64,000 nucleotides of DNA from Candidatus Enterousia sp. (lineage in GTDB: Bacteria; Pseudomonadota; Alphaproteobacteria; Rs-D84). The stretch is taken from contig JAZLBV010000014.1 of the NCBI GenBank assembly GCA_045613925.1, positions 36,155 to 100,154 of the forward strand. The letters are read 5' to 3'. Positions within the stretch are counted from its first letter, which is position 1; each line of letters begins with the position of its first letter. The notes beneath the pieces are model-generated. The model was not told the DNA's origin. It saw only the letters and a list, made by a program, of their open reading frames with translations, and made no database searches. The position numbers and the translations under genes were made by a program. This document shows, piece by piece, positions 1 through 64,000 of this stretch.

Positions 1-242
1 TTTTGCTTTTCACCAAAATTCGCAACAAAATTAGCACAATACGCTTGCATTATGCTGGGATCGCTCCAACCAAGTTCACTTGCACACGGATTAATCGGAA
101 CACAGGCTTTTGTTTTTTCAACCCAAACATATTTATCAGGATGTTTTTCACACATAGCTTTTCTGTCTTCCGGTGTTGGTGCGGCAGATACCGACCCCAT
201 CACGGTTAACCCAGCCAGTACAGACAACAAAGTTTTTTTCAT
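1..242 (-). CDS. Secreted Cys-containing hypothetical protein, runs off the window edge (partial)
   Basis: Not in the ORF track; read manually: ATG at 242 with AGGAG RBS, MKKTLLSVLAGLTVMGSVSAAPTPEDRKAMCEKHPDKYVWVEKTKACVPINPC...; signal-peptide-like N-terminus. Confidence 0.8.
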   Translation of the reverse strand, partial: MKKTLLSVLAGLTVMGSVSAAPTPEDRKAMCEKHPDKYVWVEKTKACVPINPCASELGWSDPSIMQAYCANFVANFGEKQ

Positions 243-281
243 TTTCTTCTCCTTTTTTTTACTTGTTGTTTTTTTGTTTGT

Positions 282-668
282 TTAACATTCGCACCCCATA
301 CCGGCGGCATCTTCTGGAAAATCCGCACAAAACATTACACATTCATCATTCGCTTTTTTCTCTTCACTGCGTGTATCTTGTTGTGCGTTTCCGGCCCTGT
401 TCCCCATTGACGCGCCTGATCTTAATCTTTGTGCCAGTTTGATATTTCCATACACACCAAACCCTGTCACGATTAATGTGGAAAGTCCCGCTATCTTAAA
501 GCCCTTCGTCTTTTTTTCACATTGTTTCAATTTGTCGTATTTTTCATCCCTTTCTCTGGTCAATGATTCTATTTGCGAATTTAATATCTGTATTTTCATT
601 TCATCATTTGCATCCGCAAATGATTTAACTGGTATCATCAACAAAAACAAAACCACTAATTTTTTCAT
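282..668 (-). CDS. Secreted hypothetical protein, coiled coil plus Gly-rich hydrophobic helix
   Basis: Signal peptide MKKLVVLFLLMIPVKSFA; coiled coil; KGFKIAGLSTLIVTGFGVYGN; Cys-rich tail; ATGA overlap with upstream gene. Confidence 0.8.
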   Translation of the reverse strand: MKKLVVLFLLMIPVKSFADANDEMKIQILNSQIESLTRERDEKYDKLKQCEKKTKGFKIAGLSTLIVTGFGVYGNIKLAQRLRSGASMGNRAGNAQQDTRSEEKKANDECVMFCADFPEDAAGMGCEC

Positions 669-997
669 TGTGCTTCATCCCCAGATTTTGTTTCTTGTTT
701 ATCTTCTTTTTTATTCTCTTTTTTCGGCAGCTCTTTTAATTTTGTTCCCTGGATTATTGCCGCAGTACCAGTTGCAACAACACCAACCCCACCAACAACT
801 GTTGCGGCTATCCAGCCTTTTTTCATTCTTTCACAACGGATATTTTCATAATCTATTTGTGCGATTTCTTTCTTTAATTCTTCGATTGTTTGATATTTGG
901 ATAATATTTCACTATGTATCGCCGTATCATCTGCAACGGCGTTTAATGAATAAACAACGCACATAAAAAACAAATATATATATTTCAATCGTTGCAT
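665..997 (-). CDS. Secreted hypothetical protein, coiled coil plus glycine-zipper helix
   Basis: Likely start ATG 997 (GGGGG RBS); signal peptide; KKGWIAATVVGGVGVVATG. Confidence 0.75.
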   Translation of the reverse strand: MQRLKYIYLFFMCVVYSLNAVADDTAIHSEILSKYQTIEELKKEIAQIDYENIRCERMKKGWIAATVVGGVGVVATGTAAIIQGTKLKELPKKENKKEDKQETKSGDEAQ

Positions 998-1014
998 CAG
1001 CGCCCCCATACCAC

Positions 1015-1194
1015 AAAACAAAAACCACCAGAATCAAGGTGGTTGGAGGTTAAGAACAATTTGTAGTTGAAATTGCGCTGTTTATTCCGCGTATTCACAG
1101 CCCTCCAACCGATAACAAGTTGGAGTTTTTTTACGTCACTTGGACGAACTACAATCAGGTTCTTAAGCCTCATCGGAAAAACCCTTTCCGACAC
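1015..1194 (-). promoter_or_regulatory. Structured 5' leader RNA (riboswitch/attenuator-like), copy 1
   Basis: 5' hairpin UCGGAAAG/UUUUCCGA; P1 GAGG-C-UUAAGAAC/GUUCUUAA-CCUC; P2 UUGUAGUU/AACUACAA; CGUC/GACG; CUCCAAC/GUUGGAG; terminator AACCACC/GGUGGUU+U tract; homologous to 53285-53495. Confidence 0.8.
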
Positions 1195-1198
1195 GACT

Positions 1199-1227
1199 AT
1201 TCTAACATTTTTCAATATTTAAAACAA
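1199..1227 (-). promoter_or_regulatory. sigma70-type promoter for leader copy 1
   Basis: TTGTTT-17 nt-TAGAAT with extended -10 TG. Confidence 0.6.
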
Positions 1228-1231
1228 GGGC

Positions 1232-1256
1232 AAAAAAAACACCGCCGAACGGCGGT
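1232..1256 (-). terminator. Intrinsic terminator after dnaA
   Basis: ACCGCC/GGCGGT hairpin followed by U tract on the minus strand. Confidence 0.7.
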
Positions 1257-1290
1257 ATAATAAAATATGACAAACATCATATTTAAATCA

Positions 1291-2574
1291 TTATCTACAA
1301 ATTTTGATTAAATCATCAATTTCAGCATTCAAAATTAAATCTGATGTTTTTTGATTTTCTATTTGGGATAACGCATATACAACCGTTGCGTGATCACGAC
1401 CACCACAGACATTACCTATTTCTGTTAATGATAAATTTGTCGCACTTTTTAACACAGCCATCATAATCTGACGCGCACGAACCAATCTACGCGCACGTGA
1501 AGACCCACAAATTTCGTCGTATGAAACACACATTTTTTCACACATTGATTTAACCATCATCAAAGGTGTTTTGTTTTTATTCAACACATCTGTTAACAAA
1601 CGTGCAGCAACGTCCATATTAACACGTTCACCCATTAAATCTTGGTATGTTTGAATTTTACTGATAACACCGTTTACCAAATGACCGTCTGCACCAATAC
1701 GCTTTGCCAATTCATCTGAAACCAAAGAATCTACACCGGCACGATTCAACATAGCACGACGAACATACGCATTTGGTGCAGTTACATCAACAACCAACCC
1801 AGATGCGAACAAAGATTGCATACGTCTATCAAATCCATTCAATGCATTTGGTGCCACAGTTGATGTTAAAACAACACTTTTACCCATAGTGTGCAAATCT
1901 GTTAATAATTGCAAAAATTCGTCCATTGTTGCACGTTTCCCGGCCAGCGCACAAACATCATCTAAAATGAACATATCACAATTGCGACAAAAATCTTTAA
2001 ATGAAAAAATTGTTTTTTCCCGCAAAGAACGTGCAAAATCTGCCACAAACTGTCCACCAGACATCATAACCACCTGTGCACCCGATTCGTTTTGTATGCA
2101 ATTCGCCAACAAAGATTTACCACAACCCGCTGGTCCATAAATAAATAATTGGGAAAACGACGCACCACCCATTGCCATTTTTTTACACGCAGCAACAGCG
2201 AACATATTTTCATCCATACAAACAAAATCATCAAACGCATTACGCTTTGAAGATTTTACAACACTTGTTTTTTCAGGAACAAAGGAACACACAACATTAT
2301 CGTTTGCAAAACGATTCGAACCCCCAGCAGCATTAGCCACAGAAATATTGAAATCCAAACAAAAATCCGCCGCTATATCTTTGATAATGTTTCCATATTC
2401 TTTTTTGACATAGTCGGCGGTAAATTTATTATGAGCAACAACTTCCAAACACCCATCTTTAACTTCGAAACCCAACGGCATAATCCAGGTGGTGAATCCC
2501 GCAGAATCTATCTTGGTCGAAATAACCTTTTTGATTGATTCAGGATTAACATTTTGTTTTGTTGTTGCCTGCAT
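1291..2574 (-). CDS. dnaA: Chromosomal replication initiator DnaA
   Basis: Domain I FTTWIMPL, Walker A GPAGCGKS, Walker B FILDD, C-terminal GGRDHATV. Confidence 0.95.
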   Translation of the reverse strand: MQATTKQNVNPESIKKVISTKIDSAGFTTWIMPLGFEVKDGCLEVVAHNKFTADYVKKEYGNIIKDIAADFCLDFNISVANAAGGSNRFANDNVVCSFVPEKTSVVKSSKRNAFDDFVCMDENMFAVAACKKMAMGGASFSQLFIYGPAGCGKSLLANCIQNESGAQVVMMSGGQFVADFARSLREKTIFSFKDFCRNCDMFILDDVCALAGKRATMDEFLQLLTDLHTMGKSVVLTSTVAPNALNGFDRRMQSLFASGLVVDVTAPNAYVRRAMLNRAGVDSLVSDELAKRIGADGHLVNGVISKIQTYQDLMGERVNMDVAARLLTDVLNKNKTPLMMVKSMCEKMCVSYDEICGSSRARRLVRARQIMMAVLKSATNLSLTEIGNVCGGRDHATVVYALSQIENQKTSDLILNAEIDDLIKICR

Positions 2575-2636
2575 ACTGTTTTTCTCCTTTCCTTCCTTAA
2601 AAGAGTTCTATGACAAGGGTATAAAAACCACCTGCA

Positions 2637-2682
2637 CATAAATATTAAATTCTGATCCGATACCAAGAATTTAATATTTATG
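2637..2682. repeat. Perfect 17-bp inverted repeat upstream of dnaA
   Basis: CATAAATATTAAATTCT-12 nt-AGAATTTAATATTTATG. Confidence 0.85.
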
Positions 2683-2802
2683 CCGCCTGTTCAAACTCTC
2701 TTTCTCTTCCGTTTTATAATTGATAAAATCTGTTAACTACATTTATCAATCGTTTGGATACAGAAAATAATTTATAAGATTAATTTCGGTTTTCAACCAA
2801 AT

Positions 2803-2818
2803 GTTAACATTTTTTTAA
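2803..2818 (-). promoter_or_regulatory. CtrA-type binding site upstream of dnaA
   Basis: Minus strand TTAA-AAAAATG-TTAAC matches TTAA-N7-TTAAC; the region is AT-rich, so a chance match is possible. Confidence 0.5.
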
Positions 2819-2897
2819 ACATTTATTTTTTGACAACGATTCGTTTTTTTCCAAGATTTTCGCACTTTGTATATACACTGTATAGACACAAAAAAAA

Positions 2898-3911
2898 TCA
2901 ATTTAAAACATATCCGCCATCTTGTTTTCTTATTAAACCTTGTAATTCTAACATCACTAAATCCGTTCTGATTTCCGCAACGGATTTTTTGACAAGGTTT
3001 GCCAATACAGATTCTGATACAGGAATCATTCCTAACTTATCTAAAATATCATTTCCAGATATAGAATTTTTTTTCTTAATTCCATTTTTCTTGTCATCAA
3101 AGAAATCATTTGCCGACATACATAACGTAGCCATACCATTTTTTATCAACGAATTGGGGCCCACACTACGTGAATCAGATGGATGCCCAGGCACAGCAAA
3201 CACACGGCGTTCATAATCTTTTGCGAATCGTGCAGTTGACATACTGCCTGATTTTGCGTCGGCTTCACCAACAATTAACAATTCAGATAATCCTGCAATC
3301 CAATGATTTCTTTGAATAAAATTGCTGGCCAACGGATTAACACCTATTGGCATTTCACTTATCACCACACCACGTTCAATAATTTCATAATAAAGCGATT
3401 CGTTTTCAAGTGGCCAAATATAATCAACACCGCCCGCTAAAACCGCAATTGTCTGCGCATTTCCATCTGAACGCAACGCACCAACATGTGCAGCAGTATC
3501 TGTCCCCATAGCCATCCCAGATACAACCGCAAAATTATGTTCTGCAAAAGCAAATGCCAATTCAGACATAAAATTCATACCTGCCACAGTTGAATGACGT
3601 GTTCCAACCATAGAAACCATATTTTTCTTTAAAGTTGCCACATTACCACGCGCACAAATTACAGGCGGGTGATTTTTTATGCGTAATAAATTTACCGGAT
3701 ATAAATCATCATTATCACAAATATATTGTACATTTAATTCATTTGCCTTGCCCATTTCACGTTTAATATCATCAATAAAATCCTGATGCAAATTTAATGA
3801 ATCAACAACACTTCCAACATCACCATATTCTGTGATTAAATTATTATATTTGACCGGTCCGATTCCAGGCGTTCGCAATATCAAAAGTTTTTGTAATAAT
3901 AAATCATTCAT
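2898..3911 (-). CDS. dprA: DNA-processing protein DprA
   Basis: VGTR, VVSGMAMGTDTAAH, FIQRN, VFAVPG motifs; C-terminal winged helix. Confidence 0.95.
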   Translation of the reverse strand: MNDLLLQKLLILRTPGIGPVKYNNLITEYGDVGSVVDSLNLHQDFIDDIKREMGKANELNVQYICDNDDLYPVNLLRIKNHPPVICARGNVATLKKNMVSMVGTRHSTVAGMNFMSELAFAFAEHNFAVVSGMAMGTDTAAHVGALRSDGNAQTIAVLAGGVDYIWPLENESLYYEIIERGVVISEMPIGVNPLASNFIQRNHWIAGLSELLIVGEADAKSGSMSTARFAKDYERRVFAVPGHPSDSRSVGPNSLIKNGMATLCMSANDFFDDKKNGIKKKNSISGNDILDKLGMIPVSESVLANLVKKSVAEIRTDLVMLELQGLIRKQDGGYVLN

Positions 3912-3973
3912 AACAAAAAAGATTGTAGAACAAATCTACAATCTTATAAAAGTAAAAAATACAAACTCTGCAC

Positions 3974-4813
3974 CTATTTAGCAAATTCTGCAATCAAAGC
4001 ACTATATTGCGAACAATCTGTATCAGACAAAGTGCCATCTGCACACGCCTTTTTAATCATTGTCAAATCATCAACATAGCGTTGAAATTGTGTTGGATTT
4101 TTGTCCTGTAACACCAACAATTGAGATCTGTACAATTCGTCCATTTGGTTATTTTTCAACAACGTCTTCTGACCTTCGACCTTGCCACCGATAATTTTAT
4201 TTCCGAATAATTCCATTATACCAACGCCAAGACCCGCACCACCAATACTGCTGGCAACGATACCACCAATTCTGGCACCTTTCTTAGCATCCAAAATGCG
4301 TTGTTCCATATCTTTTTTGTTAACCCATCCACCACATTCGATGTTTTCACCCCACATAAAATATTTAGCAGGAATATCAGAAACAGAAATCCTTGATTCA
4401 TCATCAGATTTCAATTCAACCCGCACAAAACAAACATTATTCTGTGGATTTGCAGTATCTTCAACCATAGTTGAATAATTAGACGTATTGCTGTATCTTG
4501 ATGCCCACACGAAAGTATTCCCAATACCAATATTATTATTTATACAGGCATTACGTTCTGCTTCGCGTTGATCAATCTCTGGTTTTTCTGGTTCTTCAGG
4601 CTTTTCCTGTTTTGGCCCGGTCACAATCTGCATAGTATTATTGTTATCCATCCCATTTGTATTAGCGATGATATGCATTCCCCCCAATTGATTAATAGAT
4701 GCAGTATATCTCGGTGCAGTCATAATCTTATTAGACATCGCCAAACGTTCCTGGGCGGCAAATGCATTAACACCAAACAAAGATAAAACCAATATTGATA
4801 CAAAATACCTCAT
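3974..4813 (-). CDS. Secreted hypothetical protein with glycine-zipper helix
   Basis: Signal peptide; PEE/PEK linker; several Cys; KKGARIGGIVASSIGGAGLGVGIMELFG. Confidence 0.8.
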   Translation of the reverse strand: MRYFVSILVLSLFGVNAFAAQERLAMSNKIMTAPRYTASINQLGGMHIIANTNGMDNNNTMQIVTGPKQEKPEEPEKPEIDQREAERNACINNNIGIGNTFVWASRYSNTSNYSTMVEDTANPQNNVCFVRVELKSDDESRISVSDIPAKYFMWGENIECGGWVNKKDMEQRILDAKKGARIGGIVASSIGGAGLGVGIMELFGNKIIGGKVEGQKTLLKNNQMDELYRSQLLVLQDKNPTQFQRYVDDLTMIKKACADGTLSDTDCSQYSALIAEFAK

Positions 4814-4893
4814 GATACAATCCCTCTTTATGGGGACATTATATCACAAAAAGGCCAAAAAAACAAATATAAATATAAGATTGGATTTGAATT

Positions 4894-5481
4894 TTATTTT
4901 TTCCATTTCCAATTTAATTTTGATTCAGTTCCATTGATTAAACGCAAAATATTTTCCCTGTGCCTAAATAAACAAAGCGATGCAATTGCTAAAAAACCAA
5001 CCCCAGTCCAAAAACCTATAACAAAACCGAACAAAGTCATAACACAAAATACTGTTACCCCCCCAGCCGATGAATGTTTGGACGATAACGCTACTAACAA
5101 CCATTCTATACCACAAAAAACGAACAAAATTGGGTTATAGGCCAACAACACCCCAAACAGTGTAGAAACGCCCTTGCCCCCATGAAAATTCAACCAAATT
5201 GGATAACAATGCCCAACAACAGCCGCAAAACCGCACCACACAGAAAACACATCACCCCCAACATAACGCCCTAATAAAACGGCAACTATAGCCTTTATCA
5301 TATCAAGCAACCAAACCAACAACGCGACACGAAAACCGCCCGCCCGCATAGCATTGGCAGCACCAATATTACCACTGCCTATTTTTCTTAGATCGCCCTT
5401 GTTAAACAATTTGGTAATAACTATACCGAACGGGATTGAGCCTAAAAGATACGAAACTAACAAAGATATTACATATAACAT
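4894..5481 (-). CDS. plsY: Glycerol-3-phosphate acyltransferase PlsY
   Basis: YLLGSIPFG, GSGNIGA, GHCYP, GGKGV, RHRENI motifs. Confidence 0.95.
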   Translation of the reverse strand: MLYVISLLVSYLLGSIPFGIVITKLFNKGDLRKIGSGNIGAANAMRAGGFRVALLVWLLDMIKAIVAVLLGRYVGGDVFSVWCGFAAVVGHCYPIWLNFHGGKGVSTLFGVLLAYNPILFVFCGIEWLLVALSSKHSSAGGVTVFCVMTLFGFVIGFWTGVGFLAIASLCLFRHRENILRLINGTESKLNWKWKK

Positions 5482-5554
5482 ATTATTTTTCCTTGATTTT
5501 ATGTTTGTTTTTTATAAAATAGCATAAACCTGATAAAAATAAAAGGAAAATAAA

Positions 5555-5815
5555 GTGGCTAATCATAAATCGTGTGATAAAAGAATTTTAGTAACGGCAA
5601 AGAAAAATGCAATCAATACTGCCCGTCGCAGCGCCGTTAAAACAGCAACTAAAAAAGCGTTAAAGGCAATTGAATCTGGCGACAAAGCCGCCGCAGTTGC
5701 TGCAACACGCGACGCAGAAAGCAAAATTATGAAAGCGGCCGGCAAAACAATGCCAAAGAAAACCGCTTCCAGAAAGGTTGCACGTCTTGCAAAGAAAGTT
5801 GCAAAAATCGCATAA
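5555..5815 (+). CDS. rpsT: 30S ribosomal protein S20
   Basis: MANHKS...KTASRKVARL; GTG start with AAGGA RBS. Confidence 0.95.
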   Translation: MANHKSCDKRILVTAKKNAINTARRSAVKTATKKALKAIESGDKAAAVAATRDAESKIMKAAGKTMPKKTASRKVARLAKKVAKIA

Positions 5816-5837
5816 ATGAAAAAACTTTTATCAAATT

Positions 5838-5868
5838 AAAAAACCGCCCAATCGGGCGATTTTTTTTT
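5838..5868. terminator. Terminator between convergent rpsT and pilin
   Basis: CGCCC/GGGCG hairpin flanked by A and T tracts. Confidence 0.7.
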
Positions 5869-5896
5869 GCGAAATACAAGAAAATCTTAAATTTAT

Positions 5897-6346
5897 TTAT
5901 TCTGTAAATTGAATGGTCACTGTTTCACCATTACATTCTCCAGTTCCGTGTTTATAGCTGCGACCGGCCATAGCTTCGCATTCATCACCAATTCTATACA
6001 TCATAACATTAAATGTTTTACCTTCATCAGTTGTAAGAACCCCATAAATACCCCCAAACGGAGTTCCCCCATCAGAATCCAATAACGCCTTAGCAAGCGA
6101 TTGACCTTTCTCTTCATCTGATGGCAATGCAATAAATTTTGCATTTTTACTTTCTGCTTGTGCAGCCATTGCACGAACATTTGATACAATAACGTCTATT
6201 TCATCAGCGGCCTGACTACGTTTTTGCGATTTGTACCCAGAACTTAACAGAACAAAAGCGGCCGCTGTAATCAACCCCATAATAGCCAACACACCAACCA
6301 TTTCAACCATTGAACGTCCCGATTCTTGTTTTTTTGTATTTTTCAT
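5897..6346 (-). CDS. Type IV pilin / prepilin
   Basis: Start ATG 6346 with AAGGAG RBS; class III signal MKNTKKQESG|RSMVEMVGVLAIMG with E+5; TPFGG motif; C-terminal Cys pair. Confidence 0.85.
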   Translation of the reverse strand: MKNTKKQESGRSMVEMVGVLAIMGLITAAAFVLLSSGYKSQKRSQAADEIDVIVSNVRAMAAQAESKNAKFIALPSDEEKGQSLAKALLDSDGGTPFGGIYGVLTTDEGKTFNVMMYRIGDECEAMAGRSYKHGTGECNGETVTIQFTE

Positions 6347-6368
6347 TTTTTTCTCCTTTTGTGTTATA

Positions 6369-6595
6369 CAAAAAAAACCACTGAACAATACATCAGCGGT
6401 CGGGGAGTTCATAAATCAGTTAGGTTTGATTTCGCGGCTTTCGGGACGAACCCTGTTGTATAACACGCGACCCCCCGACATATAATCAGGGATAAATACC
6501 GGTGCAAAAGACACCAAAATATCAAATAACGATGCTTTCGCACCGACCTAACAGGGTTATGACACCCCGAACCCATTTTTCATTTGAGTTCACAC
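6369..6595 (-). promoter_or_regulatory. Structured 5' leader RNA (riboswitch/attenuator-like), divergent copy upstream of the pilin
   Basis: 5' hairpin GAACUCA/UGGGUUC; P1 UCGGGG-UG-UCAUAA/UUAUGA-ACU-CCCCGA; P2 GUUAGGU/ACCUAAC; CGGUGC-GAAA-GCAUCG; CCCUGA/UCGGGG; terminator ACCGCUGA/UCAGUGGU+U tract. Confidence 0.75.
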
Positions 6596-6597
6596 TT

Positions 6598-6626
6598 ATT
6601 ATATAACAAAACAAGATAAAAATCAA
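6598..6626 (-). promoter_or_regulatory. sigma70-type promoter for the pilin leader
   Basis: TTGATT-17 nt-TATAAT. Confidence 0.7.
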
Positions 6627-6631
6627 TGCAC

Positions 6632-6656
6632 AAAAAACCCAGGGTTCCCTGGGTTT
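6632..6656 (-). terminator. Intrinsic terminator after the secretin gene
   Basis: AAACCCAGG/CCTGGGTTT hairpin plus U tract on the minus strand. Confidence 0.7.
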
Positions 6657-6664
6657 CATAACTT

Positions 6665-8296
6665 TTAATCTAATGGTGCGCCCCAACGTTGTTGGATATT
6701 GCGTTCCGCATCCATCGGGCTGGCCAGAACCTGTGGTGTCAGGATAACAACCAACACTTCACGTGTGGCACTGGCATCACGAGAACCAGACAAAGCCATA
6801 AAGTCAGCATCACCCAAACCATAACGAGTATCGTCATTAGCTTGCTTCTCAAATCCAGATACAACTAACATTTGGCCAGATTCCATAATAACTTCCTGCA
6901 TAAATGAACGCTCTTCAACTTCTGGCAATTGCAATTTAACAACGCCAACTTCTTGGGTATTCATACGTATCAATTCACGCACATTCATTTTGAACATCAT
7001 CAAAATCTTGCCGTTTTCCAAAACATTTGGCAACAGCTGCATAGAAAATCCAGTTTCCAATTCATCCTGGTCAACTGTAGAAGATTCTACGGTTGTAAAA
7101 CTGCGTGATTCAAAACGTTTAATGTACCCTGTTGTCTTAGTATTCGTCACAGGCGCCACACGATTACTACGTGTTGTAACACCAACATTCGTCACCAACG
7201 AAACCTTGCCCTGTTTTGCCAATGCCTGAATTAAAGCATCAGACCCAGCCAAACGTGCCATAGAACCATTTGCAATTTGATCTGGTCCATATGCACCATC
7301 AGTCCAAGTCCCATTTTCAAGATGTTGCATTCCAGTAACAGCCGCAGCAGTATTTGATAACACAGCTATATTCATCTTGCTAGCTTCGGCCACACCTAAA
7401 TTATCTTTTGGTGTTGCAACGATATTCAACCCAGATGCAGAATTAACCGCCGCCGCTAAATTCAAACCAAATGCAGATTCATTAGACAAAGATACCTGTA
7501 AAACCTTAACATCTATTGTCACCAATTGCGATAAACGTTTATTTTGTCTGGCAATATAATCTGCAACACGGTTCAACACAGACGGTGTCGCAGTCACAGT
7601 AATTGTTCCCAAACTGCGAGACACTGTGAACTGTGCATTACTAGACCCATTTATGATAGATTCTATGGTGGCTTCTACCTCATCCCATTCTTTTAATGTA
7701 GATTCTAATGAAACCTGACTACCACTATCAGAACCAACTGACGACTGATAAGAGATATCCGTTCCTAATGCGTAAAGTGTAAACGTCCGCGTTTCTGTTT
7801 CATAAAAAACTATTGAACCTTTGTCATAATACCACAACAAATCTAAATCGGTCGCGATTTGCGACAACAATCCCGATAATTTCCCAGTATATGCAACATC
7901 AACCGTTCTTCTTAATTTTTCTTGGTCTATTTGACTATCAATTTTCACAGGAATCCCAGTAATAGAATTTATATCATTTGCCAAAAATTGCAATGTCACA
8001 GGATTATTCAACAACACCGTAATACCTGTATCCGTTTCAAATCTTGCAGGCAAATTATTTTTATGATCCAATATAGTAGATTTATTTCCCAACCACACAC
8101 CTTCAGATACAGAAACAGTATCACCATTGGCAATCTTTCCCCGAGGATTTTTAGACATCTCAAATGCATCATGTGCATTGGCATAGTCCCTATCAACAAC
8201 AGCTGACACCTTGGCTGATTCGTGTAATGTACATCCACCCAACAAAGCAGTTAACAAAACGCCAACAAAACATATTTTAAAACGGTTTATTATCAT
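6665..8296 (-). CDS. Type IVb pilus lipoprotein secretin (PilN/BfpB/TcpC-like)
   Basis: Lipobox LLGGC; GTITVTATP N3 domain; ETGFSMQLLP, SGQMLVVSGFE, LVVILTP secretin motifs. Confidence 0.85.
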   Translation of the reverse strand: MIINRFKICFVGVLLTALLGGCTLHESAKVSAVVDRDYANAHDAFEMSKNPRGKIANGDTVSVSEGVWLGNKSTILDHKNNLPARFETDTGITVLLNNPVTLQFLANDINSITGIPVKIDSQIDQEKLRRTVDVAYTGKLSGLLSQIATDLDLLWYYDKGSIVFYETETRTFTLYALGTDISYQSSVGSDSGSQVSLESTLKEWDEVEATIESIINGSSNAQFTVSRSLGTITVTATPSVLNRVADYIARQNKRLSQLVTIDVKVLQVSLSNESAFGLNLAAAVNSASGLNIVATPKDNLGVAEASKMNIAVLSNTAAAVTGMQHLENGTWTDGAYGPDQIANGSMARLAGSDALIQALAKQGKVSLVTNVGVTTRSNRVAPVTNTKTTGYIKRFESRSFTTVESSTVDQDELETGFSMQLLPNVLENGKILMMFKMNVRELIRMNTQEVGVVKLQLPEVEERSFMQEVIMESGQMLVVSGFEKQANDDTRYGLGDADFMALSGSRDASATREVLVVILTPQVLASPMDAERNIQQRWGAPLD

Positions 8297-8320
8297 ATTT
8301 ATCTCCTACAAAATAATATG

Positions 8321-9340
8321 TTATTCGTCTATGGTCGATATTACCAAAACACGATTACCCTTATAAAACTTTGCATAAGGAATCGGTGTAGCACGTTCAA
8401 AATTCCGCACCAACGCAGACGCAACATCCACAAAGCGACCACGAAATACCGCACTGGCTTCAATTGGATATTCCCTAGGCGTCGTCCAAACCAAATCCCA
8501 GCCTTCTTTATCACACCACGCAGTCAAAACTTCACGCAAAGTTTGGCCAGATGCAACAACCCACGAACGAACCTGGTTTTCAAGATTCACCGGGGTTTCT
8601 GAATCAGAAAGTTCATTAAAATCTTCATAAACTTCATCATATTCATTCACAGCCAAAGAACCTTCTGAACCAACCATAACACCTTCTACAGTGGTATTTT
8701 CAGGTGAAAAACCTGCACGACGAGCAAACATAGCATACGCATCTGGTTGTTTATTACAGATTCTGCGTGAACTGCGAGACACAGACAAAACCGTTCCACC
8801 ATCATCTTCCATCATTTCACGATTCATCAAAGGCATCTCAACACCATCTACACATTCATAATCAAAACCAACCGGCACCTGATTTCCATTAACAATATCC
8901 GGCCCACCAGACCAACCAGTCCCACCAGTATTAATATTATTTTCAATATACAAACCATTTCCCAACTTAGAAACAACCTTTAATTGATTATCGTTGCTGA
9001 TAACCCCATTTGATATTGGTGCACCACCAGCACAACCCTGATCTTCCTTGCAAGAAATTCTGAAATCAGCATCCGTCCCAGCAATTGGCCACACAGGAAC
9101 CTGTTGCTGTTCAATCACAGACACCTCTTGCGTTTCATAATACACAGGTTCAACCTGCTGTTTAGTATAAACACGATTTTGTTTCTGTTGTGTTTTATTC
9201 GTCTGGGTCTGTTGACCATAATCGTAAAAAACCTCTGACGTTACAACCTGTTGTGGATAGCCGTCAGCCCAGGCAAATCCGGAAAAACACCCAACCAATA
9301 AAAGCGCAAAAATTCTGTATGACATATTTTTTCCTTTCAT
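8321..9340 (-). CDS. TcpQ-domain pilus biogenesis protein
   Basis: C-terminal WVVASGQTLREVLTAWCDKEGWDLVW...YKGNRVLVI typical of the TcpQ domain; signal peptide (start may be 9325). Confidence 0.75.
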   Translation of the reverse strand: MKGKNMSYRIFALLLVGCFSGFAWADGYPQQVVTSEVFYDYGQQTQTNKTQQKQNRVYTKQQVEPVYYETQEVSVIEQQQVPVWPIAGTDADFRISCKEDQGCAGGAPISNGVISNDNQLKVVSKLGNGLYIENNINTGGTGWSGGPDIVNGNQVPVGFDYECVDGVEMPLMNREMMEDDGGTVLSVSRSSRRICNKQPDAYAMFARRAGFSPENTTVEGVMVGSEGSLAVNEYDEVYEDFNELSDSETPVNLENQVRSWVVASGQTLREVLTAWCDKEGWDLVWTTPREYPIEASAVFRGRFVDVASALVRNFERATPIPYAKFYKGNRVLVISTIDE

Positions 9341-9491
9341 TTATCATATAGATTATATCAATTTGACCGAATCTGTGCAAGCCATAAAAACATAAATTTG
9401 TAAAAAAATAAAAAACTCCTAAGATAAAATCGCACGAATCGATAAAACGTGTTATACTGGACTGGTAAAAAAACAAAAAACAGGAAAAAAT

Positions 9492-10034
9492 ATGGAAAAT
9501 ATGCTATTTGTGATATTGTTATCAATCTCAACACTATTCAGTTTATGCGCGATGTTGTTGGCTTTTGCTACCAAAAAAGACCTCCACAACACATCAAAAA
9601 CACTGACTATGCAATATAATTTATTGGTAAAAATTCAAAATATTTTGAAAAACAGAATATCTGTAAACGATACCACTGACAAAGCAGAAATAATCTATCA
9701 AGATTTGCTACAAGATTTAATCCCGATAATGGCCGCTATTGATGTTATGCCACGAGCAACAACCGAACACCCGTTATGGCGCGCATTGGGGGGGATTATG
9801 GATGAATATGCGAAAAATCCGTTTGTGTTAGAAAAATTACGTCGCGCAATTAAATTGGATTCAAACATATCACATAATGTCGGACATTATTTAAACCGCG
9901 CAAATTTATTTTTACAACATATGGCAACAACAGATACAGACGGAATTTTGGCAACAACTTTCACAGATGGCCTGCTTGGACAATCGTTGACATTTTTTGC
10001 TCAGGCCCAGGCATTGGCCACCACAGATAAATGA
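9492..10034 (+). CDS. Hypothetical protein with N-terminal membrane anchor
   Basis: 180-aa ORF, AGGA RBS, overlaps the sufB start. Confidence 0.7.
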   Translation: MENMLFVILLSISTLFSLCAMLLAFATKKDLHNTSKTLTMQYNLLVKIQNILKNRISVNDTTDKAEIIYQDLLQDLIPIMAAIDVMPRATTEHPLWRALGGIMDEYAKNPFVLEKLRRAIKLDSNISHNVGHYLNRANLFLQHMATTDTDGILATTFTDGLLGQSLTFFAQAQALATTDK

Positions 10035-11371
10035 AACGATTAACAGAAAAACTTATTCGCGAAATATCATCAAAGCGCGCCGAACCAGATTGGCTTTTGT
10101 CGTGGCGACTTGACGCGTTTAAAGCGTGGAAAAAAATGGTTGAACCACACTGGGCAGAAATTGATTATACCCCCATAGATTATGATTCTTTGAATTACTA
10201 TAACGAACAAAAAACGCTAGATAATTCTGAATTAAAATCAACATACGAAAAAATGGGTTTACCAGAATCTGAACAACGTGCACTTTTGGGGATGGCCACT
10301 GATACTGTCATAGACAGCAAATCTGTACACACATCATATACTGATGAATTAAAAAAATTGGGGATCATATTTTTACCTTTGTCCGAAGCTGTTGTGCAAT
10401 ATCCAGATTTAATTCGTGAATATTTAGGTTCAGTAGTATCAAACACAGATAATTTTTTTGCAGCTCTTAATGCCGCAGTATTTTCAGATGGCACATTTGT
10501 ATACATCCCACCGAATACAAAATGTCCTATTGATTTGGCAAGTTATTTCAGAATTGAAACCGCAAAAATAGGACAATTTGAACGAACACTTATCATCGCA
10601 GATACTGGCTCTACACTATCGTATATGGAAGGTTGCAGCGCCCCACGACGTCCCAATCATCAATTACACAGTGGTGTTGTAGAAATAATAGTCAAAGATA
10701 ACGCATATGTAAAATATTCAACTGTACAAAACTGGTATGCTGGAGATTCTGTCGTATACAACAATTTTAAAGACAAAAGAAACGGCATATTAAATTTTGT
10801 TACCAAACGCGGAAAGTGTTATAAAAATGCCGGTCTTGATTGGACACAAATAGAAATCGGATCATCTATGACTTGGAAATATCCATCAACAATTCTATAT
10901 GGTGATGATTCACATAGCGATTTCTACTCTTTATCCATAACACGTGGCATACAACAGGCCGACACAGGAACAAAAATGACACACATCGGCGACAGAACAA
11001 AATCAAATATTGTTTCCTATGGCATAGCCACAGACAAATCAAGACAAACATTTCGTAGTTATGTTTCGTTTATTGGACATAATGGTAAAAATGCGTGCAA
11101 ATGCGACAGCAGAATTATTGGCAGTGATGCAACAGCTAATACCATACCAACTGTGATTCATACCAACGCCACAAACCAACAATCACACGAAGCAACCACT
11201 GGCGCCATAGACCAAGACGCCCTGACCTTTTTGGAACAAAGTGGTATTGAAACAGATGATGCAATCGCTTTGATTATCGGTTCAATGGCATCACCAATAA
11301 TATCTAGATTACCAATGGAATTCTTGGTAGAATCAAAACAACTTATACAAATGGCATTAAAAAAAGAATAA
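10031..11371 (+). CDS. sufB: Fe-S cluster assembly protein SufB
   Basis: GQFERTLI, YMEGCSAP, YSTVQNWY, TWKYPS, QQADTGTKM. Confidence 0.95.
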   Translation: MKRLTEKLIREISSKRAEPDWLLSWRLDAFKAWKKMVEPHWAEIDYTPIDYDSLNYYNEQKTLDNSELKSTYEKMGLPESEQRALLGMATDTVIDSKSVHTSYTDELKKLGIIFLPLSEAVVQYPDLIREYLGSVVSNTDNFFAALNAAVFSDGTFVYIPPNTKCPIDLASYFRIETAKIGQFERTLIIADTGSTLSYMEGCSAPRRPNHQLHSGVVEIIVKDNAYVKYSTVQNWYAGDSVVYNNFKDKRNGILNFVTKRGKCYKNAGLDWTQIEIGSSMTWKYPSTILYGDDSHSDFYSLSITRGIQQADTGTKMTHIGDRTKSNIVSYGIATDKSRQTFRSYVSFIGHNGKNACKCDSRIIGSDATANTIPTVIHTNATNQQSHEATTGAIDQDALTFLEQSGIETDDAIALIIGSMASPIISRLPMEFLVESKQLIQMALKKE

Positions 11372-11374
11372 AAA

Positions 11375-12052
11375 ATGTTGGAAATAAAAAATCTTTGTGT
11401 ATCAATGGACGGCAAACAATTATTACAAAATATAAACATAATTGTTGATGATGGTGAACGTCATAGAATCGCAGGACACAATGGTTCTGGAAAATCTACA
11501 TTGGCAAACGCTATCGCTGGAAATCCGCTGTATACGATTGATTCTGGAAAGATAATTTTTAATGGAATTGATATAACAAATGAAAACGCAACTACACGTG
11601 CATTAATGGGAATTTTCTTGGGCGCACAAAACGTCCCTGAAATCCCAGGATTAACAGTACTAAGTTTCCTTAAACATTCAATGATAGCACACAAACATTA
11701 CGAATCAGGCCAAGATTTATCTATGGGTGAATTTCTTGAAAAATTGGATTCAGCACGCGAGAAATTAAACATACCAAAACAATGGCTTAATCGTTGCATA
11801 AACGTTGGTTTTTCTGGCGGTGAAAAAAAGAGAATAATGTTATTGCGATTAATTTTAACTAATCCGAAATTGGCAATCTTGGATGAACCTGATTCTGGTG
11901 CAGACAAAGACGTTCAACAACAAATAATTGATACTGTTAATGATATGAAAAATACTACATTTATGTTTATATCACACCAGGACAATTTTACATCTAAAAT
12001 TAATATATCACAAACAACCACTTTGGATAAAGGACAAATTGTGATACAATAA
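11375..12052 (+). CDS. sufC: Fe-S assembly ATPase SufC
   Basis: GHNGSGKST, NVGFSGGEKKR, ILDEPDSG. Confidence 0.93.
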   Translation: MLEIKNLCVSMDGKQLLQNINIIVDDGERHRIAGHNGSGKSTLANAIAGNPLYTIDSGKIIFNGIDITNENATTRALMGIFLGAQNVPEIPGLTVLSFLKHSMIAHKHYESGQDLSMGEFLEKLDSAREKLNIPKQWLNRCINVGFSGGEKKRIMLLRLILTNPKLAILDEPDSGADKDVQQQIIDTVNDMKNTTFMFISHQDNFTSKINISQTTTLDKGQIVIQ

Positions 12053-12073
12053 CAAAAGACAAACAAAGAAAGG

Positions 12074-13015
12074 ATGAAAAATATGCCAAAACAAAACAAA
12101 AAAACTTCAACAAAGTTAACTACCAGAAAAACCGTAAAGAAAACAACACGTCCACAAAAAGCGATAAACACAAACAGATTAAAGACTTGGCTTTTTGATA
12201 AACCTGTTGTTTTTGCCATGTTAACATTTTTATTGAATTCTGTTGTTGGTATTGCATACGCAATTGTTGCTGGTATATTTGCAACCCAGGTTATCTGGCC
12301 TTTGGCTATGTTGTTGATTGGTGTTTTTTGTTGGACTACATATTACCTTATCAAAAAATTACCACACGACGATATGCACCGCAATGATTTCATCGCAATA
12401 ACTAACGGATGCTGTTTAATAAGCGTTTTGGTTCCATTAATAACTATGTTAGTTTTGGGCAAAGATATACAACTAATAAAATATAAGTTTATTACGTTAT
12501 ATTTTTGGCATCCTGTACTTGTATGGTTATTGGTTATATTTTTCATATTGTTGTACCTTTACCTGTTGGGTGTCGCGATATCTGGTGTATACGCAAAATA
12601 CAGACGCGCAGTTGAATTGGGTATATCCAAATGGAAAATTATTTTGTCTATGCCATTTGCATTCTTATTAATGTGGACCCCTGGATATTTAATCCCAGAA
12701 AAAAAACAAGAATCCAATTTAGCAATCAAATCAAAATGGTTTAACAAATTCAACAAATGGGTGATTGCTGACAAGACGAATACACTGTTAGTATTTCTGG
12801 TATTGGTATTATTAAGAAATATGTTTGCAGGTATGCCAACATTGTTGTTAACTGTATTTTTATTGGTAATTTATACATTGTGGGTATTAAAATACAAAAC
12901 ATCTTTCTTGAAAAACATAAACCAAGGATACGCCATTGCCGCAATCGCGATAAACATTTCTGCAATCATTGTTGTGATATACAGTATGTTTGCATTGGGG
13001 GCAAATCCATATTAA
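12074..13015 (+). CDS. Hypothetical polytopic membrane protein
   Basis: Basic N-terminus followed by several hydrophobic segments. Confidence 0.7.
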   Translation: MKNMPKQNKKTSTKLTTRKTVKKTTRPQKAINTNRLKTWLFDKPVVFAMLTFLLNSVVGIAYAIVAGIFATQVIWPLAMLLIGVFCWTTYYLIKKLPHDDMHRNDFIAITNGCCLISVLVPLITMLVLGKDIQLIKYKFITLYFWHPVLVWLLVIFFILLYLYLLGVAISGVYAKYRRAVELGISKWKIILSMPFAFLLMWTPGYLIPEKKQESNLAIKSKWFNKFNKWVIADKTNTLLVFLVLVLLRNMFAGMPTLLLTVFLLVIYTLWVLKYKTSFLKNINQGYAIAAIAINISAIIVVIYSMFALGANPY

Positions 13016-13033
13016 TTGAGTCAAGGATAAAAT

Positions 13034-14080
13034 ATGCACGCATTAATAACACTTTTGGCATTAATATTTTTCTTGTGGATTGGACGTTCACTGTTCATTC
13101 CGCTGCTGTTCGCAACATTTTTATGGTATTTAATCAACGCGATTGCTGCGTACTACAGAAGAATAATGCCTTGTTATAAAAATGGTGTGTGCAAAAATAA
13201 AACATCGGCAATCTTGTTCGATTGGATTTCGAAATTATTATCTTTTGCAACCTTTGTTGGCTTCCTGGTTTTATTTGCAACCCGAATAAAACCTATGTTA
13301 GTGGAACTTTATCACGCCACCCCAGTATTACAGCAAAAATTATTAATATTTTCAAATTACCTGTCTGAAAAAATAGGTTTGGAAATGGACATAAACTTGA
13401 TACCAGACTTACCCCAAATAGCCAGCCACATCGGCGCTTCATTGGCGGGTCTTGCAACTTCTACTGGGTTGGTCGTGATATATTTAATATTTATGTTCAT
13501 AGAACAAAATTCATTTAATAAAAAGATTATTGCGTTACCTTTATCAAAATTAAAATCTAAAAAACTGCAATTTATCTTAAACAGTATTGACGAAAATATG
13601 AAAAAATATTTATTTACAAAAACTTTTATATCTGCTGCAACAGGTATATCTTCATACATAGCGTTAAAAATCATAGGTCTTGAATATGCAGGTGTCTGGG
13701 GATTTATATTATTCCTTTTGAATTATATTCCAACAATTGGATCTATCTTGGCTTGCGCATTACCAATTGCCTATGCATTAATAGTTAATGATACTTGGCA
13801 AATTCCGCTTTTCACAACGATTGCACTGGTATCCATAGAAACGGTATTTGGCAATATTATTGATCCAAAAATAACTGGAAAAACATTAAATATGTCGGCT
13901 CTGGCGATACTTATAAACTTGGTTTTCTGGGGTATGATTTGGGGACCAGCAGGAATGTTCTTCAGCGTTCCTATATTAATGGCGATATACGTTACAACCG
14001 CCCAGTTTGAATCAACACGTTGGATCGCAACTCTGCTGTCCACAGACGGAAAAATCCCAGATGAAACACAAAATGATTAA
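13034..14080 (+). CDS. AI-2E family transporter
   Basis: FLLNYIPTIGS, FWGMIWGPAGMFFSVP motifs. Confidence 0.9.
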   Translation: MHALITLLALIFFLWIGRSLFIPLLFATFLWYLINAIAAYYRRIMPCYKNGVCKNKTSAILFDWISKLLSFATFVGFLVLFATRIKPMLVELYHATPVLQQKLLIFSNYLSEKIGLEMDINLIPDLPQIASHIGASLAGLATSTGLVVIYLIFMFIEQNSFNKKIIALPLSKLKSKKLQFILNSIDENMKKYLFTKTFISAATGISSYIALKIIGLEYAGVWGFILFLLNYIPTIGSILACALPIAYALIVNDTWQIPLFTTIALVSIETVFGNIIDPKITGKTLNMSALAILINLVFWGMIWGPAGMFFSVPILMAIYVTTAQFESTRWIATLLSTDGKIPDETQND

Positions 14081-14523
14081 TTTCTTTTTAATAATGAAAT
14101 CGCATTTTCAAGAATAATTCGTGCAGACAAAGAATCTAATTCATTTTTGATTTTACCAATATTTCTGCCACCTATCTCTTCTTGGGCGCTACGGCTAGTT
14201 AAATTTTCTTCAACAAAAATTATCGGAAAATCTATTTTTTCAGACAAAGATTTGGCAAAATTCCGCACCAAAGTTGTAGTTTCTGAATCTGTACCATCAG
14301 AATGCAACGGTAAACCAATTACAATCCCAACAATGTCTTCGTCCCCGCACATCTGCACAACTGCATTAATTAAATCGTCAGAATTTTTAACATTTATCTG
14401 GGGACGAACAAAAACAAAATCACGCGTTTCATCAGATATTGCAACCCCACACCTGCGTGCCCCCCAATCAAGCCCGATTATGCGTCCAAAGTGCGGAAAA
14501 TCCTTGTAATTATTAAAATTCAT
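14077..14523 (-). CDS. ruvX: RuvX/YqgF nuclease
   Basis: IGLDWGARRCGVAISD, VIGLP, EENLTS, DSLSARIIL; start at ATG 14523. Confidence 0.92.
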   Translation of the reverse strand: MNFNNYKDFPHFGRIIGLDWGARRCGVAISDETRDFVFVRPQINVKNSDDLINAVVQMCGDEDIVGIVIGLPLHSDGTDSETTTLVRNFAKSLSEKIDFPIIFVEENLTSRSAQEEIGGRNIGKIKNELDSLSARIILENAISLLKRN

Positions 14524-14562
14524 TGTATAATTCCCTTTGCTGTAAAAATAATAGGATTGAAA

Positions 14563-14859
14563 ATGGCATTTAGCAAGCAACAATTAAAAAAATTTGCAAA
14601 TTTAATACATATTGAAATATCTGATGAAAAATTAGAGCAAATGAACATAGATTCTGTGATTCAATGGTTGGACAAATTGCAACAAATTGATACAACAGGT
14701 ATAAAACCAATGTTATCGCCAGCCGAACACAAATTACCCCTTCGCGAAGATGCGGTGCGTGAACCAAATATGCGCGATAAAATTTTGGCGAATACCCCAG
14801 ATAAAACGGGTGTTCCTCGCGGCTATTTTGCTGTGCCAAAGGTTATGGATGGGGATTAA
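14563..14859 (+). CDS. gatC: Asp/Glu-tRNA amidotransferase subunit C
   Basis: LREDAV...ILANTP...YFAVPKV; ATG 14563 with AGGA RBS. Confidence 0.9.
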   Translation: MAFSKQQLKKFANLIHIEISDEKLEQMNIDSVIQWLDKLQQIDTTGIKPMLSPAEHKLPLREDAVREPNMRDKILANTPDKTGVPRGYFAVPKVMDGD

Positions 14860-14906
14860 AATTTTCACATTAAACAAAAGAACTATAAAAAAAAAGAAGA
14901 AGAATT

Positions 14907-15155
14907 ATGAAATACGTAATAACAGGTCAAATTTCTGTATCACCATTGAACACCAAATTTCAAGAATGCAGCAAAAATGATGCAACACATCAACTTGAAA
15001 TCTATGATGCAGGCGCACGACAAATAGCATTTACTCGCACCTTTAACCAGGGTGAATTTTCATATCCAGTTGGATCACAAATAAGATTTATCCCAAAAGG
15101 TATGACAAAAAACATTTTGCTTGGCCAACTAAAGAAAGATAGAGAAAAGGACTAA
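14907..15155 (+). CDS. Hypothetical protein inserted between gatC and gatA
   Basis: 82-aa ORF co-oriented within the gat operon. Confidence 0.55.
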   Translation: MKYVITGQISVSPLNTKFQECSKNDATHQLEIYDAGARQIAFTRTFNQGEFSYPVGSQIRFIPKGMTKNILLGQLKKDREKD

Positions 15156-15159
15156 TCCG

Positions 15160-15621
15160 ATGACAGATAACTACAAAGCATATGTTAGTATCATAGTAAA
15201 TAATAACCAGCTAAATCCGCCGTATAGGCCTAATATGTCTACCCGTTTTGACACACCAAAAAAAATCTCTTTTGACAAGATTCGGCAATACATATCTGAT
15301 ACAGAAGACATGTTAATCAATAAACAAATATTTTTACCAGAACCACAGTGTGTAAAAATGATTACCCTGCATTATGAAGATACAAAAACATTTGGATTTT
15401 TTGATAAAATAAGTTCCGATAAAAACAACCATTGGAGAGGGCTGACCGCAACTCCAATAAAGCTAGAAGTCGAAATTATCCGCCAAGAAGATTGTCTTTG
15501 TGGTGATGATTGTGCGAAAAATATGGCAACAGGAAAATGCAAAGATAAATTAATAAAACATCTTGTATGTATCCCGCTATTACCAGAATTATACAAAGAA
15601 AACCAAGGTAGAGTAAAATGA
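15160..15621 (+). CDS. Hypothetical protein with C-terminal Cys cluster
   Basis: AAGGA RBS; CLCGDDC...C...C; ATGA overlap with gatA. Confidence 0.65.
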   Translation: MTDNYKAYVSIIVNNNQLNPPYRPNMSTRFDTPKKISFDKIRQYISDTEDMLINKQIFLPEPQCVKMITLHYEDTKTFGFFDKISSDKNNHWRGLTATPIKLEVEIIRQEDCLCGDDCAKNMATGKCKDKLIKHLVCIPLLPELYKENQGRVK

Positions 15622-17087
15622 TAAACCTTACCATAACCGAAGCATTAAAAAAATTAAAATCGCGTGAAATCGGTGCATTGGAATTGGCTAATGCATATCT
15701 GGAAAGAATCGAAAAATACAATCCAGAATTAAATGCATATATAACATTTACACCTGAACGCGCAATATCTGATGCAACAGATGCGGCTGAGCGGATTGCT
15801 AACGGTACCGCACGTCCTTTGGATGGGATTCCGATCGCGATGAAAGATTTATTTGCTACACGTGGTATTCGAACAACCGCTGCATCGCGTATGCTGGAAA
15901 ATTTTATTCCAGAATACGAATCAACAATATCACAAAAATTTATTGATGCAGGAACAGTATTATTGGGCAAATCAAATCTTGATGAATTCGCAATGGGAAC
16001 ATTTTCAAAAACGTCTTTCTTTGGTGCACCAATAAATCCATGGCAACGCGAACAAAAATTAACCGCCGGCGGTTCTTCTGGTGGTTCCACATCTGCCGTA
16101 GCATCAGGTATGGCAATGGGCGCCACAGGCACCGATACAGGCGGTTCGATTCGTTTTCCGTGTTCTATTACTGGATTGGTTGGTATGAAACCAACATACG
16201 GTCTTTGTTCACGTTGGGGTTGTGTTGCATTCGCATCCAGTTTGGATACACCTGGTCCAATCGCACGCACCGTTGACGACACCGCATTATTATTATCTGT
16301 AATGGCTGGACACGATGACAAAGATTCAACCAGTGCACCGAACGCAAAATTTGATTTTGATGGCGATGTAAAACCAATCTTGGGCGACGGTAAAACATTG
16401 CGCGTTGGTGTTATCAAAGAATTCAACTCTGTAAGAATTTCTGATGATATGAAAACATTATTTGAAAAACGAATCGCAGATTTGAAATCTATGGGCGCCG
16501 AAATAGTCGAAGTTTCTATTCCACAAATTCTGGACGCATTGGCGGCGTATTATATAATTGCCCCAGCCGAAGCATCATCTAATCTGGCGCGTTATGACGG
16601 TATGCGTTATGGTCTGCGTGTCGAAGGTGTTGACCTGGAAGACACATATAAAAAAACACGTGCTGCCGGATTTGGCGACGAAGTGCAACGCCGTATGCTT
16701 ATCGGAACTGCGGTATTATCCAGCGAATCTTATGAAGTATATTTCATGCAGGCTGCACGCGTTCGTCGTATGATTGCAGATGCCTTTATCAAGGCATTTG
16801 AACAATGCGATTTAATCGTGTGTCCGTCTGGTGCAGGAACGGCAATGCCATTAAATTCAGATTTAACACCTTTGGAATATTATGCATTGGATTTATTCAC
16901 GGTCGCAATGAATCTGGCGGGTGTACCGGCGGTATCTGTTCCGTGCGGATTGGCAACAAATGGTCTGCCGTTGGGAATGCAGGTTGTTGGTCGTCGCTTT
17001 GACGATATGCGCGTTTTACAACTGGCAAAACACATTGAAACAGCGGCCAACGTTGATAATCGTCCAACAAAGATAATGGGCGAATAA
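15618..17087 (+). CDS. gatA: Glu-tRNA amidotransferase subunit A
   Basis: GGSSGGS, GTDTGGSIR amidase signature, NLARYDG. Confidence 0.97.
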   Translation: MINLTITEALKKLKSREIGALELANAYLERIEKYNPELNAYITFTPERAISDATDAAERIANGTARPLDGIPIAMKDLFATRGIRTTAASRMLENFIPEYESTISQKFIDAGTVLLGKSNLDEFAMGTFSKTSFFGAPINPWQREQKLTAGGSSGGSTSAVASGMAMGATGTDTGGSIRFPCSITGLVGMKPTYGLCSRWGCVAFASSLDTPGPIARTVDDTALLLSVMAGHDDKDSTSAPNAKFDFDGDVKPILGDGKTLRVGVIKEFNSVRISDDMKTLFEKRIADLKSMGAEIVEVSIPQILDALAAYYIIAPAEASSNLARYDGMRYGLRVEGVDLEDTYKKTRAAGFGDEVQRRMLIGTAVLSSESYEVYFMQAARVRRMIADAFIKAFEQCDLIVCPSGAGTAMPLNSDLTPLEYYALDLFTVAMNLAGVPAVSVPCGLATNGLPLGMQVVGRRFDDMRVLQLAKHIETAANVDNRPTKIMGE

Positions 17088-17152
17088 CACCTGACGGTGA
17101 GTAATCTAGAAAAGAGAAATGTTTATGTTGAGAAATTTAAACAAAATAAAAA

Positions 17153-17228
17153 TGGTGGCCAGAAGTGGAATCGAACCACTGACACAGGGATTTTCAGTCC
17201 CTTGCTCTACCAACTGAGCTATCTGGCC
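17153..17228 (-). tRNA. tRNA-Phe(GAA)
   Basis: GGCCAGATAGCTCAGTTGGTAGAGC...CTGAAAA...GGTTCGATTCC...GGCCACCA, 76 nt. Confidence 0.97.
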
Positions 17229-17282
17229 ATCCGCGGGACAAATAATAAGATATAAAAAACGAAAAAGCAAGGAAAAATAAAA

Positions 17283-18809
17283 ATGTTTACGATAAAAGGC
17301 AAAACAACTGATTGGGAAGTAGTAATTGGACTTGAAACACACATAGAGGTTCTGTCCAATAGTAAAATTTTCAGTGGCGCATCTGCCGATTATAATCCGA
17401 CAGTCGCCCCAAACACCCAAGCTTGTATGGTTGACGTTGCTATGCCGGGTATGTTGCCAGTATTAAACAAATACTGCGTAGAACAGGCTATCAAATTCGG
17501 ACTTGGCATAAACGCCGAAATATCAAGACACAGCAAATTTGCCCGCAAACAATACTTTTATCCTGACTTGCCCCAGGGGTATCAGATTTCACAACCTGCC
17601 GAAGAACCACCTGTTGTTGGTCGTGGTTGGGTTGAAATTATGGGTGATGACGGAAATCCAAAAAAGATTTTAATTGAACGCGCACACTTGGAACAAGATG
17701 CAGGCAAACTTAAACACGACGTCCACCCAACAAAATCTTTTGCTGATTATAACCGTACAGGTGTTACTTTACTTGAAATCGTCACTTTTCTGGATGTAAA
17801 AAATCCTGAAAACAATTCATATATAACATCCCCAGATGAAGCAGAAAGATATCTGCGTCAAATTCGTGAAATCGCACGTGCATTGGGTGTATCCAAAGCT
17901 AATATGGAAGAAGGCTCTATGCGTGCAGACGTTAATGTATCTGTACGTCCTGTGGGTGCAAAATATTTTAATGAAAGATGCGAAATAAAAAATATGGTTT
18001 CTTTCAAATTTATCAAAGCAGCCATAGAATACGAAGCAAAACGTCAAATTGAAATATTGGAAAATGGTGGCATAATCGAACGCAACACTATGCGCTATCA
18101 TCCTGACGAAGGTATAACGACTGTAATGCGCAGCAAAGAAGATGCACTGGATTATCGTTATTTTCCTGATCCGGATTTACTGGAATTAGAAATCACAGAC
18201 GAAGAAATCGAACGCATACGCCAAACTATGCCCGAATTACCAACTGCAACACGCGCACGCTATATAAATGAATTCGGATTATCTGAATATGATGCAACGC
18301 GTTTAACCGAAACAGTTGATATTTCGCATTGGTATGATGCGGCGGTTAACAGCAAAAAAGAACGCGCTAAACCAATTGCAAATTGGATGATTTCTGAATT
18401 GTTCGCACATCCCGAAAATTTTGATATAGAAAATAAAATTACTGAAAATTCTGACCCAGATGCCCCGCGTATTATTACGCCTGCAAACTTGGCAGAATTG
18501 GTTGATATGATTGGTGCTGCTGAAATCAACGGGAAACAGGCCAAAGAAATCTTTATTAAAATGTTGGACGGTGAACGTGGCAATATCCACGAAATCGCTG
18601 AAAAATACGGGATGAAACAAATTACAGATACTGGCGCAATCGAATCAGCTGTTGATGAAGTAATTAAAAACAATCCAGCCCAGGTGGAACAATACAAATC
18701 TGGGAAAATTGGATTATTGGGATTTTTTGTGGGGAATGTAATGAAAGCAACTCACGGCCAGGCAAATCCTGCAATGGTAAGTGATTTGTTAAAGCAAAAA
18801 TTAAGTTAA
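17283..18809 (+). CDS. gatB: Asp/Glu-tRNA amidotransferase subunit B
   Basis: IGLETH, YFYPDLPQGYQISQ, MRSKEDALDYRYFPDPDL. Confidence 0.97.
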   Translation: MFTIKGKTTDWEVVIGLETHIEVLSNSKIFSGASADYNPTVAPNTQACMVDVAMPGMLPVLNKYCVEQAIKFGLGINAEISRHSKFARKQYFYPDLPQGYQISQPAEEPPVVGRGWVEIMGDDGNPKKILIERAHLEQDAGKLKHDVHPTKSFADYNRTGVTLLEIVTFLDVKNPENNSYITSPDEAERYLRQIREIARALGVSKANMEEGSMRADVNVSVRPVGAKYFNERCEIKNMVSFKFIKAAIEYEAKRQIEILENGGIIERNTMRYHPDEGITTVMRSKEDALDYRYFPDPDLLELEITDEEIERIRQTMPELPTATRARYINEFGLSEYDATRLTETVDISHWYDAAVNSKKERAKPIANWMISELFAHPENFDIENKITENSDPDAPRIITPANLAELVDMIGAAEINGKQAKEIFIKMLDGERGNIHEIAEKYGMKQITDTGAIESAVDEVIKNNPAQVEQYKSGKIGLLGFFVGNVMKATHGQANPAMVSDLLKQKLS

Positions 18810-18825
18810 ACAAAAGGATGAAGAA

Positions 18826-19473
18826 ATGCAAAACAATATGTTGATAATGACTTATAATCCAAGAACTGGAACTGATACAATCTCGTTTATACCTATGCAA
18901 CCAATAATGATAATACATCAACAAAATATGCAATTACCAACACAAGTTGTATCTCAGACCAATAAATCTATGCAAACTCAACGTACATGTCGTCCAAAAT
19001 CATCTGATTCAAAACCGATAAATTCTGATGATGATAAAAAATTACCATCCAACGAAAACAAAATCACAGAAACAAAAAACATCATTTATGCAAAATTAGA
19101 AACACCTGATTCAATGTTTAAAAGACGTATGCGTCCATATATGACAAGTGGTCAACGTCATCGCGTTAAACAAACAATAAACAAAATGTTTTTAGGCACA
19201 TCCAGTGCCATTGAAGATATCGATGATACCAACATTGACATCGTCGCCACATATACACCACGTGCAAGACAATTTGACAAAGTGGCGCGTAATATACTGT
19301 CATTGCCAGAATATCAACAACGCAAAAAAGAAATCTTGCGTTCTGGTGTATTGAATGAAAACCATAAACATACTGATGTTTTACCGAAAAAATGTATAAC
19401 AAAATTCGATAACTCCGTCAGAATTAATGGTGCAGTGGTTTATGCTGAATTAAATTTTGACATTACACGTTAA
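18826..19473 (+). CDS. Hypothetical protein
   Basis: AAGGA RBS; 215-aa ORF between gatB and miaB. Confidence 0.6.
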   Translation: MQNNMLIMTYNPRTGTDTISFIPMQPIMIIHQQNMQLPTQVVSQTNKSMQTQRTCRPKSSDSKPINSDDDKKLPSNENKITETKNIIYAKLETPDSMFKRRMRPYMTSGQRHRVKQTINKMFLGTSSAIEDIDDTNIDIVATYTPRARQFDKVARNILSLPEYQQRKKEILRSGVLNENHKHTDVLPKKCITKFDNSVRINGAVVYAELNFDITR

Positions 19474-19483
19474 GGGCACCGCA

Positions 19484-20788
19484 ATGCAGAAATTCTTTAT
19501 ACAAACTTTTGGTTGCCAAATGAACGTCTATGACGGTCAACGAATCGCTAATATGTTAAAGTTGCGTGGTATGATCGAAACAAACAATATATCAGATGCT
19601 GACTTAATCATCCTTAATACATGCGCAGTTCGTGAAAAGGCAACCAACAAAGTTTATTCTGCACTTGGGCGCATTCGTCGGGCAAAGAAAGAATCTGCCC
19701 TGTTCGGCATAGTTGGTTGCGTTGCACGCGAATCGGGCGGAGATGCTTTCAAAAGAATTCCTGAATTAAATTTTGTTCTTGGGCCACAAAGTTATCACAA
19801 ACTGCCCGAAATTATTGACAACCCAGAAACAAAATTATTAAACATAGATTTAACAGGGATTGAAAAATTTGATGAATTACCCCAGATGACACAAACACCA
19901 ACTGTCGCATATATACCAGTGCAAGAAGGTTGCAATCATTGTTGCACATATTGTATTGTACCGTATACCCGTGGTCGTGAAATATCGCGTCCATTTAATG
20001 ATGTTATCAATGACACTTTAAACGCTGCAAAAACTGGTGCGTTGGAAATATGCTTTTTGGGACAAAATGTAAACGGATATAAATATACAGATGAACAAGG
20101 AAACACATATCGGCTTTCTGATTTGATTCGTGAAACGGCAAAAATGCCCGAAATCCAACGTATACGCTTTACATCCAGTTATCCAACTGAAATGTCTGAT
20201 GATTTAATTGAAATATTTGGAACAGAACCAAAATTATTGCCTTTTTTAAATATGCCTATACAAAGTGGTTCACCACGTATATTAAAATTAATGAACCGCC
20301 CAGACGATTTAAATGTATACAGAACAATAGTTAGAAAATTAAAAGCTATCCGTCCAGACATTCAAATATCATCTGATTTTATCGTTGGATTTCCAGATGA
20401 AACAAATGATGATTTTGAACAGACACTTGACATAGCACGTGAAATAAAATACATAAATTCATATTCATTTAAATATTCGCCCCGTCCACATACGGCGGCT
20501 GCATTGATGAAGAATCAAATATCAGAACAAATAAAATCCGTGCGTTTACAAAAATTAGATTCTCAATTAAATGAAAATCAACGTGAATTTAATATATCCT
20601 GTATTGATAAAGAAATGATTTGTTTATGCGAAGGCACTGACAAAACTGGTAAACACTTGGTATTCAGAACCCCATATATGCAACAATGCATTGTTGAAAA
20701 ACCTGATTACGAAATATCCCCATTACAAAAAATAAAAATAACAGATGCAAACAAAGCATCACTTCGTGGTCAAATAATCAAAGATTAA
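19484..20788 (+). CDS. miaB: tRNA methylthiotransferase MiaB
   Basis: TFGCQMNVYD, NTCAVREKA, radical SAM CNHCCTYC, SDFIVGFP. Confidence 0.95.
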   Translation: MQKFFIQTFGCQMNVYDGQRIANMLKLRGMIETNNISDADLIILNTCAVREKATNKVYSALGRIRRAKKESALFGIVGCVARESGGDAFKRIPELNFVLGPQSYHKLPEIIDNPETKLLNIDLTGIEKFDELPQMTQTPTVAYIPVQEGCNHCCTYCIVPYTRGREISRPFNDVINDTLNAAKTGALEICFLGQNVNGYKYTDEQGNTYRLSDLIRETAKMPEIQRIRFTSSYPTEMSDDLIEIFGTEPKLLPFLNMPIQSGSPRILKLMNRPDDLNVYRTIVRKLKAIRPDIQISSDFIVGFPDETNDDFEQTLDIAREIKYINSYSFKYSPRPHTAAALMKNQISEQIKSVRLQKLDSQLNENQREFNISCIDKEMICLCEGTDKTGKHLVFRTPYMQQCIVEKPDYEISPLQKIKITDANKASLRGQIIKD

Positions 20789-22344
20789 AATTCTATTTTA
20801 CCTGATATTGATGCACGATAATTTACATTATATTCATCTTTAAAAATATCGACACCAACAAACGCACCTGCCCCGTCGCTTACAGATACAAAACCAAATT
20901 TAAACATTGCAAACATATTATTATTCGTTGCAATTCCGCCACCGGCCGAGTATTCATATTTTGTACCATCAATTGTAAAGTTGTACATCAAATTACCACC
21001 AGTACGCAAACTGACATCTGTATCAGAAAAATCCAAAACTTTTTGATTATGAAAAACACCACCAACAAAAGGTGAAATTACAAAACCCTCAAAAACCTTA
21101 TAATCGTATCCGCCGTCAATTCCGCCGTATAGCGCATATCCAAATGGATTATTTTTTATACCATCATTTGTGTAAATATAATCTGCTTTGAAATCAGCCA
21201 AAGAAATTCCACCGATACCACTAATCCAAAAATTATCTATATATTTTTTAACCTTTAAATCTGTTCCATACACTGTCCCCGAAAAATCATTAAAATCATT
21301 TTCATAATTAAATTTATTAAAAAACATCCCGATATTAAAATATAAATCTTCGTATCTATTGCCAACATCCGCACGTAATTCATACCCAGAAAAATCCCCA
21401 GATAATATATATGCAGGCCCCAACCTTAATCCAACCTTATCACCATAATCAAAAATTTTCATCAAAGAAAAATTGTTCATTGCCACAACAGACCGCACCA
21501 AAATAGAACGATTGAACCTATACGAAGAATTCATAATATCGTGTAATTCATCTATGTTGCTGGCCGCATTCATAGCACGCAACAATTTATCATCAGCATT
21601 GTTTTCTTGTAACTCTTTGAAAAAACTAGTGTCTTCATCATCAAACACTTTGTCATAATCTGTTTCACGAACAACATTTAATATTGCCCCAGTTTCAACA
21701 GACTGAACAGTAACGGTATATAAATTTCCCGAGTTTAATAATATAATATTTATATTTGAAGCATTGTTCACATGTCTTATAACATCACCTGAATGCAACG
21801 TTTCGGGATTATTGATATACAATGTAACATTATTGACTTCAATATTTGCATCCCAATTTTGCCATTCTGCAAAATCATTCATAACTATCCCAGAATTAGT
21901 TATCTGAAAAGCGCCAACGTGGTTCAAAGTCTTTAACTGATTTAAATCTGCCATACCGGAAAAACCAGTCATTTGAACATTAACATTATGATTCCCAGAA
22001 ACATTCAAACTATGTATATCCCCAGCAGAATTTATTATTTGGGTAAGCTCGCAATTATCATACATAATAATACTACCGTTAATTGTACCACCATTACGTA
22101 TATAAATAAGCTTTTCATTTGTATCTATATCCGCATTTATGACACCATCATTATTAATCGTTATACCATTAGAATCTATGAATATAACGCCCCCAAATGC
22201 AGAATTTATAACCGCACCACTATACACATTTATATAATCATCAGAAAAAGATTCCACATAATTTGTAGTGCCTGCGTAAAAATCTTCAGCATACGCACAA
22301 AAACAGAAAGATATCAAAATAAAAGAATATATGAATCTTTTCAT
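20785..22344 (-). CDS. Outer-membrane autotransporter-like protein
   Basis: Signal peptide, Asn/Ile-rich beta-helix-like passenger, C-terminal barrel ending in Phe. Confidence 0.6.
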   Translation of the reverse strand: MKRFIYSFILISFCFCAYAEDFYAGTTNYVESFSDDYINVYSGAVINSAFGGVIFIDSNGITINNDGVINADIDTNEKLIYIRNGGTINGSIIMYDNCELTQIINSAGDIHSLNVSGNHNVNVQMTGFSGMADLNQLKTLNHVGAFQITNSGIVMNDFAEWQNWDANIEVNNVTLYINNPETLHSGDVIRHVNNASNINIILLNSGNLYTVTVQSVETGAILNVVRETDYDKVFDDEDTSFFKELQENNADDKLLRAMNAASNIDELHDIMNSSYRFNRSILVRSVVAMNNFSLMKIFDYGDKVGLRLGPAYILSGDFSGYELRADVGNRYEDLYFNIGMFFNKFNYENDFNDFSGTVYGTDLKVKKYIDNFWISGIGGISLADFKADYIYTNDGIKNNPFGYALYGGIDGGYDYKVFEGFVISPFVGGVFHNQKVLDFSDTDVSLRTGGNLMYNFTIDGTKYEYSAGGGIATNNNMFAMFKFGFVSVSDGAGAFVGVDIFKDEYNVNYRASISGKIEF

Positions 22345-22392
22345 AAATCAATTATGACAAGATATCACTATTTTTTGCAACAATAAAATAAT

Positions 22393-22418
22393 AAAAAATC
22401 CCGTTCAAAACGGGATTT
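22393..22418 (-). terminator. Intrinsic terminator after the OMP gene
   Basis: AAATCCCGTT/AACGGGATTT hairpin with U tract on the minus strand. Confidence 0.65.
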
Positions 22419-22440
22419 ATACAAAGAAACAAAGAAAATA

Positions 22441-23055
22441 CTAGAATTTATAACGAATACCGATATCAGCACTGAAATTATGCATTCCAGAAGAAACATC
22501 GATATAATTATAACGAGCTGCAACATCAACAGAATAGCAACCGAACGGCATAGCCAACCCCAATGTCGCCATACCTGAAAATCTGGTATGTTCACTGCTA
22601 TGAGAAAATCCGACATATTCTTCTTTTGTTTCTATAAAGGCCATACCTGCACCCAAACCTACAAATGGTTGAATATATCTGAAATGCCCAATATCCATAT
22701 AGGTATTTGCCATTAATTCGATATTTTCTGTAGAAATTTCTACATTTTCAAGTGTTCCAAAATTCTTTTTTTCTTTGCCTTTGGTGAAGAAAGAACCCTC
22801 AATTTCCAAACGTGCGGTATCATACATAGATAAACCCAACGCAGTACGAATTTGATACAAATTCTGTGATACGTGTTCTTTTACATCGTTGAACGCATAA
22901 TTTAAATTACCGTATGTGGCACCACCACGCAACGCTATATAGGGTAAAATATCCCACCCCATAAAATTGGTTGTTTGTTGTTCATAGGCGTTACCACCTG
23001 CGAACGCTGGAACTGCCAGTAATACTGCCATAGAAGTGGCAATAAGTTTTTTCAT
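22441..23055 (-). CDS. Outer-membrane beta-barrel protein (opacity/Omp family)
   Basis: Start ATG 23055 with AAGGAG; RLEIEG, MANTYMD, PFVGLGAG, terminal GIRYKF. Confidence 0.8.
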   Translation of the reverse strand: MKKLIATSMAVLLAVPAFAGGNAYEQQTTNFMGWDILPYIALRGGATYGNLNYAFNDVKEHVSQNLYQIRTALGLSMYDTARLEIEGSFFTKGKEKKNFGTLENVEISTENIELMANTYMDIGHFRYIQPFVGLGAGMAFIETKEEYVGFSHSSEHTRFSGMATLGLAMPFGCYSVDVAARYNYIDVSSGMHNFSADIGIRYKF

Positions 23056-23185
23056 AATTTTCTCCTTTTGTTGCTGATTAATCTCAACACTTGTTATTCT
23101 ATCAGATGACACACGAGATTTATACAGGGATGAATCCCCAGGAAGAAAATCCTGTATACGCCAAAAACCGTCGTATAAACAATAT

Positions 23186-23860
23186 TTATATAGATAATTT
23201 TTTAATAGCAAAATCCGCCATCATCAAACCGAAACAACCCGTTACGGTAATAATAGATCCAAATTCTTTGCCACCATTTTGTTGTGGCGTTGCACTTTCA
23301 ACAGAATACACCACTGGAAAATCAGGTAATTTAATATCACGAACAATCTTTCTTATTTTTGACGCCAATGGACACATACTAGTTCTTGATATCTTATCAA
23401 TTCTGATTTTATCCATATCTGTTTTACGTGCCGCCCCCATACTGGATATAAATCGAACATCATTATCAAAACACCATTTATAAATAGCGATTTTTGATTG
23501 AACTGTATCAATTGCATCAATCACATAGTCGGGTTTAATATCAATATTTGTATTTTCATCAAAAAACATATTGAACGTGTCTACTTTAATCTGTGGATTA
23601 ATATCAAAAATACGTTGCTTAGCAACATCCACCTTGTTCTTTCCAATACTAGAATCCAAAGCAAATAGTTGTCTATTTATATTTGATTCTTCAACTTTAT
23701 CAAAATCAATTAATACCAAATGCCCTATTCCGCTGCGCGCTAAAGCCTCTATAGCAAAAGAGCCAACTGCACCACAACCAACAACCATCACTGTTGATTT
23801 TTGTAATTTCAACACAGCATCTTCACCAAACAATAACTTTATTCTATGCAATCTGTTCAT
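23186..23860 (-). CDS. tcdA: tRNA threonylcarbamoyladenosine dehydratase (ThiF family)
   Basis: VGCGAVGS, SNINRQ, SSMGAA, CPLA. Confidence 0.88.
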   Translation of the reverse strand: MNRLHRIKLLFGEDAVLKLQKSTVMVVGCGAVGSFAIEALARSGIGHLVLIDFDKVEESNINRQLFALDSSIGKNKVDVAKQRIFDINPQIKVDTFNMFFDENTNIDIKPDYVIDAIDTVQSKIAIYKWCFDNDVRFISSMGAARKTDMDKIRIDKISRTSMCPLASKIRKIVRDIKLPDFPVVYSVESATPQQNGGKEFGSIITVTGCFGLMMADFAIKKLSI

Positions 23861-24545
23861 TTTTCAAAATCCTTAGACTGTTATCATATATAATCTTTGC
23901 TGCATCTTTTTCGTGTTTTATCTCAGAAATTTTATTCACCAAATCTTTCAAGTAAACATCCTTATTACCATCTGTTTCAACAACAATCTTATTCAAAGGA
24001 ATTTGTTCTATACGACAGTTTCTACCGTATACAGCATTTTTACCAACAGAAAACACAACATTATAACTATCTATTAATTTTTGCATTATTTGTATTGAAT
24101 CATTAAAACCGTGAATAACAATTATCGGCAATCTAGATTTTTTATATTGCTTTAATATTTGTAAAACCTTGTCCCAGGCCCCCACACAATGCAAAATAAT
24201 ATTTCTTTGTAAATCAACAGCAACATCTAATTGTTTAACAAACACTTCCAGCTGTTTATCAATATCGGCTTTGAATTTATCAAGCCCAATTTCACCAATC
24301 ATATAAGACCGATTCGTTTTTAATAAATCTTTTAATCGAATATCAAAATCATTTGCAACGCCATTAACAAACCACGGATGAACACCAAAACAAGGATAAA
24401 TTTTTTTATCATTATTCACCATATTAATCAAAATTGGCCATTGGGATTCATTAACAGCACAACAAATAGTCCCCACAACATCAGGTTGAATATTATGGGC
24501 TATATAATCAATATGACTATGCACATCAATTATTTTCATTTTCAA
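23844..24545 (-). CDS. TatD family hydrolase
   Basis: IDVHSH, GVHPW, IGEIGLD, ETD. Confidence 0.9.
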   Translation of the reverse strand: MKMKIIDVHSHIDYIAHNIQPDVVGTICCAVNESQWPILINMVNNDKKIYPCFGVHPWFVNGVANDFDIRLKDLLKTNRSYMIGEIGLDKFKADIDKQLEVFVKQLDVAVDLQRNIILHCVGAWDKVLQILKQYKKSRLPIIVIHGFNDSIQIMQKLIDSYNVVFSVGKNAVYGRNCRIEQIPLNKIVVETDGNKDVYLKDLVNKISEIKHEKDAAKIIYDNSLRILKNEQIA

Positions 24546-24570
24546 TCATCACAGCTAGATAAAAATATAG

Positions 24571-24646
24571 TGGTGGACGCACAGGGACTCGAACCCTGGA
24601 CCCACTGATTAAGAGTCAGTTGCTCTACCAACTGAGCTATGCATCC
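24571..24646 (-). tRNA. tRNA-Lys(CTT)
   Basis: GGATGCATAGCTCAGTTGGTAGAGC...CTCTTAA...GGTTCGAGTCC...GTCCACCA, 76 nt. Confidence 0.97.
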
Positions 24647-24796
24647 AAACCCGTCAAATCCATAGGATTATAAATTATTTTCTACAAAAAGCAAGGGCAA
24701 TTATGGAAACTATATAAACAATCAATACCATTTTCCATATTCATATATTTACCAGAACCAATCTGTTACACAACAGCAACCACAAAAACCTGTCCC

Positions 24797-26386
24797 TTAT
24801 TTTTTCAAATAAGATATTGGATTATAGGCCTTGGTTCCCTTACGAATTTCAAAATGTAATTGTGGTTTATCAACCTTGCCAGTCTTTCCAATTTTACCAA
24901 TTACGCTACCCACGGACACCTTGCTGCCACGTTTAACAGACATAGAATCCAAATGCGCGTATACGGTCATCCAACCATCACTGTGTTGAATAATAATCAA
25001 ATTACCCATACCCTTTACTTCGTTCCCTGCATATGCAACAACACCATTTTCTGCCGCCTTGACTGCTGCCCCTTGGGACGCAGCAATATTGATACCATCA
25101 TTAAATAATCCCTTACTTTTTGACCCATATTGCGACAAAATCTTTCCACGAATCGGCCAAGAAAACTTAGACGACGAACGTGCCGCAATCTTTGGCAATT
25201 GCTGTTTAGGATTCGAAGAGATCTTCGTTTTTTGCACCGCCTTGACCGGTGTTTTCTCAGCAACAACTGGTGTAGCCGTTTTGTTCGTATTTGATATCTT
25301 TTTAATATTTTTATCTGACTTAGCCGGCGCCTTTTTATTTGTTTCTTTCTTAACTTCTACCTTTTTGTCTGCAACAGGTTTAGCAGGCGTTATCTTCTTT
25401 TCTGGCTTTGATGTACTGGTTGTTTTGGCTTCTTTAACCGCAACATCAGATTTTATTTTTTTGATTTCATTTGCAGAACGAACCTCTACATTATCCAATT
25501 TTGGAACCTTTAATTTTTGCCCCACAGACAAAGTAAACGGACTTGATAATTTATTCATAACCGCTAAATCATTAACAGGTATTTGATACTTACGCGATAT
25601 TGAATACAAAGTATCCCCAGGATTTACGACTATTTCTTGCAAATCAACACGCTTTACAGTATTAGGTTTTATCTCTGACACATTTACTGTATCCGGTGTT
25701 TTTTGCGGCGTTGCTGTTTCAGCTTTAATCTGTGCAACACGTTCCACAGAAATAACATTTTCAATCTTATCTTGGGCAATCGCTGCCGCACGAACACGCA
25801 ATTTTTGGCCGATTGACAACGTATACGGAGATTTCAAAGAATTTATTTTTGCCAGTTCTTCAACACTGGTATAATACTTTTTCGCAATTGAATAAAGAGT
25901 ATCACCTTTGACAATCACTATTTCATCAGCATCTATTTTTTTATCATCAGTTTTTTCAAGCTCTATTTTGTCAGGCGCTTCTTCAAAAAAACCACCATAG
26001 GTCGGAACAATTAAATAATCCTGTTCTGGTTCAGGTTGTAAAATAATCTCTTTATCTTCTTTTTGTTCTGCGGATTCATCATCTGAATCAATCGTAGTAT
26101 TATCCACAGGCGCCAAAACATAGTCATCAACACTGGCATACATAACATAATCATCAATATTAGAAGAACCATACAATTCAGGTGAAGCATACACACCATA
26201 ATCCATTACCGCAGAATTATATATCTCTGGTTGTGCATTTGGATCCGCCAACAACGCAGGATACCTATCCGAAATAAATTCACCGATACTATCAGGAATT
26301 GATGCAATTTTGGGCTGTAAATCACATCCCGATAAAACAGGAATAAATAAAATAACCAGACAAAAAAAACTACGCCACATTCTCAT
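24797..26386 (-). CDS. LysM/M23 lipoprotein (NlpD/DipM-like)
   Basis: Lipobox LSGC; two LysM domains (GDTLYSI); M23 domain NDGINI, YAHL, LHFEIR. Confidence 0.9.
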   Translation of the reverse strand: MRMWRSFFCLVILFIPVLSGCDLQPKIASIPDSIGEFISDRYPALLADPNAQPEIYNSAVMDYGVYASPELYGSSNIDDYVMYASVDDYVLAPVDNTTIDSDDESAEQKEDKEIILQPEPEQDYLIVPTYGGFFEEAPDKIELEKTDDKKIDADEIVIVKGDTLYSIAKKYYTSVEELAKINSLKSPYTLSIGQKLRVRAAAIAQDKIENVISVERVAQIKAETATPQKTPDTVNVSEIKPNTVKRVDLQEIVVNPGDTLYSISRKYQIPVNDLAVMNKLSSPFTLSVGQKLKVPKLDNVEVRSANEIKKIKSDVAVKEAKTTSTSKPEKKITPAKPVADKKVEVKKETNKKAPAKSDKNIKKISNTNKTATPVVAEKTPVKAVQKTKISSNPKQQLPKIAARSSSKFSWPIRGKILSQYGSKSKGLFNDGINIAASQGAAVKAAENGVVAYAGNEVKGMGNLIIIQHSDGWMTVYAHLDSMSVKRGSKVSVGSVIGKIGKTGKVDKPQLHFEIRKGTKAYNPISYLKK

Positions 26387-26425
26387 ACGGTAAATTATAC
26401 CACAAAAAAGGCATAAATAAAACGA

Positions 26426-27133
26426 CTATCGGTCAGAATTCATAAAAAACAAACTGATTTCAAACAGCAACCACATTGGTATAGCCAAAAGAATCTGAGA
26501 AATAATATCTGGCGGTGTTAAAACCGCAGCAAAAACGAAAATTATAACAACAACATATTTACGACTTTGTATAGCTGTCTTTTTGGACAACAGCCCCACC
26601 CTGTTCAACAAAACCAGAATCAAAGGCAATTGAAAAGCAACACCAAAAATTTTCAATAAATCAATAGCAAAAGCCAAATACCCACGCACAGCCGGAAATA
26701 ATACTGTCGGCACATTACCAGATGTATTTAAATCGATAAAAAATTTGAACACTATCGGGAATAAAACATAAAAAGCAAACAATGCACCAACAACAAACAA
26801 CACAGGTGATAATAAAAATATAGGCAACAAAAATTGCTTTTCATTTTTGTGCAAACCAGGCGCTATGTAAGCCCAAATATGCCACAACAAAAATGGTATA
26901 GTTATAATCAACGCGACTAATGTTGCTAAAGAAAACTGTATCATCAACCCATCTGATAACCCCGTATACAACAATACCGCATCATTCCAAACATTCATTA
27001 ATGGACGCGTTAAAAAATTTTCTACCATTGGCGCAACAATCCACCCCAAACCAAAGGCAAAAACGAAAATTACCAGCGTCCATAACACCCTGCGCCGCAA
27101 TTCTGCAAAATGTTGCATCAAAGTCATTTTCAT
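26426..27133 (-). CDS. tatC: Twin-arginine translocase TatC
   Basis: HFAELRRR, APGLHKNEK, FQLP, TPPD. Confidence 0.95.
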   Translation of the reverse strand: MKMTLMQHFAELRRRVLWTLVIFVFAFGLGWIVAPMVENFLTRPLMNVWNDAVLLYTGLSDGLMIQFSLATLVALIITIPFLLWHIWAYIAPGLHKNEKQFLLPIFLLSPVLFVVGALFAFYVLFPIVFKFFIDLNTSGNVPTVLFPAVRGYLAFAIDLLKIFGVAFQLPLILVLLNRVGLLSKKTAIQSRKYVVVIIFVFAAVLTPPDIISQILLAIPMWLLFEISLFFMNSDR

Positions 27134-27402
27134 TTTTTCTTAATTGTCCGTTTTGATTTTTTTTGAATTTTTTCACCGAAAATTTCGTTTTTACTTTCAG
27201 TAATCAAATCATCTATGGGTTTTTCTAAATCTAATCTTTGTTGTATCTGTTCAGAAAAATCTGTTGCCTTCCAAACCAATTCACGAATATATTTAAAAAC
27301 ACGTGCAAAAAAACGCGCCACATCAGGCCAATTTTTCACAGGCACAACACAAATTGCCACCAATAAAATAACTAAAAATTCGGTCCAACTTATACCAAAC
27401 AT
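27130..27402 (-). CDS. tatB: Twin-arginine translocase TatB
   Basis: MFGISWTEFLVIL..., directly upstream of tatC. Confidence 0.8.
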   Translation of the reverse strand: MFGISWTEFLVILLVAICVVPVKNWPDVARFFARVFKYIRELVWKATDFSEQIQQRLDLEKPIDDLITESKNEIFGEKIQKKSKRTIKKK

Positions 27403-27410
27403 ATTAAACC

Positions 27411-28025
27411 TTAATCATAAAAATCATCTCCGCCAGATGTGCTGACTGTTTTATGACGTGAAAGTTGGAAATAATTTTTTCCAAAATCCGTTTTAGATTT
27501 TAAATTATTAAACACAACATCTGTCTTGTTAGATGTTGCATCTACCACAGACCAAGATTTTAATTTCACAGGATTTTTATCAAACACAACCGTCATATGC
27601 CCCAAACCTTCTTGGTCACGTAAATTCATTTTCAAAGAAAAGCTATCTTTGCCAGATTTTGTTTCTGAAACATTTATATCTGCATTTTGCAAATCTATGT
27701 GTTTACGAACCAAAATCCCCGCAGGCGTACTAGTCAAAGGAACAGTGGTAATCTGATCCAAAGATTTGTCATAAAAATACAAATCTTTACCATCAGCAAT
27801 TAATTGAATTGGCGCATTCTTATAATCCAAACGCACCCGTCCTGGACGCAACATAGAAAAAACGCCATTTTCTTTCTTACCACCAGATATCTGTGTAAAA
27901 TCCCCCTGCATACCGGTAATAGAATTTAAATATTTTTCTGCACTGTTCACTAATGCCTTATCAACCACCGCATAGCTTGAAAAGCAAACAAACCAGCCAA
28001 CCAACATAAAAAATATTTTTTTCAT
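27411..28025 (-). CDS. lolA: Outer-membrane lipoprotein carrier LolA
   Basis: FTQ, RPGRVRLDY, ADG, PLTSTP. Confidence 0.88.
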   Translation of the reverse strand: MKKIFFMLVGWFVCFSSYAVVDKALVNSAEKYLNSITGMQGDFTQISGGKKENGVFSMLRPGRVRLDYKNAPIQLIADGKDLYFYDKSLDQITTVPLTSTPAGILVRKHIDLQNADINVSETKSGKDSFSLKMNLRDQEGLGHMTVVFDKNPVKLKSWSVVDATSNKTDVVFNNLKSKTDFGKNYFQLSRHKTVSTSGGDDFYD

Positions 28026-28027
28026 TT

Positions 28028-28978
28028 CTACATCCCCTTAAACGCGTTAATTATTCTGTTATGAATATTTTCTAAACTATCTAACACAACAGCCCCTGCA
28101 GCACACAAATGTCCGCCCCCACCAAAAGATTCTGCAATTTGATTTATAGGAACATGTTTACTGCGTATAGAAATTCCAACCTGGTTTTCTTTTTGTTCTT
28201 TTAATAAAACAACAAATTCAACACCTCGAATCTGCCCCAGTAAACTTAGAACTAATTCACCACGACCATCCAATCTTTTGTATTTATCACGATTAATTGT
28301 TGCCACTGCCAATCTATTTTTCATAAAAAATTCGGCGTTTGCCACAGTCTCTGATTCTACCAACACAGTTTTTTTGTCTTTGTTATGTAATAAATTAACA
28401 AGATGTGTCATCTGGGCCCCAGCTTTGACTAAATCTGCAGCATCTGTAAAAACATCACCAGAACGAACAAATTTAAAATTCCCAGTATCTGTGATAATGG
28501 CCAACATCAATAAATCTATGACATCTTGATTTGTTTGAAATTTAGCTTTGCGTATAACATCGTAAATGACCTGGGCAGCAGCAGCCTTATTAACATCATC
28601 AAAACATAAATCTCCGACAACATCTTCATTATAATGATGATCAAATTCTATAACAAAATCGGATTCAGAAATAAATTTTTCACATCCACCCAAATGCGCA
28701 CGCGTTCCATAATCAACCAATATATATAAATCAAATTTAGATTCTGGTGGAATTTTTGCATAATATACAGCCTCTTGTCGCAAAGGCACCCTATCCAAAT
28801 CCCTGGGAACATTACCATCATAAATAACAGTCGCTTTCTTACCAAAATTCAATTCGATAATTTTCATCAAAGCCAACGCAGAACATATTGCATCACCATC
28901 TGGATTTTTATGCCCAGATATAGCGATAGAATTGGCATTTTTTATTTTTTCTATTAAAACTTCTATTTTTTTCATCAT
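28028..28978 (-). CDS. DHH/DHHA1 phosphoesterase (NrnA-like)
   Basis: HKNPDGDA, DHH, TDTGNF, GGGGHLCAAG. Confidence 0.9.
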   Translation of the reverse strand: MMKKIEVLIEKIKNANSIAISGHKNPDGDAICSALALMKIIELNFGKKATVIYDGNVPRDLDRVPLRQEAVYYAKIPPESKFDLYILVDYGTRAHLGGCEKFISESDFVIEFDHHYNEDVVGDLCFDDVNKAAAAQVIYDVIRKAKFQTNQDVIDLLMLAIITDTGNFKFVRSGDVFTDAADLVKAGAQMTHLVNLLHNKDKKTVLVESETVANAEFFMKNRLAVATINRDKYKRLDGRGELVLSLLGQIRGVEFVVLLKEQKENQVGISIRSKHVPINQIAESFGGGGHLCAAGAVVLDSLENIHNRIINAFKGM

Positions 28979-30729
28979 ATCGTGATATCTTCCAGATTAA
29001 ATTGCGCACTTACACGACCATTATATTCGTTTTCTTTTAATTTACCTAACATCATTATTTTAGTATTTGTATTCGCGTCGTCCAGTAAAAAATCACCCAC
29101 AGGTGTTCCAACCAAATTAAACCCGACAAAGGCCAATTGACCACCATTACTGGTCTTAACAACACCGCGCAAATGCGACCCATTACCCATAATCGTAGCA
29201 TATTTTAACACAGCACCAGATAAAACCAATGTAGGTTCTGGATTACATTGTCCGAACGGCGCCATCACAGACATTTTTTTAACCAGATTAATATCTGCCC
29301 CCGCAGCATCTATCTGGGCATCAACAATTATTTCTGGGATTGGTTTTTCACCATTTAATTGTTCACGCACAGCCTTTTCTAAGAACGAACAAAAATCATC
29401 TTCTTTTTCAGCATTTAATGTAAATCCTGCAGCAGTAGCGTGTCCACCACCTTCGGCCAAAATCCCAGCAGACATCGCATCATGAATAATTTTACCTAAA
29501 TCTATTTCTGGTATAGACCGCCCAGAACCATTTATCATTCCCCCAGATTTCGTCGCAACACAGGTTGGCAAATTATATTTATCTTTTAATCTGCCAGCGA
29601 TAATCCCCATAACGCCACCGTGCCAATTATCACCACAAACGAACAAGCTGCATTTACCAGACTTACAACATTGTTCCGCTTTATCTACAGCATCCAACAT
29701 AATTGCATTTTGAATATCTATTCTTTCTTGATTCATTTTATGCAATTTATTTGCCAAAGCATCCGCTATCAAAGGATTATCTGTCAACAATAATTCCAAC
29801 GCAGGCGCCGCAGAATCCAAACGCCCGGCAGCATTTAATCGCGGTCCCAAAGCAAACCCAACCGCATACACAGACGGATGCTTTATCCCCGCAATTTCCA
29901 TCAAAACCTTTAAACCAAGATTTTGCCGCAACCCCATTACTTTCAATCCTGTTGCGACAAAAGCACGATTTAAATCAACCAGCGGCATAGTATCACAAAT
30001 AGTCCCCAACGCCACTAAATCAACATAATTCAATAAATTCACAGGTGTTTTATCATCACCAAAGAAATTTCTGTTTTTTAATTCACGATTCAACGAAACA
30101 AGTGTTAAAAACGCAACCCCCACACCAGCTAAAAAATCAAGGTCTGATGTATCATCTGTACGTTTTGGATTTACCACCGCATCTGCATCTGGCAAAACAT
30201 TATCAGGTGAATGATGATCGGTTATAACAACTTTGATACCAAGTTGTTTTGCACGTGCCACTTCGTCCACACCGCTTATACCGCAATCCACAGTTATCAA
30301 TAATTTAACGCCATCTTGCGCAATTTGTTCTATGGCTGCAATATTTAATCCATAACCTTCGCCTTCACGTGTTGGTAAATGCCAAGACACATCTATTCCC
30401 AAAGCCTTTAAATATTTTACAAACACAGCAGTTGATGTAATTCCATCAACGTCATAATCACCATATATTGCTATTTTTTGATTTGCACAAATTGCATCAG
30501 CAATTACACCAGTTGCAACATCCATATCCTTCAACACAGACGGATCTGGCATATATTCTTTAACAGACGGATGAAGAAACTTTTCAACATCACCAGGGTC
30601 TGAAATACCACGCGATGATAAAATACCCTTTACCAACGCATCCGCATTTTCAAAATTTTGATTCAGATTATAATAATCCGACACAGCCCACACTTTACCA
30701 AGCAGGGACTTTTCTACTATTCTACGCAC
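28975..30729 (-). CDS. recJ: ssDNA exonuclease RecJ
   Basis: GDYDVDG, TVDCG, TDHH, PRLNAAGRL, GGGHATAAG. Confidence 0.96.
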   Translation of the reverse strand: MRRIVEKSLLGKVWAVSDYYNLNQNFENADALVKGILSSRGISDPGDVEKFLHPSVKEYMPDPSVLKDMDVATGVIADAICANQKIAIYGDYDVDGITSTAVFVKYLKALGIDVSWHLPTREGEGYGLNIAAIEQIAQDGVKLLITVDCGISGVDEVARAKQLGIKVVITDHHSPDNVLPDADAVVNPKRTDDTSDLDFLAGVGVAFLTLVSLNRELKNRNFFGDDKTPVNLLNYVDLVALGTICDTMPLVDLNRAFVATGLKVMGLRQNLGLKVLMEIAGIKHPSVYAVGFALGPRLNAAGRLDSAAPALELLLTDNPLIADALANKLHKMNQERIDIQNAIMLDAVDKAEQCCKSGKCSLFVCGDNWHGGVMGIIAGRLKDKYNLPTCVATKSGGMINGSGRSIPEIDLGKIIHDAMSAGILAEGGGHATAAGFTLNAEKEDDFCSFLEKAVREQLNGEKPIPEIIVDAQIDAAGADINLVKKMSVMAPFGQCNPEPTLVLSGAVLKYATIMGNGSHLRGVVKTSNGGQLAFVGFNLVGTPVGDFLLDDANTNTKIMMLGKLKENEYNGRVSAQFNLEDITI

Positions 30730-30772
30730 ACTATACTCTTTTTTTTATTATCGGTATTATTATATAATAAAA

Positions 30773-32437
30773 TTATTCAAATAGCAACGGCATGATTCCA
30801 TCAAGTATCGCCCCTGCAGTCGGCACAGCATTCCAAGCTGCAGTTTTCCAATTAGCAGTTTCTTTTATTCCCTGTGGTTCATCCAACATAACTAAAATAA
30901 CATACTGCGGCGCATTTACTGGGAAAATACCAGTAAACACCGTTACATTTCTGGTTGTATCGACACGTCCATCCAGTCCGCGTTTTTCAGCAGTTCCTGT
31001 TTTTCCGCCAACATCAATACCCTTGACCCGTGCCTTGCGTGCAGTTGTTTTTTCTGCAATATTAAACATTATTTCACGGATATTTGCGGATATTTGAGAA
31101 TCCAGAACACGTTCCCCACGAACAGCACCTATACTGCGTTTTAACAACGTCGGATAAATATAAAACCCACCATTTGTGACCGCATTTACCGCCAACAACA
31201 AATGCATAGGTGTAACAGCAATTCCGTGTCCAAATGCCGCAGTTGCTTTTTCTGTTGGTCCCCAATTTTTGTACGTGATTGTTTTTTCTGTTTTACCAAA
31301 TTCAAGATTCAAAGACTTATCAAGATTTAACCTGTGAAAGAATTCTTTTTGTGCGCCATCAGGTAAATCCAAAGCAATTCGCGCACTGCCCACATTACAA
31401 GAATGCAGCATAATCTCAGGAGCTTTCAGTTTTGTTATTCCTTTCTTTTTTATGACATCCCGCTTAAACGAAGAAACATCATCTATGGGTTTACGCATAG
31501 CCTTGCGCCCAAATTTATCATAAATCATTAATGGTTCATCAACTTTGTAATCTTTGTTTGCCAAACCATTTTCATATGCCAGCGCAGTATTAAATATTTT
31601 AAATATAGATCCCATTTCAAAATTATCACGCAACAATTTAAATCTGCGCGATTTTATAGGAATAAAGTTTATATTATTCGGATCAAAATCAGGCAATTGA
31701 ACCATCGCTATCATTTCACCAGTACTGGAATTCATTAACATACCCAACGCACCTTTGGCGTGAAATTTATTCATAGCAATTGTTAACTGTTCGTGAAAGA
31801 TATTTTGTACACGCGAATCGATAGACAGACGCAACGCATCCTTGTTTTCACGTAAATAAGAATCATAAATATATTCCACACCTTCTAATCCTTCGTCTTT
31901 ACCAGCAAACCCGACAACGTGAGCAAATACATTACGTTGTGGATACCGACGCACAGTAAATTGTTCTATTTCAAAACAATCATATTTTCTGTTTGCTTCT
32001 TTAACAAATTTCATTTGTTCTTCGGTTGCATACTTTTTGATATAAACACCTGATTTTTGCGACCTAATTAAATTCAGTGCATCAGAAACACTATAATCCA
32101 TAGGTGCAATTTCGTGAATAATCCGCGCAACATCATCCACATTTTTTTCTTTGACCCGCGGTGGATACAGTTTGATATTTCCTGTTTCAACACTTTTTGC
32201 CAAAACAACGCCGTTTCTGTCAATTATATCTGCCCGACGTTCAATTTCATTACCATTAAAATTAAATTGTTTATAATCACTACTTTGTAAACCCAGTTGT
32301 ATAGTCCTGACTATGAAACACAAAAACAACACAGAAAAACAAATCTTCAATATATGCAAACGACCAGCGCTTTCACGATTATATACTGCGCCTTTGTATT
32401 CGTGCGGTAAAATATCTTTACCTATATCAAAATTCAT
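30773..32437 (-). CDS. ftsI: Class B penicillin-binding protein (FtsI-like)
   Basis: RADIIDRNG, EMGSIFK (SxxK), SCN, GKTGT; follows ftsL. Confidence 0.88.
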   Translation of the reverse strand: MNFDIGKDILPHEYKGAVYNRESAGRLHILKICFSVLFLCFIVRTIQLGLQSSDYKQFNFNGNEIERRADIIDRNGVVLAKSVETGNIKLYPPRVKEKNVDDVARIIHEIAPMDYSVSDALNLIRSQKSGVYIKKYATEEQMKFVKEANRKYDCFEIEQFTVRRYPQRNVFAHVVGFAGKDEGLEGVEYIYDSYLRENKDALRLSIDSRVQNIFHEQLTIAMNKFHAKGALGMLMNSSTGEMIAMVQLPDFDPNNINFIPIKSRRFKLLRDNFEMGSIFKIFNTALAYENGLANKDYKVDEPLMIYDKFGRKAMRKPIDDVSSFKRDVIKKKGITKLKAPEIMLHSCNVGSARIALDLPDGAQKEFFHRLNLDKSLNLEFGKTEKTITYKNWGPTEKATAAFGHGIAVTPMHLLLAVNAVTNGGFYIYPTLLKRSIGAVRGERVLDSQISANIREIMFNIAEKTTARKARVKGIDVGGKTGTAEKRGLDGRVDTTRNVTVFTGIFPVNAPQYVILVMLDEPQGIKETANWKTAAWNAVPTAGAILDGIMPLLFE

Positions 32438-32724
32438 TGTTCCACCATTGGTATATCATCTATATTAACAGTTTTACTATATGACACAGTCTCGGCATCC
32501 GGATTAACACCAACCACAGATCCGCGCAAACTATCCGCCGATGACAACGCAGAAAATTTAGTCTCTGCAATTGCAAACTCTTGACGCGTAGTATCCATTG
32601 CGTGTCTAACATTTTTTAAATTGTTATTTTGTTCACGATAACAAACCTGTAAAAACACGATAAGACAAACAATCCCTATGGCCATAGCCATCCCCAGATT
32701 AAACATTTTTTCGTCATCGCGCAT
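32434..32724 (-). CDS. ftsL: Cell division protein FtsL-like
   Basis: TM helix plus coiled coil directly upstream of ftsI. Confidence 0.65.
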   Translation of the reverse strand: MRDDEKMFNLGMAMAIGIVCLIVFLQVCYREQNNNLKNVRHAMDTTRQEFAIAETKFSALSSADSLRGSVVGVNPDAETVSYSKTVNIDDIPMVEQ

Positions 32725-32754
32725 AAAAACCTTCCTTTGCTTTCACCTATTCTA

Positions 32755-33129
32755 TCACAAATTATAAAAAAAACTAATCATAGATTGAATACCATTTAAC
32801 CTGGCTGCGCCAAAATTTAAATTCAAACTATTTATCTCTTTCATCAAATTCATTTTTTTTATTTCTTCAACACTTTTTCCATCAACCATAGACAAAATAA
32901 TTGCGACAATTCCACGTACCATTGCAGAATCAGCCATACCATAAAACCGATTATTTAATCTACATATTTTAACTAGCGACGTACAACCTAAAATCTCAGC
33001 ACACTCTGCCGCATCTGGAACACCCTGCAAAGTTTTCCCAATATCCATAACCATTTCTAATTTTTCAACCGGATCTTGAACCAAAGACAAAGCATTTTTT
33101 ATTTCTGTATACGTCATAATTTTTACCAC
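32755..33129 (-). CDS. sufE: SufE family protein
   Basis: ILGCTS, ADSAMVRG, RLNG. Confidence 0.85.
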   Translation of the reverse strand: MVKIMTYTEIKNALSLVQDPVEKLEMVMDIGKTLQGVPDAAECAEILGCTSLVKICRLNNRFYGMADSAMVRGIVAIILSMVDGKSVEEIKKMNLMKEINSLNLNFGAARLNGIQSMISFFYNL

Positions 33130-33437
33130 CCTTGTTCGGTTAAATCTAATTCAGCACGTGCTTCATCTGACATTTTGGACACATCCCATGCGGGATCCCA
33201 AACCAATTTAACATCAACAATTCTGCCATTTGCAACATTTTCAACATTTGTTCTGACCTGATTCAAAATATCTTCCATCATAGGACACGTCGGACTAGTA
33301 AACGTCATTTCTATAATAATTTGTTTATCATTGATTGAAATATCGTATATCAACCCCAAATCCCAAATATTCACAGGAATCTCTGGGTCATATACTTTTT
33401 TTATTTCACTAATAATTTGTTCACGAATTTCTGACAT
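33123..33437 (-). CDS. DUF59/MIP18 Fe-S assembly protein (SufT-like)
   Basis: DPEIPVNIWDLGLIY, TSPTCP, WDPAW. Confidence 0.9.
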   Translation of the reverse strand: MSEIREQIISEIKKVYDPEIPVNIWDLGLIYDISINDKQIIIEMTFTSPTCPMMEDILNQVRTNVENVANGRIVDVKLVWDPAWDVSKMSDEARAELDLTEQGW

Positions 33438-34555
33438 TACTTCACCACTTTTCGAATCGTTTCGATTACGTATTTGGATTCATCTATATTATTCCACGGC
33501 CCCACAGATATTCGTACAGAACCATCTAATTGTAATCTTTTATGTATCCAAGATGCGCACATATTTCCAACACGAACACAGATGTTCTGCACCCCCAACA
33601 TCGCACCAAAATCTAAAAAGTGCATATTATCAACAACAAAATCCAACATACACGAATCACGATTACTTATAATTTTAATGTGTTGAATATTTGATAATTC
33701 ATCATACATATACCGAATTAAATCAGATGCCCCAGACCAACCAGACAAAGATTTTATTGCATATGGCATACCAATTATCTGAGTTAATGGCAAAGTTCCC
33801 GCTTCAAATTTTTGTGGTGCATCATTTAAAATCCAATCTAAATTCCCCTTGATTTTATTTATCATCCCACCACCAAATTTATCAGGATAAAATTTATCAA
33901 TATCACGAATATACAACACACCCAGCCCAGTATCGGCACCAATTTTATGTCCTGAAAACACTAAAAAATCACAATCCCACTTTTTAACATCTATTTTTTG
34001 ATGAACAACATATTGCGATGCATCAACAATCGTAATTACATCTGGATTTTTTTTGCGCGCGACGCGAATAATCGTCTCAACATCCTGCGCTACACCCAAC
34101 ACATTTGACATAGCAGTAATAACCAATACATCTGTTTTTGGTATTAAATCAATATCTATATTCAAATTTTCGTCTAAATCACAAACAAATTCTTGTCCGA
34201 TTTTACCACATCTTAATAAATCTTCCCACGGTAATCGCGCACTATGATGATCTAAATCAGAAACAGCAAAACTGCTTTTATCATTATATCCAGGCTGAGA
34301 AACAATTATATCAACAATCCGATTTAATCCATCGGTTGCCCCAGACGTCCAAACAATATTTCTTGGGTCTGCACCAATAAAATCAGCAACCGCCATGCGC
34401 GCATCTGCAATCATTTTATCAACATTACCAGCACGTTCACAAATACCACGTCCTGCATTAGCATACGAATTTGTCAAAAAATCGACCTGGGCATTTATAA
34501 CCGTTTCAGGCTTTAACCATCCCGCGGCCGCATCCATATAAACATTTTCTTTCAT
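33437..34555 (-). CDS. sufS: Cysteine desulfurase SufS-like (class V aminotransferase)
   Basis: FSGHK PLP lysine, FEAGT, RVGNMCA catalytic Cys. Confidence 0.85.
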   Translation of the reverse strand: MKENVYMDAAAGWLKPETVINAQVDFLTNSYANAGRGICERAGNVDKMIADARMAVADFIGADPRNIVWTSGATDGLNRIVDIIVSQPGYNDKSSFAVSDLDHHSARLPWEDLLRCGKIGQEFVCDLDENLNIDIDLIPKTDVLVITAMSNVLGVAQDVETIIRVARKKNPDVITIVDASQYVVHQKIDVKKWDCDFLVFSGHKIGADTGLGVLYIRDIDKFYPDKFGGGMINKIKGNLDWILNDAPQKFEAGTLPLTQIIGMPYAIKSLSGWSGASDLIRYMYDELSNIQHIKIISNRDSCMLDFVVDNMHFLDFGAMLGVQNICVRVGNMCASWIHKRLQLDGSVRISVGPWNNIDESKYVIETIRKVVK

Positions 34556-34631
34556 ATAGTTTTTCTCTTGCTTTTTGTTATGATTATAATAAACTCAATA
34601 GAAATATCAATTAACTTAAGGAGAAAAAATA

Positions 34632-34952
34632 ATGGCATTAAAGCACGCGAACGACGAAACGTTTGATTCTATGTTATCAGAAGGATTGACATTGGTTGAT
34701 TTCTGGGCTTCTTGGTGTGGACCGTGTCAAATGTTTGGTCCTATTTTTGAATCTGTATCAGAAAAAGAAAACGACACAAATTTCGTAAAATTTGAAATAG
34801 ATGATACAAATCGTCGCACACCTGCCAAGTTCGGCATACGCAGCATCCCAAGCGTTCTGGCGTTTAAAAACGGCGAATTAAAAGAAGCACGTACCGGATT
34901 GATGGACGAAGAAACACTTACACAATGGATAAAAGAATTAAAGGTATCGTAA
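34632..34952 (+). CDS. trxA: Thioredoxin
   Basis: DFWASWCGPC, GIRSIP. Confidence 0.95.
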   Translation: MALKHANDETFDSMLSEGLTLVDFWASWCGPCQMFGPIFESVSEKENDTNFVKFEIDDTNRRTPAKFGIRSIPSVLAFKNGELKEARTGLMDEETLTQWIKELKVS

Positions 34953-34953
34953 A

Positions 34954-35385
34954 ATGGTAAAACAGAATTATAAAAATATTGAATTAGCACCAAAATACAC
35001 ACCAAAAAAATCAGAACCTTATATGTGCCCTGAACATTTGGCGTATTTCTATCAGATTTTAACTACACAGCGCGAAGAATTACTCAGCGACCACGATTCG
35101 GTGCTAAATGATGTCCGTATGGCAGAAAAAAACGAAAGCGCTGGTGTGGGCGACGAACAAGACCAGGCATCTGCCGAACAAGAAATAACATTGAACTTAC
35201 GCTTGTCAGAACGTAATTCAAATTTATTGAAAAAAATAGATGCCGCGTTAGATCGTATTGAAAATGGCACCTATGGGTATAGTGTTGTATCCGGCGAAGA
35301 AATTGGTCTGCAAAGATTGATGGCACGTCCATTGGCAACTATGACCATCGAAGAACAAGAAGAATACGAACAAAATAAAAAATAA
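34954..35385 (+). CDS. dksA: RNA polymerase-binding protein DksA
   Basis: DEQDQA tip motif, ALDRIENGTYG, RLMARP. Confidence 0.9.
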   Translation: MVKQNYKNIELAPKYTPKKSEPYMCPEHLAYFYQILTTQREELLSDHDSVLNDVRMAEKNESAGVGDEQDQASAEQEITLNLRLSERNSNLLKKIDAALDRIENGTYGYSVVSGEEIGLQRLMARPLATMTIEEQEEYEQNKK

Positions 35386-35404
35386 AAAATTCAAAACTTG
35401 AAAC

Positions 35405-35433
35405 AAAAAACCGCAAATCTGCGGTTTTTTTTT
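35405..35433. terminator. Bidirectional terminator
   Basis: AAAAAACCGCA/TGCGGTTTTTT between convergent genes. Confidence 0.8.
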
Positions 35434-35446
35434 ATTACCTTTATCA

Positions 35447-37690
35447 TTATTTCAACACAGCATCTCTAAAATAATCCTGTTCTTTAACAAGATATGCACA
35501 AAAATATGCACACGCAGATCTGCACGAATAACCAGAAAAATACGAATCAAACACCCAATTCGCCCCACCATCTTTTTTACAATAACAGGCCACCTTGGCA
35601 TCATTTGCAGGTTTCACACGTCCATTTTCCACCCACGAATCATACGAATTCTGAATTTGCGTCTGAACCGTTGCACCTGGTGTAGAACCGTGTGGCATAT
35701 TATCAGGACGCACAGCACTACACACGGAAATTCCTTTGACATTTCCACCAGAAAAATACGTCATCCAATCCCCAGCTGTCAACGAATTACAATCTGCCGA
35801 ACTTATTTCACCACGAACAAAACCATCAATAAAATTATAGCAATACCCTACACCATCACCATAATCTTTATCAGATTCAAATCTTGTTTGCTTTACACCA
35901 CCAGTCGCAGTATATCCCACCGTCTCAGGCGTTGGTTCAACATACACAGATTTTCCAGACGAATCAACAACCTTGCCCAACATAGCCGCGGCATTTTTCT
36001 CACCGAAACTTTCAACCAACTTTTTGGTTATCACGTCCCCGTCTTCTGAATCAGCAAACAAAGTCGTCGCATCTTTACCCTTTAAATGTGTCAAATCTTT
36101 CTTGCAATCTATACCATCAAGATTAAGCACACTTGGCGTAAACTTTGAAAAGTTTAATTTATCATAATTTTTAGTTCCAGCATCTTTTAAACATTGTTTC
36201 AGTTCTTTCAAAGCAGCATCTTCATTTTTCTTAGAATCTTTGTCATCTTTGGCACCTTTTATCCATTCGCCCAATTTACCATTTATCAAACTATTGCCAA
36301 CAATACCAACCGCTGCACCTGCCCCCAACGCAATCGCACCATATTTAACACGATTGGCACTTGCTTCTTGGTCAGACGTAATAAGCGCCTGATCTGATTC
36401 ACTGCCTGTCTTGGCACGATAAAGCGATGCATAATTTCCACCTGTTATACCAACATTTTCATCATCATAAAGCCCCATATCGGCTTTATCTAAAATAACT
36501 TCACTTTCTATACCAGGCTTCATCCCCAATGATTCTTTGCGTTCTTTCAAACTATCAGCCAACGCAAAATATTCATTACGATATTTCATAATCTTTGCAT
36601 CATTCCCACCTGGCAATTCAATTTCTTCCACACCTGCCTTAACAGATTTTCCATCCGCATACGAACAACGCATAGTTGCCATATACGCAGTCATATCACG
36701 ATCCGCCGCCGCATCTGCTTTTTGTTCAGTCAACCCCTGCGCCAACTGCATTGCGCCAATCCCAGTTGCTGCGGTTGTAGCCGCCGTCAAAGTCCGATTC
36801 GCCAACGATTGTTCAGTTTCTTTGGCATCATCCCATGCAGATTTTTTCTCAGCCAACGCCGCCGCCTTTTCTTCGTCGGTGCGTTCTTTCGGTTTTGGTT
36901 TCGGCTGTGGTTCAGATTTAGATTCGGGTTTCGTTTCTGGTTTTTCTTCTGGTTTTTTCCCGGGTTTTTCTTCTGTTTTTGTTTTCTTTTTCACACACTT
37001 ACCATCTTTATATTCTTTGTTTTCATCATTACAAACACACTCGTTCTTTTCTTCATCCCAGGTTGCCTGCTTTCTTATTTTCCAACACGCATCCTGTAAT
37101 GCCGATAAATCTGAATCCTCACACTTTTGTATCCCAGAATTCCACACCATTGAATCAGGACAATCACAGGTATTCTTTTCTTCGTTCCACTGACCTTTTT
37201 TGCCATTATATTCTGTCTCGCAAAATTGTTTATTAAGATTTACAGGTTGCTTCATTTCGAATTTTTCTGGCTCTACACCTGATTCTATTTTCCCAGGCTT
37301 TCTCATAACAGGTTTTGCATTATCCGCACCACTTGCAACAACCCCAACATCTTCAAGCGAAACAGAGCCTGGGGTTAACTTAATAGTATTACCAGCACCA
37401 GCAACTAAAGAAATTGTCTGTGTATCATACCCCACAAAACTTACCTTAGCTTGATTTCCATAAAGATCACAATTGAAAACCCCACCTTTTATGGTATAGC
37501 AGCCATTACTAGAATCTCCTGCCCACGAAACATTGACTCCTTCAAGTGGCTGATTATTTGCTGCATCAAGAACAACACCACTATACCTTTTAGTAGCGAG
37601 ACTTCCACTATTAAACGGCTGAACACCGTACGAAACGCACGGCATCAACACAAACAACCCGATAAAAATCTTTAAGATTTTATTTTTCAT
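35447..37690 (-). CDS. Large modular secreted protein: CarboxypepD_reg-like N-domain, Cys-rich repeats, PE/PK linker, shared 183-aa module, Cys-rich C-domain
   Basis: Start ATG 37690 with GGAG RBS; signal peptide; SGVVLDAANNQPLEGVNV...SFVGYDTQ; module paralogous to 50983-53208. Confidence 0.8.
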   Translation of the reverse strand: MKNKILKIFIGLFVLMPCVSYGVQPFNSGSLATKRYSGVVLDAANNQPLEGVNVSWAGDSSNGCYTIKGGVFNCDLYGNQAKVSFVGYDTQTISLVAGAGNTIKLTPGSVSLEDVGVVASGADNAKPVMRKPGKIESGVEPEKFEMKQPVNLNKQFCETEYNGKKGQWNEEKNTCDCPDSMVWNSGIQKCEDSDLSALQDACWKIRKQATWDEEKNECVCNDENKEYKDGKCVKKKTKTEEKPGKKPEEKPETKPESKSEPQPKPKPKERTDEEKAAALAEKKSAWDDAKETEQSLANRTLTAATTAATGIGAMQLAQGLTEQKADAAADRDMTAYMATMRCSYADGKSVKAGVEEIELPGGNDAKIMKYRNEYFALADSLKERKESLGMKPGIESEVILDKADMGLYDDENVGITGGNYASLYRAKTGSESDQALITSDQEASANRVKYGAIALGAGAAVGIVGNSLINGKLGEWIKGAKDDKDSKKNEDAALKELKQCLKDAGTKNYDKLNFSKFTPSVLNLDGIDCKKDLTHLKGKDATTLFADSEDGDVITKKLVESFGEKNAAAMLGKVVDSSGKSVYVEPTPETVGYTATGGVKQTRFESDKDYGDGVGYCYNFIDGFVRGEISSADCNSLTAGDWMTYFSGGNVKGISVCSAVRPDNMPHGSTPGATVQTQIQNSYDSWVENGRVKPANDAKVACYCKKDGGANWVFDSYFSGYSCRSACAYFCAYLVKEQDYFRDAVLK

Positions 37691-37716
37691 CTCTCTCCGA
37701 CACATACAAACAAAAA

Positions 37717-37932
37717 CTATTTGGCCTTTTTGGCAACAGTTTTCTTCTTTGGCGTACTTTTCTTTGTTGCAACAGATTTTTGCGACGGTTTTTCTTTGAT
37801 TTCTTTTTTGAAAACCTTTACACCATCGGCGATATTTTTCATCATAGTTGGAATTTTGGCACTGCCAAACAAAATAACCACCAATACAACGATTAAAATA
37901 ATTTCCCAAAAACCCCATCTCATATTTGCCAC
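37717..37932 (-). CDS. tatA: Twin-arginine translocase TatA
   Basis: WEIILIVVLVVILFGSAKIP...GVKVFKKEI. Confidence 0.9.
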   Translation of the reverse strand: MANMRWGFWEIILIVVLVVILFGSAKIPTMMKNIADGVKVFKKEIKEKPSQKSVATKKSTPKKKTVAKKAK

Positions 37933-37935
37933 CTT

Positions 37936-38730
37936 TTATTTAGTAACATAACAATCCAATCCGTCGGATTTAGCATTACGGCAGAAACCATTTGCATCAT
38001 TTGCAGAATTAAATGCAATACGCAAACGATACGTAGTCTTGCCCTTAACTTCTGCCGCCAAAATCACGAATTGTTTTCCATTAAATAAATTTTGGTGCGC
38101 ACTGCGGATTTTGCTTTCTGCTGCCTGAGCTAACTCACGCGTGCTGTACGATCCGAATTGAACATAAACACTGCCATTAATTGCGGTCGCCACAGACGTT
38201 TTCGGCTTATTTATTGGCGCAGTAATTTTCTTTGGCTGTTGCGGCTTTGCAACTGGTTTTGGCGCAACTGCCGGTTTATCAGGATTAAAGACAACCTCTT
38301 TTCTATCTTCTATAACACGAATCGGCTTACCATCAGATTCCACAGGTTTCACATCAACCGGTTTTGGCATTGGTTGCGGATTAGCCACTGGTTGTGGCAC
38401 AGGCGCAGGCTGCTGAACCGGCATTTGTTGTGGTACAGGTGCACCTTCGACTGGTTTTGGTGGAACATTTAAATTATCAACTGGTGCAGGAGGAACATCA
38501 GCAACGACCACTGGTGCATCTAAATCAACACTGACCGTCGTTCCCGAATCGCCCCCGACACGCGCAATTATAATCCACGTAGCCAACGCAATAACGGCAA
38601 TTCCCAATCCCATCAACAACCAGGGTCTTTTAGGACGCGGCGCAGAAAAAGGCGTTGCCTCTGGCAAAACGTCAGCTTCGTTGTTATCTTCTAAATCTAA
38701 TAAATCTAAGTTTTCTTCTTGGTCGGTCAT
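37936..38730 (-). CDS. SPOR-domain protein (FtsN-like)
   Basis: TM helix, Pro-rich linker, VQFGSY...YRLRI...ANGFC..AK SPOR domain. Confidence 0.85.
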   Translation of the reverse strand: MTDQEENLDLLDLEDNNEADVLPEATPFSAPRPKRPWLLMGLGIAVIALATWIIIARVGGDSGTTVSVDLDAPVVVADVPPAPVDNLNVPPKPVEGAPVPQQMPVQQPAPVPQPVANPQPMPKPVDVKPVESDGKPIRVIEDRKEVVFNPDKPAVAPKPVAKPQQPKKITAPINKPKTSVATAINGSVYVQFGSYSTRELAQAAESKIRSAHQNLFNGKQFVILAAEVKGKTTYRLRIAFNSANDANGFCRNAKSDGLDCYVTK

Positions 38731-38809
38731 AATATCCCCCCGTATTGTTTTATATGTTATGGGTATATTATATCATAAAAAAACGATATAACCAAGAAAT
38801 CGTTTAAAA

Positions 38810-38950
38810 TTATTTTGGCATATTTCCAAAATTAGGTGGCACTATCAATTTATGATTAGATTCCACGATTGGTTCATTTTCACATTTACAACAACCAGCA
38901 ACAAAACCAACCATCGACACAATCGCCAATAACATTGCTATTTTTTTCAT
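38810..38950 (-). CDS. Small lipoprotein (DUF3035-like)
   Basis: AAGGA RBS; lipobox VAGC; LIVPPNF motif. Confidence 0.6.
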   Translation of the reverse strand: MKKIAMLLAIVSMVGFVAGCCKCENEPIVESNHKLIVPPNFGNMPK

Positions 38951-39009
38951 CTTTCTTTTCCTTGCTTTACAAATCAATGAATGGGGGCGCAAACCGCCCC
39001 CACACATTT

Positions 39010-40743
39010 TTACATAGGCATTTTAACTGAATCAACCATATACGCAATAAAATCAGACAAAGACTTCACATCTTGACCTTCTTTGCCCAAATGGCGCAAC
39101 GTAACAGTTTTATCGTTCATTTCTTTTTCACCAACCACAGCAATAATTGGTGTTTTTGCCAAAGATAAATCACGCACTTTGTAATTAACCTTTTCATCAC
39201 GCAAATCAGCACGCGCAATCACACCGGCATCACGTAATTGTTCCACCACATCATTCGCGTAATCTTTGTACTTTTCAGATACTGGCACAACAACCACTGG
39301 TTCTGGTGATAACCACAAAGGCAATGCCCCACCTGTTGATTCTAACAACACACCCATAAAGCGCTCTATAGAACCTAACATAGCACGATGCAACATAACT
39401 GGACGATGCTTTTCACCATCTTCACCGATATAGGACAAATCAAAACGTTCTGGTAAATTCATATCCAATTGCACAGTTCCACACTGCCACACACGCCCCA
39501 TAGAATCACGCAGATAATTATCTATCTTTGGTCCATAAAACGCAGCGTCATTTTCTGCAATTTCATATTCAATTCCATTTTTATCTAATGCGTTTTTAAG
39601 CGCCCCTTCGGCCTTATCCCAAACCTCGTCAGAACCGATACGGAATTCAGACAATGGACGCGTTGCCAATTTCATAGTAATTTTTTCAAAACCAAATTTA
39701 CCATAAATATCTTTGATAAAGCGCAAAATTTTTACGACTTCGCTTTCCAATTGGTCTTCCGTGCAGAATATATGCGCATCGTCTTGGGTAAATTCACGAA
39801 CACGCATCAAACCAGCCAAAGCGCCTGCTGCTTCATAACGATTAACCTTGCCAAATTCGGCCAAATACAACGGCAAATCTTTATAAGATTTTAAACCCTG
39901 ACCAAAAACCAACATTCCACCAGGGCAAGACATAGGTTTTACACAAAAAACTTTACCATCTTGTGTTGTTCCAGAATAATTGTGTGCACCGTATTTTGCC
40001 CAGTGTCCAGATTTTTCCCACAAACATCTATCCATCACAGATGGCGTAGAAATTTCCTGATAACCTGCCCTTTCTTGGCGCATACGAATATATTCAATCA
40101 ACTTACGATAAATTTTAAAACCTTTATCGTGCCAAAACACTGCACCCGGCGCATATTCAGGTTCAAAATGGAACAAATCCATATCTTTACCAAGTTTACG
40201 ATTATCGCGTTGTGCAGCTTCTTCTTGTTGTTTCAAGAACTCAGCCAATTTTTCACCGTCTTCAAACGCATCAACATAAATACGTTGCAACATTTTGTTT
40301 TTGCTGTCGCCTTTCCAGTATGCACCTGCAACGTTTCTGATTTTAAAACCGTCCCTTGGCAAATCTTTAGATGATTCAACATGTGGCCCACGGCACAAAT
40401 CTGTAAAATCACGGAAAGTGTAAATTGACAACACTTCACCATTTGCATCATATTCATTTAACCATTCCATTTTATATGGTTGATTTTTGAATATTTCTTT
40501 GGCTTCATCTAACGAGATTTCGCGTCTTTCAAAACGGCCATCAGATTTAATCAAAGATTTCATTTCTTTTTCAATTGCTGCGAAATCTTCTTCGCTGAAT
40601 CTATGTTCAGTATCAAAATCATAATAAAAACCATTTTCAATCGCCGGACCACCTGCGAATTTTACATCAGGATATAATTTTTGTACCGCTGCCGCCATTA
40701 CGTGTGCCAACGAATGACGAATTAATTCTATTGGATAAGACAT
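39010..40743 (-). CDS. thrS: Threonine--tRNA ligase (lacks the N-terminal TGS domain)
   Basis: RHSLAH, DLCRGPHV, KPMSCP, RVREFTQDDAH, AFYGPK. Confidence 0.97.
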   Translation of the reverse strand: MSYPIELIRHSLAHVMAAAVQKLYPDVKFAGGPAIENGFYYDFDTEHRFSEEDFAAIEKEMKSLIKSDGRFERREISLDEAKEIFKNQPYKMEWLNEYDANGEVLSIYTFRDFTDLCRGPHVESSKDLPRDGFKIRNVAGAYWKGDSKNKMLQRIYVDAFEDGEKLAEFLKQQEEAAQRDNRKLGKDMDLFHFEPEYAPGAVFWHDKGFKIYRKLIEYIRMRQERAGYQEISTPSVMDRCLWEKSGHWAKYGAHNYSGTTQDGKVFCVKPMSCPGGMLVFGQGLKSYKDLPLYLAEFGKVNRYEAAGALAGLMRVREFTQDDAHIFCTEDQLESEVVKILRFIKDIYGKFGFEKITMKLATRPLSEFRIGSDEVWDKAEGALKNALDKNGIEYEIAENDAAFYGPKIDNYLRDSMGRVWQCGTVQLDMNLPERFDLSYIGEDGEKHRPVMLHRAMLGSIERFMGVLLESTGGALPLWLSPEPVVVVPVSEKYKDYANDVVEQLRDAGVIARADLRDEKVNYKVRDLSLAKTPIIAVVGEKEMNDKTVTLRHLGKEGQDVKSLSDFIAYMVDSVKMPM

Positions 40744-40834
40744 AATAAACTACCTTTACTTTATTATTTCATTTTAATTTTTTAATTGTTTGCTTGATTA
40801 TAATACGCACGATATTTTTGTGCAAATGAAAAAC

Positions 40835-40894
40835 CTATACCCCCAAAGGGGTTGTAGTCAAAGTTGTATTCAAAATAAATAATCTATATAACAT
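40835..40894 (-). CDS. Thr-rich leader (attenuator) peptide of thrS
   Basis: MLYRLFILNTTLTTTPLGV*, 5 Thr in 6 codons; overlaps ACCCC-UUUG-GGGGU hairpin followed by U tract. Confidence 0.75.
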   Translation of the reverse strand: MLYRLFILNTTLTTTPLGV

Positions 40895-40901
40895 AGCCAC
40901 T

Positions 40902-40930
40902 ATAATATTACCAAAAAACACAAAAGTCAA
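40902..40930 (-). promoter_or_regulatory. sigma70 promoter for the thrS leader
   Basis: TTGACT-17 nt-TATTAT, 7 nt before the leader ATG. Confidence 0.65.
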
Positions 40931-40966
40931 AAAAAATCCGTCGAAATCAAACAACGACGGATTTTT
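40929..40966 (-). terminator. Terminator after the TPR gene
   Basis: AAAAATCCGTCG/CGACGGATTTTT hairpin. Confidence 0.7.
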
Positions 40967-40975
40967 ATATTTTAA

Positions 40976-41947
40976 CTACTGCAATTCATTAATCAGATTT
41001 TGAATTCTGTTAATACTGTCTTCATCATTTATTGCCACAGCAATTGCAAACGCAGACTCCAAATCACTTTTAGCAGCATCCAAATTATCCAACTTTAAAT
41101 TCAAAGCCGCAGACTTTTCAAAATACCCCATTGCACTGCTAGACTGCGCTTCGCGTTCTTCCTGACTTGGCAGCCCCTGAATTTGTTCAGAGATAACCCG
41201 CACAGCAGACGTATAATCATTTATTGCATCCGCATATTGACCAACTGCAGTATACGCTTCGGCACGTTCCGCATACACAGATGCAGAAACACTGCCTTCT
41301 GCACGCGCCAAAGAATTTGTATAATCCGCAATCGCGCCTTCCCAATTTTTTAACCACAAATTCAATTGACCACGTTTTGCATACAAATCGCGCATAGACA
41401 AAACATCCGCCGGCTTCATAGATTGTGCAGCCAACGCATTATTTATATCAGCCAAAGCCGCTTCATAATTCTCAAGACGTGTATTTAACAAAGAACGATC
41501 ATAGAAAGCAACCGCATTCATACCATCAGCTTCTATTGCAGAGTTAAAATCTTCCAACGCCTTTTGATAATTTCCAATATGCATATTTGCTTCACCACGC
41601 AAAGCATAAAGATTCGAACTGGCATTAGAATCAATCGCAGCATCCAAATCAACAAGAGCTGCCTCAATATCCCCAGAAATTAATTTTTCACGCGCCGCAT
41701 CAATATAATCACTGGGAGCACTCAACATTTCTTCACTGATAACAACACGACGTGCGGATGGGTGTAAAAATTCGTGGCTGCGTCCCAAAATATAAAACGT
41801 CGCAGCAATAAAAAACAAAATTATAAACCAATATACATATATAGACCACGACCACACAGACATAGAATTGCATACCGGTTCTTTTTCAACAACCTTTGTT
41901 GCAACCGCTGAATTACGTGTTTTTCTGGTGTTTTTGGACTTTTTCAT
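40976..41947 (-). CDS. Membrane-anchored tetratricopeptide repeat protein
   Basis: TM helix followed by TPR repeats (YALRGEA, AIADYT, YAERAEAY). Confidence 0.85.
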   Translation of the reverse strand: MKKSKNTRKTRNSAVATKVVEKEPVCNSMSVWSWSIYVYWFIILFFIAATFYILGRSHEFLHPSARRVVISEEMLSAPSDYIDAAREKLISGDIEAALVDLDAAIDSNASSNLYALRGEANMHIGNYQKALEDFNSAIEADGMNAVAFYDRSLLNTRLENYEAALADINNALAAQSMKPADVLSMRDLYAKRGQLNLWLKNWEGAIADYTNSLARAEGSVSASVYAERAEAYTAVGQYADAINDYTSAVRVISEQIQGLPSQEEREAQSSSAMGYFEKSAALNLKLDNLDAAKSDLESAFAIAVAINDEDSINRIQNLINELQ

Positions 41948-41966
41948 AAGTTCACTCCCTTCCCTG

Positions 41967-42677
41967 TTATTTTGATGTTAGCAAATTTTTTAAAACCAGG
42001 TCAATTGTTTTCTTATCTAATTCAACAATTTTTCCAACACTTAAATTTTTTAACTCTATGCCACCATAAGAAATTCGATGCAACGCAACAACTGGCGAAC
42101 CAATATGTTTCAAAGTAATACGAATTTCATTCTTCTTACCTTCAATAACAGTAATACGCAAATGTTTTTCATCCATAACATCTATTGTCATAGGTCGATA
42201 TTTTATACCATCAACAACAACGCCGCGCCGTAAAATATTTAATCCAGATTCACTATATTTATTCACAGTCGCAATATATGTTCGTGGAATATGATTTTCG
42301 GGCAAAGACATTTTACGCGCAAAATCACCATTATTAGTCAACAATAACAAACCAGTAGTTTTAAAATCCAACCGACCAATATATTTCAAATTTCTATATT
42401 TTTTATCTAACACATCATATATAGTTTTTCTATGTTGTGGATCATAAGTGGTGGTCATAGTATCTACAGGCTTATTAAACATATATAATTTGATTTCATT
42501 TTCTTTCTTAATCTGCTTTCCACGCACGCATACTGTATCATCTTCTTCAACAAAAAACACAGGCGTATCAACAACCACGCCATTAACAGACACTACACCT
42601 GATTCAATAAGTGCCTCAGCACCACGGCGCGATGCCACACCTGAATCTGCCAAAAATTTAGACAATCGAACACTCAT
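41967..42677 (-). CDS. rRNA pseudouridine synthase (RsuA/RluB family)
   Basis: S4 domain RLSKFLADSGVASRR, GRLD, GLLLLTN, EGKKNEIR. Confidence 0.92.
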   Translation of the reverse strand: MSVRLSKFLADSGVASRRGAEALIESGVVSVNGVVVDTPVFFVEEDDTVCVRGKQIKKENEIKLYMFNKPVDTMTTTYDPQHRKTIYDVLDKKYRNLKYIGRLDFKTTGLLLLTNNGDFARKMSLPENHIPRTYIATVNKYSESGLNILRRGVVVDGIKYRPMTIDVMDEKHLRITVIEGKKNEIRITLKHIGSPVVALHRISYGGIELKNLSVGKIVELDKKTIDLVLKNLLTSK

Positions 42678-43333
42678 TGATTTAATACTTTTGTAATTGC
42701 CACAACTGCGGCCACTTCGGCACGTAAAACCGTTTTCCCAAGCGAAATTCCGCATACCCCTGCCGCATCCATTTTTTCAAATTCAGATTCAGAAAAACCA
42801 CCCTCTGGACCAATTAAAATTTTATTTTCATATTTTTTACTATTTTTAATACACTTGCCGTGTGCAGCACGTTCATCAGCCACAATCAAACCAGACAAAT
42901 CCAAATCATCAAATTTAATTGGTGGCAACAACTTTGGAACACTATTTCTGTTTGATTGTTCAGATGCCTCTATGATTATTTTTTGCATACGTTCCCAATT
43001 AATATGATGTGCAACTGTACGCTGGGTAATAACAGGTTGTAATACCCCTACGCCCATTTGTGTTGCCATATTTAATAATTCATCTATCTTTTTAATCGGC
43101 GCAAAACAAAGCACTACATTATTTGCAGTATCAATATGATTTGTTTTTTCATTAATTATTATACTTTTGTCATCACTGGACAAAGTTGCAACATATTCAT
43201 CACCATTGTTAAAGACCAAACAATCCCCCCGTCGCATAACACGTCGCAAATAATGAACAACATCTTTAGCTATCGGAAAACTTTTTCCAACACCCAAATC
43301 ATAGTCTAAAAAGATTCTTGGTATATTTTGCAT
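42674..43333 (-). CDS. rsmE: 16S rRNA m3U1498 methyltransferase RsmE
   Basis: EASEQS, IGPEGGF, LGKTVLRAE. Confidence 0.93.
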   Translation of the reverse strand: MQNIPRIFLDYDLGVGKSFPIAKDVVHYLRRVMRRGDCLVFNNGDEYVATLSSDDKSIIINEKTNHIDTANNVVLCFAPIKKIDELLNMATQMGVGVLQPVITQRTVAHHINWERMQKIIIEASEQSNRNSVPKLLPPIKFDDLDLSGLIVADERAAHGKCIKNSKKYENKILIGPEGGFSESEFEKMDAAGVCGISLGKTVLRAEVAAVVAITKVLNQ

Positions 43334-43386
43334 TTTTTTAATCTTTCAAGTATAAAAAACATTCTTTTTGTGATATAATAACAACT

Positions 43387-45648
43387 ATGGCAATGAAATT
43401 CAATATTTTCTCTGGCTCTGATACCGGCAAAGGTTTAAAAATCTTTGAATCCAGCGCATACAAAGAACACGAACGCATCCCAATGGCGCGAAAATTCTGG
43501 GAAATCCGCTGGAACGTGATTATTTGGCTATTATCAGCATTGGCATTTGGACTTTCGTTTGCCATTGAACACATATGGCGGTATGGCTGGGGTCCGGCCA
43601 GTGAACAATGGGTTAGCATATATATTAAAAATATGATTATGACGGGTGGTTTATCTGTGGTGGCTGAAGTTCCTTTTTGGTTATCCCGCACATTACAACA
43701 CCCTGATTACGCATCAATTACACCATTATTACCTGTAATCGCATATTATTTCTTGTCTGATTCGGATTTCAAATCAGAATTCAACCCGTATAGCAAGGAC
43801 AGATTTGATGAAAAAACTTCGCGCAAAGCAACCGAAGACGACATCAAAAAGATGGGAACGAACTTCAAAAACAAAGAAGGATTATTCAATGGATTTATGA
43901 TGGTGTTGGGTTATTTCAAACTAAAAGGCAAATCCACACCTCTTATGTTTGACGAATCTTTGTCTGCATTGTGTTTGGCACCTCCGGGAACCGGTAAATC
44001 TGCGGGGGTCGTGTTGCCAACTATTTGGGATTGTAATGACGTTTCGATGATTATAAACGACCCAAAACCAGAATTGAAACAAATAACATCTGGATATCGT
44101 TCCACGGTTGGACCAGTATTTATTATGAATTGGGCGGGCCAGGATGAACCAGAACGTGGTATATATTATCCATCGTGGAATCCATTATCCCCAGATCACG
44201 TTCCATATAATCCCGAACAGCGCGATTTGTATATTGATGCAATATGCAAAGTTTTGGTCCAAGATAGTGTCCAAGATCCCCACTGGGCAAACACCGCCCG
44301 CGCAGGATTGGCCGGTCTTATCAATTTTATGGTGTCTAAGGTGGAACGTGCCAAAGCTGACGATTATTTCTATGCACGTATAAACAACGGTTCTTTTAAC
44401 AGCGACGACGCATCAATATTAGGCGATTATTATTTGTCTATGATGAGTGATCCTAACGCATACGCAGCATATTCGCTTTTACAACGTGGTGAATTAAACA
44501 CAATGAATTATGTCCACGTTGGAACCTGGACAAACATCCCAGATGCGTGGCACGGCAAAGAAGCATCTCTTTCTATGATTCTTGATTGGATTACCGCAAG
44601 CCAGGTTAACATTGCAGAACAAATGGAAGAACGTCGGCGCCAGGGCGATCAAATGACTATGATGGCAGACCCAATGAAAGATTTACTATTGAATGCCGTT
44701 GAAGAAGCACGCCGTTTTGCATACGCACATCGTTCTGTTGCAGAATTAACCCAACTTGCAAATACCCCTGAAAAAGAACGTGGTTCCATATTATCAACTA
44801 TGCTCGAAGGATTGGCTATATTCCGCAATTCTGCGGTCCGTAACCGCACCAGCCATTCTGATTTTCACTTTGCAGACCTGCGCGGCTTAAAAGACCCACG
44901 TGACGGCAAAGTCAAACCAGTCAGCGTCTATTTATCTGTGAACCTGGTTGATGCCCAGGCTGTTAATCCTATCACAGCTATATTTATTGAATTGATGTCC
45001 AGCTATTTGTTGGCTCACACTCCGGATAGCCTTATTGATGGCCAGCGTGTCGGCCCATATCCGGTATTGTTCGTATTGGACGAAATGCCAAAAATGCAAA
45101 AATTGGATGCAGTTATCCAAGGACCAGACCTTGGTCGTGGATGCAAAGTATCTTATTTAATTGTTGGTCAAGACATCCACCAGATTCAGGAAAAATATGG
45201 TGCGGATGCTGCTGCTACTATTATATCAACCACTGCTGCAAAAATTGTTTTACGCCAAAACGATCCAGAAACCGCAAAAAGATTTTCTGAAATGATTGGT
45301 ATGAAAAAGACCAAGAAAGTTGAAAAAGACAAAGACGGCAAAGAAGTCGAAACACCAAAAGAAGAACCGCTTTATTCCGAAATGGATATTATGAAACTAG
45401 GCGAAGGAAAACAACTTGTCATTTATCAGGGTTGGTATCATCGTCCAATAGAAGCAGACCAAGAACGTTGGTTCCTTAATAAAACACCAATCCAGAAAAA
45501 ATTGTATGAAAAAGCCATGATGGGTGAATCTGCGCCATTACCAGAATTTTTAATTCCATCTCATCACGCTATTATGGGATACGAAGGTGTTCCGAAAATT
45601 TACAATCCTCAAACCAAAGAAATAAAAATATTGGAACCTTTGCATTAA
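43387..45648 (+). CDS. Type IV secretion coupling protein, VirD4/TraG family
   Basis: N-terminal TMs, Walker A APPGTGKS, INDPKPE, WNPL, FVLDEM, Q-DIHQIQEKYG. Confidence 0.88.
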   Translation: MAMKFNIFSGSDTGKGLKIFESSAYKEHERIPMARKFWEIRWNVIIWLLSALAFGLSFAIEHIWRYGWGPASEQWVSIYIKNMIMTGGLSVVAEVPFWLSRTLQHPDYASITPLLPVIAYYFLSDSDFKSEFNPYSKDRFDEKTSRKATEDDIKKMGTNFKNKEGLFNGFMMVLGYFKLKGKSTPLMFDESLSALCLAPPGTGKSAGVVLPTIWDCNDVSMIINDPKPELKQITSGYRSTVGPVFIMNWAGQDEPERGIYYPSWNPLSPDHVPYNPEQRDLYIDAICKVLVQDSVQDPHWANTARAGLAGLINFMVSKVERAKADDYFYARINNGSFNSDDASILGDYYLSMMSDPNAYAAYSLLQRGELNTMNYVHVGTWTNIPDAWHGKEASLSMILDWITASQVNIAEQMEERRRQGDQMTMMADPMKDLLLNAVEEARRFAYAHRSVAELTQLANTPEKERGSILSTMLEGLAIFRNSAVRNRTSHSDFHFADLRGLKDPRDGKVKPVSVYLSVNLVDAQAVNPITAIFIELMSSYLLAHTPDSLIDGQRVGPYPVLFVLDEMPKMQKLDAVIQGPDLGRGCKVSYLIVGQDIHQIQEKYGADAAATIISTTAAKIVLRQNDPETAKRFSEMIGMKKTKKVEKDKDGKEVETPKEEPLYSEMDIMKLGEGKQLVIYQGWYHRPIEADQERWFLNKTPIQKKLYEKAMMGESAPLPEFLIPSHHAIMGYEGVPKIYNPQTKEIKILEPLH

Positions 45649-45650
45649 TT

Positions 45651-46883
45651 ATGCGAAAAATAATTTACCTTTGTTTGTTGTTTTTATGTGGATGTGCATC
45701 AACTATGCAATCAAAGCTTGATGATATCCAACATAATTTTTCAAATGCACAATACACATCAAACATACCAGACACAGATTTTTCATCACAAAACAACCTT
45801 GATTTACTAATCACTGCAACTGCCCTATTTCACGAAAACAAATTCAAAGAATCAGACGGCGCCTTTGAAGAATTTAACAAGCGAAACATCAATGAAACTT
45901 CGTCATCTATTACGCGTGAAACCACAGGTTTACTTTTAGGTGGTGGCGTAAATTCATATAAACCATATATGATGGATTCTCTGTTTGTATCGTATTACCA
46001 GATTTGGGATTTGCTGGCATTACACGATTGGTCAAACGCCCGCGTAGTTATTAATCAATCGTATGAACGTCAAAAAAATATGTCAATTGAATATAAAAAA
46101 TTAATCGAAGAAAATAAAAATAAAATTTATGAAAATTCTGAGATATCAGAAACTATAAATAAAAACAAATCTGATTGGGCGGCTTTTTCGGACATTATGA
46201 ATCCTGCATTGATGTATCTGTCCGGCATATATTTTCTTAACGACGGCGATTTTGCAAATGCAGAAATTTATTTGAAACGCGCAAACGGTATGATGCCTGA
46301 GAATAAATTTATTAAAACAGACCTGGCCGCTGCCGAACAACATATAAAACCCAAAAATACGACCTGGATATTCATTGAATCGGGTTTTGCACCACGTCTA
46401 CGCGAAGAAAACGCCGGCATATTTTTACCGCATATTGGTATGATATATTTTTCATTTTCTGAACCATACTTTAACCCTGCGCCGCACCAACCAACAGGTT
46501 CAGAATTATTGGCAAACATAGATAAAATGTTTCTAACCGAATATAACGAATACAGACCAAATGAAATTTTGCGTTCATATACATCAGCTGTATCAAAAGC
46601 AACACTTCAAGCGACAATGTATAATTCAGCATCAGATTCTGCACCGCTTATGGGGATTTTATCAACTATATATACAGTATCATCATCAAACACAGACGTT
46701 CGCACCTGGGCAACATTACCAAAATACATATATGTACAAAGAATAGATAACAGCAAAACAAACTTGAACGAAATAAATGTTGATGATAGTATTAAACAAG
46801 AAATTAAATCTGGTGGAAACAATTTAATATACATACGTGAACACGACCACCCAACTGACATAAAGATAATAAACTTGAAATAA
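45651..46883 (+). CDS. Lipoprotein (COG3014-like)
   Basis: Lipobox LCGC; ARVVIN, NPALMYLSGI, DVRTWATLP; upstream of lpoB. Confidence 0.7.
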   Translation: MRKIIYLCLLFLCGCASTMQSKLDDIQHNFSNAQYTSNIPDTDFSSQNNLDLLITATALFHENKFKESDGAFEEFNKRNINETSSSITRETTGLLLGGGVNSYKPYMMDSLFVSYYQIWDLLALHDWSNARVVINQSYERQKNMSIEYKKLIEENKNKIYENSEISETINKNKSDWAAFSDIMNPALMYLSGIYFLNDGDFANAEIYLKRANGMMPENKFIKTDLAAAEQHIKPKNTTWIFIESGFAPRLREENAGIFLPHIGMIYFSFSEPYFNPAPHQPTGSELLANIDKMFLTEYNEYRPNEILRSYTSAVSKATLQATMYNSASDSAPLMGILSTIYTVSSSNTDVRTWATLPKYIYVQRIDNSKTNLNEINVDDSIKQEIKSGGNNLIYIREHDHPTDIKIINLK

Positions 46884-46906
46884 AAGAACCAAAGGAGAAA
46901 AACCGT

Positions 46907-47515
46907 ATGAAAAAGATTATACCATTAACAATCTGTGTTGCACTGTGCGCCTGTGCAGAAACCCAAGTTATTGATTTAAATAATGACAAAGAAGTTTCCA
47001 CAATGCAAAACGTTATGGAATTGGAATATCGTGATTGGACAAACGCCGCAGAAAAGATGACTAAATCAATGATAAATAGTGGCGTATTAAATAAAACCCA
47101 AAAACCAGTTATCGCAATCGCAGACATAAAAAATGATACAGCCCAACGTTTTGATACTGATATACTAATCAAAAAAATCCGCACAACATTGGTAAATTCG
47201 GGAAAGGCTCAAATTGCGACAAATTACAGTGGCGAAGATTCAACATCAAATAACGTTCGTGCAAATTTACGTAATGATTCTGAATACGACCAAAAAACAA
47301 TCGCAGAACGTGGAACATTAATTGCACCAAATATGTCTTTATCCGGAAAAATGTTGCAAAGAAATTTAAAGTTGGAATCTGGTTGGTTTTCATCAGTTGA
47401 TACCCGTGTAGAATATTATTTGCAATTAACACTGACAGATTTGAAAACCGGGTTATCTGTCTGGGAAGACGAAGAACCGATTATAAAGCAAGGCGACCAC
47501 GCCCCAACCTGGTAA
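46907..47515 (+). CDS. lpoB: Penicillin-binding protein activator LpoB-like lipoprotein
   Basis: Lipobox LCAC; IKNDT, YYLQLTLTDLKTGLSVWED. Confidence 0.8.
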   Translation: MKKIIPLTICVALCACAETQVIDLNNDKEVSTMQNVMELEYRDWTNAAEKMTKSMINSGVLNKTQKPVIAIADIKNDTAQRFDTDILIKKIRTTLVNSGKAQIATNYSGEDSTSNNVRANLRNDSEYDQKTIAERGTLIAPNMSLSGKMLQRNLKLESGWFSSVDTRVEYYLQLTLTDLKTGLSVWEDEEPIIKQGDHAPTW

Positions 47516-47524
47516 TCAAAACAT

Positions 47525-47557
47525 AAAAAACGACCGGCATTCGCCGGTGTTTTTTTA
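47525..47557. terminator. Terminator between convergent genes
   Basis: ACCGGC/GCCGGT hairpin with A and T tracts. Confidence 0.7.
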
Positions 47558-48289
47558 TTTTAAAACTTCCCCATTTTTTGGATTTATCCGATTACGACCA
47601 ACAATTATAACGTTATCTTTATATACTGGTTTAACTTGTTTATCTATTTCCGTTGTCCAATAAACGTACCCATCATCAAGATTTATTGCGTATAAAACAT
47701 TATCAGTTCCAACAACAAAAGCAAAATCATCAACAATCGTAAAATCCACAGGCACAGATATATTTACACACCAAACCTTATCACCATTTGATTTATTCAA
47801 TTTGCAAAATGCATCACCCAAACCACCTGCATAAACAAATTTTCTATCAACACCTACCCGCGCAACAATATCAACCACAGACGCTCCGCCTGTCAAATTA
47901 GACGCACGAAACACATCTGCGACCCAAACAACGGTCTTGGTTTTTGGATTCACCTTTATCACTTCGCCGGTGGAAAGACCTGTATAAATAAATCCACCTT
48001 CGCAAATTGGTTTCTGATCGCTTTTGACCGAATTATCCATCGCAAAGCCGGAAAATATCTTTTCATTTTCAAACCAAATTACATTGGATGAATCCTGCCG
48101 ATATTCACAGTCTTTGTCGCCATATACATTTTTTTCACCAACCAACGTTTTCTGGATTTCTATATTTTGAACTTTGACATCAACGCTGTCAAAAATATCA
48201 TGCCGCACCCCCGGCAACACAGGATCATGCTTAGAACACCCAGAAACCACCAGCACACAACACAATAAAAATAACAATGATTTTTTCAA
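47555..48289 (-). CDS. PQQ-repeat beta-propeller lipoprotein (short BamB-like)
   Basis: Lipobox VSGC, LPGVR motif, repeated G..W propeller motifs; follows a yfgM-like gene. Confidence 0.7.
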   Translation of the reverse strand: MKKSLLFLLCCVLVVSGCSKHDPVLPGVRHDIFDSVDVKVQNIEIQKTLVGEKNVYGDKDCEYRQDSSNVIWFENEKIFSGFAMDNSVKSDQKPICEGGFIYTGLSTGEVIKVNPKTKTVVWVADVFRASNLTGGASVVDIVARVGVDRKFVYAGGLGDAFCKLNKSNGDKVWCVNISVPVDFTIVDDFAFVVGTDNVLYAINLDDGYVYWTTEIDKQVKPVYKDNVIIVGRNRINPKNGEVLK

Positions 48290-48299
48290 AAAAGCATCC

Positions 48300-48953
48300 T
48301 TATTTTAACATTTGCGCGTGTGCCAACACACTACTTGGCGCATCAGAATCTTTGATAATTACATCTAAAATCTTATCTGCAACATCCTTATCACCAGCCG
48401 ACAAATATTTTTCAGCAACCATCAACCGCGCAGTATAATAAAACGGAGATTTTTTAGTATTCATATCTGATAAATACTTTTCAAATTCTGTTGCATCCAT
48501 TTTATCACCATTAATAGTTGCCAAGTGCAATTTAGCCAAATCTTTGAAATCACGTGTATGACCATTTTGTGCCAAATCTTCCAATTTTTTAATATCATTA
48601 TCAATTAAATAGGATTGAAAAAGTGCCAAATCTGCCATCGCACCATTTGAATTTCTGGATAAATTCGCTAATGCCACAGCATCAGTATTGTTCAGCGCGC
48701 TTTCATACACCGTCGCCATAGCCATTTTTGCAGCATAACGTCTTTGTTTCACAAATTGAATACCACAAACAACTATCATAATCGCAACAGTCGCACCAAC
48801 AATATACCGCCAATATTTTTTCAGAAATTGTGTAGTTTTTTCATTATTTACATCTTCCCATACTTCGCGATACAGAGCATCTTCAGCATATTCTGCACGT
48901 GTTTTCTTAACCGGTTGCTTCAGATTTTTATTTCTTTCTAAGATACTTGTCAT
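48300..48953 (-). CDS. YfgM/DUF2659-like TPR membrane protein
   Basis: REVWEDV...KKYW + TM helix; position upstream of the bamB-like gene. Confidence 0.7.
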   Translation of the reverse strand: MTSILERNKNLKQPVKKTRAEYAEDALYREVWEDVNNEKTTQFLKKYWRYIVGATVAIMIVVCGIQFVKQRRYAAKMAMATVYESALNNTDAVALANLSRNSNGAMADLALFQSYLIDNDIKKLEDLAQNGHTRDFKDLAKLHLATINGDKMDATEFEKYLSDMNTKKSPFYYTARLMVAEKYLSAGDKDVADKILDVIIKDSDAPSSVLAHAQMLK

Positions 48954-49007
48954 AATAAACTTCTCCTGTCTTGATAATTTCTATTTTATTGCTATACTAT
49001 AAAAGTT

Positions 49008-49946
49008 ATGAAAAAGCAAATCAAGACAACTTTGCCATCAAAAACATTTATGGCCCCGACAACCGTTTTAGGGACCAACGATGATGTCAGTTTGTCTAAA
49101 TATATCGCAGAAATTCAAAAATTTCCTATTTTGACTGCCGAACAAGAATACGAATACGCAACCCAATGGGTTCAAAATCACGATAATATCGCTGCAGAAA
49201 AATTGGTGGCATCGCACCTGCGCTTGGTTGTGTCTGTTGCATATGATTTCAGAAATTATGGCCTGCCCGTGTCTGATTTAATAGCCAGTGGCAATATGGG
49301 GCTGATGCAGGCACTACAAAAATTCGATCCCGAACGTGGATTCAGATTTTCCACATACGCTATGTTTTGGATTAAAGCGGAAATTTATGAAACAATATTA
49401 AATAATTGGTCAATCGTGAAATTGGGAACATCCGCAAATCAAAAGCGTGTATTTTTCAACCTTTCACGTGCCAAACGCGCATTGGGCATAATGGATAACG
49501 CACTTTCGGATACCCAAACAAAACAAATCGCAGAATATCTATCTGTTCCTGAATCTGACGTAGAACACGTTGCAACCCGTATGTCTGCACGCGATGTTTC
49601 TTTGAACGCACCGCTTAACAGTACCGATTCGGATGCCAAGGATATTTTATCAAACCTGGCCGATACAAAAACAGACATAGAATCGGGCATTGAACAATTG
49701 GAATTTAAACGCCGTGGTTATGAATTATTACGTAAACATCTTGCTGCATTACCTGAACGCGACCGCGAAATATTGATTGCACGACGTTTGTCTGACCCAG
49801 TTGCAACATTGGAAACTTTATCACAAAAACACGGCATATCACGTGAACGCATCCGTCAAATAGAAGAACGTGCATACAATAAACTGCGCGATGCAGTATT
49901 AAATGATTCATCAAATACGCCTAAATTAATTGGGGACAAAAAATGA
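49008..49946 (+). CDS. rpoH: RNA polymerase sigma factor RpoH (sigma32)
   Basis: SHLRLVV, KFDPERGFRFSTYA, RpoH-box-like QKRVFFNL, SRERIRQIE. Confidence 0.88.
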   Translation: MKKQIKTTLPSKTFMAPTTVLGTNDDVSLSKYIAEIQKFPILTAEQEYEYATQWVQNHDNIAAEKLVASHLRLVVSVAYDFRNYGLPVSDLIASGNMGLMQALQKFDPERGFRFSTYAMFWIKAEIYETILNNWSIVKLGTSANQKRVFFNLSRAKRALGIMDNALSDTQTKQIAEYLSVPESDVEHVATRMSARDVSLNAPLNSTDSDAKDILSNLADTKTDIESGIEQLEFKRRGYELLRKHLAALPERDREILIARRLSDPVATLETLSQKHGISRERIRQIEERAYNKLRDAVLNDSSNTPKLIGDKK

Positions 49947-50980
49947 AAACAAAACACATATACACATTGTTTTTACTAACAGCAATACCAAATGCATACG
50001 CATTAGACTATTCAATTGACAACTGGCACTTTAAATTAGATGCAGATGGTATGGTCGGTTTTTTAGAACCCAAAGATGATAAAACATTATTCATAGACGA
50101 TTGGGATGTCAAAGCAACAGCAACATATCATTTCAACAACACACAACGCATTGGCGCGGTATATTCCATAGACGCCGATTGCGTAGAAGACGACGAATAC
50201 ATACACGATGCCTTTATTTTATTCGAAGACCGCAATATCGGACGTGCAGAATTCGGACTGACCCACTCTATTGCGCGAAAAATGGGATTGGGATTGCCAG
50301 ACGTTGGATATTTACGCATAAATGATAAATCGATATTTCACAAAGAATTAAAATTAAACAAAGTCCTTATCTCTGATACAGCTGCAACCACAGGCCACGA
50401 ACAATTACGATTAAACCTGGCAACCACATCTACGGATTACGGACAATATGGTGTTTCAGTCTCTGGATTGGGTGATGATTATAATTATGCGGTGGATTTT
50501 GCTGTAAAACTAAAACAACCAACTGGTAAATTAAAGGCAGCTTATTCATTGGGTTTATCATATATGAACAAACCAGAAAATTATACAGAAAACACATATT
50601 CACCAATCGTAACTGCAGATTGGCGTACCCAGGTTGCATTGGGAATTAATCTGCAATACAACAGTTTTATCTGGGGAACATCTGCCCGTATGATTTACGA
50701 CCATAACCCAATACATAAAACCGCAGACGGTTTCGTAGCCGGCACAGGGGTAAGTTATGATTTATTACAATCCAGTATATCTTTGAATTATCTTTTCTCT
50801 GATACAAACGTGTGGAATCATCACGATTATAACGGACAGAAAATAAACAATGGCGATTATATACATACTGTCTTGGCTTCGTTCAGATATAAATACACAG
50901 AACAAACAGGCGTGTTTATGTCATTAGGTCTAACCGATACAACACCATTTTTCGCGGTCGGATTAAAGTCAGGATTTTAA
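49943..50980 (+). CDS. Porin-like outer-membrane protein
   Basis: Signal peptide, GRAEFG motif, amphipathic strands, terminal Phe. Confidence 0.6.
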   Translation: MKTKHIYTLFLLTAIPNAYALDYSIDNWHFKLDADGMVGFLEPKDDKTLFIDDWDVKATATYHFNNTQRIGAVYSIDADCVEDDEYIHDAFILFEDRNIGRAEFGLTHSIARKMGLGLPDVGYLRINDKSIFHKELKLNKVLISDTAATTGHEQLRLNLATTSTDYGQYGVSVSGLGDDYNYAVDFAVKLKQPTGKLKAAYSLGLSYMNKPENYTENTYSPIVTADWRTQVALGINLQYNSFIWGTSARMIYDHNPIHKTADGFVAGTGVSYDLLQSSISLNYLFSDTNVWNHHDYNGQKINNGDYIHTVLASFRYKYTEQTGVFMSLGLTDTTPFFAVGLKSGF

Positions 50981-50982
50981 AT

Positions 50983-53208
50983 TTATTTTTTAATTATCTC
51001 GTTTATTTTTTCATTGATGACACCATTTCCAATGGTATCTTTGATTGTACCAGTTTCAACCGCTTTTTCTCCGTTTATTAAATAATTTCCCCCAATGCCA
51101 ATGACGGCACCGGCACCAGCGGCAATTCCACCACCCTTTACGCGATTCTCAGACTTTTCTTTGTCCGCGGTTATCATTGCTGAATCTGTTTCACTGCCCA
51201 TCTTTGCACGATAAAGCGATGAAAAAGAGCCACCTGTTATTCCAACGTTTTCTTCATCATAAAGCCCCATATTCGCTTTGTCTAAAACAATTTCGCTTTC
51301 TATTCCGGGCTTCATACCTAAGGCTTCTTTTCTTTCTTTTAAATCGGCGGCCAAAGCAAAATATTCATTACGTAATTTCATAATTATTTCATCATTACCC
51401 CCAGGCAATTCAATTGGTTCGTCACCTGCCTTAACAGATTTTCCATCTGCATATGAACATCGCATAGTTTCTATATATGCCGTCATATCACGTTCAGCGG
51501 CGGCGTCTGCACTTTGTTCTGCCAACCCCTGTGCCAGTTCCATACCGCCAATACCCATTGCTGCGACAGTTGCCGCTGTTAACATACGATTTTCCAAAGA
51601 TTGTTCACGTGCTTTGGCTTCTTCGTATTTCTTTTTTAATTCTTCCAATCGTTCAGATTTAACCTGATGTTCAACCAATTTACCCAAAAATGATAGCAAC
51701 CCAGCATCTGATAAATCTGATACATTTGGAATTTGTTCTGCAACAGTGGCATTTAATTCATCAACCTCTGTTTCTAAATTTTCAACAACTTGTTCTATGG
51801 GAACAGGCGGAAATTCAGGAACCAAATCTTCATTATTCCCGGGATTTACAGGTGTCAACCCGGGATCTATGTCTACTGGCACCACAGGTGTTAAGCCTGG
51901 TGTTGCTGATGTTGCCGGGGTCAACCCAGGTTGGCTTGGTTGTTCTGGCGTGGTTTCCACCGGAACATTTTCCACAGGTTTAGGTTCTGTTGGTTTTGTT
52001 TCTTCTGGCTCTGTTGGGACAGAATTTGACTTTGCTACACATTTACCGTATTTAGCACCATCAACCCATTCCCATTGCTTACTTACATCAACACAGGTAC
52101 AGATTCCTTCTTGTTCATCTCCTTTCCACGTTGTTGTATATCCTGCACGACAACACGCCAAACGTTTAACCGACGCCCCCGGGTGTCTTGTTTCACAGGT
52201 GCTTTTTGGTTTTTTTGGTGGCTCCTGCGGTTTTGTATCATCCGGTTGTGGTGTTTGTGGGTCTTGTGGTTTTTGGGGTGTCGTTGGTGCCGGAAATAAT
52301 CTTTTCAAATCAGCCACAGTCCATAAAAACTGACTTGACGCAGTAATATAATCTGTGTTGGTTGCATCACTAAATTCATCGGGACCGTACGCACCATATG
52401 AACAAACACCATACACATTTTTATTATCCAAAGAAACATATCCACCACCTGAATTTCCACACCACGAATCACAAGTAGTTGCTAAAATTTTCGGATGATG
52501 CGAAGATTTCGATAAAGATGTTTGATTATTACACACAGAACTCGTTTTTGGCTCTTTATCATTTGCTAAATCCACACAATCTTCGAAAACGATTTTACAC
52601 TTACTTGCTTTTAATCTATCTTGTTCGTCTCGCAATCCTTCAATCCCACTTTCTTTCATTTTTGATGACAAAATATCAAAATATTCGCGGGCACTGTTGG
52701 CATTAATTGACTTTGATAACTTTTTGATTATTTTTAAATCATTATTGGATAAAATACGAACCCAACCCCACCCTGCATTTAAAACATTTGTACTTTGTTT
52801 TGGTGTTTTAACATTAAAAAAACTATCATTATAATACTTTGGGTCTTGGACTAAAAAAATGGCCCAATCGCCTAAATCTCCTGCAATGCCAGTATATGCA
52901 GTTTTTAATAAATCTACATCTATTAATTCCCCTTTATAATTTTTTATTACATACAATGCCCCGTTTTGTGTGCAATGTCCTGCTGATAAAATTAAATTTG
53001 GTGCAATAAACTGTGAACTACAGTTTCCCAAAACATAATAATCTTGGTCGGCAAGATACAATTCGGCAAACTTTTTATATGGCTCTGTTGCCCACATTTT
53101 TTCTGTTACATAATACCTATTATCAGAATCCCCGACCCCAGCAAATGAATTTGTGCAAAAAATAAAAAATAAACAACACAATAAAAACTTAACAAAAACT
53201 CTCAACAT
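50983..53208 (-). CDS. Secreted trypsin-like serine protease fused to Pro-rich linkers and the shared 183-aa module
   Basis: Catalytic triad motifs SAGHC, GDWAI, GNSGG; signal peptide; start ATG 53208 with GGGGGA RBS (alternative 53220). Confidence 0.85.
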   Translation of the reverse strand: MLRVFVKFLLCCLFFIFCTNSFAGVGDSDNRYYVTEKMWATEPYKKFAELYLADQDYYVLGNCSSQFIAPNLILSAGHCTQNGALYVIKNYKGELIDVDLLKTAYTGIAGDLGDWAIFLVQDPKYYNDSFFNVKTPKQSTNVLNAGWGWVRILSNNDLKIIKKLSKSINANSAREYFDILSSKMKESGIEGLRDEQDRLKASKCKIVFEDCVDLANDKEPKTSSVCNNQTSLSKSSHHPKILATTCDSWCGNSGGGYVSLDNKNVYGVCSYGAYGPDEFSDATNTDYITASSQFLWTVADLKRLFPAPTTPQKPQDPQTPQPDDTKPQEPPKKPKSTCETRHPGASVKRLACCRAGYTTTWKGDEQEGICTCVDVSKQWEWVDGAKYGKCVAKSNSVPTEPEETKPTEPKPVENVPVETTPEQPSQPGLTPATSATPGLTPVVPVDIDPGLTPVNPGNNEDLVPEFPPVPIEQVVENLETEVDELNATVAEQIPNVSDLSDAGLLSFLGKLVEHQVKSERLEELKKKYEEAKAREQSLENRMLTAATVAAMGIGGMELAQGLAEQSADAAAERDMTAYIETMRCSYADGKSVKAGDEPIELPGGNDEIIMKLRNEYFALAADLKERKEALGMKPGIESEIVLDKANMGLYDEENVGITGGSFSSLYRAKMGSETDSAMITADKEKSENRVKGGGIAAGAGAVIGIGGNYLINGEKAVETGTIKDTIGNGVINEKINEIIKK

Positions 53209-53284
53209 TGTTTCCCCCATTTTTTACCGTCTATCTAACCCGTTCCCGACACAGTGGAACCGCGGCTATTTTTGCCGGACCGAC

Positions 53285-53495
53285 AAAAACAAAACCACCA
53301 AAAACTAAGGTGGTTGGAGGTTCGAAACAATTTGACTTGAAAATTGCGTGCTTATTCCATCGAATATATCGACACTATTCACATCCCTCCAACCTATATC
53401 ACAGTTGGAGTATTTTTTCCAATTCGTCATTTCAGACGAACGGCAAGTCAATTCGGGTTTCGACGCCCCCAATCGGAAAAAAACTTCCCGACACC
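53285..53495 (-). promoter_or_regulatory. Structured 5' leader RNA (riboswitch/attenuator-like), copy 2
   Basis: 5' hairpin UCGGGAAG/UUUUCCGA; P1 UUGGGGG-CG-UCGAAAC/GUUUCGA-A-CCUCCAA; P2 UUGACUUG/CAAGUCAA; UUCGUC/GACGAA; CUCCAAC/GUUGGAG; terminator AACCACC/GGUGGUU+U tract. Confidence 0.8.
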
Positions 53496-53499
53496 GTAT

Positions 53500-53529
53500 A
53501 TTGTATCAAAAAATGCGTAATTAAAACAA
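53500..53529 (-). promoter_or_regulatory. sigma70-type promoter for leader copy 2
   Basis: TTGTTT-18 nt-TACAAT with extended -10 TG. Confidence 0.55.
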
Positions 53530-53576
53530 TAAAAAAACACCCATACGGGTGTCAAAAATCCAAAATCCACGAAACA

Positions 53577-54173
53577 CTAAAAGAAACAAGTCAAAGTCGC
53601 AGGTATATTTTTAACCAAGAACCAAAGTGTTCTATAATCTGACAAATATATACCCGCCAACAATATTGCACCAACCATTAAAACAAAAATAACACTGATT
53701 TTTTTACCGTGTAAACAATACACCGCAATATTATAAAGCAAAAACAACATATACAAATCGGTCAGCATACTTATCGCCCAAATAGATTGACAATCAAACG
53801 CCAGCGCATTTAATATCAACGCCATTGGATATACGAAAAATATAGACGCAATACCCTTGACCGCTATTTCCCAATCTCTGTCGCCGGACGTGATTTCAGA
53901 AACCAACATCATCAACCCCGCACAAACAAACAACAACACTACAGCCAACACAGGATATACAATAAATGCCTTGAACAAAGAAAACACACTAAATGGATTT
54001 CCACGACATATATTCAATATCAAAACAACGATGCCACCAATCAAGCCCCACATAAATGCACGCAACATTGCGTCTTCCATTTTTCCATCAACGACAATTT
54101 TGCTGAAAAAATATTTTGGTCTGAAAAAAATATCAGTTAATTTTGCGAACCAATTTCTTTTCTTTGCTTTCAT
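53577..54173 (-). CDS. YIP1 family membrane protein
   Basis: DIFFRPKYFF N-terminal motif plus about 5 TM segments. Confidence 0.7.
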   Translation of the reverse strand: MKAKKRNWFAKLTDIFFRPKYFFSKIVVDGKMEDAMLRAFMWGLIGGIVVLILNICRGNPFSVFSLFKAFIVYPVLAVVLLFVCAGLMMLVSEITSGDRDWEIAVKGIASIFFVYPMALILNALAFDCQSIWAISMLTDLYMLFLLYNIAVYCLHGKKISVIFVLMVGAILLAGIYLSDYRTLWFLVKNIPATLTCFF

Positions 54174-54242
54174 TTTGTTCCCCCATTAATTTGATTATTT
54201 ATATTTTTGCTTTATAATTATAAAAAATCAATGGAAAAAGAT

Positions 54243-55571
54243 ATGAAGAACATAGTTATTGTCGGACGTCCAAATACTGGCAAATCGACACTTTTTAATG
54301 GATTAACAAATTCGCGGGACGCGCTTGTTCACGACCGTCCTGGTGTCACACGTGATACTATTTCTGGGCAAATGCCAAACCGACCATGGATGGTGTTTGA
54401 TACCGCAGGTCTTGAAAATGCAAAAACCGGAATTGGCCACGATTCTACAGATATGGCAATACGCGCAATTGAAAACGCAGATGCAATTTTGTTTGTAGTA
54501 GATGGTCGCGTTGGATTAAATCCTATGGATATCGAATGGGCAAAATTGGTACATCGTAAAACCAAAGCACCCGCCCTGTTATTGATAAACAAAACAGAAT
54601 CTAATAAACGCCTAGCCGACACAAACGATTTTTACAAGCTTGGCTTTGGCGAACCGGTGTTTATATCTGCAGAACACAAACGCGGATTTGATGAAATCTA
54701 TGAATTTGTTGATAAATTATGCACGGTTGAATCTTGTGAAATTGAACCAGATAAAAAAATAAAAATCGCAGTTTTGGGACAACCAAATGTTGGTAAATCA
54801 ACATTTGTAAATCGTGTCCTTGGTGAAAATCGCCAAATTGTAAAGGACGAACCCGGAATCACACGCGATACTGTAAAAATCTCAACACATTTCTACGGTC
54901 GTGATATAGTTATAATGGACACTGCTGGTTTGCGGCGCAAAGCGGGCGTGACGGACGATGTAGAAACATTGTCTGCATTAAAATCATTAGATGCAATTGA
55001 AAAATCTGACATAGTAATTTTAATAGTTGATGCCACCAAAAATATTGAAAACCAGGCGTTATCTATTGCAGCCCGCGTTTATGATGCCGGCAAAATATTG
55101 TGTGTCGCGTTGAATAAATGGGATTTGGTTGACCCGATTGAAAGGGATGAAAAATTATTAAAATTGAAACATCAATTTACTAATTCATTTCATCAAATTA
55201 TAAAACCATTGATATTGGCTATATCGGCACAGACCGGCACAGGCGTAAATAATTTATTCAAACGCATATACGAACAATGGGATATATCCGACACAACCAC
55301 TCCAACTAGTTTGATTAACCGCATAATTGAAAAATTGGTTGCAGATCGTCAACCGCCTATGTCGCGATTGAAACGCCCAATGAAATTAAAATTTGCACAC
55401 CAAACGGGTCGTCATCCGATGAAAATTTCAATAAATGTTGGTGGTGCATCTGATATTCCAGAATCTTACACAAGATACCTGCGTCGTGGATTGGCAACCG
55501 CGTTGCATTGGGAACATTTACCAATCATAATAGAATACACCAAATCCGATAACCCGTTTGAACGGGAATAA
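54243..55571 (+). CDS. der: Ribosome biogenesis GTPase Der (EngA)
   Basis: Two G domains: GRPNTGKS/DTAG/NKTE and GQPNVGKS/DTAG/NKWD. Confidence 0.95.
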   Translation: MKNIVIVGRPNTGKSTLFNGLTNSRDALVHDRPGVTRDTISGQMPNRPWMVFDTAGLENAKTGIGHDSTDMAIRAIENADAILFVVDGRVGLNPMDIEWAKLVHRKTKAPALLLINKTESNKRLADTNDFYKLGFGEPVFISAEHKRGFDEIYEFVDKLCTVESCEIEPDKKIKIAVLGQPNVGKSTFVNRVLGENRQIVKDEPGITRDTVKISTHFYGRDIVIMDTAGLRRKAGVTDDVETLSALKSLDAIEKSDIVILIVDATKNIENQALSIAARVYDAGKILCVALNKWDLVDPIERDEKLLKLKHQFTNSFHQIIKPLILAISAQTGTGVNNLFKRIYEQWDISDTTTPTSLINRIIEKLVADRQPPMSRLKRPMKLKFAHQTGRHPMKISINVGGASDIPESYTRYLRRGLATALHWEHLPIIIEYTKSDNPFERE

Positions 55572-55597
55572 AAAAAACCGCCTATACGGCGGTTTTT
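55570..55597. terminator. Bidirectional terminator
   Basis: AAAAACCGCC/GGCGGTTTTT. Confidence 0.8.
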
Positions 55598-56374
55598 CTA
55601 TTGTAAACACTTTTGCGCAAAATCTATTATCGACCCAAAAAGAACAGCGAAAAAGAAACACACACTGCCCCCGATAACAAATAAATGCCAAACTGCGTGC
55701 GCGAACTTCATTTTACGCCATAAATAAAATATAACCCCGAAGGAATACGACAATCCACCTGCCAAAACAAACCACATTCCACGCGCCGAGATAGTATGTA
55801 TCATCGCTGGCAAAATCCAAACCAACGCCCAGCCCATAACAAGATACAACACCACCATCCATTTCGGCTGTTTGCGCGGACTAAGTATTTTCATAACTGC
55901 ACCGAAAATAACAATCGCCCATAAAATACCGAACATAGTCCACCCCAGCGCACAATGTCCGCACAAATTCAAATTGACCAATAAAAACGGGGTGTATGTT
56001 CCGGCAATCAACGCATAAATCGCGATTGAATCCCAGACTTCAAAAAAACATTCAGTTTTATCGCCAATTGTCACGTGGCACATAGTAGAACCAAAATACA
56101 AAGTGAACATGGTCACACCAAATATAGAACACGCGACAACCGCCCACGGATTATGATGCACAACAGCAAACGCCACCAACAAACAAAGTGCAGCAATCGC
56201 CAACCCGATACCAATACCGTGCGTTAAAATATTCAAAACTTCTTCAGACTTTGTTGCATGACGTTCCCAACGAAATAAACCAGTGGCCTGTAATACACGC
56301 AAAAGCCCACTTGCACGCTTATCACGTTTCACTGCACGTAATTTCTGCTTTACGATTTTTTTACTTTTAACCAT
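55598..56374 (-). CDS. Hemolysin III / PAQR family membrane protein
   Basis: EEVLNILTHG, IAGTYTP, HAVWHLFV. Confidence 0.92.
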   Translation of the reverse strand: MVKSKKIVKQKLRAVKRDKRASGLLRVLQATGLFRWERHATKSEEVLNILTHGIGIGLAIAALCLLVAFAVVHHNPWAVVACSIFGVTMFTLYFGSTMCHVTIGDKTECFFEVWDSIAIYALIAGTYTPFLLVNLNLCGHCALGWTMFGILWAIVIFGAVMKILSPRKQPKWMVVLYLVMGWALVWILPAMIHTISARGMWFVLAGGLSYSFGVIFYLWRKMKFAHAVWHLFVIGGSVCFFFAVLFGSIIDFAQKCLQ

Positions 56375-56400
56375 TTTCTCCTTCCTTTCTTATATCAATC

Positions 56401-57975
56401 CTATAAAATCATCCCTATTCTGTCTGCGACACGTTGTTCGCCCAACACAGACATTAATGAATATAGATCTGGTGTATTTGTTCGTCCAGTCATCGCAACA
56501 CGCAAATTCATCGCAACGTCCCCCGGTTTAACACCACATTTTTCTGCCACAGCGACAATCTTGTTCCACCAAGTATCTTTGTCATCTGCCGCATCATATG
56601 TCGCCACAAATTCACGTAAAACATCTTTGTTATATTCGTATTCTTTGTTTGCTGCGAACAAGAAATCCCAGAAATACGCAACCTCGCCCAATGTTTGTCG
56701 CCACGTAATAAAATCTTTGCGAATACGTTTTGGATTATCACGTTCTATAGATAACACACGCGTTAAATAATCAACGTCCGAAACCTGTTTTTTGTGGGTT
56801 TCATCGCCATATTCATTTGCCCAATCAACAACAGATTTCACCAACACATCAACCGGCAAAGTCGCAATATATTCTTTGGCCCACCACTCTAATTTTTTCA
56901 TATCAAACAACGCGCCAGACATAGGTATCTTTTTCGGTTTCATCTCATAATCCCAAAAAGATTTTACAGAACCTTTTAATTTCGCTTCTTCATAACCAGA
57001 CGCTAAAATATTACCTAAATATTCAATAACAGCTTCCGTTGGCCAACCCGCCTCCATAAAAAACGCGACATTACTTTCTGGATCCTTACGTTTAGACATT
57101 TTGCGCTGTTTCCCGGTTTCTGCATCAATCTTGTCCAATGTAGATGTATGAATATAAAGTGGTGGCGTCCAACCCATTATACGAAATAATTGATAATGCA
57201 ACGGCAAAGACGGCAACCACTCTTCACCACGCACAACATGCGTAGTCCGCATAAAATGGTCATCAACCAAATGCGCAAAATGATATGTCGGCAATCCATC
57301 ATTAGATTTAATCAACACCAAATCTTCATTATTTTCTGGAAAAGATATGGATCCCCGCACAGCATCTTTGCAATAAATTCTTGTTTCTGGATTTCCATTT
57401 GAATACAATCGAATTGTTGGCACTTCACCATTATCAAGATGCGCAATAATTTCAGATTCAGTCAAATCTCTATCGCGCGCAAATTCGCCATAAATTCCCG
57501 TAGCAACCCCAGCAACAGTTTGTTTTTTGCGAATTTCATCCATTTCTTCAGGCTTTAAAAAACACGGATACGCCAGACCACGTTCCAACAAGTACGCAGC
57601 CACAGAACGATATATTTCTTTGCGTTGAGATTGATAATATGGGCCATATTTTTCATCATTATTATATTTAAAACCAAAATTACGCATAGCATTTTTAACA
57701 ACATCTACCGCCCCAGACACCTCACGCTTTGTATCAGTATCTTCAATACGCAACATAAAAACACCACCTGACTGCGATGCCAATTTATAATCAATCAACG
57801 CACCATATAAATTTCCAATATGCATATAACCAGTCGGACTGGGCGCGAAACGGGTCACCATAGCACCATCTTGCAATTCACGTGGCGGAAACATCGCCTC
57901 TAAATCGTCCAAACTATATTTTGGCGCCGCACCCAACACACGAGAAATCAAATCTTTACTTAATCCGTCACGCAT
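56401..57975 (-). CDS. gltX: Glutamate--tRNA ligase
   Basis: RFAPSPTG, HIGN, LRIEDTD, PTYH, KMSKR. Confidence 0.92.
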   Translation of the reverse strand: MRDGLSKDLISRVLGAAPKYSLDDLEAMFPPRELQDGAMVTRFAPSPTGYMHIGNLYGALIDYKLASQSGGVFMLRIEDTDTKREVSGAVDVVKNAMRNFGFKYNNDEKYGPYYQSQRKEIYRSVAAYLLERGLAYPCFLKPEEMDEIRKKQTVAGVATGIYGEFARDRDLTESEIIAHLDNGEVPTIRLYSNGNPETRIYCKDAVRGSISFPENNEDLVLIKSNDGLPTYHFAHLVDDHFMRTTHVVRGEEWLPSLPLHYQLFRIMGWTPPLYIHTSTLDKIDAETGKQRKMSKRKDPESNVAFFMEAGWPTEAVIEYLGNILASGYEEAKLKGSVKSFWDYEMKPKKIPMSGALFDMKKLEWWAKEYIATLPVDVLVKSVVDWANEYGDETHKKQVSDVDYLTRVLSIERDNPKRIRKDFITWRQTLGEVAYFWDFLFAANKEYEYNKDVLREFVATYDAADDKDTWWNKIVAVAEKCGVKPGDVAMNLRVAMTGRTNTPDLYSLMSVLGEQRVADRIGMIL

Positions 57976-58023
57976 TTTTATTTCACCCTTGTTTTTATAA
58001 CAAACTGATTTTATACTAAATAT

Positions 58024-58695
58024 ATGGAAAAACAAGAATTAAAACATTTTGAAAATAACGAATTGCGAACATTTGGCCGCAGACACGGTAAAAAATTATC
58101 GGCACGAAAAACGTGGCTTATGGAAAATCTTTTGCCACAAATCGCACCAAAGCCCGACGAATACAGCGCAAAACCAATAATCCTTGAAATAGGATTCGGC
58201 AACGGTGAACACCTGCGCGATTTAGCAATCAATAATCCAAATTCAATTATAATTGGTGCAGAACCCTTTGCAAACGGTGTTGCCGCCCTGCTTTCTGCAA
58301 TAACAAACGAATCGGATAATGTCTTGATAGATGAATATAAAAACATACGCATTCATCCAGACGATGTGCGTTTGCTATTAAACGACACAAAATTCCAAGA
58401 CATTAAATTTTCACAAATATGGGTTTTACATCCTGACCCCTGGCCAAAGGCACGGCATGAAAAGCGGCGCCTGCTTAATCATAGTTTTTTAAATTTATTA
58501 TCAAAACACTTAACAACGAATGGGCAAATTATAATTGGCACAGACCATTGGGAATATTACGATTGGATTCTTGAACAATTAACACAAACAAAATTAAAGA
58601 TTCAATCTACATCGCTTGATATCATAAAAACAAGATACCAGTTAAAAAACAAGGCTAACACCACAGCACCAAAATATTTGATACTATCAAATTAG
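58024..58695 (+). CDS. trmB: tRNA (guanine-N7)-methyltransferase TrmB
   Basis: LEIGFGNGEH, PDPWPKARHEKRRL, TD. Confidence 0.93.
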   Translation: MEKQELKHFENNELRTFGRRHGKKLSARKTWLMENLLPQIAPKPDEYSAKPIILEIGFGNGEHLRDLAINNPNSIIIGAEPFANGVAALLSAITNESDNVLIDEYKNIRIHPDDVRLLLNDTKFQDIKFSQIWVLHPDPWPKARHEKRRLLNHSFLNLLSKHLTTNGQIIIGTDHWEYYDWILEQLTQTKLKIQSTSLDIIKTRYQLKNKANTTAPKYLILSN

Positions 58696-59363
58696 TAATC
58701 CAAGAAAAATCTTATTTTATCAGACAATTCAGGACGTACAGATTCAACCAGACGAATCGCCTGGTCTATACGATCAAAATTATTTTTCAAAATAAAATGT
58801 AAATCACCATCAAAATCCCATTTTTGCAACATACCATAAATACGCCCAATAAAATCAGACCTATTTCCCATATCTTCATCCAAAGAAATTCCAAACACAC
58901 TGGCCTGAACAGCGCGTAATTTTTGGAATATCAATTCCCAATTATTAATATCAATATCCTGAATATCCATCATTATACACAAATCGTGTCCAAAAAATAA
59001 ATCATCTCTTATAACAGACAACATTTCTAGAAAGCGTTCAAAATCACGCATTTTTAAAAAGATTTGAACCCCGCCCGCCCCACGTTTATAAACATTAACA
59101 ATATTTTCTGATAAAACAGAAACATCTTTATCCATATTCTTATTAATAGGCTCAAAATAATAACGCGTTAAAATCTTTACATTGTGTTTTTCTAAATACG
59201 TCCACAACACAGAAACAATCCCAGGCGGCGCAGAAATCAAAGAAATTTTATTTTCAATAATACTATCCGCCAAAACAGCCAAATCATTAGTATCTTCTGC
59301 TGCACCACACCAAAGGGCAACACGTACATCCGAATCGGAAAAAATCTCGTTTACTTCAATCAT
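58692..59363 (-). CDS. Hypothetical protein
   Basis: 223-aa ORF with GGA RBS; no recognisable motif. Confidence 0.7.
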   Translation of the reverse strand: MIEVNEIFSDSDVRVALWCGAAEDTNDLAVLADSIIENKISLISAPPGIVSVLWTYLEKHNVKILTRYYFEPINKNMDKDVSVLSENIVNVYKRGAGGVQIFLKMRDFERFLEMLSVIRDDLFFGHDLCIMMDIQDIDINNWELIFQKLRAVQASVFGISLDEDMGNRSDFIGRIYGMLQKWDFDGDLHFILKNNFDRIDQAIRLVESVRPELSDKIRFFLDY

Positions 59364-59405
59364 TTATTTCCAGTTTATCACAAAATATGATACAATGAAA
59401 ACGAA

Positions 59406-60407
59406 ATGAAAAAACAATTTGAACATTTTTTATTATCTATATTGGTCGGGATGTCAGTTTTACTGGGACTGACCTTTTGGTTAAACATAAAATTTGGTTT
59501 TAATCTACTATCCAGGGCACATTGGCACGAATTATCTGTTCTTCAGGCATCAAATGTAAATATTGATAAAAACTTCTATGTTTCAATTGGCATTGCAATT
59601 GCTATATTCATAATGGGATTATACATAATATATCACCCAAGGTTCAGGAAAATACCAATGCCAAAACCACAAAAAATTGAAAATCATCAATTACCTGCTA
59701 TTATACCAGATGAAAACAACAGAAATACACAAATAGTTCCATTAGAAGACCAGAAAAAATTGAAAAACATCGAACAACAACCCGTACCAAATCCAGAACA
59801 AAAACCAAAGTTTGAACCAATAATAACCCAACAACCTTTGATGGTACAACAAACACAAAAGATTGAAAAAACTATGCCACAAGATACAAATTTATCACGA
59901 CCACCAAAATTAAATTTACCAAAGAATATGGCACAAATTGTTGCCAATCAACATAACATACAAATGATAAATCAAAACAAAGAAGAAGCAACCACCAGAT
60001 TCGACAGTGAATTATCAGAAATATTTTCTAATTGTGCATATCTTGTAAAAAAGAACTATACGATTGCAGGATTAAGAACAAATTTATTTGCGATCGGGAA
60101 CAAAGAACTTGTATGGGTTGGCTGTGTTGATTGCGACATAAACAAGATGCAAAACCTTGTAAATAAATTAAAAGAAACATTTAAACAAACGATTCCGGAC
60201 ATTCCAATAACTGTATATTCGTTTATATTAGATACTAAGAAAATATATGAATCTGACCCAGAGATATTTATATTCCACGATATAGAAGCTGTCCGTAAGT
60301 TTATATTTGAAAACCAAGGCACCGATATCGCCCCAGAATTCCAGGAAGATTTTGATGCATATTCAGAATACATAGATACCGTATTGACATTATTGTCGAA
60401 CCAGTAA
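59406..60407 (+). CDS. Membrane-anchored hypothetical protein
   Basis: Two TM helices, Gln/Pro-rich linker, globular C-domain. Confidence 0.7.
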   Translation: MKKQFEHFLLSILVGMSVLLGLTFWLNIKFGFNLLSRAHWHELSVLQASNVNIDKNFYVSIGIAIAIFIMGLYIIYHPRFRKIPMPKPQKIENHQLPAIIPDENNRNTQIVPLEDQKKLKNIEQQPVPNPEQKPKFEPIITQQPLMVQQTQKIEKTMPQDTNLSRPPKLNLPKNMAQIVANQHNIQMINQNKEEATTRFDSELSEIFSNCAYLVKKNYTIAGLRTNLFAIGNKELVWVGCVDCDINKMQNLVNKLKETFKQTIPDIPITVYSFILDTKKIYESDPEIFIFHDIEAVRKFIFENQGTDIAPEFQEDFDAYSEYIDTVLTLLSNQ

Positions 60408-60427
60408 AAATAGGACAACACTAAAAA

Positions 60428-60934
60428 ATGCAACTAAACAAAGAATCAGCAATGGAACGTTTGGCATCTTTGGGAATGGATGATATGCCGGTCATAGAAT
60501 GTACCCCCCAACGTTGCATTATTGATAATGATTGGTTTAAAAAATATTCTATGTTGCGCCGGCAATTTTTGGAATCACTTACAGATTCTTTTGAAGAAAT
60601 AGCATTTATGAATTTATCGCAAAATGAATTTATGAATCTTATCACTGGAAAAGCTATGCTTGAAAACACATCTTTAAGATTCAGAATTCCATTAATCTGG
60701 GGTGGAAAATTAAGCATTGATAATATGTTTATGTGTTTAACTTTCCCGCATTCACAAAATCTTGACAGATTTATAATTGAACAAAGCGATGCCAGAACTA
60801 TATTTTTACCAAATCCTGCAAAAAAAATTTACGTCACAACACATCTTGCAGGTGGTGGCACCGGCGGAAATACTGCGTCAGACAGATTAACTATGGCGGC
60901 TATAAATTTAACAAATGGGCGTGGAAACGAATAA
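60428..60934 (+). CDS. Hypothetical protein with a degenerate HNH-like segment
   Basis: AGGA RBS; RIPLIWGG...DNMFMC...PH. Confidence 0.65.
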   Translation: MQLNKESAMERLASLGMDDMPVIECTPQRCIIDNDWFKKYSMLRRQFLESLTDSFEEIAFMNLSQNEFMNLITGKAMLENTSLRFRIPLIWGGKLSIDNMFMCLTFPHSQNLDRFIIEQSDARTIFLPNPAKKIYVTTHLAGGGTGGNTASDRLTMAAINLTNGRGNE

Positions 60935-60935
60935 A

Positions 60936-61376
60936 ATGACAACAAAAGAATTTTTATCTTTAATGGAATCTCGTGGTGCAAAAATAACACCTCCTACGAC
61001 ATCTACATCCCAAGCTGTGAAAATGGCAAATATAAATTTACAAGAAATCCGTGCTGCAATGCTGCCATCGTTTTTAATAGATTTGTATTATTCATCTTTT
61101 GGAATAACATTGGGGTCTGCCTGTATATTCGGGCCAACAGAAATAGAACGCGGTATAAAATATCCTATACCATCAATTGTAGATATAAATAAAACCATTT
61201 CCGGCCATAAAAATTTATTTGGAAAAACAGTATTTGGACGCAATGACCTGTTTTGGTTTGCCACAGATGCATTGGGAAAATGTTTTATGCTGGATAATTT
61301 GACATTGGCAACACTTCGCACATACGACGATCCTTTTAAAGCGATGAACGATTGCTTAATAGTTGGAAAAATATAA
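60936..61376 (+). CDS. SMI1/KNR4 (SUKH)-like protein
   Basis: LPSFLIDLY...G, IFGP, VFG, terminal YDDPFKAM pattern. Confidence 0.55.
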   Translation: MTTKEFLSLMESRGAKITPPTTSTSQAVKMANINLQEIRAAMLPSFLIDLYYSSFGITLGSACIFGPTEIERGIKYPIPSIVDINKTISGHKNLFGKTVFGRNDLFWFATDALGKCFMLDNLTLATLRTYDDPFKAMNDCLIVGKI

Positions 61377-61378
61377 AA

Positions 61379-61591
61379 ATGCAAAAAATATCTATATCTT
61401 TATCTGGTCATCAAACAAGCATTTCTTTGGAACAAGAATTTTTTGATGTCTTGCAACACATAGCCACCCAACGTAATATTTCAATTGCATCAATAATAAA
61501 ATCTATCGACGACAATCGAAAACCCGGTACTAATCTTTCATCTGAAACGCGGATATGGATATTGAAAGAACTATTGAAAACATCAAAATAA
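61379..61591 (+). CDS. Ribbon-helix-helix domain protein (RHH_4)
   Basis: SISLSGHQTSISLEQEFFDVL...NLSSETRIW. Confidence 0.85.
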   Translation: MQKISISLSGHQTSISLEQEFFDVLQHIATQRNISIASIIKSIDDNRKPGTNLSSETRIWILKELLKTSK

Positions 61592-63554
61592 AGATCATCC
61601 ATAAATCACGTCCGATGATTCTATACGGCGTAATATGTGCCCCCCAAACAAATCCATCTAAACTACCGCTCTGTCCTACGGGCAACATAGATTCTATATT
61701 TCCGTCAACTGCAACAAAGGCACTTATTCCTGAATAATTGGCACGAACAACTGGAACCCCGGATTCAATAGCATACCGACGTACCATATCTAAATGTTGA
61801 TATACCCCCGGTGTTAATCCGAACCAAGTATCATTAGTTATGTTTATAATCGCATCTGGTGTTTGCCCACGTGGAACAAGTGAATCTGAAAAAATAATTT
61901 CATAACAAATTGCAGGCGCAACAACAAAATTACCATATTGCGTGTTTATATCTATTACTCTGGCACCTTGTCCAGGGGTTAATTGTCCAGGCGTTGGGAT
62001 AATATCGCCAAACGGCCTGTATTCCCCAAACGGTACAAGATGGGATTTACTATATAAAAACTTTATTTCACCTAATTTATCAGCCACCACCATAGAATTA
62101 TAATCTTTGCCATCTTTATAAGAATTAGCCCCCATAATAACATTTGTGTTTAATATTCGAGCCAAAGGAAACCTATCATCAGTGATAATATATGGATATG
62201 AAGTTTCCGGAAACACAATTAAATCAGGTTGTCCCGATTTATCTTCAGTAGCCCACACAAACAAATCACGAATTTTCTGTTGTGCTATTTTTTGTGCTTC
62301 ATCCCTGGTCTTTGGCATTTTGTATACGGCGTTTTGTGCGGGCTGCACAATTCTTATTAACGGCAAATCATCTGGATTAAAAGCATCTGATACCTTCATA
62401 TTATGATAACCATAACCACACCCAACAAGAAACAAAACAACATACAAACAAAAAACAAACCAACACGATTTGCATCTTTTATTGTACAAAGATTCAACAA
62501 AACTGGCAATCAATCCAATTATTACAAAAGACAAACCCAACGCCCCCCACAAAGACATAGAATTTGCAATCATAGAATAATTAATTGTTATATTAGCTAT
62601 TGGATTCCAGGGAAATCCCGTAAAAATCCATTCACGCAACCACAACACAAGCGTCCAAATAGTGGCAAACAAAATCGGCCTATACGACGGTTTTCTTGAC
62701 ACATAACGAATAACAGCAAATGGTATAGATAATATAACACCACAAATTAAACCTATACCTATTAATGCAGGTACGGTCCAAATTGCAAATTGTTTTGCCA
62801 ATTCTGGGATGACATAAATTGAATTCAAAACCCACCAAAACATAGCAATACCATAGAAAGCACCAAATGGAAAAACCGTTAACCACGATTTAAAAAATCC
62901 CAAATGTTTCTTTTGTTTCACAGTCAAATAGTATGCCCCACCAATACCAATTACTGACAATATCCATAAATAAAAAGGCGCAAAACCAAATGATGCAACA
63001 ACACCACACAGTGCATATAAAACATATTGCCAAACACCATTTTCTTTGATTTTTATCGATTTTAATTTTGTTATAAATCGTCCAGGACAACAACTTTCCG
63101 AATCACAAACAAAGCCAGCATCACTATCTTCTTCATACGGATTTTTATACCCCAGTTTTTTAAGTATTTGAATTTCTTTGGATTCCATAACTTTTGCCTG
63201 TGATTCGCTGATATGATCAAAACCCAACAAATGTAAAACACCATGAACAATCATATGGGCAGTATGTTCTGGCACACTTATTTTTGCTTGAACCGCTTCG
63301 CGTTTCACTGTATCCAAAGAGATAAAAATATCACCCAACAAAATATCATCCCCCAATTCAAAAGACAATACATTTGTTGGTTTATCTATACCACGATATT
63401 GTTTATTAAGCCTGTGAATTTCTTTGTCATCGACCAAAGTAATAGAAACTTCTGAATCTTTGTATACGCCAGAAACCGCCGCATTGGCAATTTTTTCAAA
63501 ATCAATTTTATATTTATTCCACTTTTTATTTTTTATATTTACGTAAACTTTCAT
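61530..63554 (-). CDS. Fusion of rRNA maturation RNase YbeY and apolipoprotein N-acyltransferase Lnt
   Basis: N-terminal YRGIDKPTNVLSF, LGDI, HGVLHLLGFDH; C-terminal TGFPW, FPE, KSHLVPFGEY, ICYE, TNDTWFG. Confidence 0.9.
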   Translation of the reverse strand: MKVYVNIKNKKWNKYKIDFEKIANAAVSGVYKDSEVSITLVDDKEIHRLNKQYRGIDKPTNVLSFELGDDILLGDIFISLDTVKREAVQAKISVPEHTAHMIVHGVLHLLGFDHISESQAKVMESKEIQILKKLGYKNPYEEDSDAGFVCDSESCCPGRFITKLKSIKIKENGVWQYVLYALCGVVASFGFAPFYLWILSVIGIGGAYYLTVKQKKHLGFFKSWLTVFPFGAFYGIAMFWWVLNSIYVIPELAKQFAIWTVPALIGIGLICGVILSIPFAVIRYVSRKPSYRPILFATIWTLVLWLREWIFTGFPWNPIANITINYSMIANSMSLWGALGLSFVIIGLIASFVESLYNKRCKSCWFVFCLYVVLFLVGCGYGYHNMKVSDAFNPDDLPLIRIVQPAQNAVYKMPKTRDEAQKIAQQKIRDLFVWATEDKSGQPDLIVFPETSYPYIITDDRFPLARILNTNVIMGANSYKDGKDYNSMVVADKLGEIKFLYSKSHLVPFGEYRPFGDIIPTPGQLTPGQGARVIDINTQYGNFVVAPAICYEIIFSDSLVPRGQTPDAIINITNDTWFGLTPGVYQHLDMVRRYAIESGVPVVRANYSGISAFVAVDGNIESMLPVGQSGSLDGFVWGAHITPYRIIGRDLWMIFILMFSIVLSISISAFQMKD

Positions 63555-63581
63555 ACCGCAATCCCCCCTATAAAATCAATT

Positions 63582-63938
63582 TTATTTTTTACCAAATCCG
63601 GTTTTTTTTGCTATCTTTGAACGCCTGGCCGCATAAGCTTGCGCAACAAAAGGATAATCCATTGGCAACCCCCATTTTTCACGGTACTGTTCTGGACTTA
63701 AATTAAATTTCCGTTTTATATAACGTTTAAGCATTACATGCCACGTACCATCTTCAAAACACTGAATAGCATCTGCTGTAATTGAATCGGAAATTTGTTG
63801 TGGCGTTAAAGACACACCACGCAATATTTCTGTTGCCTGATTTACGGCATCCCGCATAGACAATTTTGGATTTGCATTAATTGCTGCGGCCGCCAAATTA
63901 GCCACCGCTAATGCAAATTCAGAATTTTTATTTACCAA
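63582..63938 (-). CDS. MucR/Ros family transcriptional regulator
   Basis: CFEDG...LKRY...PEQYREKWGLPMDYP...RSKIAK; start uncertain (TTG 63938 after AGGA). Confidence 0.88.
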   Translation of the reverse strand: MVNKNSEFALAVANLAAAAINANPKLSMRDAVNQATEILRGVSLTPQQISDSITADAIQCFEDGTWHVMLKRYIKRKFNLSPEQYREKWGLPMDYPFVAQAYAARRSKIAKKTGFGKK

Positions 63939-64000
63939 CTTGATAATCCTTGTGTTATTTAATACAATAATTATATTATAAATAAACATAAAGTAAAATA

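What the first reader, a model, noticed from the sequence alone, without database searches (positions are those of the whole stretch)
1015..53495. Family of three covarying leader RNAs with terminator/antiterminator switches in front of pilin and secreted-protein genes: candidate new riboswitch-like regulon
Seen: three minus-strand intergenic elements (1015-1194, 6369-6595, 53285-53495) share the same order of parts: sigma70 promoter, GUGU start, 5' hairpin, long P1 with a small bulge or mismatch, internal loop, P2, multibranch hairpins, 3' P2/P1 strands, intrinsic terminator, then RBS. Helices covary: inner P1 UAAGAAC/GUUCUUA vs UCGAAAC/GUUUCGA vs UCAUAA/UUAUGA; P2 UUGUAGUU/AACUACAA vs UUGACUUG/CAAGUCAA vs GUUAGGU/ACCUAAC. 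In every copy the 3' arm of internal hairpin P4 can instead pair with the P1 3' strand plus the terminator's left edge: GGUUGGAGG/CCUCCAACC in copies 1 and 2, GUCGGGGGGU/ACUCCCCGAC in the pilin copy. This is an antiterminator preserved through near-complete sequence change. Knowledge: the layout is that of transcription-attenuating riboswitches, but I see no T-box, cobalamin, lysine, M-box, c-di-GMP, c-di-AMP or glycine consensus. Inference: an undescribed ligand-, protein- or RNA-responsive switch that co-regulates a pilus and secreted effectors.
Basis: partly seen in the sequence, partly recalled or inferred. Interest (0 to 1): 0.92.

Follow-up and report, generated by a model that had tools for sequence, protein, structure and literature searches.

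The report
Two-state leader RNAs, Xcc1 relatives
Three look-alike RNA leaders in front of a pilin gene and secreted-protein genes belong to a very large family in tiny gut Alphaproteobacteria that can fold in two exclusive ways, one making a transcription stop signal and one removing it, and they are distant relatives of a known small RNA called sRNA-Xcc1.

Summary
The three minus-strand elements exist at the stated coordinates.

The 870-kb genome holds 11 full copies plus one truncated copy. A covariance model of seven copies matches:
- 135 of 151 genomes sampled from the same order. Record titles point to Candidatus Enterousia, order Rs-D84.
- 10 of 149 other alphaproteobacterial families.

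Two mutually exclusive folds both covary. State I has long-range P1/P1a/P2, P3-P5 and an intrinsic terminator: 94% of cells paired, 47 of 49 pairs changed on both sides. State II is a three-way junction that takes over the terminator's 5' strand.

It is not wholly new. State II gives repeated below-threshold, full-length matches to Rfam sRNA-Xcc1 (28-43 bits; threshold 53). True Xcc1 loci carry the same upstream partner strands.

True Xcc1 loci also repeat these strands around the next gene's ribosome site, a layout like phage P1 c4 RNA. The Enterousia-type leaders do not; they end in a terminator.

The trigger is unknown. No GGDEF, DAC, RelA/SpoT, Hfq, CsrA or ProQ gene was found. Verdict: a new variant of a known kind.

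The parts
1015..1194 (-). Type-A leader copy 1 (whole transcript from the presumed start to the terminator U-tract), upstream of a 114-aa signal-peptide ORF (668-1009)
   Evidence: 162.8 bits to R1; MFE -59.5 kcal/mol, z -4.43
1199..1207 (-). Extended -10 box TGnTAGAAT of copy 1
   Evidence: Read from the sequence. All seven type-A copies align with TAnAAT here, five with TG two bases upstream. Not listed by the consensus scan.
1172..1192 (-). H0, the 5' hairpin of copy 1
   Evidence: The helix covaries at 7 of 7 pairs in A4.
1147..1171 (-). 5' strands of P1 (GAGG), P1a (b1) and P2 (a1) of copy 1. In state II the GGG...CC part forms a small local hairpin.
1134..1146 (-). P3 hairpin of copy 1
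1103..1125 (-). P4 hairpin (CUCCAAC/GUUGGAG). Its 3' arm (1110-1102) is also the 5' strand of the state-II helix P1'.
1077..1101 (-). P5 hairpin with the conserved GAAUA...GAAUAA loop, shared by both states and by sRNA-Xcc1
1046..1068 (-). 3' strands of P2 (a'), P1a (b') and P1. In state II, a' is the loop of hairpin P6 and b' lies in the junction.
1041..1049 (-). CCUCCAACC. It pairs with GGGG (P1, state I) or with GGUUGGAGG (P1', state II), and it overlaps the terminator's 5' strand by 4 nt.
1015..1044 (-). Intrinsic terminator of copy 1 (stem 1044-1023, then the U-tract)
6369..6595 (-). Type-B leader with a longer P3 domain, upstream of a type IV prepilin-like gene (5900-6346). State-II junction at 6479-6399; terminator at 6401-6376.
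   Evidence: RF02221 37.9 bits, E 3.9e-5; 42.3 bits to the type-A model, full length
6598..6626 (-). Promoter TTGATT-17-TATAAT of the pilin leader
53285..53495 (-). Type-A leader copy 3, upstream of a 745-aa secreted protein with a weak trypsin-like match (50986-53220). P1' strands at 53394-53386 and 53320-53312; terminator stem at 53314-53294.
   Evidence: (152.6 bits)

Best explanation
Each element is a self-contained 5' leader: its own promoter, a structured RNA of 150-250 nt, an intrinsic terminator, then within about 20 nt the ribosome site of the regulated gene. It works as a two-state transcription attenuator.

State I is more stable by about 6-10 kcal/mol. Two upstream segments (b1, then a1) pair over a long range with a junction segment (b') and a hairpin loop (a') near the 3' end. 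GGGG pairs with CCUC. The hairpin P4 holds GGUUGGAGG. The terminator forms and transcription stops.

In state II, GGUUGGAGG leaves P4 and pairs with CCUCCAACC (helix P1'). This closes a three-way junction with hairpins P5 and P6 and takes 4 of the 7 nucleotides of the terminator's 5' strand. RNA polymerase then reads into the gene.

Shown: both folds exist as covarying alternatives, they exclude each other, the terminator overlaps P1', and the downstream genes are co-oriented.

Inferred: that termination is regulated, and by what. My commitment is that the family is a terminator-coupled branch of the sRNA-Xcc1 / phage-c4-like RNAs, in which an antisense three-way junction is held closed by upstream decoy strands. 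I think the shift to state II is more likely caused by a macromolecule than by a small metabolite. The candidate is either an RNA carrying the same a/b 'address' or a protein bound at the conserved P5 loop.
For: Family size and architecture:
- 11 full copies lie in the 870-kb genome.
- R1 gives full-length matches in 53 of 61 relatives, 135 of 151 genomes of the order, and 10 of 149 other alphaproteobacterial families.

State I, on 60 sequences from 6 families:
- 94.2% of cells are paired.
- 47 of 49 pairs have changes on both sides.
- The covariation score is 0.670, against 0.194 when shuffled (0 of 500 shuffles reach it) and 0.07-0.10 when the partners are slid.

State II on the same alignment, which was fitted to state I and not to state II:
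- P1' is 90.1% paired, with 6 of 8 pairs changed on both sides.
- The local 5' hairpin is 93.6% paired.
- The P6 pair at columns 399/419 is AU in 18 sequences and UA in 17.
- The overall score is 0.324 against 0.154 shuffled (0 of 500).

Energetics: state I is more stable in 50 of 60 transcripts cut before the terminator's 3' strand (median -5.9 kcal/mol). It is more stable in 51 of 60 full transcripts (median -9.8).

Context: 119 of 138 elements have a co-oriented, SD-preceded ORF starting a median of 21 nt downstream.

Relation to Xcc1:
- RF02221 matches the state-II junction full length in 3 of 4 type-B copies (the fourth was not submitted to Rfam) and 2 of 5 type-A copies scanned, and in one outgroup.
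- R1 covers 4 of 30 true Xcc1 loci across the Xcc1 site, including about 100 nt upstream.
- The upstream GGGG-Y-b1-CCC-a1 strands are visible in those loci.
- Upstream complementarity has z below -2 in 19 of 30.

Against a metabolite sensor: the nucleotides conserved at 90% or more lie in strands that pair in both states. The only conserved unpaired block is the P5 loop.

Address behaviour: near-identical paralogous leaders differ by blocks of 3 substitutions in a1 or b1, with exact compensation in the partner strand. Two of three orphan-plus-gene-linked tandem pairs share the address while other helices differ.
Against: - There is no expression evidence of any kind, so termination and read-through are both unobserved.
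- The trigger is unknown. The preference for a macromolecule over a metabolite rests on conservation patterns, not on a test.
- The alignments were made by a model built from seven copies of this genome and fitted to state I, which inflates state-I pairing.
- The sequences are related to one another, so the shuffle control overstates significance.
- P6 is only 71% paired in that alignment.
- State II is less stable in most copies. It could be a folding intermediate rather than a functional state.
- One of three tandem pairs does not share the address.
- All RF02221 matches on these leaders are below the gathering score (best 43.3 against 53).
- R1 reached only 4 of 30 true Xcc1 loci at the Xcc1 site.
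Confidence: 0.55

Rival explanations
1. The same two-state attenuator, but a true riboswitch. A small molecule or ion binds the three-way junction (P1'/P5/P6), stabilises it and turns the gene on, as adenine does in the pbuE-type ON switch (that comparison is recalled).
For: The layout is that of an ON riboswitch: a junction whose closing helix shares its 3' strand with the terminator. There are many copies per genome in front of pilin and surface-protein genes; I recall the same pattern for cyclic-dinucleotide riboswitch regulons. The P5 internal loop GAAUA...GAAUAA is conserved from Enterousia to gamma- and betaproteobacterial Xcc1. State II is only a few kcal/mol above state I, within reach of ligand binding.
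Against: No GGDEF, DAC or RelA_SpoT domain was found in a genome that is 95% complete, so the usual signals for such regulons are not made here. Few unpaired nucleotides are invariant, and most conserved positions are explained by double pairing duty. Downstream genes in other lineages are heterogeneous (lipoprotein, pilin, restriction-like, HTH, TM2), with no metabolic theme. True Xcc1 relatives look like antisense RNAs aimed at the next gene's ribosome site.
Confidence: 0.18
2. These are independent small-RNA genes, as sRNA-Xcc1 is annotated. The terminator simply ends the sRNA, which acts in trans. The gene behind it is expressed by unregulated leakage.
For: sRNA-Xcc1 was seen as a discrete RNA of about 100 nt on Northern blots, with ends mapped to 88 nt (PMC2996969, passages read). 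Orphan copies without a gene behind them exist (L142 730-910 and L083 7105-7296; the upstream copy of the G161 pair). A truncated 5' half stands alone in this genome. State I with the terminator is the most stable fold.
Against: 119 of 138 copies are followed by a co-oriented ORF a median of 21 nt later, which leaves no room for another promoter. The a/b segments differ from copy to copy and are paired within the same molecule in the stable fold, so a shared trans target is hard to see. State II covaries and specifically removes the terminator. No Hfq or ProQ was found.
Confidence: 0.15
3. A constitutive tuner or insulator. The two folds split transcripts kinetically into a fixed fraction of read-through, with no signal involved.
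For: No ligand, protein or signal could be named. The local hairpins P4, P6 and the 5' GGG/CCC hairpin would all form first during transcription, so the outcome could be set by folding rates alone (inference).
Against: Keeping two elaborate covarying folds across an order and beyond is costly for a fixed attenuation that a weaker promoter or terminator could give. Address changes in recent paralogues suggest that recognition matters.
Confidence: 0.09
4. A c4-type cis-antisense translational repressor. The junction's a' and b' segments pair with copies of a and b around the downstream ribosome site, as in true Xcc1 loci.
For: True Xcc1 loci show b2-GGAG-a2-ATG downstream. In 12 of 30 an exact run of at least 7 nt is shared between the upstream segment and the first 75 nt downstream, against 2.7 expected.
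Against: This is not seen in the Enterousia-type leaders. The best matches of a1 and b1 downstream equal shuffled controls (1.74 against 1.77 and 2.40 against 2.40 mismatches, 57 leaders). Only 7 of 59 share a run of at least 7 nt, against 4.1 expected. These leaders have a terminator instead.
Confidence: 0.02
5. A dispersed repeat or MITE without regulatory function.
For: There are many copies per genome.
Against: Copies are only about 70% identical yet keep every helix through compensatory change. Each has a promoter and keeps a fixed orientation and distance to the next gene. No terminal repeats were noticed when the flanks were read; no repeat search was run.
Confidence: 0.01

Closest known systems
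sRNA-Xcc1 (Rfam RF02221)
   Same: Both have a three-way junction. It has a G+C-rich closing helix, a first hairpin with an AAUA(CAA)...GAA(U)AA internal loop, a second hairpin, a junction of 6-8 nt, and then ACC after the closing helix. The Rfam model aligns full length (positions 1-87) to exactly this part in 6 leaders, with the alignment printed for 4 of them. True Xcc1 loci also carry the upstream GGGG-Y-b1-CCC-a1 strands that pair with the junction and the hairpin-2 loop. Both sit just upstream of a co-oriented gene. For Xcc1 that gene is symE (bioRxiv 10.1101/2025.06.18.660453, passages read) or an ORF6N protein in APSE phage (bioRxiv 10.1101/2020.03.17.996009, passages read).
   Different: Scores are below the gathering threshold (28.1-43.3 against 53 bits). 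The Rfam family covers only the 87-nt junction and is described as a trans-acting sRNA. The Enterousia-type RNA adds a separate intrinsic terminator overlapping the closing helix and a P4 hairpin that sequesters its 5' strand. It lacks the downstream b2/a2 copies around the ribosome site. It has expanded to dozens of matches per 0.9-Mb genome, in front of surface and secreted proteins rather than integron or prophage genes.
Phage P1/P7 c4 antisense RNA with its a1/b1 sequences (Rfam RF01695; the 'c4-a1b1' motif listed in PMC2864571)
   Same: A leader-encoded structured RNA whose two antisense segments (a', b') are complementary to two adjacent upstream segments (a1, b1) in the same transcript, with compensated 'address' differences between relatives. 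The c4, icd and ant genes form one operon repressed by C4 RNA (PMC8198154, passages read). The a1b1/a2b2 layout, RNase P processing and P1/P7 specificity are recalled, not read here.
   Different: No match to RF01695 at E up to 10 in the three window regions. c4 blocks translation at downstream a2/b2 sites; these leaders have no such sites and carry a terminator/antiterminator instead.
Transcription-attenuating ON riboswitches (for example the pbuE adenine switch; recalled)
   Same: A three-way junction whose closing helix shares its 3' strand with an intrinsic terminator, so that forming the junction gives read-through.
   Different: No ligand is known. There are few invariant unpaired nucleotides. 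The OFF state is itself an elaborate, covarying long-range structure. No Rfam riboswitch family matches.

Membership tests
sRNA-Xcc1 (RF02221) | Score at or above the Rfam gathering threshold (53 bits) | tested here: not met
   Best scores are 43.3, 37.9 and 35.3 (type B); 33.7 and 28.1 (type A); 33.2 (outgroup L193). Copies 1 and 3 of the window give no match at E up to 10.
sRNA-Xcc1 (RF02221) | Three-way junction: closing helix, hairpin with an AUACAA...GAA internal loop, second hairpin | tested here: met
   Full-length (1-87) alignments to the model at the homologous place. P1', P5 and P6 covary.
sRNA-Xcc1 (RF02221) | Upstream strands complementary to the junction and the hairpin-2 loop (a feature found here, not part of the Rfam definition) | tested here: met
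   Present in the Enterousia-type leaders (P1a and P2). Present in true Xcc1 loci: z below -2 in 19 of 30; an exact complement run of at least 7 nt in 22 of the 25 loci with a recognisable GGGG..CC segment.
sRNA-Xcc1 (RF02221) | Copies of the upstream strands flanking the SD of the next gene (a feature found here in true members) | tested here: not met
   12 of 30 against 2.7 expected in true Xcc1 loci; 7 of 59 against 4.1 expected in Enterousia-type leaders. One search agrees.
sRNA-Xcc1 (RF02221) | A discrete sRNA of about 88 nt in the cell | not testable with these tools
   No RNA run holds the sequence.
c4 antisense RNA (RF01695) | Match to the Rfam model | tested here: not met
   Not listed at E up to 10 in the three window regions, at E up to 5 in the eight own-genome loci, or at E up to 0.1 in the outgroup loci.
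c4 antisense RNA (RF01695) | Downstream a2/b2 target sites at the ribosome site of the next gene | tested here: not met
Riboswitch (generic) | An expression platform with mutually exclusive terminator and antiterminator | tested here: met
   P1' overlaps the terminator's 5' strand by 4 nt (3 nt in the pilin copy). Both alternatives covary.
Riboswitch (generic) | Direct binding of a small ligand by a conserved aptamer | not testable with these tools
   Only indirect evidence: few invariant unpaired positions and no functional theme in the downstream genes.
c-di-GMP-I/II, c-di-AMP and ppGpp riboswitches, T-box | Match to the Rfam models, and presence of the signal's synthase | tested here: not met
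   No such family appears at the gathering threshold in the window or at E up to 10 in the three regions. PF00990, PF02457 and PF04607 each give 0 matches in the own genome, which is 95% complete.

The most novel reading that the evidence does not exclude
Each leader carries a private 'address': 3-4 variable pairs in P1a plus 8-9 in P2. An RNA with the same address could pair with a1/b1 of a nascent leader. That RNA might be a junction processed out of earlier transcripts of the same locus, or an orphan leader next door. The pairing would keep state I from forming and so force the antiterminator. The result would be locus-specific positive feedback: an RNA-only, heritable ON/OFF choice for individual surface-protein genes, a form of phase variation without any DNA change. 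On the same reading, sRNA-Xcc1 would be the c4-type negative version of the same device.
Probability: 0.12. Interest if true: 0.9.

Novelty: new variant of a known kind. Interest (0 to 1): 0.7.

Why it matters
First, it defines what may be the main gene-control device of an uncultured, genome-reduced gut lineage. There are up to about 40 matches per 0.9-Mb genome, placed in front of pilins, lipoproteins and secreted proteins. In the genome studied, no Hfq, ProQ, CsrA, cyclic-dinucleotide synthase or (p)ppGpp synthetase gene was found.

Second, it offers a rare case in which both folds of a switch are supported by covariation across hundreds of natural copies. That makes it a good natural data set for studying RNA switching.

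Third, it changes the reading of sRNA-Xcc1, an Rfam family found in 24 of 151 sampled Pseudomonadota genomes. That family is described as a trans-acting virulence-linked sRNA. The data here suggest it is the 3' half of a longer leader, with c4-like decoy sites upstream and target sites around the next gene's ribosome site. I found no paper stating this among those that mention sRNA-Xcc1: 24 papers were listed, and I read passages of four of them. Searches for 'Enterousia' and for 'Rs-D84' with 'RNA motif' found no RNA work.

Tried and rejected
**Known RNA families.** Rfam at gathering thresholds gave only two tRNAs in the window. Lax scans of the three regions gave chance-level snoRNA and miRNA hits apart from RF02221.

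**c4-like downstream targets.** Tested and rejected for these leaders.

**Leader peptide.** An AUG after H0 opens a frame through copy 1. It is not conserved (GAUG, GAUU, GACG, GUUG and GGUG in other copies) and has no SD. Rejected.

**SD mimicry by GGAGG.** Rejected, because other lineages use GCUGGAAGG or GUCGGGGGG at the same place.

**MITE or repeat.** Rejected.

**Expression.** The look-up of sequencing runs listed no RNA holder. This says nothing about expression.

**Protein annotation of the downstream genes.** Nine proteins were scanned against Pfam. All three matches were below the curated cut-off: Trypsin 19.6 against 20.6 bits, DUF1796, and Flg_new. The L002 protein was scanned as 497 of its 664 aa, because the locus ends there.

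**RNAduplex test for downstream targets in true Xcc1 loci.** It was weak (z below -2 in 5 of 30). The direct-repeat test was clearer.

**Tandem pairs.** Only 3 were examined (L142, L083, G161). G062 and G123 are paralogues with genes between them.

**Rows dropped.** For alignment A4 I left out sources L001, L003, L015, L028 and L034 (they also gave antisense hits), L051 (it looked like a false hit), L064 (a duplicate of L050) and L025 (it gave a truncated second hit). L058, L055, L065 and L068 were never included. In one search, elements with less than 330 nt of downstream sequence were skipped (138 were kept out of 151).

**Unavailable sources.** Chen et al. 2011 (PMC3256417) is not held, so what it shows about Xcc1 is known to me only through citing papers. 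The supplement of PMC2864571 that describes c4-a1b1 could not be opened. Details of c4 biology are recalled.

Full report
**1. What is in the window**

The three minus-strand intergenic elements are real. Each begins about 7 nt after a -10 box. Each ends in a G+C-rich hairpin followed by a U-tract, and a ribosome site and an ORF follow.
- Copy 1 (1194-1015) precedes a 114-aa signal-peptide protein.
- The second copy (6595-6369) precedes a type IV prepilin-like protein next to a PilN/BfpB-like secretin.
- Copy 3 (53495-53285) precedes a 745-aa secreted protein with a weak trypsin-like match.

Z-scores against dinucleotide shuffles are -4.43, -6.36 and -3.94.

**2. The family is much larger**

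The window lies in an 870-kb, 19-contig genome with about 37% G+C (35-40% across contigs) that is 95% complete.
- blastn and a motif scan found seven 'type A' copies (like copies 1 and 3) and three 'type B' copies (like the pilin leader, with a longer P3 domain). They also found a truncated type-B 5' half.
- A covariance model (R1) built from the seven type-A copies found a fourth type-B copy. It aligned the pilin leader full length at 42.3 bits, so the two types are homologous.
- R1 then matched 53 of 61 relatives, including 36 of 36 congeners, with up to 41 matches in a genome of about 0.8 Mb.
- It matched 135 of 151 genomes sampled from the order.
- It matched 10 of 149 genomes from other families of the class, again full length.

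An exact-pattern scan of public genomes returned contigs titled Candidatus Enterousia, Alphaproteobacteria or Rickettsiales bacterium, from animal and human gut samples. Enterousia belongs to order Rs-D84, a lineage of genome-reduced gut bacteria (PMC12306168, passages read).

**3. Two folds, both supported**

I used an alignment of 60 leaders from six families (A4).

State I comprises the 5' hairpin H0, P1, P1a, P2, P3, P4, P5 and the terminator. It has 94.2% of cells paired, and 47 of 49 pairs changed on both sides. Its covariation score is 0.670, against 0.194 for shuffles (0 of 500 reach it) and 0.07-0.10 for slid partners.

State II was scored on the same alignment, which was not fitted to it.
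- P1' is the 3' arm of P4 pairing with CCUCCAACC. It is 90.1% paired, with 6 of 8 pairs changed on both sides.
- A small 5' hairpin (GGG/CCC, enclosing b1 in its loop) is 93.6% paired. One of its pairs reads GC in 23 sequences, AU in 17 and GU in 13.
- P6 has one pair that is AU in 18 sequences and UA in 17, but it is only 71% paired overall.

Examples of the three-strand covariation are CUCCAAC / GGUUGGAGG / CCUCCAACC, UCCCUGAU / GUCGGGGGG / CUCCCCGAC, and CCAGC / GCUGGAAGG / CUUCCAGC.

P1' overlaps the terminator's 5' strand, by 4 of 7 nt in copies 1 and 3 and by 3 nt in the pilin copy. P2 uses the loop of P6, and P1 uses the same CCUC as P1'. The two states therefore exclude each other.

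State I is more stable. The median difference is -5.9 kcal/mol before the terminator's 3' strand is made (50 of 60 leaders). It is -9.8 kcal/mol for full transcripts (51 of 60). The default is therefore termination, and state II means read-through.

Caveats: the model and alignment derive from this genome's copies and are fitted to state I. The sequences are related to each other. No R-scape-type test could be run.

**4. What it is related to**

No Rfam family reaches its gathering score. The model of sRNA-Xcc1 (RF02221) nevertheless aligns full length to the state-II junction. This holds for three type-B copies (37.9, 43.3 and 35.3 bits), two type-A copies (33.7 and 28.1) and one outgroup (33.2). 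The threshold is 53 bits. The shared features are the closing helix, the AAUA(CAA)...GAA(U)AA internal loop of P5, the second hairpin, the junction, and ACC after the helix.

RF02221 itself is common. Of 151 sampled Pseudomonadota genomes, 24 have matches above threshold. Scores run continuously from 76 down to 32 bits.

In 30 such loci, R1 covered the Xcc1 site plus about 100 nt upstream in four. Reading the loci shows the same upstream GGGG-Y-b1-CCC-a1 strands, complementary to the junction and to the hairpin-2 loop. Upstream complementarity has z below -2 in 19 of 30. The Rfam family therefore appears to be the 3' half of the same longer architecture.

**5. Where the branches differ**

In true Xcc1 loci, copies of b1 and a1 reappear around the SD of the next gene (b2-GGAG-a2-ATG). 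In 12 of 30, an exact run of at least 7 nt is shared between the upstream segment and the first 75 nt downstream, against 2.7 expected. The reverse-complement control gives 4 against 2.5.

This is the layout I recall for the phage P1/P7 c4 antisense RNA (a1b1, then c4, then a2b2 at the icd ribosome site). The operon and the repression by C4 RNA are confirmed in PMC8198154 (passages). The c4 and c4-a1b1 motifs are listed in PMC2864571.

The Enterousia-type leaders show no such downstream copies. They carry an intrinsic terminator coupled to P1' instead. They are thus a terminator-coupled variant of an Xcc1/c4-like device.

**6. Context and possible triggers**

Of 138 leaders with enough flank, 119 have a co-oriented, SD-preceded ORF starting a median of 21 nt downstream. 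Of those ORFs, 81 of 119 have a hydrophobic N-terminus, against 34% for a crude background. In other alphaproteobacterial families the downstream genes include a lipoprotein, another pilin, a TM2 protein, two restriction-like enzymes and a small HTH protein.

The own genome gave no match to GGDEF, DAC, RelA_SpoT, Hfq, CsrA or ProQ. Rho is present.

The nucleotides conserved at 90% or more lie in strands that pair in both states. Only the P5 loop is a conserved unpaired block. I read this as favouring a macromolecular trigger (RNA or protein) over a metabolite, but it is an inference.

**7. Address behaviour**

Two orphan leaders stand in tandem with a gene-linked leader and share its a/b segments, while H0, P3, P5 and the terminator differ (L142 and L083). 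A third tandem pair (G161) does not share a1.

Two pairs of near-identical paralogous leaders differ by blocks of three adjacent substitutions in a1 or b1, exactly compensated in a' or b'. These blocks account for 6 of 15 differences in G062 and 6 of 20 in G123.

This hints that the segments act as recognition addresses. That underlies the speculative feedback model given as the novel case.

**8. Verdict**

The switch architecture is real and well supported. The family is not unrelated to known RNAs, and the proposed second-messenger ligands are unlikely. There is no expression evidence, because no RNA run holds the sequence. The trigger remains unknown.

Noticed in passing
L198-L227 (true sRNA-Xcc1 loci from other Pseudomonadota): Bona fide Xcc1 loci have upstream decoy strands. 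They also have copies of those strands flanking the SD of the next gene, a c4-like a1b1 / antisense / a2b2 layout. This suggests that Xcc1 is a cis-encoded translational antisense leader rather than a free-standing trans sRNA.
   Followed up: partly
L142:730-910 with 991-1171; L083:7105-7296 with 6884-7059; L228 (G161 pair): Orphan leaders with their own promoter and terminator but no ORF stand directly upstream of a gene-linked leader. Two of the three pairs share the P1a/P2 address while the other helices have diverged.
   Followed up: partly
L229 (G062) and L230 (G123): Near-identical paralogous leaders differ by blocks of three adjacent substitutions in a1 or b1, with exact compensation in the partner strand. 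This looks like address switching.
   Followed up: partly
Own genome contig C4, L008 about 1441-1518 (minus strand): A truncated type-B copy with a promoter, H0, the GGGG...CCC segment and a P3-like hairpin, but without the three-way junction. It is either a decayed copy or a stand-alone 5' half.
   Followed up: no
True Xcc1 loci L198-L209, between a1 and the junction: A conserved hairpin followed by a run of U and then GUGCC/GUACC sits inside the leader. It looks like an internal terminator or a protein site. The long P3 of the type-B leaders may be its counterpart.
   Followed up: no
window 5900-9340 (minus strand): A type IVb-like pilus cluster. It comprises a 339-aa secreted protein, a PilN/BfpB-like lipoprotein secretin (6665-8296), then the leader and a prepilin-like gene (5900-6346) that has no Pfam match.
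   Followed up: partly
window 1291-5481 (minus strand): dnaA, dprA, a 279-aa secreted protein and plsY lie next to copy 1. These names come from reading the translations, not from a family search.
   Followed up: no
L070: One contig with an exact pattern match is titled 'uncultured Muribaculaceae bacterium'. This is probably a binning error rather than a true occurrence in Bacteroidota.
   Followed up: no

Follow-up and report, generated by a model that had tools for sequence, protein, structure and literature searches.

A lineage-restricted module in proteins predicted to be exported by a tiny-genome gut bacterium, and its possible role in tethering variable domains to the envelope

Introduction

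Lipoproteins of the SlyB, YfgH, OsmB and YiaD type are described, in the accessible text of a recent preprint, as oligomerizing transmembrane glycine-zipper proteins of the outer membrane (bioRxiv 10.64898/2025.12.22.696046). We analyzed a window (the whole stretch of DNA considered here, 64,000 nucleotides) from Candidatus Enterousia sp., a gut bacterium with a tiny genome, and found that two minus-strand genes encode proteins, P0001 and P0002, that are predicted to be exported and that share one common module. This module resembles the glycine-zipper 2TM proteins (Rick_17kDa_Anti and Gly-zipper_Omp) in that its Gly/Ala-rich helices are predicted to form a paired hairpin and its carriers are exported in a cell with a diderm envelope; the genome encodes LolA, a BamB-like protein, LpoB, OmpA, an OMP beta-barrel protein and a secretin. 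However, the profiles of the two glycine-zipper families span 43 and 46 positions with a short turn, whereas the module helices lie about 130 residues apart and are separated by a stalk and head. The module proteins also differ from the SlyB-type lipoproteins in having large variable flanking domains, no enrichment of the strict zipper pattern and no lipobox-like motif within the first 35 residues (0/212 module-family proteins, scored with a regular expression). PF05433 (Rick_17kDa_Anti) and PF13488 (Gly-zipper_Omp) matched none of 58 module members at E values up to 10. A search of the entire genome at E <= 0.01 was negative too, although it did give matches in control genomes.

Results

The initial annotation had placed both proteins correctly without saying that they are read from the minus strand; plus-strand translation of either locus is interrupted by many stops. 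The minus-strand open reading frames span 35447-37918 (823 aa) and 50983-53220 (745 aa). In the longer frame, codons 1-76 are spurious, since a 71-aa TatA-like gene at 37717-37932 is read from the same stretch in a different frame. The true start of P0001 is the Met at 37690 that had originally been proposed (gene 35447-37690, 747 aa plus stop), and P0008, the public gene call, has this start and a length of 747 aa. For P0002 (50983-53220, 745 aa plus stop) an alternative start at the Met at 53208 is possible.

P0001 consists, in order and all on the minus strand, of a Sec-type signal peptide (MKNKIL...VSYG, 37625-37690), a CarboxypepD_reg-like cargo domain (37346-37582), Cys-rich CxC repeats followed by a Pro/Lys/Glu-rich linker (36884-37225), the module (36278-36868), a second conserved stretch that we call region B (35969-36226) and a C-terminal Cys-rich domain (35450-35851). 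The module is therefore central in P0001, with about 275 more residues behind it. P0002 is likewise made up of a signal peptide, a trypsin-like serine protease (52321-53103), Pro-rich linkers with one Cys repeat (51721-52308), a coiled-coil lead-in, the module (51070-51660) and a 27-aa tail. Pro-rich linkers were thus seen in both proteins, as first reported, and the Cys repeats of P0001 are weakly similar to that of P0002 (E = 2e-5). The N-terminal cargo had been said to differ between the two proteins. On the P0001 side this is borne out by a match to CarbopepD_reg_2 (PF13715, ORF residues 113-191) with E = 5.2e-9 and 36.5 bits, above the cut-off of 32.2; on the P0002 side the match to Trypsin (PF00089) has E = 8.5e-4 and its 19.6 bits fall just below the cut-off of 20.6. 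Relatives that share this architecture reach 26-46 bits for trypsin, and we take SAGHC, DWAIF and GNSGGG in P0002 to be the protease His, Asp and Ser motifs. Region B (ALKELKQCLKDAG ... LVESFG), recognized by C-flank similarity, is missing from P0002; it belongs to one similarity component with 110 C flanks of module-family proteins, and a region-B probe matched 70/217 of the family. The C-terminal Cys-rich domain of P0001 has no Pfam match, and its probe ('cysC') matched 10 of the 217 proteins.

A manual count had given roughly 140 identities over an ungapped segment of about 183 residues, and this proved close: the last 185 residues of the two module copies align without gaps at 140/185 identities (BLASTP E = 8e-81), a figure that becomes 145/207 when the lead-in is counted and 144/199 in a global alignment. 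The module corresponds to ORF residues 351-547 of P0001 (profile match E = 1.0e-87) and residues 521-717 of P0002 (E = 3.8e-91). At the DNA level, module plus lead-in are identical at 446/621 positions, with 169, 164 and 113 matches out of 207 at codon positions 1, 2 and 3, respectively. Since third codon positions match at only 113/207, the duplication is not recent; the two copies represent an old duplication held under purifying selection.

The bracketing of the module by two Gly/Ala-rich helices, also seen initially, extends to the family: over 58 members, helix 1 (module positions 35-57; 36728-36796 in copy 1 and 51520-51588 in copy 2) is about 25% Gly and 23% Ala, and helix 2 (positions 185-207; 36278-36346 and 51070-51138) is 27% Gly and 21% Ala. 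Small residues form stripes at a spacing of 3-4 (columns 39, 43, 46, 53 and 57 in helix 1; 187, 191, 194, 198 and 201 in helix 2), and these columns are 78-100% Gly, Ala or Ser. Neither helix shows the strict glycine-zipper pattern more often than shuffled sequences do. The sole motif to exceed shuffles was GxxxG in helix 2 (48/58 members versus a shuffle mean of 39.3 and maximum of 47); the three-part small-xxx-G-xxx-small motif occurred there in 25/58 members (shuffle mean 32), and in helix 1 GxxxG (7/58) and the three-part motif (12/58, shuffle mean 32) both fell below shuffles.

Ten columns are invariant across the 58 members, each of which is 38-71% identical to the query, and six of these are polar or aromatic residues of the head (M69, C78, Y110, K121, E131 and D145). 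The invariant cysteine, present in 58/58 members, lies at 36665-36667 in copy 1 (ORF residue C418) and at 51457-51459 in copy 2 (P0003 residue 78). Conservation of this kind suggests a binding or catalytic role for the head, and a purely passive anchor would leave these residues unexplained.

An AF2 model of the module consists of a long antiparallel hairpin (helices 32-75 and 167-206) with a head made of a beta-hairpin and a helix in between, and a helical lead-in (helix 2-29) ahead of the hairpin (pLDDT 73.8, pTM 0.47). The apolar parts of the two long helices (22 and 20 residues) match in length, as do the polar parts (18 and 19), and we infer from the model that the Gly/Ala-rich helices pair as a hairpin. 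Folded separately, the head modeled poorly (pLDDT 63.8). A Foldseek search of the PDB with the module model returned nothing at E <= 0.001. With VIA-align the best Z for the whole module was 8.5, in a set of tied rows that includes generic two-helix hairpins, and for the head by itself 4.7, from the low-confidence model; the solved two-helix hairpins of EsxA (3zbh; Z 7.8, rmsd 3.0 over 82 aligned residues) and CHMP4B (4abm; Z 7.6, rmsd 2.6 over 79 aligned residues) superpose on both module helices.

The module is lineage-restricted and core to one family (f1), the Candidatus Enterousia lineage within order Rs-D84. It occurs in 169/171 sampled genomes of this family, including all 151 of genus g1, at 1-7 matches per genome; almost all genomes, those with a single copy among them, have thus retained it. 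Profile searches found it in 0/29 genomes of five sister families of the order and in 0/298 other Alphaproteobacteria, and it has no match in Pfam, NCBIfam or PDB sequences. The initial annotation's suggestion of a discrete, reusable module with diverse cargo is well founded: the module matches no characterized Pfam family, and instead of two recent copies with uniform cargo we found 823 protein clusters that carry it, with diverse cargo. Every one of 217 family proteins carries a single module. Five protein pairs have modules that are 87-91% identical beside N flanks without similarity (best BLAST E 0.15-1.1), and among 28 small clades with good support in the module tree, 12 combine different cargo types. 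Cargo is exchanged, and the position of the module is free: in 209 proteins it is N-terminal in 18 (no more than 60 residues from the N terminus), C-terminal in 37 (no more than 40 residues from the C terminus) and internal in all others, where it is sometimes flanked by large domains to either side. By Pfam, the flanks contain trypsin, CarboxypepD_reg, ankyrin, Flg_new or domains of no known kind.

An N-terminal hydrophobic window with a Kyte-Doolittle (KD) value of at least 1.6 is present in 176/204 family proteins, and the proteins carry Sec-type leaders. Cysteine makes up 4.25% of N flanks, 2.41% of C flanks and 0.52% of the module, and the genome encodes a DsbA-like protein. In 78 related loci, where ORFs of at least 80 aa were clustered, there was no recurrent small downstream (immunity-like) gene. 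Given also the Sec leaders and the free position of the module, the analogy with polymorphic effectors that had been drawn initially is not supported.

Discussion

We tentatively favor the possibility, to which we give somewhat less than an even chance, that the module is a lineage-specific envelope or membrane-anchoring hairpin that tethers variable exported domains. The two Gly/Ala-rich helices, of 20-22 residues, would pack tightly as an antiparallel hairpin that runs on into a polar two-helix stalk of 18-19 residues, and the stalk would bear a head of about 90 residues with its one invariant cysteine. Following export by Sec, the weakly hydrophobic hairpin would become embedded either in a membrane, of which the outer one is the likeliest, or in an oligomeric envelope bundle. 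Because both hairpin ends would emerge on the same side, domains could be attached before the module, after it or on both sides, and such free attachment would explain how one module tethers proteases, CarboxypepD_reg, ankyrin, Flg_new and long disulfide-rich rods. The membrane embedding, the choice of membrane and the anchoring role are inferred. Several observations sit uneasily with an anchor: helix hydropathy is marginal, the glycine-zipper pattern is not enriched, the glycine-zipper Pfam families do not match, a lipobox is lacking, AF2 confidence is moderate and the head has invariant residues. Nor did the analysis reveal a way for an anchor of this kind to cross or enter the outer membrane.

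The marginal hydropathy bears on a rather unlikely alternative, in which the module is a soluble oligomerization stalk whose Gly/Ala faces pack into a homo-oligomeric bundle that multimerizes cargo without inserting into a membrane, comparable to a fibrous periplasmic or surface scaffold. In helix 1, the median of the best 19-residue Kyte-Doolittle window is 1.06, a value of 1.6 is attained by 0/58 members, and 24/58 have 1-2 charged residues within the helix, which on this reading makes it too weakly hydrophobic for a membrane helix. The helical lead-in, the heptad-like rather than strict zipper spacing of small residues and an invariant cysteine that could form an inter-subunit disulfide all fit such a stalk. 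However, a Gly content of about 25% is unusual for a water-soluble coiled coil but common for a membrane helix, some members, such as P0180, in which the module begins a few residues past the leader, have no lead-in coiled coil, and no solved bundle rose above the background for helical models in the searches described above.

Helix 2 is more hydrophobic (median 1.56; at least 1.6 in 22/58 members), as would be expected if the module were a two-pass anchor of the inner membrane, with helix 1 as stop-transfer sequence, helix 2 re-inserting, the head cytoplasmic and the flanks periplasmic. This arrangement, which we consider unlikely, would account for the contrast between Cys-rich flanks and a module with one unpaired invariant cysteine, as in a cytoplasmic loop, and 8/58 members show weak, sub-threshold matches to UCR_TM (a Rieske transmembrane-helix family) over helix 1 (best E = 0.00095). 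On the other hand, a helix 1 that never reaches the 1.6 threshold and is often charged would be a poor stop-transfer signal, and the acidic segment directly past it (AEQxADxxAE) is contrary to the positive-inside rule.

A bolder version of the anchoring hairpin, and one we regard as quite unlikely, is a hitherto unknown alpha-helical device for outer-membrane insertion and display: an oligomer of hairpins would span the membrane and bring or keep the disulfide-rich flanks at the surface of the cell, and the module would also serve as a recombination handle with which this lineage of obligately partner-dependent gut Alphaproteobacteria shuffles its contact proteins. If true, the module would amount to a surface-display system complete in itself.

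It is very unlikely that the module is instead a membrane-active translocation or pore module, a secreted hairpin that enters a partner or host membrane and delivers or positions enzymes. Pore-forming proteins typically have Gly-rich helices of marginal hydrophobicity that stay soluble before they insert, and some giant family members carry enzyme-like domains (P0157, for example, has a Kdo/WaaP-type kinase-like domain, E = 1.3e-13). There is precedent, in the accessible text of one report, for a glycine-zipper T7SS effector damaging membranes (PMC12955049), and the Candidatus Enterousia lineage is thought, in the accessible portion of another, to depend on partner cells (PMC12306168). Nevertheless, no conserved immunity-like neighbor appeared among the ORFs of at least 80 aa clustered in the 78 related loci, known pore formers did not rise above background in the PDB structure searches, and retention of a copy in nearly every genome better fits a housekeeping role in the envelope. 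Equally improbable is a sorting or recognition tag, with the head read by a lineage-specific export or assembly machine that places proteins on the surface; the invariant polar head residues suggest a binding surface, and candidate machines are the Cys-rich c1-c0 proteins, whose gene pair directly precedes a module gene on the same strand in 31-33/78 related loci, and the window's secretin with its TcpQ-like partner (6665-9340), but in the source genome c1-c0 lies on contig C12 with no module gene behind it, both module genes being elsewhere, and the module occupies no fixed terminus, unlike known sorting signals.

Returning to the anchoring hairpin, there is precedent for one unit serving many passengers behind a Sec leader in modular surface anchors such as the T9SS C-terminal domain, the autotransporter barrel, SLH and LPXTG-type anchors, and CarboxypepD_reg-like domains and Flg_new repeats are passengers typical of displayed surface proteins. 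The T9SS domain, however, is a beta-sandwich and strictly C-terminal, whereas the module is predicted to be mainly helical and is C-terminal in only the 37 proteins noted above. Pfam families for T9SS, SLH and LPXTG-type anchors did not match P0001, P0002, 76 relatives or the 58 module members, nor did autotransporter or other barrel families match P0001, P0002 or the 76 relatives, and the module is helical in AF2. Polymorphic toxins (CDI, Rhs and LXG) likewise recombine a conserved part with variable parts, but they have a fixed N-terminal delivery region, a C-terminal toxin and an immunity gene, whereas the cargo of the freely positioned module consists of proteases, binding domains and Cys-rich rods. 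Finally, although the module family is bacterial, has no sequence relation to the Giardia VSPs and has a hairpin-plus-head of about 185 residues where those proteins have a single C-terminal helix, it resembles them by analogy in being a multigene family that joins variable disulfide-rich extracellular regions to an invariant anchor segment.

The two module genes of the window

It had been proposed in the initial annotation that two proteins of the window share a conserved segment, and this was borne out: P0001, with CarboxypepD_reg-like cargo, and P0002, with trypsin-like cargo, are identical at 140 of 185 ungapped residues of the shared module (BLASTP E = 8e-81). According to the open reading frames of the window, both genes lie on the minus strand. 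The P0001 ORF extends over 35447-37918, and its codons 1-76 share their DNA, in a different reading frame, with a 71-aa TatA-like gene (37717-37932, minus strand; PF02416, E = 1.9e-10) located between a SPOR-domain gene and P0001. Given this overlap, we place the true start of P0001 at the Met at 37690, which yields a protein of 747 aa, the same as in public gene call P0008. P0002 (50983-53220) is 745 aa long.

At the DNA level the shared segment is identical at 446 of 621 positions, with 169, 164 and 113 of 207 identities at codon positions 1, 2 and 3, respectively. This pattern shows that the pair arose by an old duplication, maintained under purifying selection, and not by recent copying. 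A tblastn search of the 870-kb genome, which is 95% complete, detected these two module copies only. The proteins also differ in what follows the module, namely about 275 residues in P0001, where the module is central, versus 27 in P0002. In P0001 this part includes region B, a conserved stretch (35969-36226, minus strand), and a C-terminal Cys-rich domain (35450-35851, minus strand), each of which recurs in a subset of the family and has no Pfam match. Region B is also encoded 3' of the module in many relatives, and 110 C-terminal flanks form one similarity component with it.

A domain family confined to one lineage in our sample

The module is a real and widespread domain family with demonstrable cargo diversity, for which we found no description in the literature searched. 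A word-indexed search in which 7,999 candidates were scored gave 478 proteins with the module at E <= 0.001, and exhaustive phmmer against 1.84 billion cluster representatives gave 823 clusters at the same threshold and 615 at E <= 1e-30. When one genome per species was scanned, 232 module stretches were confirmed, and 78 loci were retained. These carry labels such as Candidatus Enterousia, 'Alphaproteobacteria bacterium' and 'uncultured proteobacterium' and come from animal guts; one short contig among them is labelled Clostridia and one Rickettsiales.

Distribution per genome was counted with a module-only profile (A2) built from 58 rows. In the window's family it matched 169 of 171 sampled genomes, including 151 of 151 in genus g1, with 1-7 matches each; these copy numbers are minimum values, since several matches begin at the first bases of contigs (in genomes G001, G004, G012, G016, G021 and G023), indicating that the repeated module breaks assemblies. 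Among genomes sampled outside this family the profile had no match, either in 29 from the five remaining families of the order or in 298 from about 200 further families of the class. Members of the order, Rs-D84, are described as having genomes below 1 Mb that lack most biosynthesis, with dependence on partner cells being probable (PMC12306168).

The module has no counterpart in Pfam or NCBIfam. A DUF7432 match in the relative P0118 is sub-threshold and lies at residues 75-123, upstream of the module, with none on the module itself. PDB sequence profiles gave noise only (best E = 0.05; catenin and the MFS transporter EfpA), Foldseek against the PDB with the module model returned nothing at E <= 0.001, and a look-up in the ESM Atlas gave no usable match. 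Among the matches listed in a literature search for Rs-D84 or Enterousia together with cysteine-rich or surface proteins, nothing concerned this lineage. At least 823 clusters belong to the new domain family that the module defines, and in none of them does a Pfam match fall on the module.

Architecture and cargo

All 217 family proteins carry the module exactly once, at full length in 209. Its position within these 209 varies: 18 have it no more than 60 residues from the N terminus and 37 no more than 40 from the C terminus, the others having it internally; 48 of the 209 have at least 150 residues on both sides. N termini resembling Sec leaders (hydrophobic window, KD >= 1.6) were found in 176 of 204 family proteins, and a lipobox-like motif in 0 of 212.

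A Pfam scan for cargo covered 76 relatives, i.e. every second one of 215 proteins, limited by residue total. Trypsin domains were detected in 16, CarboxypepD_reg in 14, ankyrin repeats in 2 and Flg_new in 1; of the rest, one had a sub-threshold coiled-coil match and 42 had nothing. Five giant relatives (P0137, P0157, P0186, P0191 and P0193; 1,800-2,400 aa) have the module straight after the leader; P0157 contains a Kdo/WaaP-type kinase-like domain (E = 1.3e-13) and P0186 gives weak matches to SprT/YgjP-like metallopeptidases.

We also found evidence that cargo and module have been recombined. On a FastTree phylogeny of the 209 modules, 26 changes of cargo state were needed for the 99 labelled rows, the minimum for five states being 4, and the first five of 200 label shuffles required 45-47. 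Cargo types were mixed in 12 of 28 module-tree clades (support >= 95, at most 8 leaves, at least 2 labelled leaves). In five pairs of this kind, all from metagenome-derived proteins, the modules are 87-91% identical and the N flanks have no similarity (best BLAST E 0.15-1.1); the P0001-P0002 module pair, at 72% identity, is older. Such closely similar modules beside unrelated N flanks could have arisen through gene conversion among paralogues or through cargo replacement.

Predicted structure of the module

An AF2 model of the module (55-row alignment; pLDDT 73.8, pTM 0.47) consists of a lead-in helix (module residues 2-29), a long helix of 44 residues (32-75), a beta-hairpin (77-87), a helix that is the most confident part of the model (101-123), a loop region, a short helix (155-163) and a second long helix of 40 residues (167-206). 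Both long helices are superposed by EsxA (3zbh; Z 7.8, rmsd 3.0, 82 residues aligned) and by CHMP4B (4abm; Z 7.6, rmsd 2.6, 79 residues aligned). Since solved two-helix hairpins align over both, the long helices pair antiparallel in the model. As for fold relationships, the best VIA-align score for the whole module (Z 8.5) is within the background for helical models, and the rows include generic two-helix hairpins. The head folded alone was unreliable (pLDDT 63.8), and the best score obtained with this low-confidence query was Z 4.7.

In the model, the apolar Gly/Ala parts of the long helices (36-57 and 186-205) are opposed at one end of the hairpin; their polar parts (58-75 and 167-185) make up a stalk, with the head located at the far end. 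Columns of small residues recur at a spacing of 3-4 (39, 43, 46, 53, 57 and 187, 191, 194, 198, 201) and are 78-100% Gly/Ala/Ser. The strict glycine-zipper motif is not enriched in the module helices, save for GxxxG in helix 2, which is present in 48 of the 58 members of alignment A2 (shuffle maximum 47).

Genomic context

In related loci the module gene often directly follows two co-directional genes for Cys-rich secreted proteins, c0 (33 of 78 loci) and c1 (31 of 78), and the c1-c0-module locus (e.g. L034 and L045) adjoins rplI, rpsF and an OmpA-family gene. In the window's genome the c1 (292 aa) and c0 (604 aa) proteins both have a leader, 20 Cys residues apiece and no Pfam match. There the pair (contig C12:17253-19956, minus strand) is without a module gene after it, and we therefore reject c0 and c1 as obligatory partners or neighbours. 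The gene order around P0001 (ThrRS, SPOR protein, module gene, SufS) is also seen in 6 of the 78 loci. A common leader upstream of the P0001 and P0002 genes was also considered and rejected, as the upstream regions align poorly; Rfam identified two tRNAs only over the window.

Other genes of the window encode LolA, TatC (tatC at 26426-27133), a BamB-like protein, LpoB and an OMP beta-barrel protein. A secretin (PF00263; 6665-8296) beside a TcpQ-like protein (PF10671; 8321-9340), both on the minus strand, looks like an outer-membrane channel pair of the type IVb-pilus or T2SS-like kind. On the plus strand, a VirD4/TraG-type coupling protein (43387-45648; T4SS-DNA_transf, E = 2.2e-50) precedes a 410-aa ORF (45651-46883) for which Pfam gives no confident match. 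A DsbA-like gene is present in the genome, but Pfam profiles detected neither DsbB nor VKOR in this 95%-complete assembly. A 674-aa ORF (61530-63554, minus strand) combines a YbeY endoribonuclease domain (residues 13-134) with apolipoprotein N-acyltransferase domains (LNT_N, CN_hydrolase), representing a gene fusion or, alternatively, two genes read through. Given dnaA at 1291-2574 (minus strand), the chromosomal origin region may be close to the window start.

What the module may do

With regard to function, we tentatively favor the possibility that the module is an envelope-anchoring hairpin, this being the most economical reading. Family proteins would be exported by Sec. Not hydrophobic enough to be arrested at the inner membrane, the module helices would then become embedded in the outer membrane or within an oligomeric assembly. 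Such a hairpin has its two ends on one side, and this would account for the placement of cargo before, after or on both sides of the module. The invariant polar residues of the head (M69, C78, Y110, K121, E131 and D145) are not accounted for by a passive anchor.

The hydropathy of the helices is marginal, KD 1.6 being reached by helix 1 in 0 of 58 members and by helix 2 in 22. The leading alternative, that the module is a soluble oligomerisation stalk, we consider unlikely. Somewhat less probable again is an inner-membrane two-pass anchor with the head in the cytoplasm: helix 1 argues against it, but the distribution of cysteines speaks in its favor, with 4.25% Cys in N flanks, 2.41% in C flanks and 0.52% in the module, the last being essentially one invariant Cys. 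That the module is a pore or translocation unit, or a sorting tag recognised by a machine specific to the lineage, appears improbable in equal measure.

Candidatus Enterousia and its kin are uncultured gut bacteria with genomes below 1 Mb, and they probably make their living from partner cells (PMC12306168). The module, retained in virtually all genomes of the family, marks exported Cys-rich proteins with proteases, binding domains and long rods, which makes these proteins the best candidates for a partner-contact apparatus. It offers an easy way of cataloguing the surface proteins of the lineage, and a tractable system in which to study domain shuffling within a reduced genome as well as anchoring to a diderm envelope by helices instead of a barrel.

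Relation to known systems

The initial annotation likened the module to polymorphic effector systems, an analogy that our results did not support. In composition and predicted hairpin the module resembles outer-membrane glycine-zipper proteins (10.64898/2025.12.22.696046). Membership of that group was rejected on profile match, helix adjacency and lipobox; Pfam glycine-zipper families have no match anywhere in the window's genome. With the T9SS, autotransporter and LPXTG systems the module has in common the logic of one anchor serving many passengers, but neither their folds nor their fixed position were found in it.
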